Assembly: GCA_004431415.1 (NCBI GenBank)
Contig: QPMI01000395.1
Span: 620,001-684,000 of the forward strand
Length of the DNA stretch: 64,000 nt
Origin: Cyanophora paradoxa CCMP329
Taxonomy: Eukaryota; Plantae; Glaucophyta
Reading direction: 5' to 3'
In this document: one piece after another, positions 1 to 64,000 of the stretch
Position numbering within the stretch: the stretch's first letter is position 1
Layout of the letters: every line of letters starts with the position of its first letter
Notes under the pieces: generated by a model
Seen by the model: the letters and a program-made list of their open reading frames with translations, nothing else
The model's database searches: none
Told to the model about the DNA's origin: nothing
Program-made: the position numbers and the translations under genes

Positions 1-1720
1 TCTGACAGCGGTGGTGACGTCGCCAGCTTCCACGTCAGAGTTCTAACCAAGCCTGCGGGTCCGTAAGCGCGTGCTCGAGCTCTCGTCTTCGAATTGCACA
101 TGCGTACGCGTGATATCGATGAAAAATCGCGAGCGCAGATCGCGATTACAAGCTGATAGTACTGCCATGGTCAGCACCATCTGCATCCGTGCTTCATGAT
201 CAGCCACCGCGGCCGTCGCCAGCTGCAGCTGCCGCAGCTGCAGCTGCGACGCAATCACAACTGCGACTGCCTGCGCCACTAGTACTGGGGCCGACAGCGG
301 CGCCGTGGCCACTGCAGCTGCAGCTGTGCCCGGCGCCTGCACCTTTGCCGCCACTATGGCAAGTGCCGGCGCCACCATGGCTCGTGCCAGCGCCATTAAT
401 ATTATGCCCGGCACCACCACATCTGCAGCTTCCTCTGGATCTGCAGTTCATGCAGCAGCAACCCTTGCCGTCAACGTCAGCTGCGTTCAATTCAGTGAGT
501 TCCCGTCAATTCATACTTAAAATTGCCTTATAAGCTTTGTGGCTTTGCGCTGACCACTGCGAATTTTTTCACATTTACAGATGGCGCTTCCCGGCGACGA
601 AATCGAATTCGAATTCGAACGTCTACTAGATGAACTGCTGCCTTATGGGGCCATGGGCGATCCACCCGACTCCGCACATGAAATTGATCTCGTGAGCCTT
701 CAACCTTGTCTTATGCCGTTTAATTTTATATTTACTAAGTGCATTACAAGGTGCCGGATCCGGACCAGTCTTCAGAATCAACGTCGACCCCGGCACCGGC
801 TGCGGCTGCAGCTCCTGCAGCTGCCAAGTTCCGAGATCCTGCCGATGTCCTGTCGGTTCTCGCAGTTCGGTCCTTTGGCACCTTTGATTCAGTCCAATTC
901 TCACCAATATAAATAAATATTTGGGGAAGGACCCCCTTCCCCTTCCCCCACTTGGGGGTGTTCGGGTGCCCACCCTAGGCCAAAATGAAATGTCCCGACC
1001 TCCCAAAACCCAGGTTTTCTCGCCGGATCCTAGCAAGGCATGTCCCTAGGAGTCCGGAGACGTGTTCCGGGAGATCCGGGTCCCGTCGGGTCGACCAGGA
1101 ATGAGCAATAACATGTTTTTGAAAAATGCGATCTAGCGCCTCACCAAGTGGCGGTATATCTACCGGACCAAGTGCGCCTGAATGCGACTGATACGCCCGA
1201 CGATTCATGTTATACATTCCGAGACCGGAGAGGCACAGGGTGGCCCGCTAGGCCGCCTCAAGTACCTGTTGTACCGAGCGCCGAAAAAAAGCGCTCCTGA
1301 GAGTTTTCAGCCGATCGAGACTCGAGCAGGGGGGAATGGATGCCGATATCGTGTTGCAGTACCCGGCAGGCTAGCCGACCGGCTGAGCTCCGGCTAGCTG
1401 CGCATGCCTTGCAATGCGGCAACAGCTCATCAAGCACTTCGGAACGTGAAAGAGTGCAGGAAGAAGACGCCCGCTACGCCGCCGCCGCGTTCCGGTGCGC
1501 GTCGCCGATGGTTCTGACTGCCCCGCGCCTGCCGTCCGCAGATGCGAGAGTCTTGCGCCGAAAGGTGCGCTCGCGCGCCGCCCGGCAATCTCGCGCCGGG
1601 CGCGCTCAGAAGCCCACGCGTGTCGTCGAATTCGAACAGCTCCTCTTGCGCACTGCGGCAAGGTGCACAGCTAGATTCGATTTGTGCCGCGCTCCGCAGC
1701 AGACGGCAGGCGGCGGCGCG

Positions 1721-2330
1721 GTCGCCGGGCGGGGCGGAGGCGCTGCGGGCGCCGGCGCGGCGGCGGCGCGGCGCGCGCGCCGCACGGGGAGCAGGCGCGG
1801 CGGGCGGCTGTGCGGCGTGCCGGGCGGGGCGGAGGCGCGGCGCCGCGGCGGGCGGCGGCGGGCTCGCCGGCCGCGGGCGGGGCGGAGGCGCGGCGGCCGG
1901 CGGGCGGCGGCGCGGCTCCGAGCTCGAGGCTCGCCAGGCGGGACGGAGGCGCGGCGGCCGGCGGCGCGGCTCTCCGGCCGCGGGCGGGCGGAGGCGCGGC
2001 GGGCGGCGGCGCGGCTCCCCGGGCGGGGCGGAGGCGTGGCGGGCGGCGGCGCGGCTCGTCGGGCGGGGCGGAGGCGCGGCGTGCGGCGGCGCGGCTCGCC
2101 GGCCGCGGGCGGGGCGGAGGCGCGGCGGCCGGCGGGCGGCGGCGCGGCTCCGAGGCTCGCCAGGCGGGACGGAGGCGCGGCGGCCGGCGGCGCGGCTCGC
2201 CGGCCGCGGGCGGGGCGGAGGCGCGGCGGGCGGCGGCGCGGCTCCCCGGGCGGGGCGGAGGCGTGGCGGGCGGCGGCGCGGCTCGTCGGGCGGGGCGGAG
2301 GCGCGGCGTGCGGCGGCGCGGCTCGCCGAT
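1721..2330. repeat. GC-rich imperfect minisatellite (GGCGGGGCGGAGGCGCGGCG / GGCGGCGCGGCTC units)
   Basis: The same 20-40-nt GC motifs recur in tandem; all frames give low-complexity R/A/G/P ORFs. Confidence 0.85.
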
Positions 2331-3315
2331 CGGGGCGGTCCCAGTTGCAATTACAGGCGTTCGCGCAGCTCAGCGGCTCATGATCAGCGGCTGCAGGTTT
2401 AGAGTCAACACTCTCTAGATCTCTGTCTCGGCTAACCGTTGAACCTGACCTTTCCTACTCAACCGTTAGAGGTCCTTCCCCTCCAACAGGGGCAGTGCAA
2501 CTGCAGTGTCCCTGTTCCGTTCATAATCACATGTACACGTACACGCAAGTCTGCGCATGGCATGCGGATTACGATGGCCGGGCCAGATTGCATTTTTTAA
2601 CGTGGCCCTAAAGGGCACTAACAGCATGTGCGAACGAAATGTAAGCGTTGTAATTAAGCCTGAACGCCATTGGCTCCCGACTTCCGACTCCCGAGCCCCG
2701 AATCCCGACTCCCGAGTCCCGACTCCCATCTGGATCCGACGTCGACGTCGACTCGCGGAGTGACGCCGACTCCCAACTCCCGAGCTTCGAATTCTGTGCC
2801 CTCGCGGCTGCATGTGTTCCCTCTCACTAGAGCGTGTACCCTTGACGATCGCGAGTGTACCCCCTGTTTTCCCTCCTCCCCTGGGTATACTTAGCCGCGC
2901 GTGGTTGCGGGCCCCCGACGGTTTTTAAAACAAAGAGCGGCCACCGGACCCTCACGCCTTGAAGCCCCAACTTGGCAAGACCCCAAGGCCACTCCTGCTC
3001 CGCAGGGACTCGCTTATCGTCAAGTTTAATTATATGATAGCTTTAGTCCTGATAGAAGATCATCCTGCTAGAATTCGAAGATCATCAATAAAATTAAAGT
3101 GCGCATGCACCGGTGCCTTGAAAATTGAAAAAGGGATCCGGACGAAAAGGGAACCATTCATAATTACTAAGTTAACTGTAAGTCTGAGTTGAATTTACAC
3201 ACACGGGAGGGACTCCGGGAGGCCTATGGCGGGCCTAGGCCTGGCTATATGGCTCGCGATCTCGGCCTCACAATATTAATATCGATGGGGACCGGAGGGC
3301 AGATCACGGGGCTAT

Positions 3316-6300
3316 CTAGGTCTCTTCCTGCGGGACGGCGCGATCGACTGCGGCAGCAGTACCAGTCAGGACACGCGGATTCAAATGAGCATACTCTGGC
3401 GCACCCATAGCGAGGGACTCGTTTGCGGTCGCCATGGTCTTCTGGATGAGTTCCTTGAGCGCCTGCAAACGGAATTGGGTCATAAACACGGTGAGCAGGC
3501 TGAATGGATTCGGAAGCTTATAATTAAGCCGGCGCGCCTCGACATCTGCGGCGGAGAATTCGAAGTTGTCGACGTTGCCGCGTTCCCAGAAACCGGCGAA
3601 GCACGGCTCGACTGCCTCCAGCGCCTTTTTCCAGGCCTTGAACAAGAAACGCGAGTCAGAGGCAGTCTGCAAAACTTCATCAAATTTAAATTTCACGTTG
3701 AATTTGACTGCACCTCGTCGGCGGCGCCGCGGACCCTTGCGATGACGTCGCCCGCGCAATTGCGGAACTGAACGACCCGGAATCGAATTCGAAGGCGCAA
3801 AGGGTACGGTAGGGTGGGGTGGGCGGGCCGGGTGGGGGGTGGGGGGTGGGGGGGGGGGATGGGGGGCGGGCAGGGGGGGGGGGGGGGGGGGGGGGTGCGA
3901 AGGGAGGGTTTGCTCGCACCGCCATTTTTGCGGCAGAGTTTTCGTCGGTAAAGGCGGCGCGGGCGAGGCCGCCGGGCCCGTCGCTGCAGGCCACCCCCTC
4001 GAAGGCCTCCCGCATGCGGGCGAACATGCCCTTCCCTTGCTTTAATGCCGTCCTCCGGTAGCTGCGCATGGGCGAGCTCGATCGCGAGGAGCTCGAAGAC
4101 TCTGAGATCTGGAGCTAGCGCCATCGTGGCACAGGGGAGGCGCACGTAGGTCGCAGCGCCCTCTCCACGGCCTTCTCTGCAATCCTGGAGCCCTCCTCCT
4201 GCCACAAACGTTGAGCATATTCGAATTCCAAGAATCGGGGAAATTGAACGGACCCTCCGGTTCTGAACAGGCTCATCTATGTTGTCAAAAGCAGCGTTAA
4301 TGGCTGATCTACCCGCCGCAAGCGCTCTCTCTTCGCAATCGATTAGTTCGGTGTGCTCCGCAGCAAGGGCCAACTGCGCTAATCGTAAGCTGGGCTATAT
4401 TAATTAGACACGCTAAAACAAAATGTCATGCATGTGCACCTTGCCGACGGTGTGCTTGGCCAACTCAACGTGACTCACGAGGTGCCCGTCCAAGAGCTTC
4501 TTTAGAGCCTTTACTTGTTCTGGCACCAATCTGCCGGTCGCGGACTGAATTAATACTTGACGCGATCTGATCGCTTTTGCATGCCCAGGTTAGGCACATA
4601 GATCACAGCTGTAAAGCAGCAATTCTAGATAGTACTTCGTAATTATTACTATACTGGGCCGGTATCGAGGCTATTTCGAACGCGCGGATATCGATACTCG
4701 AGGCTATTTCGAGCGCGCGCACTGAGTGAAGAGTTCGATCCACGAGGAAGCGATGCCGGTGTGAATTGTCTTGCTGAACATCTGCAAGGGAAGTGTGCGT
4801 GGCGGATTCAGAATTTTGTAGACGAGCTCGAAGGATTTTCGCCATGCGGTGCTGCGCATACGGTACCTCGTTGAGGTTAATTTCGCCCCACACACCCCGG
4901 TAGCGCATCGTTGCTCGAAATATACTGCGGAAAAGTCTCACAAAAATGCCGGGAGGCGACATTTGATTAATTATAAACGCGGACGAATAATGCGTGACCG
5001 ATTCGCTCCAGATGCGCGCGATCGATGGGCACTGCGCGGCGGCTGCGTCCGCAGCCTTGGCCACGTCTTCTCTGAAGGGCCGGTCGACGAAATCACGCAG
5101 CAGTAACATGGAAGCCTGCGCTTGCACATATGCCCTGAACTCAGCGCGATCGCGATGGGAGCGCATGCATGTGAAAACGTTGACACACATCGATTTCAGT
5201 AGCGAGCTCGGTGTACGCCTTATGCGCAAGGTTGGCGTAAACACGGCTCGCCGCCGCGATATCGATGGCGAGGCGCTCGATCTCGCTCTCCTGTGCCGAA
5301 TGCGTAGCTGGCTTCTGCAGCTACACGGCATCTCAGTCCATGAATACTCAATCATAATTCTATAGCTGTAGCTACTCACGTTGATAGCCATGACGTATTT
5401 CTCTAAGGTGGAAACGAGCCCTTTTGCGTCCTCCGCCACAGCCCGAGGAATCTGGAAGGCCCTTTTTAGATTAACTGCTTATTATAACGCGCGCGATCGA
5501 ATGAATTCAAAGGGGGCGGGCCTGAAGGCAAATGGTGAAAGCCTTTTCATCGAGGAAGCGCCTCAGAGACGGAATTTCCGTATCCTCGAGCGTCTGAAAT
5601 GTAGCCGGCCGGCCCTGCAACATGCCGCCGCGATCATCGGTGTATTCAGTCTAGCGTTGACAGGAAGCAGACCCGCTTGGTGCCATTGAGCTTGCAGAAG
5701 TCGTGGCTAGCAACCGTGTAGACGGGGATGTCCAAATTCGCCTTGTGCACGTGGCCAGGCAGCCACTGTACATGTATCATGATCATGGCATCAACATTAT
5801 AAATTAATCAGGAATATAAGCTTATGCATATACATGAGCAAAGCATCATGCATATCAGCACATGCATATGCATCCGCCGAAGCGCTATTGAAGATTTTAG
5901 AGGGCGCCGATCGCGAACGCACGTCTTTCATAACGTTGTTGAAACTCTGCTTGATGAGGAGCTTGGAGGTCTGGTTACGCTCCTGCCCGGCGGCCGCTCA
6001 TTTCACATAGCATGAATCGAATAGTTGGATTGATCATGAAATGGTTATTCGAACCTTGAAAATTTCAGCTCGCGATATCGATCGCGGCGGGGAACCCTGC
6101 ACTGCATGCGCAGCGGCCGAGCTGCGGATCCAGCTGGGTATGCACTTGTCTTCGTCGTGGTTGTTGATGTCTTCGGCCCCTTCCTCCTCATCGTACTCCA
6201 CAATTGGCGCCGGCGTCTCAGGCCAGTCGTAATTAATATTGTAAGGCGATTCGACTTCAGGCTGCAGCTGTCGGAAGCGGATTGGAAGCAGTTTAGATTG

Positions 6301-9049
6301 CGAAAGCGGACCGGACCGGAACTTTTCACCTCCTCTTCTATATGCACAGGTGGTTGCGCAGAGCCCTCGCTAGGGCCCGTCTCGGCGGCTGCGGCGACGG
6401 AATTCCATGCGATTGCCCGGCTCAAGTCGCGCTGCACTTCTTCGACTTCTCCGTTGTCCGTCCTGCTGAAGCCATTAATTTGAAATAATGGGGTATCGTG
6501 TGCGATCTAGAGCTTGCAAGAGCTCACATTGTGGCTACAAAGGCGAGTCGTTCGCTCACGCCTCCGATTGCAAGCTGCTCGAAATTAAAGACAGGAAACC
6601 GTTGAACGACGACGTTAAAGACAGGTTTCCGGAGCACCTTGCGGAGGAAGGCCTCGCCGAGGGCATCCCACGCGGTCCGCTCCGTCGCGGCGCGGGTCAC
6701 CGGCGCCACCACCAGCACCACCTGCGGGGCCGGCGGGGCGTTCGGATTCGAAAAGCGCGTGGAAGGCAATCTAAAGCGGATCCGGACCTGACACTTAGGC
6801 AGAAAGTCAAGAGTGATCTGAAGAAGGAGAGTCATGATCAAGGCGAGCTCTTTGGTCAAATTCTTAATCACATGTACATGTATATATGCATATGGATCGA
6901 GATCGATGTATCGCTCTAATTTCGCACTGCGGCACGCACCTTCTCGCGGGCGGCGTTGTGCTCCGCGAGGCCGGGCAGATCCTGCGCCGCGGTGGAGTTT
7001 GGCGCACGCTCGCCCGAGCTCGAATCAACTAAGCAACCGCGGCGCACGATGAGGACAACTCCGTAGGGCAGGCCAGGGAAGGGGCCCGTGATTTTCACCT
7101 GAGGCGGGGTCGGTCGTCGAGTATACGCAAGCCGCTGAGCACAGGAGACGGACGCCGTGACGTCGACTCGGGGATAAAACCTAGACTCTAGATCTGAGGT
7201 TCTGAGAGAGGGCTGGGGCGCACCTCGCTGACGAGGGGCCAGAACTGTCCGCCGTCGGCTTGTCCCACCGGTGCCGCAGTGTACTTCTCCAGTAGATTTC
7301 GGAGCTGGCGCGGGCACCTGCGCAGGCCCGCCGCTCAGACTCTGAGAACTTGCAATTGGATCAAGAATTCGAGTTGGGTCGGAAATTGGAATTCGTAACA
7401 ATTGGCGGCACCTGGCCTTGAATATGCTCTTCAAAGGAAGGATTCTCAGCTTGGCGACAGGCTCGGCGCCAGGCCCTGGGTTCTCCTGCAGGTCCTGCAG
7501 CTCGGCAATGCGGCCGTAGACAGCGCGAATGAGGTGCTTCGCCGCCTGTGCCTCGGAAGTGTTCCTGCAAATTAAATAATAATATTTAATGGGGAACGTT
7601 AGCAAGCGGGAGTATTGAGCGACAACGGTTGCCTGCAGCTGACGGCGGGCTGCATGCACACACCGGTTTGGGTCTAGTGGTGCGTACGGCTCGGGGCGGA
7701 GCGCTTCTAGCCCGTCCGTGACCTCCTCCTCCCATTCCAACCGCGTCTTGAAAGTGATCACAGCTTGGTACGGCTCCTGCCGCGTCCGCGGGAAAATGAC
7801 GCCAGAAGCAACACAACTAATGTACAGCTTTTAATTTGCACATCTCTATTCCCGGTGTCGATTCGTTGAACAGACAGCTGGGAGCGAATTAAATCTAGGA
7901 AGGAGCGGGCATAAATTCGCACAATTTTAATTTCGCGCACCTGGCAAGCAGTGCAGGCGGCGAGGGACGATGTTGGCAGCACGTCGCCCTGTCCCATGAG
8001 GGCGTTCAGCAGAGACGATTTACCTGCGCATGTGGAAGAAAGGCGGATTCTTATACCGGCGAGAAAATGCGGACTAGTACTGCGGCAGCTGCAGGAGCTC
8101 GAGCCGCACCGGCGCCAGAGGGCCCGAGAAAGCCGACATTGATAGTGTTATCGCGCGCCTTTTGAACCTTGTCCTTGAACTCATCTATCTGCGCCATTGT
8201 CTTGTTGTTACTATTGTTTATATATATCCTTTTACGGTGCAACATTAACGCACATCCTTGGAAACTTTCGCGGAGCGGGAGGGCTTCACAGCGGGGTTCT
8301 CGCACACCAGCTCTAGCGCTTGGACGGTGTCCGACAACTTGTCCAAGATCGACGACACGCGCTCTGAAGGTGCATATATAGCAAACGGCGCAGGACTTCA
8401 GCTTGGATTGAAATCTTGGATTGAACCCCCGACGGGGCTTACGGGATTTAAAGACGGGGTCGTCGCGCAGCGGAATCCTGAAGATAGTCGTCGCACCATC
8501 GCGATTGCGAAGCTCCTCCAGCACGCCCTCCAAATCATGCAGCATTCCAAGAGGCTGTGAGGAGGAAGAGGGGCGAGCGTGAGTGTGGCGTTGAGCTCGC
8601 GGTCTATGAACTTTAGTAAGGTTGGAAAACGGCGAAGAGGTCGCACAATGTCATTTGGAGGGTTGCATAGCTCGATAAAGACCTCTTTTAGCTTTTCGGA
8701 GTCCTGGACCAGCCTCGAGGCCGCTTGACACGAGTAGCCGTTGGTCTCCAGCCAGTCGCAAAGTCGCTGGAGCTTTTCCACCGCGTCCTCGTCGTTCTTG
8801 AACAGAGGGGCGAGGTGGCCGTAAACGTAGCCGCCAAGCTCGCGGGGGCTGAGCTGGACATCGGCCTTCGGATTCTCGATGATCCTTCGGGCCACGTCCG
8901 ACCACCTGCGTGGAATCAGCGCATTATCATTAAACGTCGAGGATGATCGATGAAAGTTGTGCGCACGACTCGGCCTTGTTGCGCTTCACGGGAGGCTGTG
9001 AGCCTGAGCCCGCGCTGATATCTCCCGCGCTCTCTCCACGCTTCGGCAT
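3316..9049 (-). CDS. Multi-exon host gene: dynamin-superfamily GTPase, SLIP-GC/NUGGC-like (outer boundaries approximate)
   Basis: Splicing a GT-AG intron at 8109-8024 gives INVGFLGPSGAG|KSSLLNALMGQGDVLPTSSLAACT (G1/G2). Downstream exons read YQAVITFKTRLEWEEEV, VKITGPFPGLPYGVVL, DLPGLAEHNAARE (G3, ~6950-6983) and VVLVVAPVTRA...LAFVAT. Candidate start MPKRGES...PPVKRNK at 9049. Confidence 0.75.
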
Positions 9050-9409
9050 CGCCTGATAGAGCCGCGGTCCAGGAGATGCTCAACTGCTGGCGCCGACGCA
9101 GCGCTCGGCGCCGCGGCGTCGATATCGATGCCGGCGTCGTTTATAATAAAAAGTCAGCAGCGCGCACAGCCGGCACTAGCTATATATAGTACTCGCTCGG
9201 AAAGCTAGAGCTGGTCCAAAGCTAGGCTGCTGCAAACTAGCACTGCGGCCTGGCCGTGTGAGTAGGACAGCCCGATCCGGATCCGATGATCCGGCAGCCG
9301 GGTTTTTTTTCAGGTCAGTTGAAGAATTGTTTCTATTTTTTTCAGGTCAATTGAAAGAAATGATGTACCGGTCGGCGGATCCTGGAGACTCCGGAGTCTT
9401 TTCGCCCCG

Positions 9410-11550
9410 TTCGGGTGCGCGCCCGCGTGCGCGAGCCAGCGATAGACGGGTGAAATCTATCTCTATTTTCATCCTAGCTAGTTGCATAGACAGCCGCTGA
9501 TCATGAGGTGAGGCGCGCTCTGGGCCGGGGCGGGTTGCCGGGCCTCTCGCCAGGGCGGGCGCGATCTCGACATCGGCCCCGCTGGGGACAGCGCCCGCTC
9601 TAGATCAGCCTGGCAGGACCCGCTCTAGACCTCAAGCTCTCTCCCTCCCCCTTCCCCCCCCCCCCCCCCGCCGTCTTCCCCCTTTACTTCTCGACCTTTT
9701 TTTGGCTGCAGCTGGTTGACCCAAACCGGACCTTCTCCCCCCCCCCCCCCCCCGGGCCCCGCCCCCCCCCTTCCCCTCCCTCTCCCTTCCTTCTACCCCC
9801 AACCCAACCCCACCCCAACCACGAACCTACCCCCCGCCCTCACCACCCTCCGCCCGTCCCCCCCCTCCGCCCCCCCCCCCCCCCCCACCTCGAACCCCTC
9901 CGCCCCATCCGTCCTCTAGATCTCAAACTCGCTTCCGCCTCCCTTGCTGACCACGTACCCTCCTCCCTTGTCGCCTTCATGGCCCAGTGGCCCAGCGGCT
10001 GCCTTCCAACGATTCGTGGTATTTTCAACTTTCAACAACATGTACAGCATCAGGCCTAGTCTAGCAGGCACGCAGGGCCCCCACAACATACATGTACAGT
10101 TTTTCATTGAAAAATTAGCTAAAATTACAATAGCTTAGGAATTTGCGTATACTTGCGTACTACGTTGTACATGCATTTAATATGTACCTTATTACGGTTC
10201 AGCTTGGCCGGCGCCTGCAGCTGCAGCCGCTGAGCTGGCGGCCGCGGGCCGCAAACTTTCACATGTACAAACTTTCCACACCATGATGCCGACGTCGGGC
10301 GACGTCGACGTCGAAATCTTACGGGGTTCCCCCACGTCTTCCCCGAGGATCCGGACCACCCACGCGTCCGGGTGCGTTCTAGATCTGATTAGAGGCGGGC
10401 CGGAGATTAATAATTAGAGGCGGGCCATGCATCCTAGATCCTAGATCCTAGCTATAGGACCACCCCCGCGTCCGGGTGCGTGCGTCGCGCGAGCGCGAGC
10501 CAGCAATATGAACCTGGCTACAGATCCTGGCTAGGTACACGGGGGCTCTAGGGCCGGTGCGTTCGCGTGCATGCGCGAGCGCAAGCTAGCGATAGACTGG
10601 TGGAAAGCAAGCGCCGGCGATGCCGGTCCTAGGGGAACCTAGCTATAGGGGGAAGCAAGCGATCCCGGTCCTAGCTAGTTGCATAGACGGCTACCCCACC
10701 CCCTTCCCCACCCCCACCCCCTTCCCCTTCCACATCCCCACCCCCTACCGGAACCCGGGCCTCGCGGGGGCCAGCGCCCGCTCTAGATCTCGAGCTGCCC
10801 CCCGCGCCCCCCCCATCCCCTCCCCTCCCCCTCCCCCTCCCCTCCCCTCCCCCTCTCCCCCCCGTGACCGGGCGCGAGGGGCAGCGGGTGGAGCTTGAGG
10901 CGCTGCTGGCGGAGCTGCGGGCGGGGGCGCCCGAGCGGCCGCCCCCGCTCTCCTGGCGCGGCCTCCTCCGCCTGCCGCTCCTCCTCCGCCCCGCCCAGAG
11001 GGCCTGCGGTGCTCCGGCGCCGGCCCCCGCCCCGGCCCCGTTGGTGCCGCCTTTGGTATCATAGTATCGATCCAGGCGACCAGCGCGAGCAGCGTCGGCG
11101 AGGCGAGTCCTCCCGTCGTCCTTAGCCGATTTCTCGACCTGTTCGGCCGGCTGCCCCGAGCCGGCCCCCTCTCCCCCATTCCCTCCCCCGCCCCCGCACC
11201 CACCCCGCCCCTTCCCCTCCTCCTCCTCCTCCTCCCTCCCCCCCCCTCCCCCCCCCCTCCCCCGCCCCACTCGCCCTCACCCCCGCTCCCCTCACCTCCA
11301 ACCTCCCCTCCGCCCCATCCGCCCCCTCAAATTCGCTTCTACCTCCCTTAAGCTTGCTGACCCGGTGACCGCCTTCCCCCGCTACACATACTACTACGAC
11401 TACTTAAGATTACATACTACGTTATACAAGATACATATAAGATTACGCGACTAATTTCATTGTAAAGATTACATACTACGTTATACAAGCATTTAACTTT
11501 TACCTTGTCATATTACCTTGTTGTATTTCCTGGCCGACCAGCTGCAGACT
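9410..11550. repeat. Degenerate tandem duplication (~9410-10240 vs ~10550-11550)
   Basis: Shared blocks occur in the same order: CCTAGCTAGTTGCATAGAC (9473, 10669), CCTCCGCCCCATCCG..CTCAAA.TCGCTTC..CCTCCCTT (9897, 11307) and TACTACGTT.TACA.GCATTTAA (10158, 11475). Confidence 0.65.
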
Positions 11551-14077
11551 CTGTGAGACTTTGAAAGGTCGTAGCTGTATGCTCCTATATGCCCCTAGCT
11601 ATATGCCGGCGGCGCCTGCTGCTGCGCGGCGGACGTGGAGGAGGCGCTGTACCCCAAGGCGGATGGCGAGCTCGCCGAGGAGCCCGTCTTCTAGCCGGGC
11701 AGGCCCCGCGCTGCCAGGCCCCGTCCCGGGTTCTCAGGGCTGCCGACTGGTCCCCCGCTATGCATTAAATGCGTATTTGAGCTTGTCTCGATGAACAAGC
11801 GAGTCCCTCGATGATGCAACTGGCAATTTATGGCTGCAAAGCGCTAGCAGAAGTGGCCTTTCCAAGTTGGGCCGGGTCTTGCAAGTTGCAAATTTTAAAA
11901 AACTTGCAATTGGGGCTTCAAGACGTGAGGGTGCACGCGGCCGCTCGAGATCTAGATCTAGATATCGATCTAGAGGCTGCAATAGTTTTTAATCGCCGAG
12001 TCGCCGAGTCGAACGGTTCGAGCCGACCGGTACCCGGTACCGTGCGGTACCGGCGGTAAAAAAATTCCGTTGGCATCAAGCTTTTTTAAAGCCTCTACCA
12101 GCAGTAGCACCAAAAAAAAAGTAGCTATACCGGTAGTAGCTGCATGCGCAGTACTTCTACCGTGTAATACTTGCGCTTCAAATTCTACCGCTAGTATGGT
12201 CCGCTACCATGGCATATTACTGAGTACCGCGCTCAAAATTTAGACCGCGGTGATATTGCATGGTAGCGCAGTAATTGTCCTAGCGGCTAACACTTTTCTA
12301 TGGGCGGTTTAATTAACGAAGAACGTTAATTACTAGGTCAGACCCGACAGTACTACGTTCTGCGCGTTCTGCGCGGGCGGCAGTACTAGTAATTTCAAAG
12401 TTTGTGGCGCGGTAATTAGTCTGCCAGCAGAGTCGCGGTCCCGAGTCGATGTCGACGTCCCGACTCCCGACTAGCGATCGGCCGCGGCGCCGGCGATCGC
12501 GACTCGGCGACTCCCGCGGCCGACTCCCGAGTCCCGAGTCCCGAGTCCCGAGTCCCGACTCAAGAAGTTCCGAGTCCCCGGGCCCGTCTCCAGGCTCCCG
12601 CGGCCGGCCCGGAGTCCAGCACTACCTCCGAGCCTCCGAGTCTAAAAACAAACCGTTGAATGTTTTTTGTTTTTGAAACCTTTATTTCGGAACCGGTACC
12701 GCGCCGTTACCGCGGCCGGTACCGGTACGCAGCCGTACCATCCCGTACGGCCCGTACCGGCCCGTACGCTGCCGTACGCACGGTAACGCACCCCTAGGCC
12801 TGCCGAACCGTCGGCGACTAATATTATCATCGGAATCGATGATCGGATATGCTGCTATCATATGCATGCCGGCGTCATTTCAGAACGCCGTGTGCATGTG
12901 CTCATGGCGTCATTCCAGAACGACGTGATCAACGTCATCTTGGACTTTCGATCGATCTCGTACTCCAGTCTCCAGGCACCGGTACCAGCGGCGGCAACCA
13001 GCCTACTACCACTGTCTACCAGGCAGACTAAAACAAATGCCTTAGACTTCATAAGCTTGCCTTGCCTAGCTAGCTACTAGGAGCCAAGGGCTCGCGATCG
13101 GAGTCCGAAATCAATTCCATTATGACTCGGGTTTTTTTGCATATCTGCATATTCATGATCGATTCAAGCCTCATGATTTATGAGCGAAGCGTCCAGTCTG
13201 GACTCTTGAGAGCCTCTGCCTACTATTTAAGCTAGGACTCTCATGATCCGATGACAGGCTCCGAGGCTCGAAGTGATGATCATGATCAGACTCTCGGGAG
13301 TCGGGACTCGGGAGTCGGGACTCATGATCATGATCAGAGTCGGGAGTCGGGAGTCCGGACCGTCGGACTCGGGAGTTTCGGTCGAGTGACTCGACTCTCT
13401 GTCACTCGAGTCCCACCGACTCCCACGTGCACGTGCGAGCCAGGGCAACGTGCACGTGCACGCCGCTGCACGGTGCACCTGGCACACGAAAAAAATTGCC
13501 TTGCCCTGCCTTGCGCATGCCTTGCCGCAGTGCCTCGCGATCGCTACTAGGAGTCTAGCTATATATATATAGAGGACCCAAGGACTCGAAATAATTTCCA
13601 TTCTGATTGTGCTGTTTTTTTAAATTTTGACACCGCTTTTTGCACATAGCTAGAGGCACCGATTTGGTACCGCGCGCGTTGTTTGCATATCTCGCATATG
13701 TACCGGGTACTGCAGACTCACGATTGATTCAAGCCTCATATGCATGATTCATGAGCAAACTCAGGCCTTCGACTCAGGCCGACTCTTTGGCCTCCGGGAG
13801 TCCCAGGCCAGTTGCAGCCCGCAGCCTGCAGCTGCAGTCGCGACTAGTCTGCAGCTTGCATCAGCTGCGCTTGCAATTGCAAGATTGAGCATCCGCGGAC
13901 ACCAGCAGCGAACCAGCTGCAGGGAATCAGGCAGAGATTCGTTCGAATTCGGACATGTACAGTCTCGACAAAACGCAGCTACTGGATGCGCGCAGAGCAT
14001 CCATGAACGTTAACAGATCTAGAGCGTCCTCGGCAGCAGCGTCTAGCGCACGTCTTGCCCGTCAACCAAAAATTCGA

Positions 14078-17049
14078 ATGCAAAGCAGGATCGTGCAGAC
14101 GATTCTCCTAAATATTTTGACGGCTTGCGCGCTGCTCAACCATGGCGTACGCGTCCAAGCTGAAGTCATCATCACCGACGGCGCTCCCCCCGGCGGATAT
14201 CTGGCGACCTCGACTCCAACGTGGCTGAACTCCACCGGAGAGCTAACCAAGGACTCGTTCGGCGCATGGTGCGCTCGCTGCGGCCTAACAACGCAGTTTT
14301 AATTGTAGTTATATGATTTGCGCGTCCGCTGCGTCCATGCCATGGCCGTGGCCGGATCCGGAGCCATTCATATAGTAACAGGGCCGGGGCTGGGGCAGGT
14401 CCATGACGGCGGCAACACCTGGGGATCGCGTGCAGATTGAATTCTACTCGACATCGTGCGGCGGAGGCAGTTGCGGAGGGAGTAATGTTGCGGGCGCCAC
14501 TCGGGGAGGAGAGTATATTCGTATAGTGGATATGACCTCCCCGCCTACGCTGATCGCAGCAAAGAAGGTATGACTCGGGAAAGTAAATCGAATTGCTGCT
14601 CTATAACTCGCACGCCTAATCTAGATCTCGACCGCTACAGTACACAACAAACATCTACACAAGCACGTCGGACACTCTTCTCATCATAGCAAAGATGTAC
14701 GAAACTTTGAGGTACCAATTCAGTATGACATACAAGAGCGTTCCTGCAAGCAGTGTGTTCCTCTTTTTTAAGCCCATTCTTAAGCTTCTTCCTTTCGTGC
14801 TGATTGCTTATCCGCCGTTTGCAACTGCAGCTCCGGCCAGTCCCAGGGCCGACTTGACCGATTTGACGCTGAACGATTGTTCAGGTGCCGGAGACGGCAC
14901 ATGGTCTTCGCCATCAACAAAATATGGCGGTGAGTGCACGTGCACGTGCATGAGTGTTCAGGCTCTCCCTGCCTTTGACTGTTTCTCTATGCATTGCGCG
15001 TGGAGTAGGTCCGGGGTTCGTCGCTGAGGAAATCGTGGTCGGCGCTGGAAATGTCTCAAACGCGGCCTCGATTGTTGACTTTAAGCCCGCGTCTTGTACG
15101 ACGTCGGGGTGTTCGGCCCCCGGGGTTACCGGTCAGTACACATCCTGTCTCTTTCGACTCTGGTTCGGATCCCTTTTTCTTGCGCACGTGCACGTGAAGG
15201 GCCCTTTGTTTGACAACCGGTGCCGGCGTGCTCTTTTGCTTTGGCTCTCAGGCACGTTAAACTAGGGCCGGCCGCGGATTGTCCGGGTGGCGCCCTGGCA
15301 ATAACCCTCACGGGATTGAGGGTCGCTCTCAACGGCGACGCAGTTCACGTGAGTTTGTTAGTGTTGCCATTGTTGCTGTTATGTCGCAGCGGTAGCTGTA
15401 TACGTAGCTGATCATGGACGCCCGCGCCCAGTTCATCGCAATCAATCCGAGCGCGCGAGGCACAAATCCCTCGGAGGCTCTCGCAGAGTTGCCCAGAAAT
15501 GTCACCGGAATATATACACTGCTATACTCTGCCAGCATCGATTCGCAAGGCAACACGATCACGCAATTGGCAGTGCCGAATGTTCAGTGGGGAGCGTTTT
15601 CAGGTAGCATGTACACGGCCCTTCCGAGCGGTCCGTTCAACGCGGGAACGGAGCTCCTCGTTATGTTCAACACGGACTCTGGCGACGTTGACTTCCCCTT
15701 CGGCCCCGTTGGGACACCTATTGGCTTCAACACCTCTATTACAGTCAGTGCGTCGTCGCTTCAACGTCGACGCCATGAAAGCTTGATCATACATAATTAT
15801 ATAAGCTTAAACGCTCTTTCCAATACGTACGAGCTCGAGTTCAATTAATGCTCGGCGCGCGCGCAGCTGGCTGCCCCACCCCATCTCCGTCCCCCTCTCC
15901 CTCGGCTCTGGCTACCCCATCTCCGTCCCCGATCACGAGCCCAAGCCCATCGCCGAGCTCGAGCCTGAGCCCCAGCCCTTCCGCGTCACCCTTGCCGAGC
16001 GCCAATGCTGTACCCCCGACACCGAACCCGACCACACCGCCGATATCGATCGCGAGCGCGAGTCCTACCCCGTCTCCGCAGGTGACTACGCTCTTTTCAA
16101 GATCTCTTCCATATTAATGGTGTCATGATCACGGTCGACCTTGCAATTGATATATATGCTTGCTTGAGCAGGCTGTTACTGTGGCACGTATACTTTTAAT
16201 TTGAACATGAGCGGCATCATGATCAGGTCATTCGATTCTCACCCACACGCATGCGCATACTCAGGACGCAAACAATGTCGTCGTGTACACCGTGACTCTT
16301 CCAAGAGCTTTCGCGATTGTTCCCCAGGTGTGCATCTAATTCTAATTTGAATTTCACAAGGGTCTGTTGATTCGATTTTGAGCTTCGAATTCCTGACGTG
16401 GTGTGCTGATCGCAGACCCAAGTTCTCTCAATGTCCATTCCGATGGAAGGCATCATCCCAGCAGGGCAGGCGGTCGAGGTCTTCATCACAGACGACAATT
16501 TAACCTTCAAAAAGAAGGCGGAGAACGCGGTTGTGCTTCCCGCACCAGGAGCTTCCAACGCCAACCGCACCATCCTCCAATTCAGTGAGTCCAATTGCTA
16601 CGCGGCCCGCATGCTTGGGAGCCTAAGCGTTTATTATATATATGCTCGTTTGACCGCTCGCCCGCAGCATCGCCGTCTTTTTCGCAAACAGGCCGCCGCG
16701 GGCTCCGTCAGGTCGTGGGGGTTGATGTGCGTTGCTTCAAAAATATATAAATACTGTGCTCGCGATTTCTTGGCAAAGCCTTGGAGGCTAATTCCAATCT
16801 TTCTTGCAATTGGCGCAGTACAACACTCGCATTGAGCAGCCCGGAATCGCCCCGATCGTTATTAAGAAGGTACCATTTCGCATTGTTCGAGGAAGCAACG
16901 CTTTTTGTATAATTATGTTCGCATGCATCGCGGACGCAGTCCTTCCAATGGAGCCCTGTGAGCGCCCCGGCCGCCGTCAACCCGCCTTTGATGCCTTTGC
17001 TGAACAGTGGAGCGTCCTCACGCCCCGTGCGTCGACTTTGCATCCTTAA
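14078..17049 (+). CDS. Multi-exon host gene: secreted or cell-surface protein with a Ser/Pro-rich stalk (3' end approximate)
   Basis: Signal-peptide-like start MQSRIVQTILLNILTACALLNHGVRVQA. Short coding-like exons lie between GT...AG introns, and a (SP)n exon lies at ~15866-16081. Confidence 0.55.
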
Positions 17050-18029
17050 GCTTGCCGGGCGATGCAAATTCGCTGCCACAACTCTAACTGACCTCTTTTC
17101 GGAATCGATCGTGCTCGTACGTGCGCAGGGACTCGGGCTCATTTGCATTTGGTTCTTTGTGAGCGTTGCGCTCGCTGGGCTTGCGAAGCTATACAACAGG
17201 CCTGTCTAATTATGCAGTCCAATTGATATAATAGCTGACATAGTTTGGATATGCCTGCGTTCCGGCAATAAATCGCTCTGCAGACGTCCTAGACCTGTTT
17301 CGCCCAGAGCTGCGATTTAGGCTACGGCAATCTGTCGATAGGACACATCCTCAGGCCAGAGGAGATGCTTTCGTATTTTCGTTTTTTTCTGTTGCTAGGT
17401 TGCAGTATACGAGATTAGTTAGTGTTCGAATTCCGGCGCCATTCCTAATGTGCACCGATATCGATGATTGTCCGTCGCTTGTATACGTAATGCATGATCA
17501 TGAGTGTCATTGCGAAGTGTCGAGATTATAATCAATTGTTTCGAGTTGGACATATTCATGATCAGCAATTGCAAGTACTAGTCGCTCCACTGTCTCAGAT
17601 CTAGAGCATCAGCTGCAGAGCAGACTAGTATATGTACTCAGGCGCCCCACCGGTACCAGTCGATATCGCTGGCCGGATCCGACGTCGACGGGGCGGCTCA
17701 TGTTTGATTTTCACACGATCAGAAGTTATTTCCAGTTTCGAGCATCCAGATCAGGGCGCGCGGCAGTATTGGGCATGCATATGCAGATCAGTTACATTGG
17801 GAGAGTGGGCGCCGGCGGACTATGATGGATGGCGCTTTAGAGCGCTAGCGAAGAATTCGAAGGAGATACCGGAAATAAATCAAATCAAATCAAAGATGCC
17901 GGAAATGCGAAGATCTAGAGGTATTACAAATCAAAAGCGGAGATAAATTCAAAATCAGCCGCCGTTCAACACGATACATGCAGATTCACGCGATTGGCCA
18001 TGGCCATGATATGAACTCGGAATGTCTGC

Positions 18030-18081
18030 TCACAGGAAGGGCGGCGCCGGCGGCCCGAGGGCGGCGACGAGGGCGGCGGCG
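18030..18081 (-). pseudogene. Orphaned original 3' end (AAALVAALGPPAPPFL*) of the sacsin-like gene, separated by the viral insertion
   Basis: Matches the uninterrupted paralog end at ~61089-61142 (AAAAAALVAALGPPPLL*). The adjacent 3' flank (17951-17992) also matches 61173-61214 in reverse complement. Confidence 0.85.
18076..18081 (+). repeat. Left target-site duplication GCGGCG
   Basis: Identical to 45451-45456. The joined flanks give (GGC)8 versus (GGC)6 in the empty paralog, a 6-bp gain. Confidence 0.85.
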
Positions 18082-18389
18082 ACACATATACAACGCCCGG
18101 CTTTTAGACCTCGGCTAATTTAAATTGATATCGTTAGTATATAACCTGTATTTATAATAGATCTAACGTGAATATGTGTGTGTTTTATCTGTTATATGTA
18201 TTTATTTTATCGTGAGTTATAGCTTCTTTTTAATAAAATATGTGAAATATGTATAGTTTATGTGAAGTTTAGCTATATTCTCGATGAGTAGACTTATATA
18301 TCTCGTGAGATTCATTATAGTTTAGGTGTGACTCAACTTAGTTTAATTATAACTTGCCTCAGTCTAAAAGCCGGGCGTTGTATATGTGT
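18082..18389. repeat. Terminal fold-back: 28-bp perfect inverted repeat (18082-18109 / 18362-18389) around an AT-rich core
   Basis: ACACATATACAACGCCCGGCTTTTAGAC ... GTCTAAAAGCCGGGCGTTGTATATGTGT; mirrored at 45143-45450. Confidence 0.92.
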
Positions 18390-18552
18390 GTTGTTCTGAA
18401 TTTTCAATATAAAAGCGACGATCATGCGTCGTTTCATCAAAAACAACTACCATGAGCTGCATGGAACGTTCTGTATGCGGCTCTCTATAAAACAAAGTAG
18501 ATCTATGATATATTATAATTGATTCTTTTGTATTTTAATTGGTCTTATTCAG

Positions 18553-18925
18553 TGTTACAGGTGTTACAGGTTTATCCCAAAGTCCGCCCTAGGAGTGGGG
18601 TCTTGGTTCCCGAGTTTGGGCAAGACCTGTAACACCTGTAACAACGTAAACAATTATCGTGTGCTGCATAAAACATTTCGCGCGCATCGAAAATATGTGA
18701 TAGTGAATAGTTTCGCACTGAAAACGATACGAAATTGATCGTTATAATACAAAAATAATTACTACTGATATTATTATGATATACTAAGACTGATATTTTG
18801 TTGTTTTAATAGGTTCTTACTGAATTAGGTCAGTGTTACAGGTGTTACAGGTTCATCCCAAACTTTGCCCTAGGAGGGGGTGGGGGATAGGAAACTTTGG
18901 GATAGACCTGTAACACCTGTAACAC
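18553..18925. repeat. Two type-B iteron hairpins (TGTTACAGG x2 ... CCTGTAACA x2) at 18553-18643 and 18833-18925
   Basis: 19-20-bp perfect arms around 53-nt spacers containing GCCCTAGGAG.GGGG; mirrored at ~44607-44979. Confidence 0.9.
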
Positions 18926-18984
18926 CTTACTGATTAGCACGTAAATGCATGAGTTTCGCATCGAGATCGTGCGGCTACACATAG

Positions 18985-19680
18985 AAACTACGCAATTTAC
19001 CGCAACTACTCAAAGAAACTACGCAATTTAATACCGGGAACTACTGAAAAGATACCAAAACTACGCAACTACGCAACTTTCAGAAAAAGTTTGAAACTCG
19101 GGGCGGGAAAAATTTAGAAAAGTGAAAAACTTGCGTAGTTGCGTAGTTTTGGTTTCGTTTGCGTAGTTTTGGTTTCGAATTGCGTAGTTTTTCAGGGGAA
19201 GTTGAGTAGTTTCAAGTAGTTTATATATTATAAAGTAGTTTCTTATTAATATCAATATGATTCTATGATATATACCATGATTTCTCTACTGAAAAGAGCG
19301 CCGGCATACTACAAGGGAAGCTACGCGATAGTTTCGCACTGAAACACGACCGTTTTATAGGCTACGCAATAGTCTCGCACCTAAATGCATGCGGACTCCC
19401 GGTAGACTACGCAATTTAACGTAACTACGCATGAAAACTACGCAATCTGATCGCTTTTAATACCGAAAACTACACATTTAATACCAAAACTACGCAACTA
19501 CGCAACTTTCTGAAAAAGTTTAGAAGTTGGCGGGGAAAAAAAATTAGAAAAGTGAAAAACTTGCGTAGTTGCGTAGTTTTGGTATTAATGGCGTAGTTTC
19601 CGGTATTAAGTTGCGTAGTTTAACATAGGTAGTTGAGTAGTTTAAAGTAGTTTTTATTAATTATAAAGTAGTTTATTATT
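18985..19680. repeat. Two type-C iteron hairpins (ACTACGCA repeats) at 19054-19153 and 19478-19588, with flanking iteron copies
   Basis: Arms ACCAAAACTACGCAACTACGCAA / TTGCGTAGTTGCGTAGTTTTGGT around 54-55-nt spacers; mirrored at ~43944-44478. Confidence 0.9.
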
Positions 19681-19864
19681 TATCTTATTGTTATCAGTCT
19701 GAGACTCTATGAAAATCGATTGACCTTAGTGTGAAACAGTGCGCCCCGCCCACTATGCAAGATACATGCCTTTCTTATGCATGATCTATGAAAAATAACA
19801 ATAAACCCAGTCGTCAGACAAGCTGCCTTGGCTGCGCCTCTCTCATTCTTCGAATTCGAATTCT

Positions 19865-20128
19865 TTACATAGGAGCACTCGCAGTTATCTCGCTCATTTT
19901 TACCACAGTCCCGCGATTAAAAGCTTGCTCTACAATCGCTTCCTTTGTGAGTGGAATTGGAATCCCAGCAGCAATACAGGATTGAACTTCTTTGGCTACA
20001 ATGTCATCAGTTGCCGACATTGCACGACTTTTCACTACATTCGTAATCCATTCAGCTGGGGAGAACGCAATATATTCCATTGCTGACTTTTCTGTATTCG
20101 ATAAAATCACTTCGTATATGTTCGACAT
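19865..20128 (-). CDS. Small protein resembling those found after C1q-type tail fibres in phages (possible fibre chaperone or partner), 87 aa
   Basis: Pattern YEVILSNTEKSAMEYIA...EWITNVVKSRA..A.DDIV..EV..C.A.G..IP..K.AIV.QAF..G.V; lies immediately downstream of the C1q gene. Recognised by eye. Confidence 0.55.
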   Translation of the reverse strand: MSNIYEVILSNTEKSAMEYIAFSPAEWITNVVKSRAMSATDDIVAKEVQSCIAAGIPIPLTKEAIVEQAFNRGTVVKMSEITASAPM

Positions 20129-20150
20129 TCTCTACTCTAAGGAAACAAAA

Positions 20151-21062
20151 TTAATCGATGGCGGTTAGCATGGCTATATAAAATCCACATCTGTCTCCCC
20201 ATACATTCTGAACCCACAGCTCTACATAATCCCCCGGAGAAAGTTCTGCTATTCCTCCTGTCTGCATACCTATCCAGGTCCCAGCAGGATTCGCATTGAA
20301 TCTAAATTGACTCACCGTAGAGCCATTTATTTTTATTTCAAGCAGTGATATGCCACTCGAAACATTCGCTGATAAAGAAGACCCCAAAAGAATGTATATT
20401 CCTTTTGTCTGACATGTGAAACGACCATCAGTAAACGTTGATGTCCCAAGCCTTGAAAAACCAGTAGTATAACTGTTGAATTTAATAAATGTGCTTCCTG
20501 ATGCAAGTGCTGCGGTTCCATATCTTCCCATCATTGGGTGACTATTCATTTTAACATTGCCACTGAATGTGCCAGTGGTTCCAGTAACTCCTCCATTTGC
20601 TGTAAGAAGCCCTGAGAAAGTCCCAGTGCTTCCATTTACTCCTCCACTTGCTGTGAGTAATCCAGTAAATGAGCCTGTCCCACTAACTGTCGCATTCCCA
20701 TTCACCCCCAAGCCAGTCCCGATCCATGCCCCGCCACTGTAAACTTGGAAAGCCGCCGAATTCCTATCAGCCGGATTAAAAGCCGTTTTGGAATCCTGTT
20801 GACCTTCATATAGATTTTCTTTGGTGACCAGCCCCGAAGAGATTGCGGGTCGATTCGATACGATCATTTGAGTAGCTTTAACGAGTCCATCAATCTTGTC
20901 AGCTCTGAGTTCTTTGACTCTGAGTATGCTTTGGTCATTAAAAGAATCGGTTTTCGCTGTCTCAGTCGAAGGGTGGCTCGGAGATAAATCATAGACTGTG
21001 TGTTGGACATTATGGACAGCACTTGCACTCAAAGAAAACACAGGCGTGAATACAGTTGACAT
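20151..21062 (-). CDS. Fibre-like protein with a C-terminal C1q/TNF-like head, 303 aa
   Basis: GTFSGLLTANGG shaft repeats, then DGRFTCQTKGIY...IKING...ELSPGDYVELWV, the typical gC1q pattern. Confidence 0.75.
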   Translation of the reverse strand: MSTVFTPVFSLSASAVHNVQHTVYDLSPSHPSTETAKTDSFNDQSILRVKELRADKIDGLVKATQMIVSNRPAISSGLVTKENLYEGQQDSKTAFNPADRNSAAFQVYSGGAWIGTGLGVNGNATVSGTGSFTGLLTASGGVNGSTGTFSGLLTANGGVTGTTGTFSGNVKMNSHPMMGRYGTAALASGSTFIKFNSYTTGFSRLGTSTFTDGRFTCQTKGIYILLGSSLSANVSSGISLLEIKINGSTVSQFRFNANPAGTWIGMQTGGIAELSPGDYVELWVQNVWGDRCGFYIAMLTAID

Positions 21063-21083
21063 CTTTTGATTGTTCTTTACTTA

Positions 21084-22547
21084 TTAAGCGAGAATATTAT
21101 TGTTTTGGAGAGGTCCGACAGCAATCCAATGGAGTTTAAGGGTGCGATTTGCTGCTGTGACATTTGTGAAATTAGTCGATGCGAAAGCTGTGAATCTAAC
21201 GATCCATGTAAACTTAGTTTTTAGTCCTACTCTCTCATTATTAACATACTCAGGTCCGATATACACACAGTTGGTCATTTCCCAATTTACAGAGTTGTAG
21301 CTATTCTCGATAGAGGTAGTAATCACTGCATCACTATAAAATGGGGTAGAGAATACGACCGTTCCCGATAACTGAAAGGTCTCTCCTGCATTGTATATTC
21401 TATTTTCCAAAACTACATTCGCTGTCCCTTGTTGCACATATGCATTTGGATTCACATAATTACCGAAATTCGTGAGCAACTCTATGCTGTGATTGTGAGT
21501 AGGTGGCGAAGTAGGTGTGTTAATTAAATCGTCATAGTTCCCGCTTGTAGCCACAGCATGCAAGTTTGGTGTATTAACTAAATCTGTATAGCTCCCACTT
21601 GTAGCCACAGCATGCAAGGTCGGTGCAATAGGGGTGTTAGTTAAATCGTTGTAATCACCACTTGTGGCAACAGCATGCAAATTCGGCTTAGTAAATAACC
21701 TATCCCATGTCCCATTGAAAGGGAGTGTAGATTCTGATATAATTACACCTTGATCAATCCAACGAGGTATATAGCTTGTGAAATCGGGAGGATTTACAAG
21801 ATCATAGTAATTTCCTGTGTATGCTACACTACTCCAAGTCGGCTTCTGAATGATATCACTCCACTTCCCACTAAAACCCGCCGGCACATCTGTAAGCTCT
21901 TTATAGCTCACCTTTTGCTTCGGTATAGAGAGCTCGATGGGCGAGAATGCACCCGAAAGGCGATTTTCAGAGGTGAAATACATGAGACTTTGACTGTTAG
22001 GGAACTCATCCACGAGATTAAAGGTGAAATTCGTGGGCAATTCGAGTCGACTAATTGGGGTGTTGTCGCCTAATATAAATTCGGCGCCTGTATGCACGAC
22101 CGGATTTCTTTGGATATACATATTTGATGCACCTATTACAGGTGCTACTATGGGCACATCCGAATTAACGAGATTGCAAGTGATGGAGAAAATGGTTTTG
22201 GGGGCAAACAGATTGCAATCAAAGGTTATCGTGGCGGGATCAATAGTAGGATCGACATTTGAACAGATCTGAAACATCCACCCACCCACACAGTTGCAAT
22301 TTAGATTTCGAAAGGCTGTGCCTGCCATCGCATCCACATAGCCGATCCCATTTGCAATGTCATAGATGTGACCAAACTCGTAACCGAAAAGGTCATTCCA
22401 TAGGTTAGAAGCCATAGCTCCCATCACATAGCCTTTTAGATTAACAATTAGGTCATTGGATTCACTGGGTATATTGGCATGGGTTATATAAAATTGATTA
22501 TCCAATACAGCATTCTTTACTGTCGTTTCTACTATGGGTTCCGTCAT
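21084..22547 (-). CDS. Tail-fibre-like protein with LHAVATSGxYxDLxNxP repeats and a C-terminal H-type-lectin/gp53-like domain, 487 aa
   Basis: Three tandem LHAVATSG(D/S/N)YxDL.NTP repeats (~21516-21682) plus degenerate copies; C-terminus GTVVFSTPF...LHWIAVG. Confidence 0.7.
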   Translation of the reverse strand: MTEPIVETTVKNAVLDNQFYITHANIPSESNDLIVNLKGYVMGAMASNLWNDLFGYEFGHIYDIANGIGYVDAMAGTAFRNLNCNCVGGWMFQICSNVDPTIDPATITFDCNLFAPKTIFSITCNLVNSDVPIVAPVIGASNMYIQRNPVVHTGAEFILGDNTPISRLELPTNFTFNLVDEFPNSQSLMYFTSENRLSGAFSPIELSIPKQKVSYKELTDVPAGFSGKWSDIIQKPTWSSVAYTGNYYDLVNPPDFTSYIPRWIDQGVIISESTLPFNGTWDRLFTKPNLHAVATSGDYNDLTNTPIAPTLHAVATSGSYTDLVNTPNLHAVATSGNYDDLINTPTSPPTHNHSIELLTNFGNYVNPNAYVQQGTANVVLENRIYNAGETFQLSGTVVFSTPFYSDAVITTSIENSYNSVNWEMTNCVYIGPEYVNNERVGLKTKFTWIVRFTAFASTNFTNVTAANRTLKLHWIAVGPLQNNNILA

Positions 22548-22576
22548 TATTTCTCTATTATGGCATTCTACAAAAA

Positions 22577-25500
22577 TTAAGGTCGCATTGGGAGAAGCTC
22601 GTATGTTCTGCCCTCTCGTTGTGCAATTTCCGCCATAAAGTCTGCATTTTCATTCATTATTGATTCAGCCATTCGTTCTGCTCGTGATTTTTTGGGTGCT
22701 GCCCTACTTGCTGGTGGTTGATCAGTTCTCACAACACTAAGACCATGCCCCTCGGCTGACCTCACCTCTAACCCCACATCTCCTTCGGCTGTTTGGGTCA
22801 CATTAAGCTCTGGTGTTGAGTATTTATTACCTGCTCCTGCAATGGTTCTGTCTATGCAAGCACAACATAGAGCTCGGAATTTGTATGCAAGCACAAGTCC
22901 AAGAGCACCGAGAATCGGCAAGAGAATGAGAAGCACTAACGTTCCTGGATCCATTCCTGGCGATCCGACTGGATTTGTAGGATTTGAGGGATTATTAGGT
23001 GTCGTGTTCGGATCTGGATCAGTTGTAGGGGGATCTTTTGAATCGGGATCTGGCTTAGGTGTGTTTGGATTGGGATCGTTTGGTGGCGGTTCTGTCGACC
23101 CTGCTAATGATGTCGGCGCTGTGTATGCATTCGCAAACACGATGGGAGCCGTTGCTGGATTTCCTGTTGAAGACCCTGTAATTGCACCATAGGTATCTGA
23201 GAGATATTTATATAATTCCTTTGTCACAGGTGGATTGCTCACAGATCGGCACACCCAAATATTGCATGTAGTATCATAGACTGTGTCCCTGATAAATGGC
23301 GGTAGAGCTGTCCCACTAAATGACTCAAAGAGCCCATTTCTCGATAGCAACCTATGGGCTGCATCACAGTTCCCACCCTCGAAATATTTGGTAGCCGAAA
23401 TTGCACCTTGCACATAAATATTGCAAGTCGAGTGCATTCCGATGCTATTTAGGTTGGGAGTGTATCTATCATCGAGCCGGACAGTGCACACCCATGGGGA
23501 AGCGGTTTTAATATATTTCTTATCGCCCACTTCGATTACATCTGTATTTGGGTGGCTGTCAAGCTGAGTCCAAACAGCATCATATCTGAAAGTGTAATAA
23601 ACTAAGAGACCATCTGTGGACGATGTGAAAGCAAAGAAGGTCATAAAGTCCGTGGATCCAAAGAAGTCAGCATTGGTCGATGTAAGGGTGACTCTGGGAT
23701 AGCTCATGTTGACAGTCTCAGAAGGGTATGGAATATATGAGGTGTAATTGCGATTGAAAAGATAATAGTGAAATCCATCTGAGACATTCGAGTGAGTGGG
23801 CAAGGTGACTGATAAGGTCTTACTTCGATTCTCAAACGTGTTCTGTATGACAATATTGCAAGTATTAATATATCGAGAATCGAAAAAGTAATTATTCGTT
23901 ACTCGATTATCGATCAGAGTTGCATTGGTTCCATTAAATACGAAATTCTGCCCATTTATTCTCGTAGTATGGAGGTCGGTCACATCGAGAGGATACCTTA
24001 TTTTCAAGCGGTCTTCGGGGTCAAATCGCGGAATAGTTCCTGTTGCCTTCCAATTGATAGTAAAGGGAGGAGAAAGGGACACAGGTGGGATCGCTGAAAG
24101 ATTAAATTTCGCAAAATACAACCCAACAGGATATGCTGTAAGAGCATATGTCACTGTTGCATTTCCGACAAGTGTGAAGCCGGTGGTTGTTATGTTAGTT
24201 GCAACAAATGGGGAGTAGCCGGCTGGTGCATTGTTAATAGAGGTGGTCGACCCATTATTGATCACATACAAATTCGTGTCAGTTATTTCAATAGTAGGAG
24301 GGGAAACAAATGGTGTCTCAAATGTGAAATTAAAATTCGCTGGAACCGCTGCAAGGTATCTATATGTTGTTGCTGATATCTCGGATGCCTGGAATACTTT
24401 GCTTCCCCTCTGCACTACATTACTGGTGTCTTTCACATTGTGATAGGATATACTGGGAGTTGGGGAGAGCACCAACGAAATAGCATCTGGTAAATCAGAC
24501 TTTGTTATATACAGTTCTCTGAGAAACTCCTTTCTAAAAGGGGCGGTCAGTTCTCCAATAGTAGCCGATGATCCTGCGACCACAATATTACAGGTGTTTG
24601 CATTCAAAGAATAAACTGTGTTCCACCTTCAAGAATTCGCCCCAAGATCCAAATTCTGTGAGAAGGGCACGATATTGCTACCCTGTAAATCGCGGTAAAT
24701 CTTTACTCTGGGTTTGCTATCGAATTCAGGGGTGATATAATTGATGTTAAGAGTGAAACTAATAGTAGCTTCGGAACTCAATGAGTTGTTTCGGATGATA
24801 AGTAAATTGTATGTCTCGTTAATGACAAACGAAACCTGAAACCCTGTGGAGGTGACATTTTGGATAAACGCTTTATTAGATTCATTATTGTTAGTGATAG
24901 GATTATAATAAGTTGTGTGATCCACCAATGAAACAGTGGGTATATTCGTCTCGAAACCTGTGACACCCAACTGATCCCAAGTGAATGTATATGTAGGTTT
25001 GCCTACGTAAGCGACATAGACCCCATTTGCGAGCTGCTGAGGGTATCCCTCGACAGTGTAGGTCTCAGTTCGCGAAACTGAGCGGGAAAGATTGCTGTTA
25101 AAGTCGTTGTAGCTGATAAGAGCTCTCTCATCAGTGGGTAAATCACTGGGTCGGACTGAGTGATTGAAAGGCAAGATTATGTTACTTGTCTTTGAGGTCG
25201 TGCTATAAAGGTTGGTCGTGTGCAAGTCATCAAACCACCCATCATAGGCATACACATTGAGCCATTTCTTAACAGAATCAGTGTTAGATTGCCCGAGATT
25301 AAACTGATGATTGAGCAAAGGCACCAAATCGCGGGATAAATACATGATCGCATCAGTGATGGTCATTGCACCTGTTAAAACAGCGAGTCCTGCTGTGTTT
25401 GCTGCGGTAGCAATTGATAAACCCGAGATTTCGAGATCCTGGGCTACATCTCGCTCGTTTCTTGTGAATCGCTCACTATAAAACTCCTTTACAAGGTCGA

Positions 25501-25903
25501 CCCCCATGACCTCAATTAAATGTGGTCGAGTGAGTGTAATATTGCTTGTGATGCTCTGCGAATATTTAACAGGATCCCATTCGACGACAGCTGTCAGTGG
25601 GATGGGGCGGGCTTTATTGATTTCGTGCTGAAAGGTTCGCACTGTGGGGAAATTGCTGCCAAAGAATGCAACAGGCGAGCCCCCATGATAGATAACGAGG
25701 GCTGAGTTATCAGTGCCATAGGTAAAAGGGAGATTGCTGGTGATATCGATATATTGAAGGTTGCTCTGATTTAATAGAAAGTCTTTTACCACAAGGTTCG
25801 AAGATATGGTCACATTGGAAGCGGTAATGTTACTGCTGAGCTCGAAACCGTCATCCAAATACAAGGTTTCCCGAGTGATAAAGGGGAGATTCGTGATACT
25901 CAT
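22577..25903 (-). CDS. Large fibre-like protein (~1,108 codons) with lectin-like modules, a Pro-rich stalk and a C-terminal TM helix; split by one in-frame TGA at 24629-24631
   Basis: ORFs 24629-25903 and 22577-24607 are in the same frame and the junction reads LDLGANS*RWNTVYSLNANTCNI. Two F..PF/PT...N(V/I)T.TGF modules; TM segment LVLLILLPILGALGLVLAY followed by KFRALCCAC. Confidence 0.7.
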
Positions 25904-25921
25904 TTGTAATATAAGATTATT

Positions 25922-26892
25922 TTAACCCGATAGCACCTCTAATATAAAGCTGTGATTAACGCCATTAAAGTTGACTACATTATTGTAGGCGTCGAGCCAT
26001 TTAATTGTGAGGGTGTCTATGTCATAAGCCTGATCGTGGGAATTAAAGAACTCCACAGTATCGATTCTGCGGAATGTCAGGTAGTAAACAAACGATCCCA
26101 AGGGGCTGGTTAGTGGGATCTTAGCGAGGTTTGCATTTCCGCCCTCATCTGTCTTTGCTGCTACCATATACCTGTCGTAAAAGGGAGTAAACTCTTTAAT
26201 TTGTAGGTAAACATAGGGGGTCGGATTTAGATTAATCGCATTTGGGAAGGTCACTGCATGTTCGAGAGGGAATGGAAGCACAGATATTCCGGCGGGGTAT
26301 TTTGTTTTGCCCTCATAGGCTTGTAGAAATGAGTATTTTGGATTGCTGGGTGTGAGGGGTAAATAGTCTACCGTGAGATGCTCTGAACCCTCACCAACTG
26401 GAATTGTTTGATACATATCCCTTTGATCATTCCATGGAACCTTGCAAAGTCGTCATGTGCACAGCTCAGTGCGAGGGGAATGCTCGAATAAAACGTAATT
26501 TTCATAGTCGCTGGATTATAGAGCCACTTGTAGTAGACTGTGACGCTTTCGCTTGTGAGAGGGTTTACATCGACAAAGCTGCCCGAGTAGCCTAAGTTCT
26601 TATTACCATATCCCAAATCGCGGGGTGTAGTTCCCAATATCAGGGAAAGGGAAAAGGTGATGCTGTTCGTCATTCCCTGTATGGTCACGCCTCTGGAATT
26701 ATCGGTGACAGCATAAATCGTGTTTGGGAGCTCGGCGCTCGCAATGCGCACCCCTTTTACGTTCAGAAGTCGCTGAGAAAGCTTTACTGTATATTCTCCC
26801 GGGTGCCCTGCACTGCGCTCAATAGAATCGATATTAACATTGACCCTCGTAAACTTGCCATTATAGAAATCGTTAACTGGCTTCCGAATCAT
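25922..26892 (-). CDS. Minor capsid (penton-like) protein 1, split by a 1-nt frameshift near 26420
   Basis: N-part NIDSIERS...EYTVKLSQRLLNVKGVRIASAELPNTIY and C-part LAKIPL...IDTLTIKWLDAYNNVVNFNGVNHSFILEV are the two conserved ends of PLV/NCLDV pentons. 971 nt + 1 = 324 codons. Confidence 0.8.
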
Positions 26893-26919
26893 TTTTATTT
26901 CCTATTAATAAAGAATAAA

Positions 26920-28206
26920 ATGCGCGAGTATCTCAGCATCAGTAGCCGTGATCGATCAGAGGGCTCGGCTCATTCCTATAAGGTGACCCTTCCAAAGCAA
27001 TACCACAATGTGAAGAGCATCGCTGTGCGACAGATCGAATTTTCCAACACGATTCCGACGGTTCCAAGCCCTCAATTCTATACTGAAATCGGGGAGACGA
27101 AAGCCGATGATGCTAATACAATTTTCATATCATTTCCTTACCGATTTTCGAGTGGACAGCTCAATGGTGCCACTCAGGAAATCAGAGATTCACAGGCAAC
27201 TGCAATATATGACGCTTACAAAGCCATAGATGCTGGCGACCAAGGCAACTATATACCGCCTGATTACCTAAACACTTTCAGAAGATATACCCGATACAGA
27301 GACGTAGCAATTACGATCCCTCCGGGCACATACTCGACTGGAACCGACCTTGCCACTGCAATCGATAACATCTTAACGAAAAATGGAACTGGCAACTACA
27401 TCAAGGATATGATCGACACAAAAATTAATCCAAGCTACGCATCGACAGGGGGAACCTTTTACCCGGTGGTGCGATGTCGTTTTGAGAGCACATTAAATGC
27501 CATATGCTTTTATTCGAGTGATTATGTCTACATAGCTTTCACGAAATATGGTCCGAGTAATGCCACTGGGTCTACTGCGAATGAAAGAAAGGTGCTCGCC
27601 TATCGCACGATGACTCTTCTCGGGTTTACATCGATCAGAGAGAATATAATGATAGATCAATACAACGGATCGGGCTACACAGCCTTCGCTGGGAGCGGTG
27701 TCGTTTACTCAGCTGGTGATGCATTCCGCAATTATAATTCGACGGCTCTGGTCTTAGGCATAGCCGGAGGCACTGCCCCTGATTATACACCGGATAATGC
27801 AATAGTTTTAAAGATCACAGAGCCGGACTGCTCGCTTTTTACGACATGCACCGAGGCTACTAATGGATTCCTCGCTAAGATCCCGATTTCGAAAGGCACA
27901 GCCTATGCGGATGCTGAGCTAATTAATTATGGGGCGGATGCTTTCACGAAATACTTTAACACCCGCCTTTCGTTTGATAGTTTAACCGTTCAAATTCTCA
28001 CGGAGAGCGGTTATAGGTATTTCCTCGGAAGCTGTGAGCACACATTCATTTTGGAAATTACTATGGGAGTGGATGAGCCCGACGACGATTTACAGCGCAT
28101 TGTTAATAAGGGATTCGCGAAAATGCTATATGAGGACTACCCGCATTGCGGCAATTTAACGAATGCGTTGAGCGGGGTGGCTGTAAAAAATAATCCGTTC
28201 TTCTAA
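26920..28206 (+). CDS. Minor capsid (penton-like) protein 2 with a large central insertion, 428 aa
   Basis: ATG at 26920; LSISSRDR...YKVTLPKQYHNVKSIAVRQIEFSNT and FLAKIPI...FDSLTVQILTESG...EHTFILEI. Confidence 0.8.
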   Translation: MREYLSISSRDRSEGSAHSYKVTLPKQYHNVKSIAVRQIEFSNTIPTVPSPQFYTEIGETKADDANTIFISFPYRFSSGQLNGATQEIRDSQATAIYDAYKAIDAGDQGNYIPPDYLNTFRRYTRYRDVAITIPPGTYSTGTDLATAIDNILTKNGTGNYIKDMIDTKINPSYASTGGTFYPVVRCRFESTLNAICFYSSDYVYIAFTKYGPSNATGSTANERKVLAYRTMTLLGFTSIRENIMIDQYNGSGYTAFAGSGVVYSAGDAFRNYNSTALVLGIAGGTAPDYTPDNAIVLKITEPDCSLFTTCTEATNGFLAKIPISKGTAYADAELINYGADAFTKYFNTRLSFDSLTVQILTESGYRYFLGSCEHTFILEITMGVDEPDDDLQRIVNKGFAKMLYEDYPHCGNLTNALSGVAVKNNPFF

Positions 28207-28239
28207 AATAAATTTCTCAGCGGAAGATAAAAACGAAAT

Positions 28240-29687
28240 ATGGATCCCACGACCTCGCTTAGCCGCCTCACGCTCAAATCCGTCCTCGAAACCCCGGAGG
28301 ATTACAAGAGCATGCTTTTGGATCGCGGATTTATTGTTGGTGTCGACAAGCAATTCAAGCCTTCTCGTGTTGAGGTGCTCCCAATTGCGGATCCCGGCAA
28401 TCTGTTCTCCTCTACTGGTGCTACCACTCGTGTGGTCTTCTATCTCCCTCGCTACAATTGGTGCAATGGTATTAGCCTCCAAGTTACCATCCCATCGGCG
28501 AAGGCGCTGACTGCCATCGCCAAGACCTCTGCTGACTGCTCGGCTGATCTATTCAATACTGGATTCGTCCGCGGGCTTCCTGGCTCGTTTGTTCAGCGAG
28601 TCAGCATTAAATACGGGTCGTATGAGCAAATTATTCCGGCTGAGCGACTGGTAGATTACGCTTTCCTGGCTAACACTCCGGCTGAATTCGACCAAAAGAA
28701 GCGCAAGCATGGGCTGCATCTCGGACCGAAGGTAGAGGGCGGCAACCAAGCTGGCGGCATTTTTACCATGCGAATTCCGAGTTTCCTCGATGCTGGCGTG
28801 CCATCGGTGCGCTCCCATCCGAAATCGCGGTCGAAGTATATTTCCAAACCCCTGCGCTTCTCGAAACTGCGGCGGTTCCTGGCGTTTACGCTCAGAATAA
28901 CACGACTGCAATTACTGCTGCCAATTCGACTGATGGCGAGACGACGCTTGCTGTTGCGGCTGCTTTCGGAAATATTAAGACCTTAGCCCACCCTAATGCC
29001 ACTGCGATTTTCGATAGTGCGGCTCTCACACCTACACCTGCTCTTGCGAATCTGGAAATGACGACCCCTCGTCTTATTATGGATGCTGTTAACATCGATG
29101 AGGAAACGATGGGCGAAATCATTACTCGTGTTAAGACCTCTGGCATCGCCATCCCATACACTGATATTCAGTTTGCGGATTATACCGGTCAAGCTCTCGG
29201 CTCCGGTCTCCGCCTGTCGCTATCTCAAATTTCTGGGCTTGTTTACGCACTTGTTGTCAAGGTTCGCGACGAAAACACACTCGGCGATAATAAAGGAGGG
29301 CACTCTACTGTCCGCACCCTTGCCTACGATGATAATGTCGTTATGCAAGTCCTAAACAACAACAATTACTTATATTCTAACACTGGTGTCCCGCTGCAAT
29401 CTGCGGCTATGGAGCTCGCCGATAAATTCAAGATGACCAACTGGATCGATAGCAACAAGCGCCCCATTTACACTGGCTTCTGCTTTGCCCTCGATGGTAA
29501 AGCGGCGCTCAAAGGTGAGAAGGCGACTGGCTACGTCGATCTAACACAATCCGCGTCGAGCTTCCTGCTCCTCACACCCAATGGCACACCCCTCGCCACC
29601 TGGACAAAGGTCGGTGTTCAGATCTCGGCTTATTGCCACAATATTCTTGTGATGAATGCCAATGGATTGTCAAAAATTTCAGCCTAG
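28240..29687 (+). CDS. Major capsid protein (probable double jelly-roll), split by a 1-nt frameshift at ~28802
   Basis: Restoring one base in GTG CC ATC GGT gives RIPSFLDAGVPIGALPSEIAVEVYF..., open through to the 29058-29687 ORF (~482 aa). Beta-rich (VVFYLPR, FVQRVSIKYGS) and located between the penton and the packaging ATPase. Confidence 0.75.
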
Positions 29688-29814
29688 TTTGCATAGAGAA
29701 TCAGAAACTGGATTCATTTTTACAATATCTTTCAAATATATGAAAGTGCGAGCCTTCAAAAAATGACAAAAGCATTTAAAGGTTAATTCACTACAAGGAT
29801 ATTAAGAGATCACA

Positions 29815-30762
29815 ATGGTTCCCGCACTCACACAGGAACAGTTTATTTCGCGCTCGAAAGAGAGATATCCTAATAAATTCGGATATGAGAGAACAAGCTA
29901 TAAAACGTATTGTTTAGATAAAGTCACTCTTCTTTGCCTCACATGCAATGAAGAATTCAGTATCCTTCCGTCTAATCATCTTAAAAAGGGAGGCTTAGGC
30001 GGTTGTTTAAAGTGCCGAAATGACCTGCAACAGAAAGAACGAGCTGTTCCCCAACATATTTTCCTTGAAAAAGCTCGGTCAGTTCATGGAGACAAATATG
30101 AATACGACCTTACAGGATACGTAAATTGTAGATCTAAAATATCTGTGACCTGCAAAGAGTGCAAGCAAGTATTTGTAAAAGCGGCTTTCTGTATAACTAG
30201 GGGCGATGGATGCACACATTGTAGTTTCAAAACCAAATGTGCAAAACGGACCAAGCCACAGGAGGTCTTCATAGCACAGGTGAAAGAGATACATGGGGAC
30301 AAGTATGATTACTCACAGACCATCTACAAAAACAAACGGACAAACGTCGTAATTAAATGTAACAAGTGCTTGACAGAGTTTACGTGTGCACCAAGCAATC
30401 ACCTGGGAGGGACAGGCTGCATCCGTTGTAGATTTTCGAAAGGTGAAGCTGCTGTCGAAAGTGCTCTAACGGATCTTGACATCCAATTCAAACGACAGCA
30501 TCGATTTTCTAATTGTAGGCATAAATACACTCTACCTTTTGACTTCTATATACCATCACTGAAAATCGCGATTGAATATGATGGTAGACAGCACTTTGCA
30601 TCTGATAAGTTCTTTGGAGGTGAGAAGGAATTTGAAGAGCGCAAGATTCGTGATGGTATTAAAAATCGCTACTGTGAAGCTAATGGTATCAAACTACTTC
30701 GTATTCCCTACACTGAAAAAGATATTAAAGGATGCATTGAGCGCTTCTTTGCAAGCCTTTGA
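29815..30762 (+). CDS. Putative homing-type endonuclease: CxxC repeats plus a C-terminal PD-(D/E)xK/Vsr-like domain, 315 aa
   Basis: Three F(I/L)...(H/Y)(G/P).K(Y/F).Y...Y......V...CxxC...F......H..G.GCxxC repeats, then SKGE...LPFDFYIP..KIAIEYDGRQH...RD..KN.YC..NGI.LLRIPY. Confidence 0.85.
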   Translation: MVPALTQEQFISRSKERYPNKFGYERTSYKTYCLDKVTLLCLTCNEEFSILPSNHLKKGGLGGCLKCRNDLQQKERAVPQHIFLEKARSVHGDKYEYDLTGYVNCRSKISVTCKECKQVFVKAAFCITRGDGCTHCSFKTKCAKRTKPQEVFIAQVKEIHGDKYDYSQTIYKNKRTNVVIKCNKCLTEFTCAPSNHLGGTGCIRCRFSKGEAAVESALTDLDIQFKRQHRFSNCRHKYTLPFDFYIPSLKIAIEYDGRQHFASDKFFGGEKEFEERKIRDGIKNRYCEANGIKLLRIPYTEKDIKGCIERFFASL

Positions 30763-30823
30763 AGCCCCTGAGGAATGAGGGACTGTCACCTTTCCTTATT
30801 TTTATATCTTTCTAATAAGGGAA

Positions 30824-31588
30824 ATGGATATACAAGATCTGAGTGAGTTTGACCCGGCAAGTCTTTCATTCCCTTGCCGTTTACTTGCTGTCGGAAAAAC
30901 GGGAGTAGGTAAGTCAGTATTCTTAAAATACCTGCTTTACCACAACGAGGACAAGATAGATTCGGTGATGATATTCGCTTCCACGATCTGGAACCATCAA
31001 TATGACAATGTCACATCGTATTTGTATGAGGATTTCGATCATAAGCTGATCGACAATATAATACAGAAACGCAAGGAGCGAATCAAGAAAAAGGAGAAAG
31101 TCGGCAACCTGTTAATCATACTCGATGATTTCATTGACAATCCAAGTCTTTCGATGTCAGGAAGAGGTGAACCTATATTAAATCAGCTATTCACGTCGGG
31201 GCGCCATTTATTCATATCTGTGTGGATTCTGTCACAAAAACTCACTAAGATTTCGCCGACACTTAGGGTTAACTCCGAATATATCTTTCTATTCTCGCTG
31301 CCCAACAGAAAAGAGATGGAGAGTGCTGAGGACGAGTTTAATCCATACGAAAAGCATTGGTTTGAGAAGGTGATGAACGAATACAGTCACAGCTATCAGG
31401 TTATCTGCATTGACAACTCGAAATATAGCCTGGAATTCTCTGTGGGCAAGGCTGATCCGGTGCCTGACGAATATAAATTCAAGCGGTTCTTTAAAAAAGC
31501 GGTGGAAGAGATAAAGCCCGCTGGTAAACAGCCGGTAAAACAGAGCTCCACAGAGGTAAATGGCGACCAACCCCAACCACCGATATAA
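30824..31588 (+). CDS. A32-like (FtsK/HerA family) genome-packaging ATPase, 254 aa
   Basis: Walker A GKTGVGKS, Walker B LLIILDD, FTSGRH and LSQ...ISPTLRVNS motifs. Confidence 0.93.
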   Translation: MDIQDLSEFDPASLSFPCRLLAVGKTGVGKSVFLKYLLYHNEDKIDSVMIFASTIWNHQYDNVTSYLYEDFDHKLIDNIIQKRKERIKKKEKVGNLLIILDDFIDNPSLSMSGRGEPILNQLFTSGRHLFISVWILSQKLTKISPTLRVNSEYIFLFSLPNRKEMESAEDEFNPYEKHWFEKVMNEYSHSYQVICIDNSKYSLEFSVGKADPVPDEYKFKRFFKKAVEEIKPAGKQPVKQSSTEVNGDQPQPPI

Positions 31589-31756
31589 CGAAACCTGTGA
31601 GTGGAAACGTCGCCACCTTAAAGCGATCCACCAAAAGAATAATCGAAGCCGACCTACTTAAAGACCCAATCTATTGCTGGCATACCAAGAAAAGCGCCGC
31701 CCAAAATTTGCAAAGAAATTGGGTAAATTTTGAATAAATTTCTCGCATAATGATAA

Positions 31757-32428
31757 ATGCCACCCAAGAACTCGCGGAAAGCTATCCAAATGGAAGATCA
31801 AAGCGCTGTTGTCGCTGGCAAGATTAATCCTGCGGAGGATGCCGGTCGCACTGGCGGTGCTGCCGCTTCTGACCAAATAGATTTCGATCTGATTGACCCG
31901 AATACAAAGGTTTCAGAGCGTGCTCAAAAGGTGGATGCTAAGCGGGAGCCGGTCGATTCCACTGATAGAAAGCTGGCGGATCAATCCCTCGCCGAATCAC
32001 AGCTCACAGGCGAAAAGCTAACCGATAATAAGGTGGTAAAAGCCGAAGCAACAGCCGCTTTACCTGCATCGATGGAAGCCCCTAAAAAGCGGGCATCTGT
32101 CTATGTGACCAAGGGCGAGAAAGTCGGTCAGGAATTAGAGGAGAAGTTTAGGGCTCTGGAAGCGCGTTTAGCTACATACGACACTACTGTGCGAGCCTTT
32201 GATGATTTCACTAAGGACTATAAACAGCGCAAATTAATTAAGCAAGCTGTTCGAGTGGAGATGGAAAAGAAGCGGGCAACTGTTCCCGATGTTCAGACAG
32301 TCGAAAGAAAAGAGACAGTCATAGCTGAAAATGCACCAAAGCCGGGCGGTTTCGTTAACCCATCGGGTGTGCATGCACAGCCGGGTGCCAATCTGTCATC
32401 TATGTTCGGTGGGCGTCGTCGCTTCTAA
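31757..32428 (+). CDS. Hypothetical charged or coiled-coil viral protein, 223 aa
   Basis: Long ATG-initiated ORF preceded by the shared upstream motif; no recognisable domain. Confidence 0.75.
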   Translation: MPPKNSRKAIQMEDQSAVVAGKINPAEDAGRTGGAAASDQIDFDLIDPNTKVSERAQKVDAKREPVDSTDRKLADQSLAESQLTGEKLTDNKVVKAEATAALPASMEAPKKRASVYVTKGEKVGQELEEKFRALEARLATYDTTVRAFDDFTKDYKQRKLIKQAVRVEMEKKRATVPDVQTVERKETVIAENAPKPGGFVNPSGVHAQPGANLSSMFGGRRRF

Positions 32429-32628
32429 TGTGCAAGTCGTTCAAACATAAATGAATCCGCCCGTATTTAGAGCGGGTCTTAATATGAATTCCCTTGCAAA
32501 AGGGACAGGTCGGCTCCACAAACACCATTATAAGGTCGACTAATTCGTATGGGAACAGGCGAGCAATTAACACCCTCATTCCCTTTTCTTTTCTCCAATA
32601 TTTAATACGTTGTGCAATATTAGGGTCG

Positions 32629-32976
32629 ATGAATTTCATCACACAATGCATTGAGATGTTTCACCTGCATTTCACAAGCACGTGCCACAACTCCTGCTGC
32701 GACACAACCGTAGAGGTTGACATTTCTGACGAGGATAATGGAGGAAGGCGATTATCTGTATATTCCAACCACAGCGATAATCACGATCGTCCCCGATCTC
32801 GATCGCCCTCGCCTGTGCCCGCTGACTCCAATATAATCCCACAGGTAGCAATAGAAGACGTGCAAGTATCCTATATAAGACGCCGGTCGTGCCCTAATTT
32901 CGTAGAAGGTCATATTCGCGTTGATTCGCCATATCCGCCAATTAATCCGCTTTATTTGGGCGAATACGATCGCTGA
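32629..32976 (+). CDS. Hypothetical protein (Cys cluster TSTCHNSCC, RSRSPSP tract), 115 aa
   Basis: ATG at 32629 within ORF 32494-32976; co-oriented with its neighbours. Confidence 0.5.
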   Translation: MNFITQCIEMFHLHFTSTCHNSCCDTTVEVDISDEDNGGRRLSVYSNHSDNHDRPRSRSPSPVPADSNIIPQVAIEDVQVSYIRRRSCPNFVEGHIRVDSPYPPINPLYLGEYDR

Positions 32977-33003
32977 AACAATTTTCGCGGTAAATAGTAT
33001 CGA

Positions 33004-33189
33004 ATGCCCGACCCTGATCTCTACGCGATCCTATACAGGAAACGCGCGCAATATGCACTGGAAGCCGCTATTAAAAAACGTAGAGAAGAGCTCGCTTTGG
33101 TCACAAAAAATGACAGCTCAGAAAATGATTTAAAGAAGAAACAGGAAAGACCACTGATAAAAATATTTTCTCAGCTTAAAGTAAGGTAA
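33004..33189 (+). CDS. Hypothetical small basic protein
   Basis: ATG-initiated 61-aa ORF; its 3' half overlaps the promoter-like cassette of the next gene. Confidence 0.35.
   Translation: MPDPDLYAILYRKRAQYALEAAIKKRREELALVTKNDSSENDLKKKQERPLIKIFSQLKVR
33122..33185 (+). promoter_or_regulatory. Bipartite promoter-like cassette AAAATGATTTAAAG...AAAATATTTTCTCAGCTTAAAGTAA
   Basis: A near-identical cassette lies at 40609-40673; each ends 8-9 nt before an ATG. Confidence 0.65.
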
Positions 33190-33193
33190 ACCA

Positions 33194-33415
33194 ATGGAGA
33201 CGCATGCTATGACTGTGTATGATAAGAACGGGAACCCGGTAGATCTCGATAAGGCGGGCTGGCGTGTCAGGGATATATATAAACAGCGGATGCGCTATAA
33301 CGACGATCCCGAATATCGCGAATTAAAAAAGAAAAAGGCGCTAGAATATTACTACCGTCGCAAGCAAGAAGAGGGCATCCATAGTGGAAACCGCGGGCGA
33401 CCCCGCAAGTATTAA
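33194..33415 (+). CDS. Small basic putative DNA-binding protein with a C-terminal AT-hook, 73 aa
   Basis: Ends RGRPRKY; basic helix YRELKKKKALEYYYRRK. Confidence 0.65.
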   Translation: METHAMTVYDKNGNPVDLDKAGWRVRDIYKQRMRYNDDPEYRELKKKKALEYYYRRKQEEGIHSGNRGRPRKY

Positions 33416-33597
33416 ACGCAATCCGCCGCTGAATCCATTCCTTATTTTTCAAGCGGCTTTCCGATGCATATCGGCAAGCTCCCTAATCGGTTTTAGTCAT
33501 CGGGAAAAAATTTGTAGGGCATTTAAAGACAACTCGCCAAAATTTGATCAGCCTAAGAAAAATTAATTTCTTGCATTAAGGTAGAAAGACATCGAAA

Positions 33598-36012
33598 ATG
33601 GCGAAGATGACGTTGAAACAAAAGACTTTACTCCAAGAGCTCGCTGACTGGCTGCGTGGCGATGAGACCTTGTCGAAAAACACGATTATTCCCATGAAAG
33701 ACGAGGTTAAAAAGCCCGCCTACACCCATAAAGGCGGTGTTTGGAACTGGGGAAGATACGACGAAGCCTTTGCTTCCAACGAGTTCACTAATTGGGGCAT
33801 TCTGCTGTCGAATTCGATGATGGTCGTTGATTTCGACGATGAGGAAACGTATCAGAAATTCGTTGAGATGTTTCCCGATGATTTCGATGCCCATCAGCCA
33901 CTCGAAAAAACTCGAAAGGGCTACCATGTATTCTTTCGACGCCCTGATGAGTTCGATAAGCTGAAAATCATAGATCGGGCACCGGCGTTTAATGGATACA
34001 AGAAGGTCGACCTCAAAACCATCACTGGCACTGGCACCTCTGGAATTCTCAATGTATGCCCAAGCCCTAACAAGACCTGGGTAATTAAGCCGTGGGCATC
34101 GTCGTGCAAGTTTAATGAGCCCTCCGACGCTTTCCGTAAATGGATTATCGAGAACTACGATTACAAGCATGTCTATAATCCACAGCCGAAAGCGGGAAAT
34201 TCAGGCAAGGATAATACCGAAGCTGCTATTATTGCCGGACTGTGTGGCATGGGGTTCCTATTCCCAAACATCTATGCACGACGCGATGAGGGCTTTGACT
34301 TCAATTCGGCTAACAAGGGGTTCCTGTGCCCCTGCTGCGATGAATCCCACGATTCCAATAACTGGTGGGTGAAGAAAAAGCGAGATGGCAATTATAACGA
34401 GTATATTGTGAAGAGTTATAGCGAGAACTGCGAGCCGAAAGAGTTCTCTGTTAACATAGAGCTGACCGAGGAAGAGAAGCACCATTTAGAAATTAATACT
34501 CTCATTGACAAGACCGTTTCAGTTGAAGGCGCCCATTATCCTGTTGCAATTATCTGCGCCAAGATCCTGAAAGCGACCACGAAATATTCAAATAACGTCT
34601 GGTTTAACCTTAACTCCAAAAATGGTATTTGGAAGTATGATAAAACGGACAAGTCCATACTCTCTAAGATACCTGAGCACATTGCACCATGGTTTTCTAG
34701 AAGGGCGGGACATCATCTTTCCAATGCTCTCAGGGCGAGTGGAGACGACCTTGTGAAGGAAAAGGCTGAGAAGAGCGCCAATATGTTGCTGGCAATTCAC
34801 AAGAGGATTCAGAATACACCGTATCAAAAGTCGCTGGAACCGCATATTATCACACAGCTGCAAGACGATGACTTTATGGCGACTCTGGACACAGTTCCCA
34901 ATATTGTGGGGTTTACTAATGGCGTGTTTGATCTAAATAATATGACTTTCCGCAAGGGGACGACGGAAGATATGGTGAGCAAGACTGTCGGCTTTGATTA
35001 CTGCGAGGAAGTTGATGAGGCAAAGGTTAAAAGGCTGAAAGACATTTATTTGGATATCTGTGGCGGAGATATGGAACTCTACAATTACCTGATCAGCCTC
35101 TATGCATATGCACTCACAGGTAAAACCGACCTGCAAACGTTCTATCTATTCACAGGTGTCGGTGCTAATGGAAAGAGTGTGATTGAAACGTTTATGCAAG
35201 AGACATTCGGTGATTATGCTCGCCCGATTAGCATTACTTTGCTCACACAAGTCCACAAAGCAAATAGCCCGATTCCCGAGCTTGCTAATAAGCAAGGTGT
35301 CCGGCTTACCCATGCAAACGAGCCTAATGATGGCGACAAGCTTCTATGCGGTATGATGAAGACACTGACAGGTGGCGAGCTCTGCACAGCCCGAGGACTT
35401 TTCAAGGATCCTATTGATTTCAAGCCTCGGTTTACTATGGTGATCCTGTGCAACAATAATCTGGAAATCGAAAAGCCCGACAAAGCTATTAAGCGTCGGT
35501 TCAGATCGATCCCATTCCGCTCTGTTTACTCACCTAATCCCAAAGCCGGAGAGAAGAAAGCGGACGAAACCCTCATGGAAATGTTTGAGGGCGACGAGAA
35601 AAATGAATACAAGCGGGCAAATATTCAGATTCTCATCGATATGCTCGCTACTGGCAAGGTAAAAGAGATCCTGCAAAACCCGCCGCAATCTGTCATCGAG
35701 CATAGCGCCAAATACCTCGACGACAGCGATAAGCTGGGTTCCTATCTGCGCGAAAACTACAAACCATCAGATGAGAAGGGCGCCCATGTTGCCTGCGATG
35801 AGGTATTCAAAGCTTGCGCGGAAATGATGCGAAGCTACGATATCAAGACAAAGGTTACCACTCGCACTATCAGTAACAAAGTGCTCGAAACATTCAAGAT
35901 TGAATCGACTGTGACTACAATTAAAGGGAAGTCGAAGCGAGTTTATAAGGGGCTCACTAAGATCGCCAAGACACAGTTCGAAGACGAAGATGAGGACGAT
36001 ATTGAAGCATAA
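33598..36012 (+). CDS. D5-like primase-helicase (prim-pol AEP + Zn module + D5_N + SF3 helicase + probable C-terminal winged helix), 804 aa
   Basis: WGILL..MMVVDFDD and TRKGYHVFF (prim-pol), CPCC...H...C, GFTNGVFDL (D5_N), Walker A GVGANGKS, ANEP, KTLTGGE..ARGLF, LCNN, AIKRRFRSIPF. Confidence 0.93.
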   Translation: MAKMTLKQKTLLQELADWLRGDETLSKNTIIPMKDEVKKPAYTHKGGVWNWGRYDEAFASNEFTNWGILLSNSMMVVDFDDEETYQKFVEMFPDDFDAHQPLEKTRKGYHVFFRRPDEFDKLKIIDRAPAFNGYKKVDLKTITGTGTSGILNVCPSPNKTWVIKPWASSCKFNEPSDAFRKWIIENYDYKHVYNPQPKAGNSGKDNTEAAIIAGLCGMGFLFPNIYARRDEGFDFNSANKGFLCPCCDESHDSNNWWVKKKRDGNYNEYIVKSYSENCEPKEFSVNIELTEEEKHHLEINTLIDKTVSVEGAHYPVAIICAKILKATTKYSNNVWFNLNSKNGIWKYDKTDKSILSKIPEHIAPWFSRRAGHHLSNALRASGDDLVKEKAEKSANMLLAIHKRIQNTPYQKSLEPHIITQLQDDDFMATLDTVPNIVGFTNGVFDLNNMTFRKGTTEDMVSKTVGFDYCEEVDEAKVKRLKDIYLDICGGDMELYNYLISLYAYALTGKTDLQTFYLFTGVGANGKSVIETFMQETFGDYARPISITLLTQVHKANSPIPELANKQGVRLTHANEPNDGDKLLCGMMKTLTGGELCTARGLFKDPIDFKPRFTMVILCNNNLEIEKPDKAIKRRFRSIPFRSVYSPNPKAGEKKADETLMEMFEGDEKNEYKRANIQILIDMLATGKVKEILQNPPQSVIEHSAKYLDDSDKLGSYLRENYKPSDEKGAHVACDEVFKACAEMMRSYDIKTKVTTRTISNKVLETFKIESTVTTIKGKSKRVYKGLTKIAKTQFEDEDEDDIEA

Positions 36013-36051
36013 GCGACACGGAAACAATTAATAACTACATCATTTTTTAGT

Positions 36052-36305
36052 AACTACGCAACTACATAGCGAAGCTACGCAATTTAATACTGGAAACTAC
36101 GCATTTAATACCAAAACTACGCAACTACGCAACTTTCTGCAAAAGGTTTGAAGGTCGGGGCGGCAAAAATTCTGAAAAGCGCAAAAGTTGCGTAGTTGCG
36201 TAGTTTTGGTTTCGTTTGCGTAGTTTTGGTTTCGAATTGCGTAGTTTTTCAGGGATAGATGCGTATTTTTGAGTAGTTTATTATATTAATTAAGTAGTTT
36301 ATTAT
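36052..36305. repeat. Internal copy of the type-C ACTACGCA iteron hairpin, a putative replication origin
   Basis: 27-bp perfect arms at 36110-36136 and 36184-36210; spacer and flanks resemble TIR segment ~19010-19250. Confidence 0.88.
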
Positions 36306-36387
36306 TTTGTATACTATATATCGTGCCATTCTCAAAATTTGACCAAGGTATATAAGCCTACCTTTGATTGTATATACTGACAACACA

Positions 36388-36660
36388 ATGACCGCTATCA
36401 GACCTACCTATACGCACGTCCTGACTGCGGACGAGATCACCCAAACCGCGACCATGGATATTGAAGCCACACAGGATCTTTTCAGGCGAATATTCGGTTA
36501 CTACCCGAATTGCCGTGGTAAAAGAACCCGCACCCATGTCATCAAATCGGGCGATATACAACTTGTTATAGAGCTGCCCGAAAACGTAAAGCTCTCGGTC
36601 AGGAGCGTCAGTAAGCTCGCTGGGAAAAATTTGTCGGGGCGCACCATACAAAGTCCGTAA
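36388..36660 (+). CDS. Hypothetical protein, 90 aa
   Basis: ATG at 36388 in ORF 36364-36660; AAAATTTGA upstream at 36334. Confidence 0.55.
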   Translation: MTAIRPTYTHVLTADEITQTATMDIEATQDLFRRIFGYYPNCRGKRTRTHVIKSGDIQLVIELPENVKLSVRSVSKLAGKNLSGRTIQSP

Positions 36661-36712
36661 AATTTGATCATCGGGAAAAATTATTTTCAGACATAACACA
36701 ACACTGAATCAA

Positions 36713-36991
36713 ATGGAGAACGATATGCAAATTAGCCTTAACGATGTTGTTAAGAGTTTGGTTTGGGAGAAGATGAGCCTAAGATTCCAAAAGCACGGGC
36801 GGAATTTCGAAAGGGAGGTGAGTGAGCGGAAATTCGACAGGAAAATAATGCAACTGACTGAAAAGAGAATAGGAGAGTGTATTCTGGGTTCCGATAATGC
36901 ACGTAGAAATGCACAGGCGTCGCATAGCGCGCGTTATACGCGCCAAAGGCTCCAACAGAAACTCGCGAAACGCGCCGAAAATGAGAAATAA
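36713..36991 (+). CDS. Hypothetical basic protein, 92 aa
   Basis: ATG-initiated, co-oriented and preceded by shared upstream motifs. Confidence 0.6.
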   Translation: MENDMQISLNDVVKSLVWEKMSLRFQKHGRNFEREVSERKFDRKIMQLTEKRIGECILGSDNARRNAQASHSARYTRQRLQQKLAKRAENEK

Positions 36992-37013
36992 AAATGTTCC
37001 CTTAGAGTAAAAG

Positions 37014-40000
37014 ATGCCCCGCCAAACTAATCGCCTGATCAAAGAGAAAAAAGACGAAATATTAGGCTTGTTAGGTAGTCTTTTAGTCACTGGGGAGATC
37101 ACCGAAGCCGAATACGATCGGAGGGCGGCGATCTTAGATCGAAAACCCCGCTTAGCTAACCTTGCGAATATTGCCGACGAGCTCTACAATCGCCTGGAAA
37201 ATGTGGAGCGCTTCTATACCGAAGGGAGGCGCTTAGCCGTCATAGAACCCGATGAGGAAGACGGTTTCGCAATGAATAAAGCATACGCCTGGTATAGCTA
37301 TAAGGCGGATGAACAGATAATCTTAGATCCGGTGGAATTTCTCACTACCATCGCTGCAAATCTGCCTGGGCGGCTGAAAGAGAGGCTGGACGAACTGAAA
37401 GCTATTAAGGTGCGCCTTACTTTCATCTGCCGATACGTAAAAGTGAGTGATCCTAACGTTTTTATCACCAAACACATTTACAGCGATTATTTCGTAATCA
37501 CAAGGTCGCGCAATATTCTCACTGAGTTAGTGGGTGTAGCTCAGCAAATGAATGAACAGATGATACAGGTCGACAGCTACCGGCTCAGTAAATTAGATAA
37601 GCTACATGTCGCCGTTTTGTCATATGCGCCGATGGGCGGTTGCTACATTGAGACCCCCGAATGGATTGGATTAAAGCGAGCCACAGTAAATATTAAGAAT
37701 ATCGATGGTCACGACTGTTTTAATTACGCTATCCTCGCATGGCTGCACAGAAACGACATAAACAGACACAAACGTAATGATCCGTTCCAATATAGGCGGT
37801 GGATGACTGAACTCGACTTCTCAGGCATTAACTTCCCGGTGGCATGCGATGCTGCATTAATAGATCGGTTCGAGGCAAATAATCCCGAGCTGTCAATTAA
37901 TATATATGGCGCCGACAATGCGACCCAAACCTTTTATCCACTGCACATGTCAAGTAATCCGCGTCGTAAATCGAAGGTAAACCTGCTGCTGATCGAGGAC
38001 GCAAACGGACAAGGTCACTATATAACGATAATGTCACTGAGCCGCCTATTAAAGACCACCTTTGATAAAGCAAACGACGGGCGCATTTTCTACTGCGAAA
38101 CCTGTTTGTCCCGGTTTAGATCACAGGAGAAACTCGATAGCCACACCGACTCTAATCGCTGTATCGATTGGAGAATGAGTAAAGGTAAATGCCCCGAACC
38201 CGGAAGCTTTATTACTTTCGGACTGCAACACCTAAGGAAAATGGTGTGGCTGCCCACTGTCTGCTACTGCAAAGTAGAGATGGAGTCGGTGCCGGTTCCT
38301 AATGAACCAAATCGAACCAAGCGAGAGGTAAAGTCGGTGGCACTTAATGTTGTTATGGGCTCTCATGTTGAAAATCACGAATTCGAGGGCGTGGATCCGC
38401 TGGGACAGATGTTTACCACGTTAGGGGATCTGTGTCGCGAGATGCTTAATACCCTATTTACCAACACGCCTATGATCCCGCTCACAGAGGCGCAAAAGCA
38501 AGCCTATAAGCTCACCAAGCACTGCTATATATGCAATCAGCGGTTTACCCACGAAAACTTCCCTGTGCGCGATCACTGTCACCAAAGCGGCGATTATATA
38601 GGGAAAGCTTGCCGAAAGTGCAATTTACATAGGAGGATCTCAAAGCAAACGAAAGTAGCCGTGGTTATTGATCGGATGGACGAGTGCGGGCATGCTATAT
38701 TCAGGAAAATCGCACAGCAAGACGACAAGCTGCGGGTCGAGATCCTAAGTAAGAATTTCGACGAGTATCTGTCTTTACAGTGGGGACTTTACAAATTCAT
38801 AGATGCATCGAATTTCATGGATTTTCAGGCGTCCGATGTTAATGATCTCATGGTAAAATTCGGTAAATTCAGCATGCTCGCCCATGAGCAATACGGACTG
38901 GATCCCACGCATTATGTGAGCGCACCGGGACTATCGTGGGACGCGATGTTAAAGCATACGAGGGTCGCGATAGAACAGATCAGCGATGCGGATCAATACG
39001 AATTTATTGAGCGGGCGATTAGGGGCGGCTTTGCGACCATGCCCACACGATATGCCGAGGCAAATAGCGAGAATAAACATATAGTGCTATTGGACGCTAA
39101 TAACCTGTATGGGTTTGCGCTCAGTCAGCCTTTACCGGTCGGGGACTATCGCTGGGACGACACAAGCACAGCGTTTACCGAGGTCGTAGGGCGGAGTGCA
39201 TTTATAGAGGTCGACCTTGCGTATCCGGACTATTTAAAGGGCGACCATCGCGATTTCCCGCTAATCGTGAGTAAAGAGGTAATTACTGTGGACATGCTCG
39301 GCAAGTATCAGCGTGGGCTTTTGGAGATTAGCGGCGAGAAGCTCAGTAAAGATCCGAAGCTGATCGCCTCGTTTACCCCGAAATATAATTACGTGGTGTC
39401 TCAGCCGATGCTGCTCTATATGGTAAAAAAGGGGATCGTAGTTACTAAGATTCACCGCGTGCTCTCGTTTGCAACCGCTGCATTTATGAAGCCCTACATA
39501 GATCTGAACACGAAACTGCGAAAGGAAGCCCGGAATAAATTCGAGAGCGACTTCTTTAAATTAATGAACAATGCTATTTACGGTAAATGCCTGGAATCGT
39601 GTCGAGGGCGCTCAGTGGTAAAGATCGCGAATAGCACGAAGCTGTTTAAGAAATACGCCGCGAGCCCACTGGTAAAAGCGACGAATGTATTAAACGAGAC
39701 TGCGGTCGCCTTTGAAATGTATAGTAAACACGTAAAACTCGATAAACCGGTTGCGATTGGCGCTTATGTGCTGGATGCCGCGAAGCTACATAATTATAGC
39801 TTCTTTTACGACGTGATCCGACCGACTTTCTCGCAAGCTCAGCTGCTGTTCCACGATACCGATTCGTTCTGTCTGTATATAGAGAGCGCGGATCTGGAAG
39901 CGGGCATGCGAGCGATCAGCCCTTATTTAGATTGCCCTTATAGTCCCGAGAACCGGATGGTTCCCGGTAAATATAAAAATGAGATGCCGGACGTCAAGAT

Positions 40001-40277
40001 AGTGGAGTATGTGGGACTGCGACCGAAGCTATATGCTTTCCGCACCGAGAGCTACGACAAGGTAAAAATGAGCGGGACAGCCTCGAAAGAGGTGCATTTC
40101 GACGACTTTAAGCGCTGCCTATTTGACGGGATCACAAAAACAGTAACAGTAGTAAACAAGCAACGGCGATGCCACCACTTATATGATTTGGAGAGCAAGC
40201 GGATAGCGCTGACCCAATTCGATGGCAAGCGCTGCATATCAGGCGACGGCATACATAGCCTTCCATTCGGCTGTTAG
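37014..40277 (+). CDS. polB: Protein-primed family B DNA polymerase (Polinton type) with vOTU-like, C2H2 and endonuclease-VII-like Zn segments, 1,087 aa
   Basis: LDANNLYG (motif A), KLMNNAIYGK (B), FHDTDSF (C), GLRPKLYA, LDPTHYVSAPGLSWDAMLK. N-terminal part has NIKNIDGHDCFNYAIL...GHY, CETC...H...C and CYIC...RDHCH..G.Y.G.AC..CN. Confidence 0.96.
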   Translation: MPRQTNRLIKEKKDEILGLLGSLLVTGEITEAEYDRRAAILDRKPRLANLANIADELYNRLENVERFYTEGRRLAVIEPDEEDGFAMNKAYAWYSYKADEQIILDPVEFLTTIAANLPGRLKERLDELKAIKVRLTFICRYVKVSDPNVFITKHIYSDYFVITRSRNILTELVGVAQQMNEQMIQVDSYRLSKLDKLHVAVLSYAPMGGCYIETPEWIGLKRATVNIKNIDGHDCFNYAILAWLHRNDINRHKRNDPFQYRRWMTELDFSGINFPVACDAALIDRFEANNPELSINIYGADNATQTFYPLHMSSNPRRKSKVNLLLIEDANGQGHYITIMSLSRLLKTTFDKANDGRIFYCETCLSRFRSQEKLDSHTDSNRCIDWRMSKGKCPEPGSFITFGLQHLRKMVWLPTVCYCKVEMESVPVPNEPNRTKREVKSVALNVVMGSHVENHEFEGVDPLGQMFTTLGDLCREMLNTLFTNTPMIPLTEAQKQAYKLTKHCYICNQRFTHENFPVRDHCHQSGDYIGKACRKCNLHRRISKQTKVAVVIDRMDECGHAIFRKIAQQDDKLRVEILSKNFDEYLSLQWGLYKFIDASNFMDFQASDVNDLMVKFGKFSMLAHEQYGLDPTHYVSAPGLSWDAMLKHTRVAIEQISDADQYEFIERAIRGGFATMPTRYAEANSENKHIVLLDANNLYGFALSQPLPVGDYRWDDTSTAFTEVVGRSAFIEVDLAYPDYLKGDHRDFPLIVSKEVITVDMLGKYQRGLLEISGEKLSKDPKLIASFTPKYNYVVSQPMLLYMVKKGIVVTKIHRVLSFATAAFMKPYIDLNTKLRKEARNKFESDFFKLMNNAIYGKCLESCRGRSVVKIANSTKLFKKYAASPLVKATNVLNETAVAFEMYSKHVKLDKPVAIGAYVLDAAKLHNYSFFYDVIRPTFSQAQLLFHDTDSFCLYIESADLEAGMRAISPYLDCPYSPENRMVPGKYKNEMPDVKIVEYVGLRPKLYAFRTESYDKVKMSGTASKEVHFDDFKRCLFDGITKTVTVVNKQRRCHHLYDLESKRIALTQFDGKRCISGDGIHSLPFGC

Positions 40278-40608
40278 TCGTCTATCTTATCATGCGTTCT
40301 TTTTCTTGGTTTGCGCTCTAATTGAAGGAGCTGTCGCCTTAGGATATGTAAAAGCCATATGCACTTTAATCCGGGGTCGTCAGGGTCGATTAGGAAGTAA
40401 TTGGGGATCGGGTGCGCGTCCCATATCGGGGCGTCCATTTTACTGTTTACTGCACGTTTTTATTGCGCGTTTTGCGGTGTTTATTGTCAGGATTTTCATT
40501 AATTATTAAAATCTCGACAATAAACGCTCAGGTAGCCTGATTTTATTGACAGTAAACGTGAGAGTCTCACCACGATCGCTGTAAAAATTGAAAGCCCGTG
40601 GGCAACGC

Positions 40609-40673
40609 AAAATGATTTAAGGAGAACGCGCTACATTTAGGCAACAGGAAAATATTTTCTCAGGTTAAAGTAA
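40609..40673 (+). promoter_or_regulatory. Second copy of the bipartite promoter-like cassette, with AAAATTGA just upstream (40584-40591)
   Basis: AAAATGATTTAAGG...AAAATATTTTCTCAGGTTAAAGTAA before ATG 40683. Confidence 0.65.
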
Positions 40674-40682
40674 AAGGCGACA

Positions 40683-41371
40683 ATGGACAACGCAATTGAA
40701 GGCGACGAACGTCAGCGCCACCGATCGATAATGAGCATTCTAAAAGAAGGCAACCCTGTATTCGCTACCTTTCTTGGTCTGAATGATGAACAAATGAATA
40801 CGATTATCCGTCTTGTTAGTCTGATGGATATTCAAAACATACTTTTCTCCGTGATCGGCTATTTTCCTGCAAACCCCAATAGAATGTATGGGAAAATGGT
40901 CGACAATCGCTTTTCTGGTTTACGTATCCGGAAATACCGCACGAGGAGAGAAGGGAGTTATTCGAAGAAGACCCCAACGTAATTGCTGCCGATTTTGTGG
41001 AAGTGATCGACCCTGTTAAAGTATTTGAAGGATCTGGATTAGATGCGAATTCAGGCGATCTTCTATTCGCACTGATTCATGCTCAGGCTCAGAAGTCAGA
41101 AAAGAGGCGTGAGCGTGAACGTCAGGAAGCGATGCGGCGCGTTTATTTAGATGTGCCGCGGAGAGACCTTTCACAGTCCTATCCTAAATTCGAAGCGCAT
41201 GGATTAACTATTAAATCTCGGGCGACCTTGCGCAAATTCTTAAAGGAAAACGGGCATCGTGGGACAAGCATAATGGGTGGTTTACATACGATAGAAACAG
41301 CATCGTTGTTAAGATCTTCCGCCCTGATTTACCGTAAACAAACAATACCTTTTCTTGTCGCCTGCATGTAA
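40683..41371 (+). CDS. Hypothetical protein, probably one ~229-aa gene split by a 1-nt frameshift near 40883
   Basis: The frame of ORF 40997-41371 is open back to 40883 (NVWENGRQSLFWFTYPEIPHEERRELFEED...). One extra A at AATAGAATG fuses it to ORF 40683. Confidence 0.55.
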
Positions 41372-41400
41372 AATGTTACATTGATCTTTTTTATTGTCTG

Positions 41401-42843
41401 ATGACAAGGATGTCAAGACCGCCCATAGTAAGACGATCGCAAGATTTAGAGGGGAGCACATTGCCGATCCCCGTGCCGAAAGAGAATAAAGAGAGCCGCA
41501 TAGTAAAGCGGTCTGATTTAAAGGCTTTGGTGCCCCGCGACGTGCCCGTAGCCCTTGCTGTCCCGGAGGAATCGAAAATTGCCCGGAAGTTTTACAGTCC
41601 GCAAACCGGTTTCAAAGGGATCACTAAGCTACGGCAAGAGCTGCCCGACGAGAATTATAAGAAATTGCAAGAGTGGTATAGCCGGCAAGAGGTCGTTCAG
41701 ATTAATGCGCCGCACCTATCCCGCAAACGAGACCCTGCTATACCGATCCGACAGCCTCTCGATACCTACGTAATTGATCTGCTATTCTTTCCCGCTTACT
41801 CGAAGTATAATGATAATTACAGTGCTTTTCTCACGGCTATGGAGAACACATTACGGGTCGGGTTCATTATCCCGATGCGGGATAAGTCCGCGGCGTCGAC
41901 CTTAGCCGCCTTTATACAGCTGCAAAATAAGGCGCCGAGACCAATTTTCAAAGTGCAAAGCGATGCGGGAAGCGAATTCCGCAATGATATTATGCGCAAA
42001 TATTTCGAGAATCAGTTTATAGAGCATCAGATTGCGGACACAGCCGACCATCGCGCGCAAGGGCGCATAGAGGCGTTTAACAAGCAAATGCGGCGGCTAA
42101 TCACGAGCTACTGCATCGCTAATAATACGGCTCGATTTATAGATGTCCTGCCCGAATTAGAATATAACTATAATAATACGGTGCACTCTGCGACCGGCTA
42201 TATGCCTGCGGAGACCAACGAGAGTCACTATAAGCTCATAGTTCAAAAAGAAGATGCGAAATTCAAGAAATCGATAGCTTATTTGGATCAGATTCAGCCG
42301 GGCATGTCAGTAAGGCTACGGATCGAGAAGACGCCGTTCGCTAAGGGCGGTAACAATTGGAGCCGAATCGTATATACTGTCGCCGCGCGCGAGGGCTATA
42401 AGTTTATGCTAACTGATCCGGACGGCAATCGCGTAGAGGGTCGCTTTGCCTTCCACGAGCTATTCCCTGTCCAAGCTGTGGATTACCTTATGGCGCCCAC
42501 AGTAGACGCATTAGAAGCGGCAAAGGACGAGGCGCGCGTCGATGCGCAATTGCGTAGAGAGGGCATAGAAGCCGCCGCGGCTGTGCCACAAGGCACTCTA
42601 TTAGAGGATCGCGTGCAAAAAGAGAAACGCGTAAATAAAGAATTACAGCGGCTAGTAACAGCCGCCGAGCCTAAGCTATCCGGCGGCGTGAATAGCCAAC
42701 GATGGTATAAGTCGTTCTCTAATCAAACTGAGAGCTACAAGGCGCCGGAAACCAAAGCTACATTAAGAAGTAGTAGAAAAGTAGCAACGGTAGCGCCGGT
42801 AGCTAATGGCGATCGAAAAGCGACTTTGAGACCACGCAAGTAG
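41401..42843 (+). CDS. int: Retroviral-like (rve) DDE integrase, Polinton type, 480 aa
   Basis: YVIDL (D), QSDAGSEF (D), GRIEAFNK (E), YNNTVHSATGYMP and GMSVRL.IEK.PFAKG..NWS; no chromodomain visible. Confidence 0.95.
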   Translation: MTRMSRPPIVRRSQDLEGSTLPIPVPKENKESRIVKRSDLKALVPRDVPVALAVPEESKIARKFYSPQTGFKGITKLRQELPDENYKKLQEWYSRQEVVQINAPHLSRKRDPAIPIRQPLDTYVIDLLFFPAYSKYNDNYSAFLTAMENTLRVGFIIPMRDKSAASTLAAFIQLQNKAPRPIFKVQSDAGSEFRNDIMRKYFENQFIEHQIADTADHRAQGRIEAFNKQMRRLITSYCIANNTARFIDVLPELEYNYNNTVHSATGYMPAETNESHYKLIVQKEDAKFKKSIAYLDQIQPGMSVRLRIEKTPFAKGGNNWSRIVYTVAAREGYKFMLTDPDGNRVEGRFAFHELFPVQAVDYLMAPTVDALEAAKDEARVDAQLRREGIEAAAAVPQGTLLEDRVQKEKRVNKELQRLVTAAEPKLSGGVNSQRWYKSFSNQTESYKAPETKATLRSSRKVATVAPVANGDRKATLRPRK

Positions 42844-43762
42844 TAGGCGCCGCGGTGCTTTCGTAGCCGCCAAATCGCGCCCTTTGCGAATCAGACCGCG
42901 CCGCTTTGTAGTAGCGTAGAACTACTCTATACGCGCGCGGATGCGAAGTATGACTAGTGGAGCCTCACGGGAACGCGCGCCGGCGCGCACGACGTAGGGG
43001 ACACCTCGGTTTTCGGGCACCTGTGCCTATGGAGAATTCGCGCTTCGCGCCATGGTTGAGTAAGCTAGTCAAACTAGCACCAACATGCCCGGAAGCAAGT
43101 TGTGAGCACGTAGCAATTGAGAGCGCGCCGAGATCGGCTTGCTGTCCAAAGTTATGCCCGGAAAACGAAAGGGGGGGTCGCCGCCGAGTCGCGATCGCGG
43201 TGTTATGGTAAATATTTGCCGGCGACTCGGGACTCGGGACTCGGGACTCGGGACTCCGGGAAGTTGGCAAGTCGGTCAGTCACTGGTCAGTCATAGTCAG
43301 TCAAGTTTTGGTGTCGGCTTGTCGTTAAATCGACAAGTAATGGCGGCTTGTCGAAAAAACGTCAAGTCTGTTGCGGCTTGTCGTAAAAACGTCAAGCCGA
43401 CGAAAGATATACCCCAATCGGTTACGCGAGCCTCTACCCCAATCGGTTACGCCCGCATAACCGGTTACGCGAGCCTCTACCCCAATCGGTTACGGTCACA
43501 TCCGCGATTGGTCGAACATCGAAAAACACATAAAAAACTACTTTGTGGCATGCTATATGTTTTCGGGATCGCCGTGATGTGATGACCCCGAATATGTCGG
43601 TGACGCCGGTGTATATATGTATATGTCGTGATATGCGAAAAAAACAAAAAAAAACAAAAAATGCAAAGTTGTGCGGGATCACTCACACAGAGGTTCGGAC
43701 ATATATACGAAATATATGCATGGCTAAATCGTTATTGTTTTCATAGAACTCGCATGTAGTTT

Positions 43763-45450
43763 GCATGTATCTTGCATAGTGGGCGGGGCGCACTGTTTCA
43801 CACTAAGGTCAATCGATTTTCATAGAGTCTCAGACTGATAACAATAAGATAAATAATAAACTACTTTATAATTAATAAAAACTACTTTAAACTACTCAAC
43901 TACCTATGTTAAACTACGCAACTTAATACCGGAAACTACGCCATTAATACCAAAACTACGCAACTACGCAAGTTTTTCACTTTTCTAATTTTTTTCCCCC
44001 GCCAACTTCTAAACTTTTTCAGAAAGTTGCGTAGTTGCGTAGTTTTGGTATTAAATGTGTAGTTTTCGGTATTAAAAGCGATCAGATTGCGTAGTTTTCA
44101 TGCGTAGTTACGTTAAATTGCGTAGTCTACCGGGAGTCCGCATGCATTTAGGTGCGAGACTATTGCGTAGCCTATAAAACGGTCGTGTTTCAGTGCGAAA
44201 CTATCGCGTAGCTTCCCTTGTAGTATGCCGGCGCTCTTTTCAGTAGAGAAATCATGGTATATATCATAGAATCATATTGATATTAATAAGAAACTACTTT
44301 ATAATATATAAACTACTTGAAACTACTCAACTTCCCCTGAAAAACTACGCAATTCGAAACCAAAACTACGCAAACGAAACCAAAACTACGCAACTACGCA
44401 AGTTTTTCACTTTTCTAAATTTTTCCCGCCCCGAGTTTCAAACTTTTTCTGAAAGTTGCGTAGTTGCGTAGTTTTGGTATCTTTTCAGTAGTTCCCGGTA
44501 TTAAATTGCGTAGTTTCTTTGAGTAGTTGCGGTAAATTGCGTAGTTTCTATGTGTAGCCGCACGATCTCGATGCGAAACTCATGCATTTACGTGCTAATC
44601 AGTAAGGTGTTACAGGTGTTACAGGTCTATCCCAAAGTTTCCTATCCCCCACCCCCTCCTAGGGCAAAGTTTGGGATGAACCTGTAACACCTGTAACAAT
44701 GACCTAATTCAGTAAGAACCTATTAAAACAACAAAATATCAGTCTTAGTATATCATAATAATATCAGTAGTAATTATTTTTGTATTATAACGATCAATTT
44801 CGTATCGTTTTCAGTGCGAAACTATTCACTATCACATATTTTCGATGCGCGCGAAATGTTTTATGCAGCACACGATAATTGTTTACGTTGTTACAGGTGT
44901 TACAGGTCTTGCCCAAACTCGGGAACCAAGACCCCACTCCTAGGGCGGACTTTGGGATAAACCTGTAACACCTGTAACACTGAATAAGACCAATTAAAAT
45001 ACAAAAGAATCAATTATAATATATCATAGATCTACTTTGTTTTATAGAGAGCCGAATACAGAACGTTCCATGCAGCTCATGGTAGTTGTTTTTGATGAAA
45101 CGACGCATGATCGTCGATTATGCATTGAAAATTCAGAACAACACACATATACAACGCCCGGCTTTTAGACTGAGGCAAGTTATAATTAAACTAAGTTGAG
45201 TCACACCTAAACTATAATGAATCTCACGAGATATATAAGTCTACTCATCGAGAATATAGCTAAACTTCACATAAACTATACATATTTCACATATTTTATT
45301 AAAAAGAAGCTATAACTCACGATAAAATAAATACATATAACAGATAAAACACACACATATTCACGTTAGATCTATTATAAATACAGGTTATATACTAACG
45401 ATATCAATTTAAATTAGCCGAGGTCTAAAAGCCGGGCGTTGTATATGTGT
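43763..45450 (-). repeat. Right terminal inverted repeat (1,688 bp)
   Basis: Reverse complement of 18082-19769. Confidence 0.97.
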
Positions 45451-48400
45451 GCGGCGGCGGCGGCGACGCGGCGGGCGGCGGCGACGTGCCCCTCGACCTC
45501 CGCGCGGCGCCCCGCAAAGTGCTCGCAGGGGGCGCGGCCCCCGCAGCGGTCCGGGTATCGCGCCCGCGTGTAGACGGGCGACAAGGCCCGCAGGCACGCC
45601 CGCTCGCCCTCGACCACTTCTGTGAGGCGCGCCGCCGCCCCCGCCAGCGTGGCGAGGCCCTGGCCCCTCAGCCTGCGGGAAAGGTCGGATCTGAGATTCC
45701 AAGCCGAAGCGAGCTGTCGCAGGGGCGGCGTGCGCACCGGGCGGGGGCGGCGAGGAGGGCGTCGGCGATGCGGAGCAGCGCGTGCGTCGTCCGCGCCTCG
45801 GGATCGATCGCGTCCGCCCCCAGGCCCACCAGCGCCGCCTGCCCCCGCCGCCAGCAGATCAGATCCAACTTAAATCTAGGTCGGGTCCAGGCCGGGGGGC
45901 CGGGGCCGGGGCCGGGGCAGGGGTGGGGGCGGGCCTTGAGGGCCGTCTCGCAGGCCTGCACCGCGTGAAAGGCCGCCCCGTCGAGCCGATCGGAGGCCAG
46001 GAGGACCCCCGACATCTCCAGCTGCGCCTCGGCCTGCGGAGCGTTGGCCGTGTCGATGCGGACCGGGCCCGCGGCCGGTCGGGCGCACCTGTGTGAGCCA
46101 GGTGCGGCCCTCGCCGGCGTTGGGCTGGAGCGGCGGGGGCGGCGCCGGCGGCTCCAAGAAGGCGGCCGCGGCCGCCGCCTCGGCATGCGCAGCGCCGGCG
46201 GGGGCAGCGCCCGGCGCCGCCTGCCGCGGCCGCTTTGCGGCGTGCCTGCGCCCCGCGCCCTCGTCCTCGTCCTCGTCCTCGCCCTCGTCGTCCTCGCCGG
46301 CGCGCTTGGCGCCGGCGAGCTGCGTTGTGGGGACCGGCGCCTCGCGCTCCTCTACTCCTCCATCTCCTCCGCCGCCCTCGCCCCCGGCGCCCTCCACCTC
46401 GTCCATCGATATCGTCGGCTCGGGCTCGGGCGCGGCGAGCCAGCGGGGAGCGTCGGGGTGGAATCCGCCGGCGGCGGCCGCCTCGCGCTCGAGCCTCGAG
46501 GGCTCGCCGCCCCGCGCCGCCAGCCGCAGCAGCTTCGACACCACCTGCGCGCGGCGCGCCCCTGAGCGGGTCCTGATGTCCGAGCGGGTCCCGCCTAATC
46601 GATTTGTTATCGCTCGGATACCCGCTCCTGATGTCCTAGATCGTTCTCTCGATCCTGATGTCCTATCGCTCCGCGCGCTTGAGCGGGTCCTGATGTCCTA
46701 GATCTTCCTCTCGATCTGTTCGTTCTCTTGATCTCCCTCGGGTCCGGAGCACCTCGTGGGCGAGGTGGATGCGGGGCCCCGCCCTCGCCCTCGCGCGCCC
46801 CGGGCCCCCCGCCCCCTCGGTCCGCGTCTCCTCCTCCAGTACGCGGACGACCACCTGCGGCGGCGGCCATCGGCGACGAGGACTAAGCGGGGCGGGGCGG
46901 GGCGGGGCGGGGCGGGGAGGGGAGCGGCGGGGCGGCTCTGCATTTTAGTCGCGACGGCGCGTTGAACTCTAGATCTAGATCTTGACGCCGAACTCTACAT
47001 CCAAACCCCAGCTTTAAGCTTATCGCGAGGGCGGACCGCGGCGACGATCCCGGCGAGGTCGATGAACTCCTCCGCCGTCGCTGCCGCCGCCGCTGAGCCC
47101 TTCGAATTCGCCGCGCCCGCCGCCGGCCCCTCCTCCTCACCCTCCTCCTCCTCCTCCTCCTCCTGCGGCGGCCCAAGCCTGTAAGAATCGTCTCAAGAAA
47201 GTGAGAAGGGTGGACGGACCGGCGCCTCCTTCTCCTCCTCCTCCGGCGGGCGCGCGGGGGCCGCGAGGTACAGGACCCCTTCCTCGCGGTCCAGGTGCCA
47301 CGCCGCGGAGCGCCCCGCCCCGCCGCCTCCGGCGGTCACGTCGGCGCCGTCGAGGACGTAGGAGTGGCGCAGGGCCCGCACGGGTACCAGGTCGAGGTCG
47401 GCGGCGGGGAGGGCCCGGCGGAGGGCCCACACGGCCCGCTGCCCGACCCCCGCCTCCGAATGCGAGGGCGGCAGAGCCGGCGCCGCCGACGCCGCCGCCG
47501 CCGCCGCGGCGCGGTGCGCGGCGCTGCCGCCGTGGAGGAGGAGCCACTTGCGGAAGGCGTCGCCGCGGAGCGCCGCCTGCAGAAACGCGGCGGCGCGGGC
47601 GTGCGCGGGGCGCTCGCTCTCAGCCAGCCGGTCGTATACGACGCTGCGCTGGACGGCGACCGAGGCGGGCCGCGCGCCCAGCAGCTTGGCGTCGGCTGCG
47701 GAAACGCCCTCGTGCGTGGTTGGCACGCGGGCCGTGTCCAGCGCCCCCTCGAGCTCCGCGTCGTCGATGCAGACGAGCTCGCCCGCCGGCCGCAGGCGCC
47801 CGCCCCGTCCGGCAGCACCACGGCAGAGGCGGCGGCGGCGGCGCGGCCCTCGCGCCGGAGCGCCGCCGCAAGCTCGCGGGCGGCCGCGATCGCGAGGGCG
47901 AGGTCCGCCCCGCGAGGGGCGCCGTGCGGCTCAGCTGCGCCGCGGCGCAGAGGCCGGCGAGGAAGGCGGCGTCCGGCCGCTCGCGCGCCCCGACGGCCCG
48001 CGCCGCCTCCGGCAGCGCCTCGGCGACCCCGGGGCGGCGCAGCGCCGCAGGAGGAACTTCCCAGGAAGAGGACTTTGGGGAGCTCCAGGCGCCGCTCGGA
48101 GGGCAGCAGCGGCAGCCACAGCGCGGCCGGCGGCGGCGCCGACGGCGGCGCCGCTGCGTAGGCCTTCAGCGCTGGCCTGAACGCCGCCTCAGCAGCCTCC
48201 CACGCCGCAGCGTCCTCTGAGCCGGCGGCGCGCAGGCGGTCGGCGAGGGCGCGCAGGTGGGCGAGGAAGTCGTCGGGGCCGGGGCCCGCAGGAGGCCGGC
48301 CGCTTCCAGCGCCGCCTCCTCCTCCTCCGAGAGGCCGGCGGGGGAGGGCCGCGCCGCCCACGTCGCCGCGAAGAGCTCGAGACGCGCGCCGGAGACGCAG

Positions 48401-51400
48401 TCCGCGGGCCGCGCGAGGCGCGGGGCGAGGAAGAGCTCGGGCGGGGCGAGGGCGCGCAGGCCCGCGGGGGGCGCTCGCGCGGGAACGAAGGCGACGCCCC
48501 GGAGGAGATGGAGGAGGTCGGGCGGGAGCGGGTGCCGGCGGGCGGCGACGTGCGCGAGGATGCGGGTCCCGAGCCCCGTCTCCTCGGGTCGATCTGGCCC
48601 TGGCCTTGCGAGGCGCTGCGCGGCGCGGACGAGGAGATCGGGCCCTGGTTCCCGCTGGAGGCCGGCGCGGCGGAGGGCGGGGAGCCACTCGGGCGAGGCG
48701 AAGGGCGGGGCGGGGAAGAGCGCCTCGCCGCCGGCGACCGCCGCGAGGAAGGGGTCCGTGGGGTCCATCAGGTCACGCGGGCGTCGCGGCTCGAGGCCGG
48801 GAGCGGGCTCGGAAGAGGCAGGGGCCGGGGGGATGCACTCGAGCTCGCCCAGGGCCGCGAAGAGGGCGTTCTCGAGCCCGGGCTCGAATCCGGAGGGCGC
48901 GTTTGTTGCGAGGCGGCGGAGGAGGGCGGCGGCGAAGGCGGCGCGGGCGGCGGGGGCGAGGCGCGGCGCGCGGGGCACCGCGTGGTCGAGGAGGAGCCGG
49001 GGGGCCGAGGGGAGCTGCACGCCCAGCCGCGCGAAGAGCCCGGCCTCGTCGGGGCGGCACGCCTCGAGCAGCAGCGGGGGCAGCGGCAGGAGCTCCGAGG
49101 CCGCCGCCAGCGCCGCCTCCTCGGCGGGGTCCGGCTCGAATCCCGCCGGCAGCGCCACGAGGGGCCTGCTGCTGCGGTCCAGGCCTAAGGGGGCCCAGGC
49201 GCCCGAGCCGTGCGCCCGGAAGATGGGGAGGGCGGCGAGGCTGCCGAGGTCGCCGTCGGGAATGTCGTTGAGGCCGGCGGCGAGGAAGGCGCGGAGCGCG
49301 AGCCGCTCGCCGTCGCTGGGGGCGGCCGGCGCCGGCGCCAGCGCCAGGGCCGCCCGCACGGCCCGCGCGACCGAGCGGCGGGAGAAGGCGGGGACGCCGA
49401 GCGCCCGCTCCCACCGGCCCGCGTCGAATCCGTCCGTCTCCTCCAGCGTCGCGACGCCAAAGGGGCGGCCACGCCGCGCCACCGCTCCAGGTCGCCGCCG
49501 GCGTCGGCGGGCCGCAGGACGGCGGCGAGGGCCCGCGGCGCGAGGAGGAGGCGCCCGCGGTCCCGAGGGCCGCGCAGGCGGTCGGGACGAACGCGAGCGG
49601 GAGCAGCTGCAGGACGGCGGCGCCGGCGCCGCCGGGGCGCTCGAGGTCTCGCCCAGGAACTCCCACAGCTGCTTCAGGAGGGCCTCCCCGCCGAGCCGGC
49701 GGGCGGCCGCTCGGCGCAGGCGGCGGCGCCGGCGCGCCAGGCGGCGGGGAAGGGCGAGTCGGTGTCGCCGCGCGCGAGCTCCGCCGGGAGGGCCGCCGCG
49801 TCAAAGGCGCGCAGGCCGAGCGCCCCTCGGAGGAGGCCGGCGGCCTCCAGGGATGCGAGGAGGGGGACGCCCTGCAGCGCCCCCGCGTGGAGGAAGGCGG
49901 TACCCCGGCGCGAGGGCGACGCGAGCCCCGCGAAGGGCGAGGCCTCGTAGACCGCTCCTCCGGCGCCGCCACCCTCGCCCGGGCGCGCGAGGTGCGCGCC
50001 GGAGGCGAGGAGGAGGAGGGGCAGACGCGCGAGCCGCTCCCGCACTTCCTCGGCCGCCTGCTCAGGGCCCAGGCCCGCGTCCACGTCTGACACACAGAAC
50101 CTGCGGCGGCGCCCACGGTACCGGTTAGAGAGGGGTGGGGTGGAGGGGGCGAGGGCGCGCCTGAGCATCTGTTTGACGAGAGAGGCCGTTCGCAGCGCCG
50201 GCGGGGCGCTCGCGAGGGGCACGGGGCCGCCGCCGGGGCAGCAGCTGTGAAGGCACCCGCGGGCGTCGGCGGGCGACAGAGGGCGGGCGGGCGCGCCCCG
50301 CTCCCTGGCGGCGTTGGCGAGGGCGGCGGCGACGCCCCCGGCGCGTCCAGCAGCTTCAGAGCTGGGCTCGAGGCGGCGAGGGCGGCGAGGGCCTCTCCGT
50401 CGAGCTCCTCCGACGCCGACGGCGCGAAGCGGAGCGCGGGGTCCGAGGCGGCGCACCAGCGCGGCGGCCCCGCGGCCGACGTCGGCGGACCCGGGAGGAC
50501 GGGCAGGAGCTCGAGCGCCGCGCCGCCCGCGGCGAAGAGGCGGTCGAAGAACGCAGCGCGGGCGGCGCGCCACGTCGCGTCGGCGGCATCGTTGATGGGC
50601 CACAGCGCCCAGTAGGCGCCGCCCTCGAGCTCGGCCGAGTCGAGGAGGGCGCGGGCGGTGCGTGGGAGGTGCAGGTACGCGGGCGCCGCACACTCCGCCA
50701 GCAGCGCCGCGTTCCACCGCCTCCGCAGCCCCGCCTCCGGATCCGCCGCCTGCACCGCCGCCGGTCCCGCCTCCCCGCCCTTTGGCTGCCCACCCTCCAG
50801 GTACCGCCGCCTGCGCCAACAATCGCGAAATCAATGAGGACGACATGAACGCGCCTCGAGCTTTAAGATATATAATATAATGCGAGCGCACGTGGCGTCG
50901 ACGGCGAAGGAGGCGTTGACGTGGACGGGCAGGCCCGTCGCGCCCCGCAGCGGCTGCGAGGCCAGCGCCAGCCCCTCCAGCGCTAGCGGCTGCTGCTGAA
51001 CACGGCCCTCGCCATCGATCTCGATCTCGAGCCTTAGGCGGGCGGCGACGGAGGCGGCGGGGAGGGGCTTGAGCCCGCGGAGGCCGGCCGCGCGCGCCTC
51101 GGCGGCGAGGCGCGCCACCGGCTCCCCGGCCCCCGCGATGCGGCCCGCCACGAGCCACTCCTCGCGCACCCGCACCTCCCGCCCCCTCCCGAGCTCGTAT
51201 CGCCGCGTCTCCACGAGCAGCCGCGCGAGCGTGTCCTGGGCGCCGTGCGCGCCCCGCTCCAGGCTCTCCTTGAAGCCCGGCGCCCGCACGGCGTCGAACA
51301 CGGACGACGGGGTGGCCGCGCAGGGCTGCGGGGCGGACGGGTCCGCCAACGGCCGCGGCACAGGCAGAGGCATGGGCGATATCTTCCTCTCCCACATCAG

Positions 51401-54400
51401 CAACGGCTGCCCGATCGGCCGATCAGCGGCCGCCAACTGAAAGCCTGCGGCGGACGGACGCGCGCACCTCCTCACCGGGCCTGCAGTCGTACCAGGCGAT
51501 GTGGCGGAGGCTCGACTGGAAGAGCAGCGCGGCGCCGGCCGAGGCGAGGAACTGCGGCACGGCTGCGACGACCTCCTCGATGGGGCACGCGGCGCGCTTG
51601 ATCTCGCTCGCCGCCGCCTGCTCCGCCGTCCGCAGCGCGTACAGGAAGGCGATGCCCTCGAATCCGGCACCGGCGCCGTCCCGCGCGAGGGCCTCGGGAT
51701 CGAGGCCGATGCAGGGAAGGCGGAAGGGCGCGAGCTGGCCCCGCAGCATCTCGCGGCTCAGCGCACTCAGGCGCCAGCACTGCCCGCGATTCCGCTTCCC
51801 GCTCTGCGCCGGGACGGGGCTCGAGCTCGCGATGGATTGATCGCGCGCGGCGTGCGCTGCGCGCGCGCCTTCTTGGGGAGGTGGCGCCCGTGCGGGTCGA
51901 AGCAGAAGAAGGTGGGCCCCTCGCCCTCCACGTTAGCGACGAACTGGATCACGTCCGTCACGCAGTAGGGCGCCTTCCGTCCCACCCCGAGCCTGCCGAA
52001 TTCGAAGCTTAGGCAATCGACAAAGAAACCGCATGCGTTAGCCTGTATAATGGAGCGTAGGTGGCCGGCCGCGCACATGCCGGCCTGGGCGAGGTCGCCG
52101 CGCTTTCGGGAGGCGAAAAGGGTGCGGAGGCCCTCCTTGTCCGGCCGCGTCACCTTCCCGTTGTTGTGCACAAGAAGGAACTGCGGGCGTGCGGAGGGAG
52201 AAAACAAACCGGAATCAGGGTTTAAATTGGGATGCCGAGGAAGAAGCCGAGACCGGCGCCGGCGGCTTGACCGGCCGCGCGCGCGCACCGGCCCCGTGAA
52301 TCCCGCCATCGCGGGGTCCAGTAGCCCCTCCGGCCTCCGGTTGTTCCAGTCCGTGACGATCACCAGCTCCGTCGCCCCTGCGTACCGGAGCGGAACGGCG
52401 TCGGCCGAGTCTATGGGCGCGTGCATGCGCAGGCGAGGGCGAGGGCGCGGGCACCGGCGTCGACGGCGTTGGCGAACTCCTCCTGGAGGGCGAGGGGCAC
52501 GTCTACGGCGGCGACGAGGTGCTGCAGCGTGTCCGTCATGCTCGCCGCCTCCTCGAAGACCTCCGACTCCGGCTGCAGCGCCTCCGCAGCCGACCGCATC
52601 CCCAGCGCCTCCGCCGCCCACTGCGGCGCCCCGCCGTGCAGGAGGCGCAGCGCCGAGCCCGGGGGGACCGCGACCGAGCAGCCGCCGCCGTCCCCGCCGG
52701 CATCGCGGTCGAGGTAGACGAGCTCGTCGAGGGGCCGGAGCACGCCGTCCGCGTCCGCCGCCAGCAGTCCCCTCGCCGCCTCCCTGTCCGCCGCCAGCTC
52801 CGCGTCCGCGTCCGCCCGCCTCCCGAGGCCTCCAGCCTCGACCCCGCCCTCACTCCGAGCGCCTTTCTCCCTGCGCATTAACGTTGGCCAAGGGTTCACG
52901 CGATCACGTAAACGCAGACGGCCGAGAGACGCACAGGAGCTCCGCGACGTACTCGAACGCGGCGTGCGCGAACGCGAGCTCGTCCCCCGCGAGGCCGGCG
53001 CCGTTCCACTCCGCCGCCAGCGCCCGCACCGCCGCGGCGATGCGGGCGGCGCCGAGCCTCGCCGGGACGCCGGCCGCGGCCGCGAGGGCGGCGTCGAGGC
53101 CCGCGGCGCAGCAGAGGCGCGGGGCGAGCCCGCCCGGCGTCTCCGGGTCCAGCGCCGCGTCGCCCGGCGCCAGCCAGCGGGGCGCGTGCCTCGAGGCGGG
53201 CCCGGATCCCTCCCAGAAGATCCAGCGACCGCCGACGGCCGCGGACGCGGCCGCGAGATCGGCCGCCAGAGCCTCGACGGCCCGCCCGTCGAGCCGCCCG
53301 GCGTGCCGCTGCAGGTGCCGCCAGACCGCCCGCGCCGCCCTCAAGTTCTCCCCGGCGCGCTTGCCGGCGTCCTCGAGCCCGTCCCACCAGCGGACGAAGG
53401 CCGCGAGGCTCGCGGCGACGGTCGCGGAGGGCGGCAGCGCCTCCTGCCCCAGCAGCGCGCAGAGGGCCTTCGGGTCGAGGCCCGCGCCGCCGCCGCCATC
53501 GCTGCCGCTGTCCAGCACCGGCGCCACGGCTCCCACCAGGAACCGGTCCTCTCTCGGGCGGATCCGCGTCAAGAGCCCCGCCCGCGCCCCCGACTCCGAA
53601 GGCCCCGCAGCCTGTGCGCTCTCCGCCGAGACGAAAGGCGACGGCAGCGGGTCGCCGCCCCAGGGAGCCGAGGCGGGCCAGTCGGCCGCGGGCCGCGGCG
53701 CGACGGGGAGCCACGGGGCGGATCGCAGCCGGTCCGCCAGCGTGAGCGTCCGGTCCCCGTGTTGTATTCTCCGATTGAGCAGCAGGTTCTGCTTCTCCTC
53801 CGAGAGGCCGCAGAGGTACTTCAGGAGCGCCTGGGCCCGCTTCCTCGCCACCCCGACGGGCCCGCGATCGCCCCCGCCGCCGCCGCCGCCGCCGCCGCCT
53901 CCGCCGCCACCGCCGCCGCCGCCGCCGAGGGCGACGACGCTGTCGACCATGCGGAGCACGTCGCTTGCGTCCAGGTCGGCCTTCAGCCCGAGCCCCCGCA
54001 GCTGCAGAACGTGCTGATCCCTCGCAAAGACGCCGGCGGGGAACGGCCGCTCAAAACGAGCCGCGTCGCCGGCGGCCGTGCCGTGCGCCGAGCTTGAGCG
54101 TGCACGTTCAGCGGAGCCTGCGCCGGCATCGCTCCAGACCTTGAACAGCTCCACCAGCGGCTTCCTCGCCGGGTCGAACAGATCACGAGGCCGAGCAAGC
54201 GGCTCGTGATCATTCACTGCGAGATTCCGTGAGGTCGAGTGGCGCTGTTCACTTAATTTAACTATGTCAAAATTCACCTTGCTTGTCGGCGTGCAGGCAG
54301 GCAGGAACGAACGCGACCTCCGCGAGCCGTTTTCGGCACTCCGCTTCCTGCAGTGCACACCGTGAGCTCCAGCTGCAGTGGCGCCCGATCGCGACTCGGG

Positions 54401-57400
54401 CAGGGTTAACGTTGCTCGGCGCGCATGCGCGCACCTCGAACGGATGCAGCTGCATGGACGCGACGAGGCCGAGGAGCCGGAGGCCCGCCTCGCGGCGGAG
54501 GCCGGCGGGCCACGACGGCGCCAGCGGCAGCGCGTGGTCGCGCAGGTACTCCCACCGCCCCGCCCGCCGCACCCCGAGCCGCTCGAGCAGGTCGCCCAGC
54601 TGCGCGTCCGCCTCGTCTACGGACAGCGTCCACTCCGAGAAGGCCTCCGGTCCCAGCTGCAGCAGCGGGTCCCTCGGCGGAAGGACGAACTCGCGCGCCC
54701 CGCCTCCGCCGCCGCCTCCTCCTCCTCCTCCTCCGCCGCCGGCTCCGCCGCCGTCGCCGCCGTCGAGCCGCGTGAAGACCTTCTTTGGGGTGCGGCCGGC
54801 GCCCTCCGGGAAGGCGTAGCGCTCGAAGACGGGCAGGGCGCGGATGTCCGCCCGCAGCTTCGAGTTCGAGTTCGGCGTCTGCTGCTGCTGCTGCGCGCGC
54901 TGCGGCTCTAGGCTCGAGGCGACTTTGGCGGCGTACTCGCGCAGGCAGAAGGCGAGCAGCGCCAGTCGCGCCTCGCGCGGGGCCGCCTCCAGCGCCGAGC
55001 CGCTCCCGAGGGCCGCGCACAGGTCGGCGGCGGAGAGGGGCGGGACGGGCACGCCGGCGGCCGCGAAGCCCGCGAAGACGTGCCCCCAGCCCTCGTCGAA
55101 GGCGACGGGCACGCCGGCGGCGCGCGCCAGGCGCACGACCTCCGGTCCGGCGTCGCCGGGCCTCCGGACGGAGCCGTCGCAGGGGACCCAGCGCCCCGCC
55201 TCGGGCTCACCGGGCGCGGCCGGCGGGACCCAGAGGACAGCCGCCCTCGACTCCGCGAGCCGCCTGTAGAGGGGCGCGTGCAGGTCCCGCCAGGGCCCCT
55301 GCAGCCTCTCTGCGTCGGGCAGGTAGACGCAGAAGCGCTCGGCCGCCCGCGGGTTGATCGCCGTCACGGCCGCCCGCGCCCGCTCCAGGCCCCGCGCGAC
55401 GAGCGGCGGGACGAGCTGCCGTTCGCGATCGAAATCGCGACTGGCGTCGGCTGCAGATGGGCGCGCACGTTCTCGATGTAGTGCTTGTTGATGAGGGCGG
55501 GCGCCCTCGAAACGCCCTTCAGGTCGCTCGTCAGGGTCCTGCACGCGCGCGCGCGGTCACCGCGTCAGCTGCAGCCAGCTAGCGCTCGTGGAAACGGTTG
55601 TACGTATTCAATTTATCCGCATGTAAAGAGCATGAACGCATTAGTTTATCCGCATGTAAAGAGCGTGAACGCATAGTTTATCCGCATGTAATGATCATGA
55701 TAAAGAGTGCGCACTCGAGGGAGCGGCGGTCGTCCTTGAGCTTGAAGTACGCGTTCACCATGATGCCGCGCAGGCCGGTCTGCGGGTCCAGGTCAGGCCA
55801 GGTCAGCTCAGCTCTTGCTCGAGTTCCTGGGAGATGATTATTCGCGATCTGAAGCTTCAGCGCGCACCTCGGCGCGGACGGGGAGGGTGGCGAAGGGCGT
55901 GGCGTGGCAGAGGCCGTCGGGGTCGCCGTCCTCGGGCACCTCGACGGCCACCGCCGCCCACGGCATCGTCCCGTCCGCCTCCCCCTGCGCTCCGCCTCCA
56001 GTTAGCGACTACAGAAGAATCGAAGAGCTTCAATATATGCTAAAGCTGAGCGTTGATCATGATGTATGCTTATGGGAGGACAGAAGCGAGCGTTGATAAA
56101 TTGAATTATTCTAGTTAGTGGTGAATCGAAGTCAAGTGGAAACAGAATTTTTCGAAGCGAAAGTCAATTTAATCTCTATATATGCTGAATTCGAGCCCGC
56201 ACCTTCTGGGAGTCCTCCTCCGGCTCCCAGGGCGCCCCCAGCTCCGCCTCGTACAGGAAGCGCCACCTCCGCTCGGGACGACCCGGCCCCGGCCCCGGCC
56301 CCGATCCCCCGCCGGGCCACGAGGCGCGGAACGTCACCTCGTACGACTGCCGGAGCTGCAGCGCGCCCGCCCGGAGCGCCGCGTTGACCTCAGCCTTGCA
56401 CTTGTACCCGCCGGCGTCGATCTTCGCCTGCAGCTCGGCCCGGCGCTCCCGCGCCTCCGCCCGCTCCTCCTCGGAGCCGTCGACCTCGATCTGGAACCGG
56501 GCGCGCTTGAACCTGCGCTTGGTCTCCGGGTCCTCGACGACCTCGAACGTGTGGAACTTCGACAGGTTCTGCGGCTCGGTCAAGCTAGCGTGAATCTGAG
56601 TTGAATATACGGCAATCTTAAGCTTATATAATTATGATTATAGCTAAGGTTATAATCAAAGCTGGACCAGCAATCTGGAGCCGCGGGCGCACCCGGAGGA
56701 AGAGCAGGGCCTCCACGGGCGGGGCGAGGCCCAGGGGCGGCCTCGAGCTCGCCGACGCGGGTCCGGAGCCGGAGGCGCCGGCGGCCGCGCCCGCGCCCGC
56801 CTCGGGAGAGTCGCGCTCGAAGCTCTCCAAGAGCTCCTCCCCCCGCTGGAGCGTGAAGGGGGCGGCCGTGCCGGGCTTGCCGAAGAGCCTGCAGGAGAGG
56901 CAGTCCTCGACGGATTAGATGTCAAGGTGAAAGGGCAGTGGAGAGCACTAGGCGTGCCCGCCGAAGCGGGCGCGCAGCGCGCGCTGACACGGACCTGCAG
57001 GAGAGGCAGTCCTCGGCGGAGCGCAGGACCAGGCGGAAAGCAGTCCCCTCGAAGGGCCCCGCCATGCTGATGCCGACCGCCTGCGCACGTGCCGAAATCG
57101 ATATATCAGCCGAAAAGTGAGCCTCTAAGCTTCTGAGCTTCTGAAGCTAGTTACAGCGCGCCTGGAAGGGCGCGGCCTGGTCCTCGTACCGCCGGGCGAA
57201 GTCCAGCGCGACGAAGTCGACGGTCCTTCCGGTGTGGGGCGGGTTGACCGTCCTGCGATCGCGATCGCGACAGGGCCCGTTAGCTATAGCGTCTGCAGCC
57301 CAGCCCAGCCCAGTTTAGCTTTAGCTTGAGTGGTTATGTTAAATTTGGTTATGTTAAATTCTTATAAGGCGGCCATGGCCATGATAGAAACAATGGCCAT

Positions 57401-58142
57401 CCACGGACTCGGCGTGCGGGTCCTCGTAGTACAGCCATTTTCCGGTGACGAGGATGATGTGGTCCGACAGGTGGTACATGGCTGGCCATGGCGCGCGGGA
57501 CCCGCGCGCGTTAATACGGTGGCGAGCCCGAGGGATACTAATATATATCTAGATCTAAGCTTTCTGACCTCTGGCGCCGAGGGAGTGTTGGCCCGTGTCG
57601 TAGATGTTCTCGCCCTTGGAGCCCTGGCCGAACTTGCGGAAGTTCGCCCTGTCCGAATCCTGCGCATGCAGGCGCACAGGACGGGCGGTCAGCTTTGATT
57701 ATAAAGCAGCAGCAGCAGCTCGACTGCGTGCACGCGCCGACATCGGTTTGTTGTTCTCGAACAAGAAGGCGGGCTTCCTCTGAAGGGCCGCGAAGGAGGC
57801 GCCCAGCAGGCTCGCCACGCCGTACTCCCCGGGGTCGAGGCCGGCCCCCGCCTCGCTCGCCTTCCCGTCATCCGCGTTCTGCGTTCGCGTTCGCGCGCGG
57901 GAGTGAGAAGGGCGGATATATTAGGGCGGAGATGTGTATATATAGTTGGAAATGCGTATTGTTCGTTATTTTTAAGATACAGGAGTGGTGGTGGGTTGCG
58001 GTTGGGGTGGGGGTGGGGGGAGTGGGGGGTGGGGGGGGGGGGGGGCGGAGGCGGGGGGCGGAGAGGGGACGGGTAAGGGACGGTGATAGGTGGTGGTGGT
58101 GGTGGTGGTGGTGGTGGTGGTGGTGGTGGTGGTGGTGGTGGT

Positions 58143-58175
<33 letters not shown>

Positions 58176-58524
58176 TTGAAGTAAGAGACAGTAAAGCGGC
58201 TAATGTGGAGGAGGGAGGGAAATCTAGCTGTGATGGCGCATTTGGGGGGGGGGGGGGGGGGGGGAGGGGGGGGTGGAAGCCGGTGATAATTAATAAGAGA
58301 CGGTGAAGGCGAAAGGGACGGTGAAGCGGCCGCGGCTCGCGCACGCGCACCTGCAATATCTCGAACAGGATCTGCAGCCCGAGGGGGTACCTCTTTAGAT
58401 TCTTCGCCAAGTGGGGGAGCGGGTCTAAAACGATTCCTTCGACTTCTCCGAGCCTCTTCATGGCAGCCGCAACCTCAGCGGAGGCTGCCGAGGAGGCGGA
58501 CTCGGCAGATCCCTCGCAATCCAT
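45414..58524 (-). CDS. Multi-exon host sacsin-like gene: two GHKL-type sacsin repeat regions plus C-terminal HEPN; current stop lies inside the viral TIR
   Basis: Repeat 1: LAKNLKRYPLGLQILFEILQ, LDPGEYGVASLL..ENNKP, FGQGSKGE...TGQHSLG, MYHLSD...EDPH, GTAFRLVLR, QTGLRGIMVNAYFKLKDDRR. Repeat 2: LQEEFANAVDAGA, LVHNNG, GRLGVG...YCVTD...FDPH, TGLPVHVNASFAVD, WNAALL...AY. HEPN: AAFHAVQACETALKA, RTTHAL, LSPVYTRARYP. Confidence 0.88.
45451..45456 (+). repeat. Right target-site duplication GCGGCG
   Basis: Identical to 18076-18081. Confidence 0.85.
55611..55691. repeat. Intronic tandem repeat TTTATCCGCATGTAAAGAGC.TGAACGCAT (about 2.5 copies)
   Basis: Directly visible ~33-nt unit. Confidence 0.8.
58087..58142. 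repeat. (GGT)n microsatellite within a G-rich tract in the first intron region of the sacsin-like gene
   Basis: Directly visible. Confidence 0.85.
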
Positions 58525-60701
58525 GGCCGGCCGCTGCTCCGGGCCTAGGCTAGGGACTAGGGGATCATCCGATCCTGTAAGGGGCCAGCCGCCGCTCTAG
58601 ATCTGCAGGCGGGCAAGATGATTATAATGACGAATTCGAAGCGCTAGGGCGAAGCGGGAGTGTTTGCGAATGCAACGCACCGGCAGCGGGGCCGGTCGCG
58701 GGGCACGAAGCCGGATGCGCTGCTCGCGCTAGACCTTCGAGTTCTGCGCGCCGAATCAGGATGCGCAGTTGGCGCTGCGGGCGCCAGCGCCGGCGCCTGC
58801 CAGAGCGCTCGCCGTGCGCCACGCGGTACGTATACACGCGGCTGCCTCCCGGCGCACCGGGACGTAGGATGTGCCTGTGCCGCCTTTGCTCCTGCGTGCA
58901 CGCCGCGTCAAGAGCACGAGGGCCAGCTGCAGGCCAGGCCTACAACTAGGCCTAGGCCTAGGACGCTGCACGGCCGGCGCCGCGGACGAGGGACTTGATC
59001 TACGCGCGGGAGTTTCGAGCGCGCTCACCAAACCATGTTCATTGGACGCGTCGTCTCTACTCCTGCGCGCGCGGACGCCGCGTCAAGAGCTGGGCGCGGC
59101 GAGCGCGGAGCTGGATCCGGAGCGCATCATGCGCGGCGGCTGCATACCTCGCGCGGACTCCGAAGGCCCGCTGGTCATTCGTAAATGCGCTAAGATGACC
59201 GATAGCACCGCCGGCTCGCTCCCGCGGCCCGCCCGCTTTCCACGCTCGCCGTCGTACGCGCCGGCGGCGGGCCGCGGTTGCTCGGGCTGTGCCCGAACTC
59301 TTCTATAGATCTACGGGACCGCGGATGATCGCGGCGGAAAGCTTCAGCGGGGGAGGCTCGTGTACCCATGCGAGCTGCAAAGTCTCAGCAGCGAAGAAGC
59401 GAAGGCCGCGAAGCCACGCGTACGAGCCGCAAGCTTCAAGCAAGTCGCAGGTGTATCGTTCACATTCTTGGATCGAGACCTGATCATGAGACTGATTGTG
59501 ATTGCCTGTGTGATTCGCGCAGGCACCTTCTGGCCGCCGCGATGCGCACCTATACGGGCGGGCGGGCTCACGCTTCACGCTCGATCGGTCCGCGCTCGCT
59601 CGGGGCGCCGCCGCGCCGCCCCCGGCGAGCAGTGCGAGCGCACCGCGTGCCCGCCCGCTTCGCGCGGGCAGACGCTTTCGGTGTGATCGTAGAATGCGTA
59701 GATTGCCGCGATGGCTCCCTCCGGCGGGTGGAAGCTGCGCTGCAGCGATCCGAGGTCGAATGAGCGCATTTCACCAGGCGCGGGAGCGTCGGAGTGCGCT
59801 CAAACCCCGCCCGATCACTTTCCCACGCTTCTTGGCTACGATTGACTCGGTTTTGGCCAGGCTCCGCCGCCATCAACCCCCACCCCCCCTCCTGGCGCTC
59901 CAGTACCCCCGCTACGCCCCCTGCCGACCCCGCCAGTCGATTCGCCGTGGTCGAATTGGTGGGAAGAAGCAACAACGGGATCGTGAATCGAACATGAGGC
60001 GCACCACTGGTGTACACGTACCCCCCCCCCCCCGAGCACCCATTCCGACCCGAAGACGAGCTCTATCGATCATGCGTCTGCGGGCCGCCGGGGTGGCTTG
60101 TACGGTTTTCCTCGCCGACCGCCCCCGCCCCCCTCCCCCCCTCTTCCCCCCTCCCCCCCTCCCCCTCCCCCTCCCTTCCCCTTCTCCAAGCCCGCCCCTC
60201 CCTCCCCCGCCTCCCCCTCCCCCTCCCCCGCCCCCCCGGCCCCGGCGCCCTGGTGCCCCTCGAGCCCTTCCACGCCTCGCGCGACACTAGAATTCCATAC
60301 CCCCTGGCGACCTAAAGATCCCCTCTGCCGACGCGTGCCGACGACGCTGCGCGCCCGTCGCTGGCTTGCCACCTGACGCCAGCGAGGAGCCGGCGTCGAC
60401 GCAGCGCGACCTGGGACCCGACGGGGGCCGACACTAGGGCCGCTGGCTCGCCGAGGTGTGTCCGGAAACCTGTGCAGCCGCACGCCCGCGCCCTCCCTCC
60501 CTCAGCCGACGCTCCGCAGAACCTCTTGCAACCGGCTGCCGGCCGGCCGAGGGCGGCCCGGCCGGGAAACGGGGGACCGGGGCGGGCGGCTCGACGGGGC
60601 GGCCTGACACGAGGCGCAGGCCTGCGAGCTCGAGACGACTCTGAAGGCCCGCCCCCCGCCCCGGCCCTCCTGGCCCGCCCCGGCTGCACTTGTCGGCTGA
60701 C

Positions 60702-61214
60702 GCGGCGGGGGCAGGCGGCGCTGGTCGGCCTCGGGGCGGACGCGATCGATCCCGAGGCGCGGACGACGCACGCGCTGCCCCGCATCGCCGACGCCCTCCT
60801 CGCCGCCCCCGCCCGGTGCGCACGCCGCCCCTGTGACAGCTCGCTTCGACTTGGAATCTCAGATCTGACGTTGCCCGCAGGCTGAGGGGCCAGGGCCTCG
60901 CCGCGCTGGCGGGGGCGGCGTCGCGCTTCGCGGGAGCGGTCGAGGGCGAGCGGGCGTGCCTGCGGGCCTTGTCGCCCGTCTACACGCGGGCGCGATACCC
61001 GGACCGCTGCGGGGGCCGCGCCCCCTGCGAGCACTTTGCGGGGCGCCGCGCGGAGGTCGAGGGGCACGTCGACGTCGCCCGCCGCGTCGCCGCCGCCGCC
61101 GCCGCCCTCGTCGCCGCCCTCGGGCCGCCGCCCTTGCTGTAATTATAAGCAGACATCGATATCATTGCAAGTCGCGTGAATCTGCATGTATCGTGTTGAA
61201 CGGCGGCTGATTTT
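60702..61214 (+). pseudogene. Inverted partial duplicate of the sacsin HEPN 3' exons, intron and 3' flank (uninterrupted 'empty site')
   Basis: Near-identical in reverse complement to 45451-45849, continuing into similarity with 17951-18081; retains the intron and a stop (…LGPPPLL*). Confidence 0.85.
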
Positions 61215-61555
61215 AAATGTATTTCCGCTTTTAATTTGTTGTATATGAGCACGTGCACGTGCACGCGGCCGGCGTCTCCTTCTAGATCTTCGCTTTAAAG
61301 CGCCATCCGCCATATATAGTCCGCCGGCGCCCGCGTGCACTCTCATCTGGCTGGTTACGTACGTATACGCCCCCTTAGCTGGGAGCACGATCGCGAGCTC
61401 ATCTGGCTGGTTACGTATACCGGTACCCCCCTGATAGATGAGCCGGAGCCTGAGCAAAGCCTGAGCCTTGCTCAGCTCGCGCGTTCGCGGCTGTGATAGC
61501 TGCTGTTGGTAGGCGCAACGCGCTTGATAGCAACACCGGTCAACACTGCCACAGG

Positions 61556-63241
61556 ATGTTGACGTCTGCGACCTCGCCCGAGCTAGGCGAGCTGAGCGAC
61601 GACATCCTGTGCATTATCATCGAGCGTGCGGGCTTCTACGCAGCATGGAGCTCACTTCGTCGCTGCTCGAGACGCCTGAAGGCTCTGGTGGAGAGCATCG
61701 AGTGGACAGCTGGTGGAGAATTGGCCATCTCGGTGGTGCGGCTGAAGCAGCTCGAGTGGCTGCGATCTCTGGTCGAAGCCGTGCCGCCGCGGCCGCGGCT
61801 GGTCGTTGACCGCGTACGGAAGCTTCGCCTGCATCTCCGCGACGGCTTCTGGGTCCCGGATTCCAGCTGCCCGCCGCCGCCACAACGTCGCCGAGCGCGT
61901 GGCGGCGGCAGCGGCAGTCGTTCGCGCCGTGGCGACGTCGACTTCGATGCCAAGCACGTGGCGGCGGCGGCAGCATTCGTCCGCGCCGTGGCGGAGCGGG
62001 CGCCCAGCCTTGTGGAAGCGCACGTCGGCGAGCTATGGACGGATTCCCGCATCGTCCCAATCCTGGACGCCCTGCAGCCGGCAGCCGACCGTCTTGAAGC
62101 TTTCAGCCTGAACATGTTCTCGGAGCGGCCGCGGATCGGCCTCTCCAACGGCAACGAGGCGACACGGGCAGCGCTCGAGCGCCTCCGCTTCCCGCGCCTG
62201 CAGTCCTTCTCCAGCAGCTTCGGAAATTCCGAGGTCTTGTCTCCGTGGGCCGTTGGAGCCATATTCCCCGGGCTCCGCCGGGTCGAGCTGGCGGTGATGT
62301 TCAACCTCGTCGACGAGTACCTCGGCGCCTTCGCGGGATGCGCCGCCCTCGAGAATCTTTCCCTCCGGGAGTCTGTAGACCGCGGGCCGGCGAACGACAA
62401 CCCCGTCGGCGGCTACGGCCTCAGGCGCCTCGCCGGCGGTCCCGCCGGCTCCAGCCTTCGCTCGCTCCGCCTGCAGAACCCGTGCGCTGTACCCCCCTTC
62501 CGCCCCCCCCCCCTCAAAGCTGACCGTGGCCGTGGCCGCCCCCTCCTCCTCCTTGGCAGGCCCAGCGAGAAGTACCAGCCGGTCCGCCTCGCCGCGGAGG
62601 CCGTGCGCGCCCTCCCGCTCTTCCCGAACCTCCGGCGCCTGTCCGGCCCCCTCGAGATCGGGTGCGCACTGTACCCCCCCTCCCTCTCCCCCCCCCACCC
62701 TCTGAGCGAACGCAGGCGCACGGTACCCCGCGACGCGATCGCCGCCCTGGCGACGATGCCCTCCCTCGAGCGGGCGGAGCTGGTCTTCCGCGTCGGCTCC
62801 GTGGGCGCCGTGGGAGCCGACCAGCTCCTCGGCCTCGCCGCCCTCGTCCGCTCCTCGCCCTCCCTCCGCTCCCTCCCCCTCCTCGTCGGTACCCCTGCTT
62901 GACCGCCCCCTCCGATTCGCAACGCCAGCTGACCCGTGACCCCGCGCGCCGCGGCGCCAGAGTGCGACGCGGAGACGCAGATCCCGGCCCTTCAGGAGCT
63001 GGCCGACGCCGCCCGCGGCGCCCCCGCGCTCCGGGTCGCCGCGCAGCTCACCTTCCGCGCCAAGCCGACCCCGAGGGCCGCCGGCGACCCCCTGGGCCGC
63101 CGTCTCCGCCAGCTCCGCGCCTCCCTCCCGCCCGGCCTCGAGCTCCAGCTGGAGCCGCCGGCGCCGCCGGCCCTCTCGGATTGCGGGCACTACCTCTATT
63201 ATGACCAGCCCGCGAAGAGGAAGCGGGACGCGGATCAGTAG
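61556..63241 (+). CDS. Host F-box-like protein with degenerate leucine-rich repeats (short introns in the 3' half)
   Basis: LGELSDDILCIII...LRRCSRRLKALV F-box-like start; FPRLQSF, FPGLRRVEL, CAALENLSL, FPNLRRL, MPSLERAEL and SPSLRSL repeats; basic tail KRKR. Confidence 0.7.
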
Positions 63242-63612
63242 GGAGTCCGTACTGGACTAGTACTGGTCTCCGCGCAGCTTCTCATGCTCCCAACTGTTGC
63301 TTTCTTCTGGGAGCATGTTCGGCTGTAATTCCCCTGCGCTGTAGTAGCGGCTGTACATGTTACAGTGTGCACGTGGCGATCATATGCGCATGCATTTGCG
63401 CATTCATTGCATTTTGCTGTACCCCATCCAAACTGTACCCCCCGTCAAATGACCCGGCGTCAGACCCGCCGGTCCCGGCGCCGGACCGGACCTCCAAATT
63501 AAACTCCGGGATCCGCATCTAATCCGCTGCAGCAGCAGCATCAGCAGCAGCAGAAGCCAGCGGCAGCAATGCGTGCAGCAACGACGACGCAGCATGCGCG
63601 GCTGTTGCAGAC

Positions 63613-64000
63613 CTACGCGGTTCGCGCTCCCCCTGCGCCCGCGCACGGTCTCAACATGCGCTGGCGTCCTCCCAGGGCGGGGTTCTCGCCTCCCGGAAAC
63701 GCGCCCTCGCCCTCATCGGGCGCTTCGAGCACCTCAGCATCTTCGCGGACCGGCGCCTCGTCTACATCTTCAGGCAGGGAGGCAACGTAGTGTGCATTCT
63801 TCCGCGGGCTCTCGCCTCCGAGCCGCGAGCGCACGTCTTCTTCCTGGAGCACGTCGACGCCGCCCAGGTTCCTCAGCTGGAGCTTCTGCATCTTCTCAAC
63901 GATGACATCGTCGGCTACGGTCGGCTTCCTGGATCCGACCAGAGTGCCCTCCGGGGAGACGGCCGGCCCCAGCCTGGCAGCCGGGTGGTCGTCGTCAAAG
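63613..64000 (-). CDS. Possible 3' part of a host gene running off the window edge
   Basis: Open frame with natural-looking composition (…VADDVIVEKMQKLQLRNLGGVDVLQEEDV…); no domain recognised. Confidence 0.35.
   Translation of the reverse strand, partial: FDDDHPAARLGPAVSPEGTLVGSRKPTVADDVIVEKMQKLQLRNLGGVDVLQEEDVRSRLGGESPRKNAHYVASLPEDVDEAPVREDAEVLEAPDEGEGAFPGGENPALGGRQRMLRPCAGAGGARTA

What the first reader, a model, noticed from the sequence alone, without database searches (positions are those of the whole stretch)
18082..45450. Complete, recently integrated Polinton-like virus with an unusual gene set
Seen: intact ends, nearly identical 1,688-bp TIRs, a 6-bp TSD, and genes for pPolB, rve integrase, A32 ATPase, MCP, two pentons, a full prim-pol/D5 primase-helicase and a four-gene fibre cassette. 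Known: canonical Polintons carry pPolB, rve, ATPase, capsids and an adenain-like protease, and are usually smaller. Here no adenain/Ulp1-type protease ORF is recognisable, and both protein-priming and primase systems are present. Inference: this may be an undescribed lineage of integrating protist DNA virus that can still be mobilised.
Basis: partly seen in the sequence, partly recalled or inferred. Interest (0 to 1): 0.85.

Follow-up and report, generated by a model that had tools for sequence, protein, structure and literature searches.

The report
Proofreading-dead polymerase in algal endogenous virus
A complete 27-kb Polinton-like virus, likely one of about 20 related copies in the genome of what is likely the alga Cyanophora paradoxa, has a DNA polymerase that has lost its proofreading motifs and likely relies on the neighbouring primase-helicase, while the features first flagged as odd (no maturation protease, two replication genes) are already known in this virus group.

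Summary
The element is real: 27,369 bp, 1,688-bp TIRs (7 mismatches), a 6-bp TSD that fits an empty-site paralogue, and intact pPolB, rve, A32 ATPase and primase-helicase motifs. Read depth suggests roughly 20 related copies. The claimed novelty mostly falls. The closest MCP (34-43%) is a Cyanophora paradoxa MCP already tabulated, unnamed, by Bellas 2023. Lacking adenain is normal for PLVs. pPolB plus primase-helicase is in print. What I found no report of: this pPolB has lost Exo I and II and about 100 residues up to Exo III, which 30 of 30 and 31 of 31 relatives keep. The lesion is in family contigs, and the gene shows purifying selection (29 of 32 codon differences synonymous). It sits beside a primase-helicase followed by an iteron-like palindrome repeated in both TIRs; this scan noted such blocks before on other DNA of this genome. 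Best reading: one helicase-dependent replisome, parallel to mavirus. New variant of a known kind; interest 0.5.

The parts
18076..18081 (+). left target-site duplication GCGGCG
   Evidence: 6-bp length fixed by empty-site paralogue
18082..19769 (+). left TIR, 1,688 bp; its first 28 nt recur inverted at TIR nt 281-308
18553..18924 (.). two type-A mirror blocks (TGTTACAGG x2 ... CCTGTAACA x2) in the left TIR; no cognate gene in this element; some family contigs skip one or both
   Evidence: joints 18471-18937 and 18690-18939
18985..19680 (.). two type-B iteron-like mirror blocks (ACTACGCA x2, A-rich core, TGCGTAGT x2) in the left TIR; putative origins; some family contigs skip the first
   Evidence: joint 18960-19422
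19865..20128 (-). 87-aa ORF, no family hit; last gene of the leftward cassette
20151..21062 (-). 303-aa likely fibre protein, Gly/Thr repeats and a weak C1q-like C-terminus; at low depth in the family
   Evidence: E 0.021; depth bin 20171-20804
21084..22547 (-). 487-aa likely fibre protein with phage tail-fibre-type repeats
   Evidence: phrog_17509 E 1e-16; 54-nt tandem repeat
22577..25903 (-). long fibre/adhesin-like gene, 424 + 683 open codons separated by one in-frame TGA (24629-24631) inside a motif that recurs earlier in the protein; weak H-type lectin; hydrophobic segment near the C-terminus
25922..26892 (-). probable minor capsid protein (penton) 2; frameshifted in this assembly, 324 codons open when read with X at the four read-reported sites
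26920..28206 (+). probable minor capsid protein (penton) 1, 428 aa
   Evidence: clusters with DUF5901 13% and V18-19 11%; weak
28240..29687 (+). [quoted passage not shown]
29815..30762 (+). homing endonuclease, 315 aa; depth about twice host level, so in only a few copies
   Evidence: phrog_559 E 8e-69; table 8 (78.5 vs 39.9)
30824..31588 (+). A32-like packaging ATPase; C-terminus likely cut short by an assembly slip near 31574
31757..32428 (+). 223-aa ORF, no family hit; basic termini, possibly a core protein (inference)
33598..36012 (+). prim-pol (AEP)-superfamily 3 helicase, 804 aa, motifs intact; depth about 40% of the pPolB level
   Evidence: depth
36053..36300 (.). type-B iteron-like mirror block directly after the primase-helicase stop; 86% identical over 250 nt to TIR block 1; putative origin
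37014..40277 (+). pPolB, 1,087 aa: TP-like domain with shortened linking region, vOTU with Cys235/His335, Endo VII-like insert, Exo I (YCKVE) and Exo II motifs lost, about 100 aa missing before Exo III (junction 38822/38823), polymerase motifs A-C intact
40665..41371 (+). variable insert with small ORFs, skipped in many family copies
   Evidence: depth 172 vs about 960; joints 40678-41303, 40685-41326
41401..42843 (+). rve-type DDE integrase, 480 aa, D-D-E motifs present
43763..45450 (-). right TIR with the same A and B blocks
45451..45456 (+). right target-site duplication GCGGCG

Best explanation
This is a complete, young copy of a multi-copy endogenous Polinton-like virus, likely of the glaucophyte Cyanophora paradoxa, whose protein-primed DNA polymerase has lost its exonuclease motifs and likely works with the adjacent primase-helicase as one helicase-dependent replication machine rather than as a second, independent system. 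Shown: ends, TSD, gene set, exonuclease loss in this copy and in the majority contigs, intact polymerase, vOTU, helicase and integrase motifs, and the position of the mirror repeat blocks. Inferred: (1) the rve integrase inserts the linear genome, giving the 6-bp TSD; (2) the helicase C-terminus binds the ACTACGCA blocks, as SaPI Reps bind iterons, and opens the DNA after its own gene and inside both TIRs; (3) the exonuclease-less pPolB, primed by its own terminal-protein domain and released by vOTU, elongates behind the helicase, as proposed for mavirus; (4) genomes are packaged by the A32 ATPase into MCP/penton/fibre capsids with no encoded adenain, as in most PLVs.
For: Exo I D-x-E is present in 30 of 30 relatives that span it, Exo II Y-D in 31 of 31, and the F-x-D-S to Exo III span is 104-125 aa in those 31; the window has K-V-E, no Y-D and a span of 12 (33 relatives with a piece of 450 aa or more, out of 105 loci; L004, L038 and L042 do not cover Exo I; several rows are near-duplicates). 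High-depth contigs cross the deletion junction without gaps (X2 record 13, 38635-39593, depth 1167 vs host 65) and the listed change in the Exo I Lys codon is synonymous. 29 of 32 changed codons among the 34 listed pPolB differences are synonymous. Long terminal branch, 2.47 vs median 0.72 (quick tree). No D5-type hit in 105 loci bearing related pPolBs, 34 of them 9 kb or longer. Krupovic 2024 states that exonuclease loss accompanies helicase gain in mavirus and Tlr1-like PLVs. The 16-mer ACTACGCAACTACGCA occurs 10 times in 64 kb, 0 in 100 shuffles, only in the TIRs and right after the primase-helicase; SaPI origins lie immediately downstream of rep with opposed iterons around an AT-rich core. 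Frameshift sites: 9 of 11 listed one-base insertions fall in homopolymer runs of 2 or more, and at 28800 and 26418 all laid depth in 3 of 3 DNA runs carries the extra base.
Against: This primase-helicase has only about 40% of the pPolB depth (357-526 vs 712-1015 in X1), so most copies lack it at 90% identity or more. They would need another helicase in that slot or supply in trans; I could not see what they carry. The exonuclease-helicase link is a published hypothesis, not an experiment. Many control loci are partial, and one (L024) has an unassigned 433-aa P-loop ORF. Type-A blocks have no matching gene here. The AlphaFold models are weak (MCP homologue pLDDT 37.7; pPolB 54.7, exonuclease region under 50). 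Depth ratios of contigs are only a rough guide to copy number. The fibre TGA is unresolved. Host identity is inferred from the best MCP hit and from earlier scan notes.
Confidence: 0.55

Rival explanations
1. Replicase turnover caught midway: the primase-helicase with its own origin is a semi-autonomous cassette that invaded some copies and can replicate the genome alone; pPolB and rve form an older, separate module.
For: The cassette is in a minority of copies. Loose ends at 36994 show other sequence before pPolB in other copies. The internal block and the right-TIR blocks bracket the pPolB-rve segment as inverted repeats (I3-I5), the arrangement Barth 2026 describes. Halocafeteria dual-replicase elements are read as transient states. 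TIR variants gain or lose whole blocks (table 5).
Against: It does not explain why the pPolB lost exactly its exonuclease motifs while staying under purifying selection, or why B blocks matching this helicase's downstream block sit in the TIRs at high depth.
Confidence: 0.25
2. Converted polymerase: the pPolB no longer self-primes; the AEP primase primes at the iteron blocks inside the TIRs and the exonuclease-less pPolB only elongates.
For: The predicted linking-Ser column (loop between helix 2 and strand 4 of the TP fold) is Ser in 16 of 19 anchored relatives but Asp here, the preceding helix is about 9 residues shorter, and no Gly or Pro lies within 10 residues (19 of 33 relatives could be anchored). 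Origin-like blocks lie in both TIRs.
Against: Ser188 and Tyr189 sit one position later; 3 of 19 relatives also lack Ser there; the TP fold, vOTU dyad and a reiterated ACAC terminus are kept; most copies lack this primase.
Confidence: 0.15
3. This copy is a defective relic: the MCP, penton and fibre breaks are real and it moves only by help from sister copies.
For: Real breaks in a single copy could be hidden, because these contigs drop rare variants (header). The in-frame TGA is not a homopolymer slip and was not among the listed differences. TIRs differ at 7 sites.
Against: Breaks cluster in homopolymer runs; Bellas 2023 shows such breaks in protist EVEs are often assembly artefacts; differences from the family are mostly synonymous.
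Confidence: 0.2

Closest known systems
Cyanophora paradoxa endogenous PLVs of Bellas et al. 2023 (PMC10120064; Table S2 tig00020904 MCP; Table S4 clusters labelled 'new', 272 and 94 hits)
   Same: MCP 43% identical over the N-part and 34% over the C-part to the tabulated tig00020904 MCP, above the paper's 25% clustering threshold; NCLDV-like capsid; multi-copy; frameshifts of likely assembly origin.
   Different: The main-text parts and tables I saw give no gene-content description or name for these clusters; nothing on exonuclease loss or origin-like blocks.
Mavirus-type replication module (pPolB with remnant exonuclease + separate SF3 helicase + rve; PMC11161782)
   Same: Exonuclease-deficient pPolB with TP and vOTU domains, an SF3 helicase gene, rve integrase, 6-bp TSD.
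   Different: The polymerase is of the adintovirus/bidnavirus-like class with an Endo VII-like insert (mavirus ranks 34th in the fold search), keeps much of the exonuclease scaffold, and the helicase is fused to a prim-pol. No virophage MCP or protease.
Multi-replicase polisuviruses (Barth, Ha, Aylward 2026, 10.64898/2026.10.13.758929; Halocafeteria elements, 10.64898/2026.07.28.741278)
   Same: pPolB + DDE integrase together with an AEP-SF3 gene, internal repeats bracketing a replication module, nearby homing endonuclease; one example is a C. paradoxa EVE.
   Different: Those papers read the pair as redundancy or turnover; 'exonuclease' does not occur in the Barth main text. Their figures and supplements were not visible, so this very element may be among them.
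Canonical Maverick-Polintons / adintoviruses (Polintoviricetes)
   Same: pPolB (29-36% best-segment identity to IMG/VR relatives, one 41%) with vOTU, rve, A32 ATPase, TIRs, 6-bp TSD.
   Different: No adenain; unrelated MCP; exonuclease motifs lost; extra primase-helicase.
SaPI PriRep + ori module (PMC9371898)
   Same: Fused primase-helicase followed immediately by opposed short repeats around an A/T-rich core.
   Different: Bacterial satellite; here the block is also copied into both TIRs of a linear eukaryotic virus; binding is untested.

Membership tests
Polinton-like viruses (broad sense) | double-jelly-roll MCP | tested here: met
   Atlas 0.97 to Capsid_NCLDV clusters; homologue P0001 scored HHpred 98.5% to an iridovirus MCP in Bellas Table S2; my own fold was too poor to add much
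Polinton-like viruses (broad sense) | minor capsid protein (penton) | tested here: inconclusive
   Atlas 0.97-0.98 but recognition under threshold; DUF5901 E 0.015; custom HMM E 0.4
Polinton-like viruses (broad sense) | A32-like packaging ATPase | tested here: met
   Pox_A32 E 4e-11, above cut-off
Polinton-like viruses (broad sense) | 14-40 kb, TIRs, integrase and replicase | tested here: met
Polintoviricetes (canonical Polinton) | pPolB with TP-vOTU and rve integrase | tested here: met
Polintoviricetes (canonical Polinton) | adenain/Ulp1 maturation protease | tested here: not met
   HMM from 5 locus proteases: best E 0.26 over 465 six-frame pieces; leave-one-out 5 of 5 recovered, held-out L002 E 8e-37; no Pfam peptidase hit in 24 ORFs
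Polintoviricetes (canonical Polinton) | Mavpol-type MCP | tested here: inconclusive
   no Mavpol profile on hand; no tblastn hit of the MCP pieces to loci L001-L008; Bellas puts C. paradoxa MCPs in unnamed clusters
Polintoviricetes (canonical Polinton) | intact 3'-5' exonuclease in pPolB | tested here: not met
Virophaviricetes (virophages) | virophage-type MCP and cysteine protease | tested here: not met
   no Pfam virophage capsid hit; Atlas points to NCLDV-type capsid; protease absent
Mriyavirus / NCLDV-like PLVs (Zora, Zephyr, Alpensee) | HUH endonuclease, VLTF2/3 | tested here: not met
   no such Pfam or PHROG hit in 24 and 23 ORFs
Mriyavirus / NCLDV-like PLVs (Zora, Zephyr, Alpensee) | Mriya48 gene; placement by MCP profile and ATPase tree | not testable with these tools
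Mavirus-like replication module (works like) | exonuclease-deficient pPolB plus SF3 helicase | tested here: met
   functional coupling itself not tested
SaPI-type iteron origin (works like) | sequence-specific binding of the repeats by the helicase | not testable with these tools
   position and architecture fit; binding needs an assay

The most novel reading that the evidence does not exclude
The family has rewired a protein-primed polymerase into the elongating subunit of a primase-initiated replisome: the AEP-SF3 enzyme loads and primes at iteron origins built into both TIRs, and an exonuclease-less pPolB with a degenerate priming loop copies behind it. This would be a living intermediate in the switch from pPolB to primase-helicase replication in eukaryotic DNA viruses, and an exonuclease loss independent of mavirus and the Tlr1-like enzymes.
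Probability: 0.17. Interest if true: 0.8.

Novelty: new variant of a known kind. Interest (0 to 1): 0.5.

Why it matters
Krupovic et al. 2024 proposed that pPolBs lose their exonuclease as they gain a helicase, on the basis of two heavily derived end states. This element appears to show the step in between: the exonuclease scaffold is still alignable, its catalytic motifs are gone, the gene is under purifying selection, and a helicase with a candidate origin sits next door. That makes the proposal directly testable with two soluble enzymes and a 90-bp DNA block, in a host that is likely a laboratory alga. It also gives a gene map for a glaucophyte capsid lineage that has been counted but not named.

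Tried and rejected
No whole genome is held for this window, so sister copies, other TSDs and the content of the helicase slot could not be read. The MCP C-part word search found nothing. ATPase, P0001, primase-helicase and integrase pattern scans of viral contigs found no relative; the MCP alignment scan of metagenomes found none; the iteron palindrome pattern had 0 matches in viral contigs; PDB sequence search with pPolB gave 0 hits. No RNA holder was listed; two runs guessed to be RNA showed next to no cover of the element, which is no evidence on expression. The fold of the MCP homologue was low-confidence (pLDDT 37.7); its Foldseek hits include NCLDV capsids but also unrelated proteins, so I do not rely on it. 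The pPolB tree is the quick tree, the careful search did not finish, and the position of the long branch is unsure; 28 rows were used (pieces of 840 aa or more, L030 dropped as a duplicate, last 950 aa kept). L066 seemed to share the exonuclease deletion but is a frameshifted fragment with intact Exo I/II, so it was rejected as a parallel. Programmed frameshifting of the MCP and penton was rejected because family contigs are in frame. Programmed read-through of the fibre TGA could not be decided. No tRNA in the window. Earlier-findings look-ups by sequence, by relatives, near this place and by exonuclease words were empty. Literature searches; none surfaced an exonuclease-dead pPolB of this class or a named glaucophyte PLV group. 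Preprint figures and supplements were not seen.


Full report
Observation. The element spans 18082-45450 (27,369 bp). Its TIRs are 1,688 bp with 7 mismatches, four of them clustered at TIR nt 328-334. It sits in a (GCG)n run of a host repeat; a second copy of that repeat in the window (about 60590-61240, minus strand) has six GCG units where the filled site has eight, which fixes the duplication at 6 bp if the paralogue keeps the ancestral length. GC is 44% against 58% and 72% in the flanks. Catalytic motifs of the ATPase, primase, helicase, polymerase palm and integrase are present.

Breaks and copy number. The MCP and penton 2 are frameshifted, and the long fibre gene holds one in-frame TGA within a motif that recurs earlier in the same protein. 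Twenty listed runs, all of one organism, hold 67-70% of the sampled words. In the three DNA runs laid on the left part, all laid depth at 28800 and 26418 carries one more base; 9 of 11 listed insertion places lie in homopolymer runs; read with X at those places, the MCP is open for 482 codons and penton 2 for 324. This pattern fits assembly slips, as Bellas 2023 reports for protist EVEs, but these contigs drop rare variants, so real lesions in this one copy are not excluded. The TGA was not among the listed differences and stays unresolved. Core contigs have depth 941-960 against 40 for the unique flank in X1, 1,257-1,315 against 65 in X2 and 56 against about 3 in X20, i.e. roughly 17-24-fold; the tool warns that depth is not a copy number, so this is rough. 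The endonuclease is at about twice host depth, the primase-helicase at about 40% of the pPolB depth, and 40665-41300 is skipped in many copies. No listed contig bridged a host-virus junction.

Lineage. A search of 1.84 billion representatives with the MCP N-part gave two hits, 43% and 37% identical. The best is the Cyanophora paradoxa tig00020904 protein, 34% identical over the C-part. The same protein is row 106 of Bellas 2023 Table S2 (HHpred 98.5% to an iridovirus MCP), and Table S4 counts 366 MCPs in that genome in two clusters labelled 'new' with no group name (21 and 29 by my column count). The Atlas places the MCP with Capsid_NCLDV clusters. The ATPase had one hit, 84% identical, on an unnamed contig, and the primase-helicase had its best hit at 35%, followed by metagenomic and Tetrabaena proteins. 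No environmental relative of the capsid module was found. The host is therefore likely C. paradoxa, and the lineage is catalogued but, in what I read, unnamed; the 2026 PLV framework does not mention it in its main text.

Protease. An HMM from five adenain-like ORFs of related loci (labelled by their motifs from recall) gave a best E of 0.26 on 465 six-frame pieces, while recovering 5 of 5 left-out members and a held-out sixth at E 8e-37. The absence is real but ordinary: Gosseviruses are the only major PLV group with a core protease. The pPolB does carry a vOTU protease domain with Cys235 and His335, of the kind proposed to release the terminal protein.

Two replicases. pPolB with a D5 primase-helicase is reported in Halocafeteria virophages, and Barth et al. 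2026 describe multi-replicase genomes with internal repeats, including EVE_QPMI01_83 from C. paradoxa. The combination is not new.

What is new here. Aligned with 33 relatives drawn from 105 loci, the window pPolB has K-V-E where 30 of 30 covering rows have the Exo I D-x-E, lacks the Exo II Y-D kept in 31 of 31, and has 12 residues where those 31 have 104-125 before Exo III. High-depth contigs cross the deletion without gaps, the listed change in the Exo I Lys codon is synonymous, and 29 of 32 changed codons among the 34 listed pPolB differences are synonymous (166 further rows were not shown). So the family maintains an exonuclease-less polymerase. None of the 105 loci had a D5-type helicase, though only 34 are 9 kb or longer and one has an unassigned P-loop ORF. 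Krupovic 2024 notes that exonuclease loss goes with helicase gain in mavirus and Tlr1-like PLVs. This polymerase is closest in fold to adintovirus and bidnavirus enzymes, with mavirus at rank 34 (model pLDDT 54.7), so the loss is likely independent. The terminal-protein linking region is shortened and has Asp where 16 of 19 anchored relatives have Ser, with Ser one place later; this is suggestive only.

Origin-like blocks. The word ACTACGCA occurs 40 times in the window, only in the TIRs (two mirror blocks each) and in one block starting about 40 nt after the primase-helicase stop. A second block type, TGTTACAGG, occurs twice per TIR and has no partner gene here. Family contigs skip whole blocks (table 5). 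The layout matches SaPI origins. I noted this before looking up earlier findings; the scan had recorded similar blocks on other pieces of this genome, which is not independent proof. Barth 2024 proposed PLV inverted repeats as origins for the primase-helicase.

Mechanism. Most likely (0.55): rve integrates the linear genome; the helicase loads at the B blocks; the exonuclease-less pPolB, self-primed and released by vOTU, elongates with the helicase's help; the A32 ATPase packages the DNA without an encoded adenain. The main difficulty is that most copies lack this particular helicase; they must carry another one or be helped in trans, which I could not check. Rivals: replicase turnover (0.25), a polymerase converted to primase priming (0.15), and, on a separate axis, a defective copy (0.2). 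Dependence on a giant virus cannot be judged from these data.

Papers seen. PMC10120064: parts 1-3 of 7, passages, and rows of supplement Tables S1, S2, S4. 10.64898/2026.06.19.733378: abstract, whole Results section, passages. 10.64898/2026.10.13.758929: introduction, section 10 part 1, section 13, passages. PMC11161782: sections 5, 6, 10, passages. PMC12220804: passages and a supplement search. Passages only: PMC8502044, 10.64898/2026.07.28.741278, PMC12721341, PMC11296320, PMC9371898. Figures and preprint supplements were not seen and may show this element.

Verdict. Interest 0.5.

Noticed in passing
window 18082-18389 (and 45143-45450): The terminal 28 nt recur as a perfect inverted copy at TIR nt 281-308, so each end is a 308-bp miniature inverted-repeat unit; four of the seven TIR mismatches lie just past it.
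   Followed up: partly
window 28213, 31739, 33167, 40656: TTTCTC(A/G)(G/C) lies 18-27 nt before four start codons (4 of 11 occurrences in the core, 0.32 expected); AAAATT(T)GA lies 54-59 nt before three (3 of 5); TTRRAGTAR 12-18 nt before four (4 of 6). Candidate promoter motifs; patterns were picked by eye, so the expectation is optimistic.
   Followed up: partly
window 31757-32428 (+): The 223-aa ORF ends in M-F-G-G followed by R-R-R-F, resembling the adenovirus protease cleavage consensus (recalled, no call), although no adenain is encoded.
   Followed up: no
window 29815-30762 (+): Homing endonuclease between MCP and ATPase at only about twice host depth: likely a recent invader of a few family copies.
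   Followed up: partly
window 24629-24631 (-): In-frame TGA inside a repeated fibre motif, followed by 307 open codons before the next Met; mutation, assembly error or read-through not resolved.
   Followed up: partly
window 17926-18081 + 45451-45990 and about 60590-61240 (-): The virus sits in a host repeat of about 700 bp that has a second, empty copy 15 kb away.
   Followed up: partly
window about 4600-9000 (-): Intron-rich host gene with a dynamin-like GTPase P-loop (Dynamin_N E 4e-4 at 7761-8147).
   Followed up: no
window 1690-2345: GC-rich array of about 20-nt units in the left flank.
   Followed up: no
window 43224-43500: Short tandem arrays (7, 30 and 25 nt) just inside the right TIR; family contigs show length variants there.
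   Followed up: no
L007 2740-4248 (+): An adenain-like protease fused in frame to an rve integrase in an IMG/VR contig.
   Followed up: no
L024 14385-15683 (-): 433-aa P-loop ORF beside an exonuclease-intact pPolB; possible stand-alone helicase, family unclear.
   Followed up: partly
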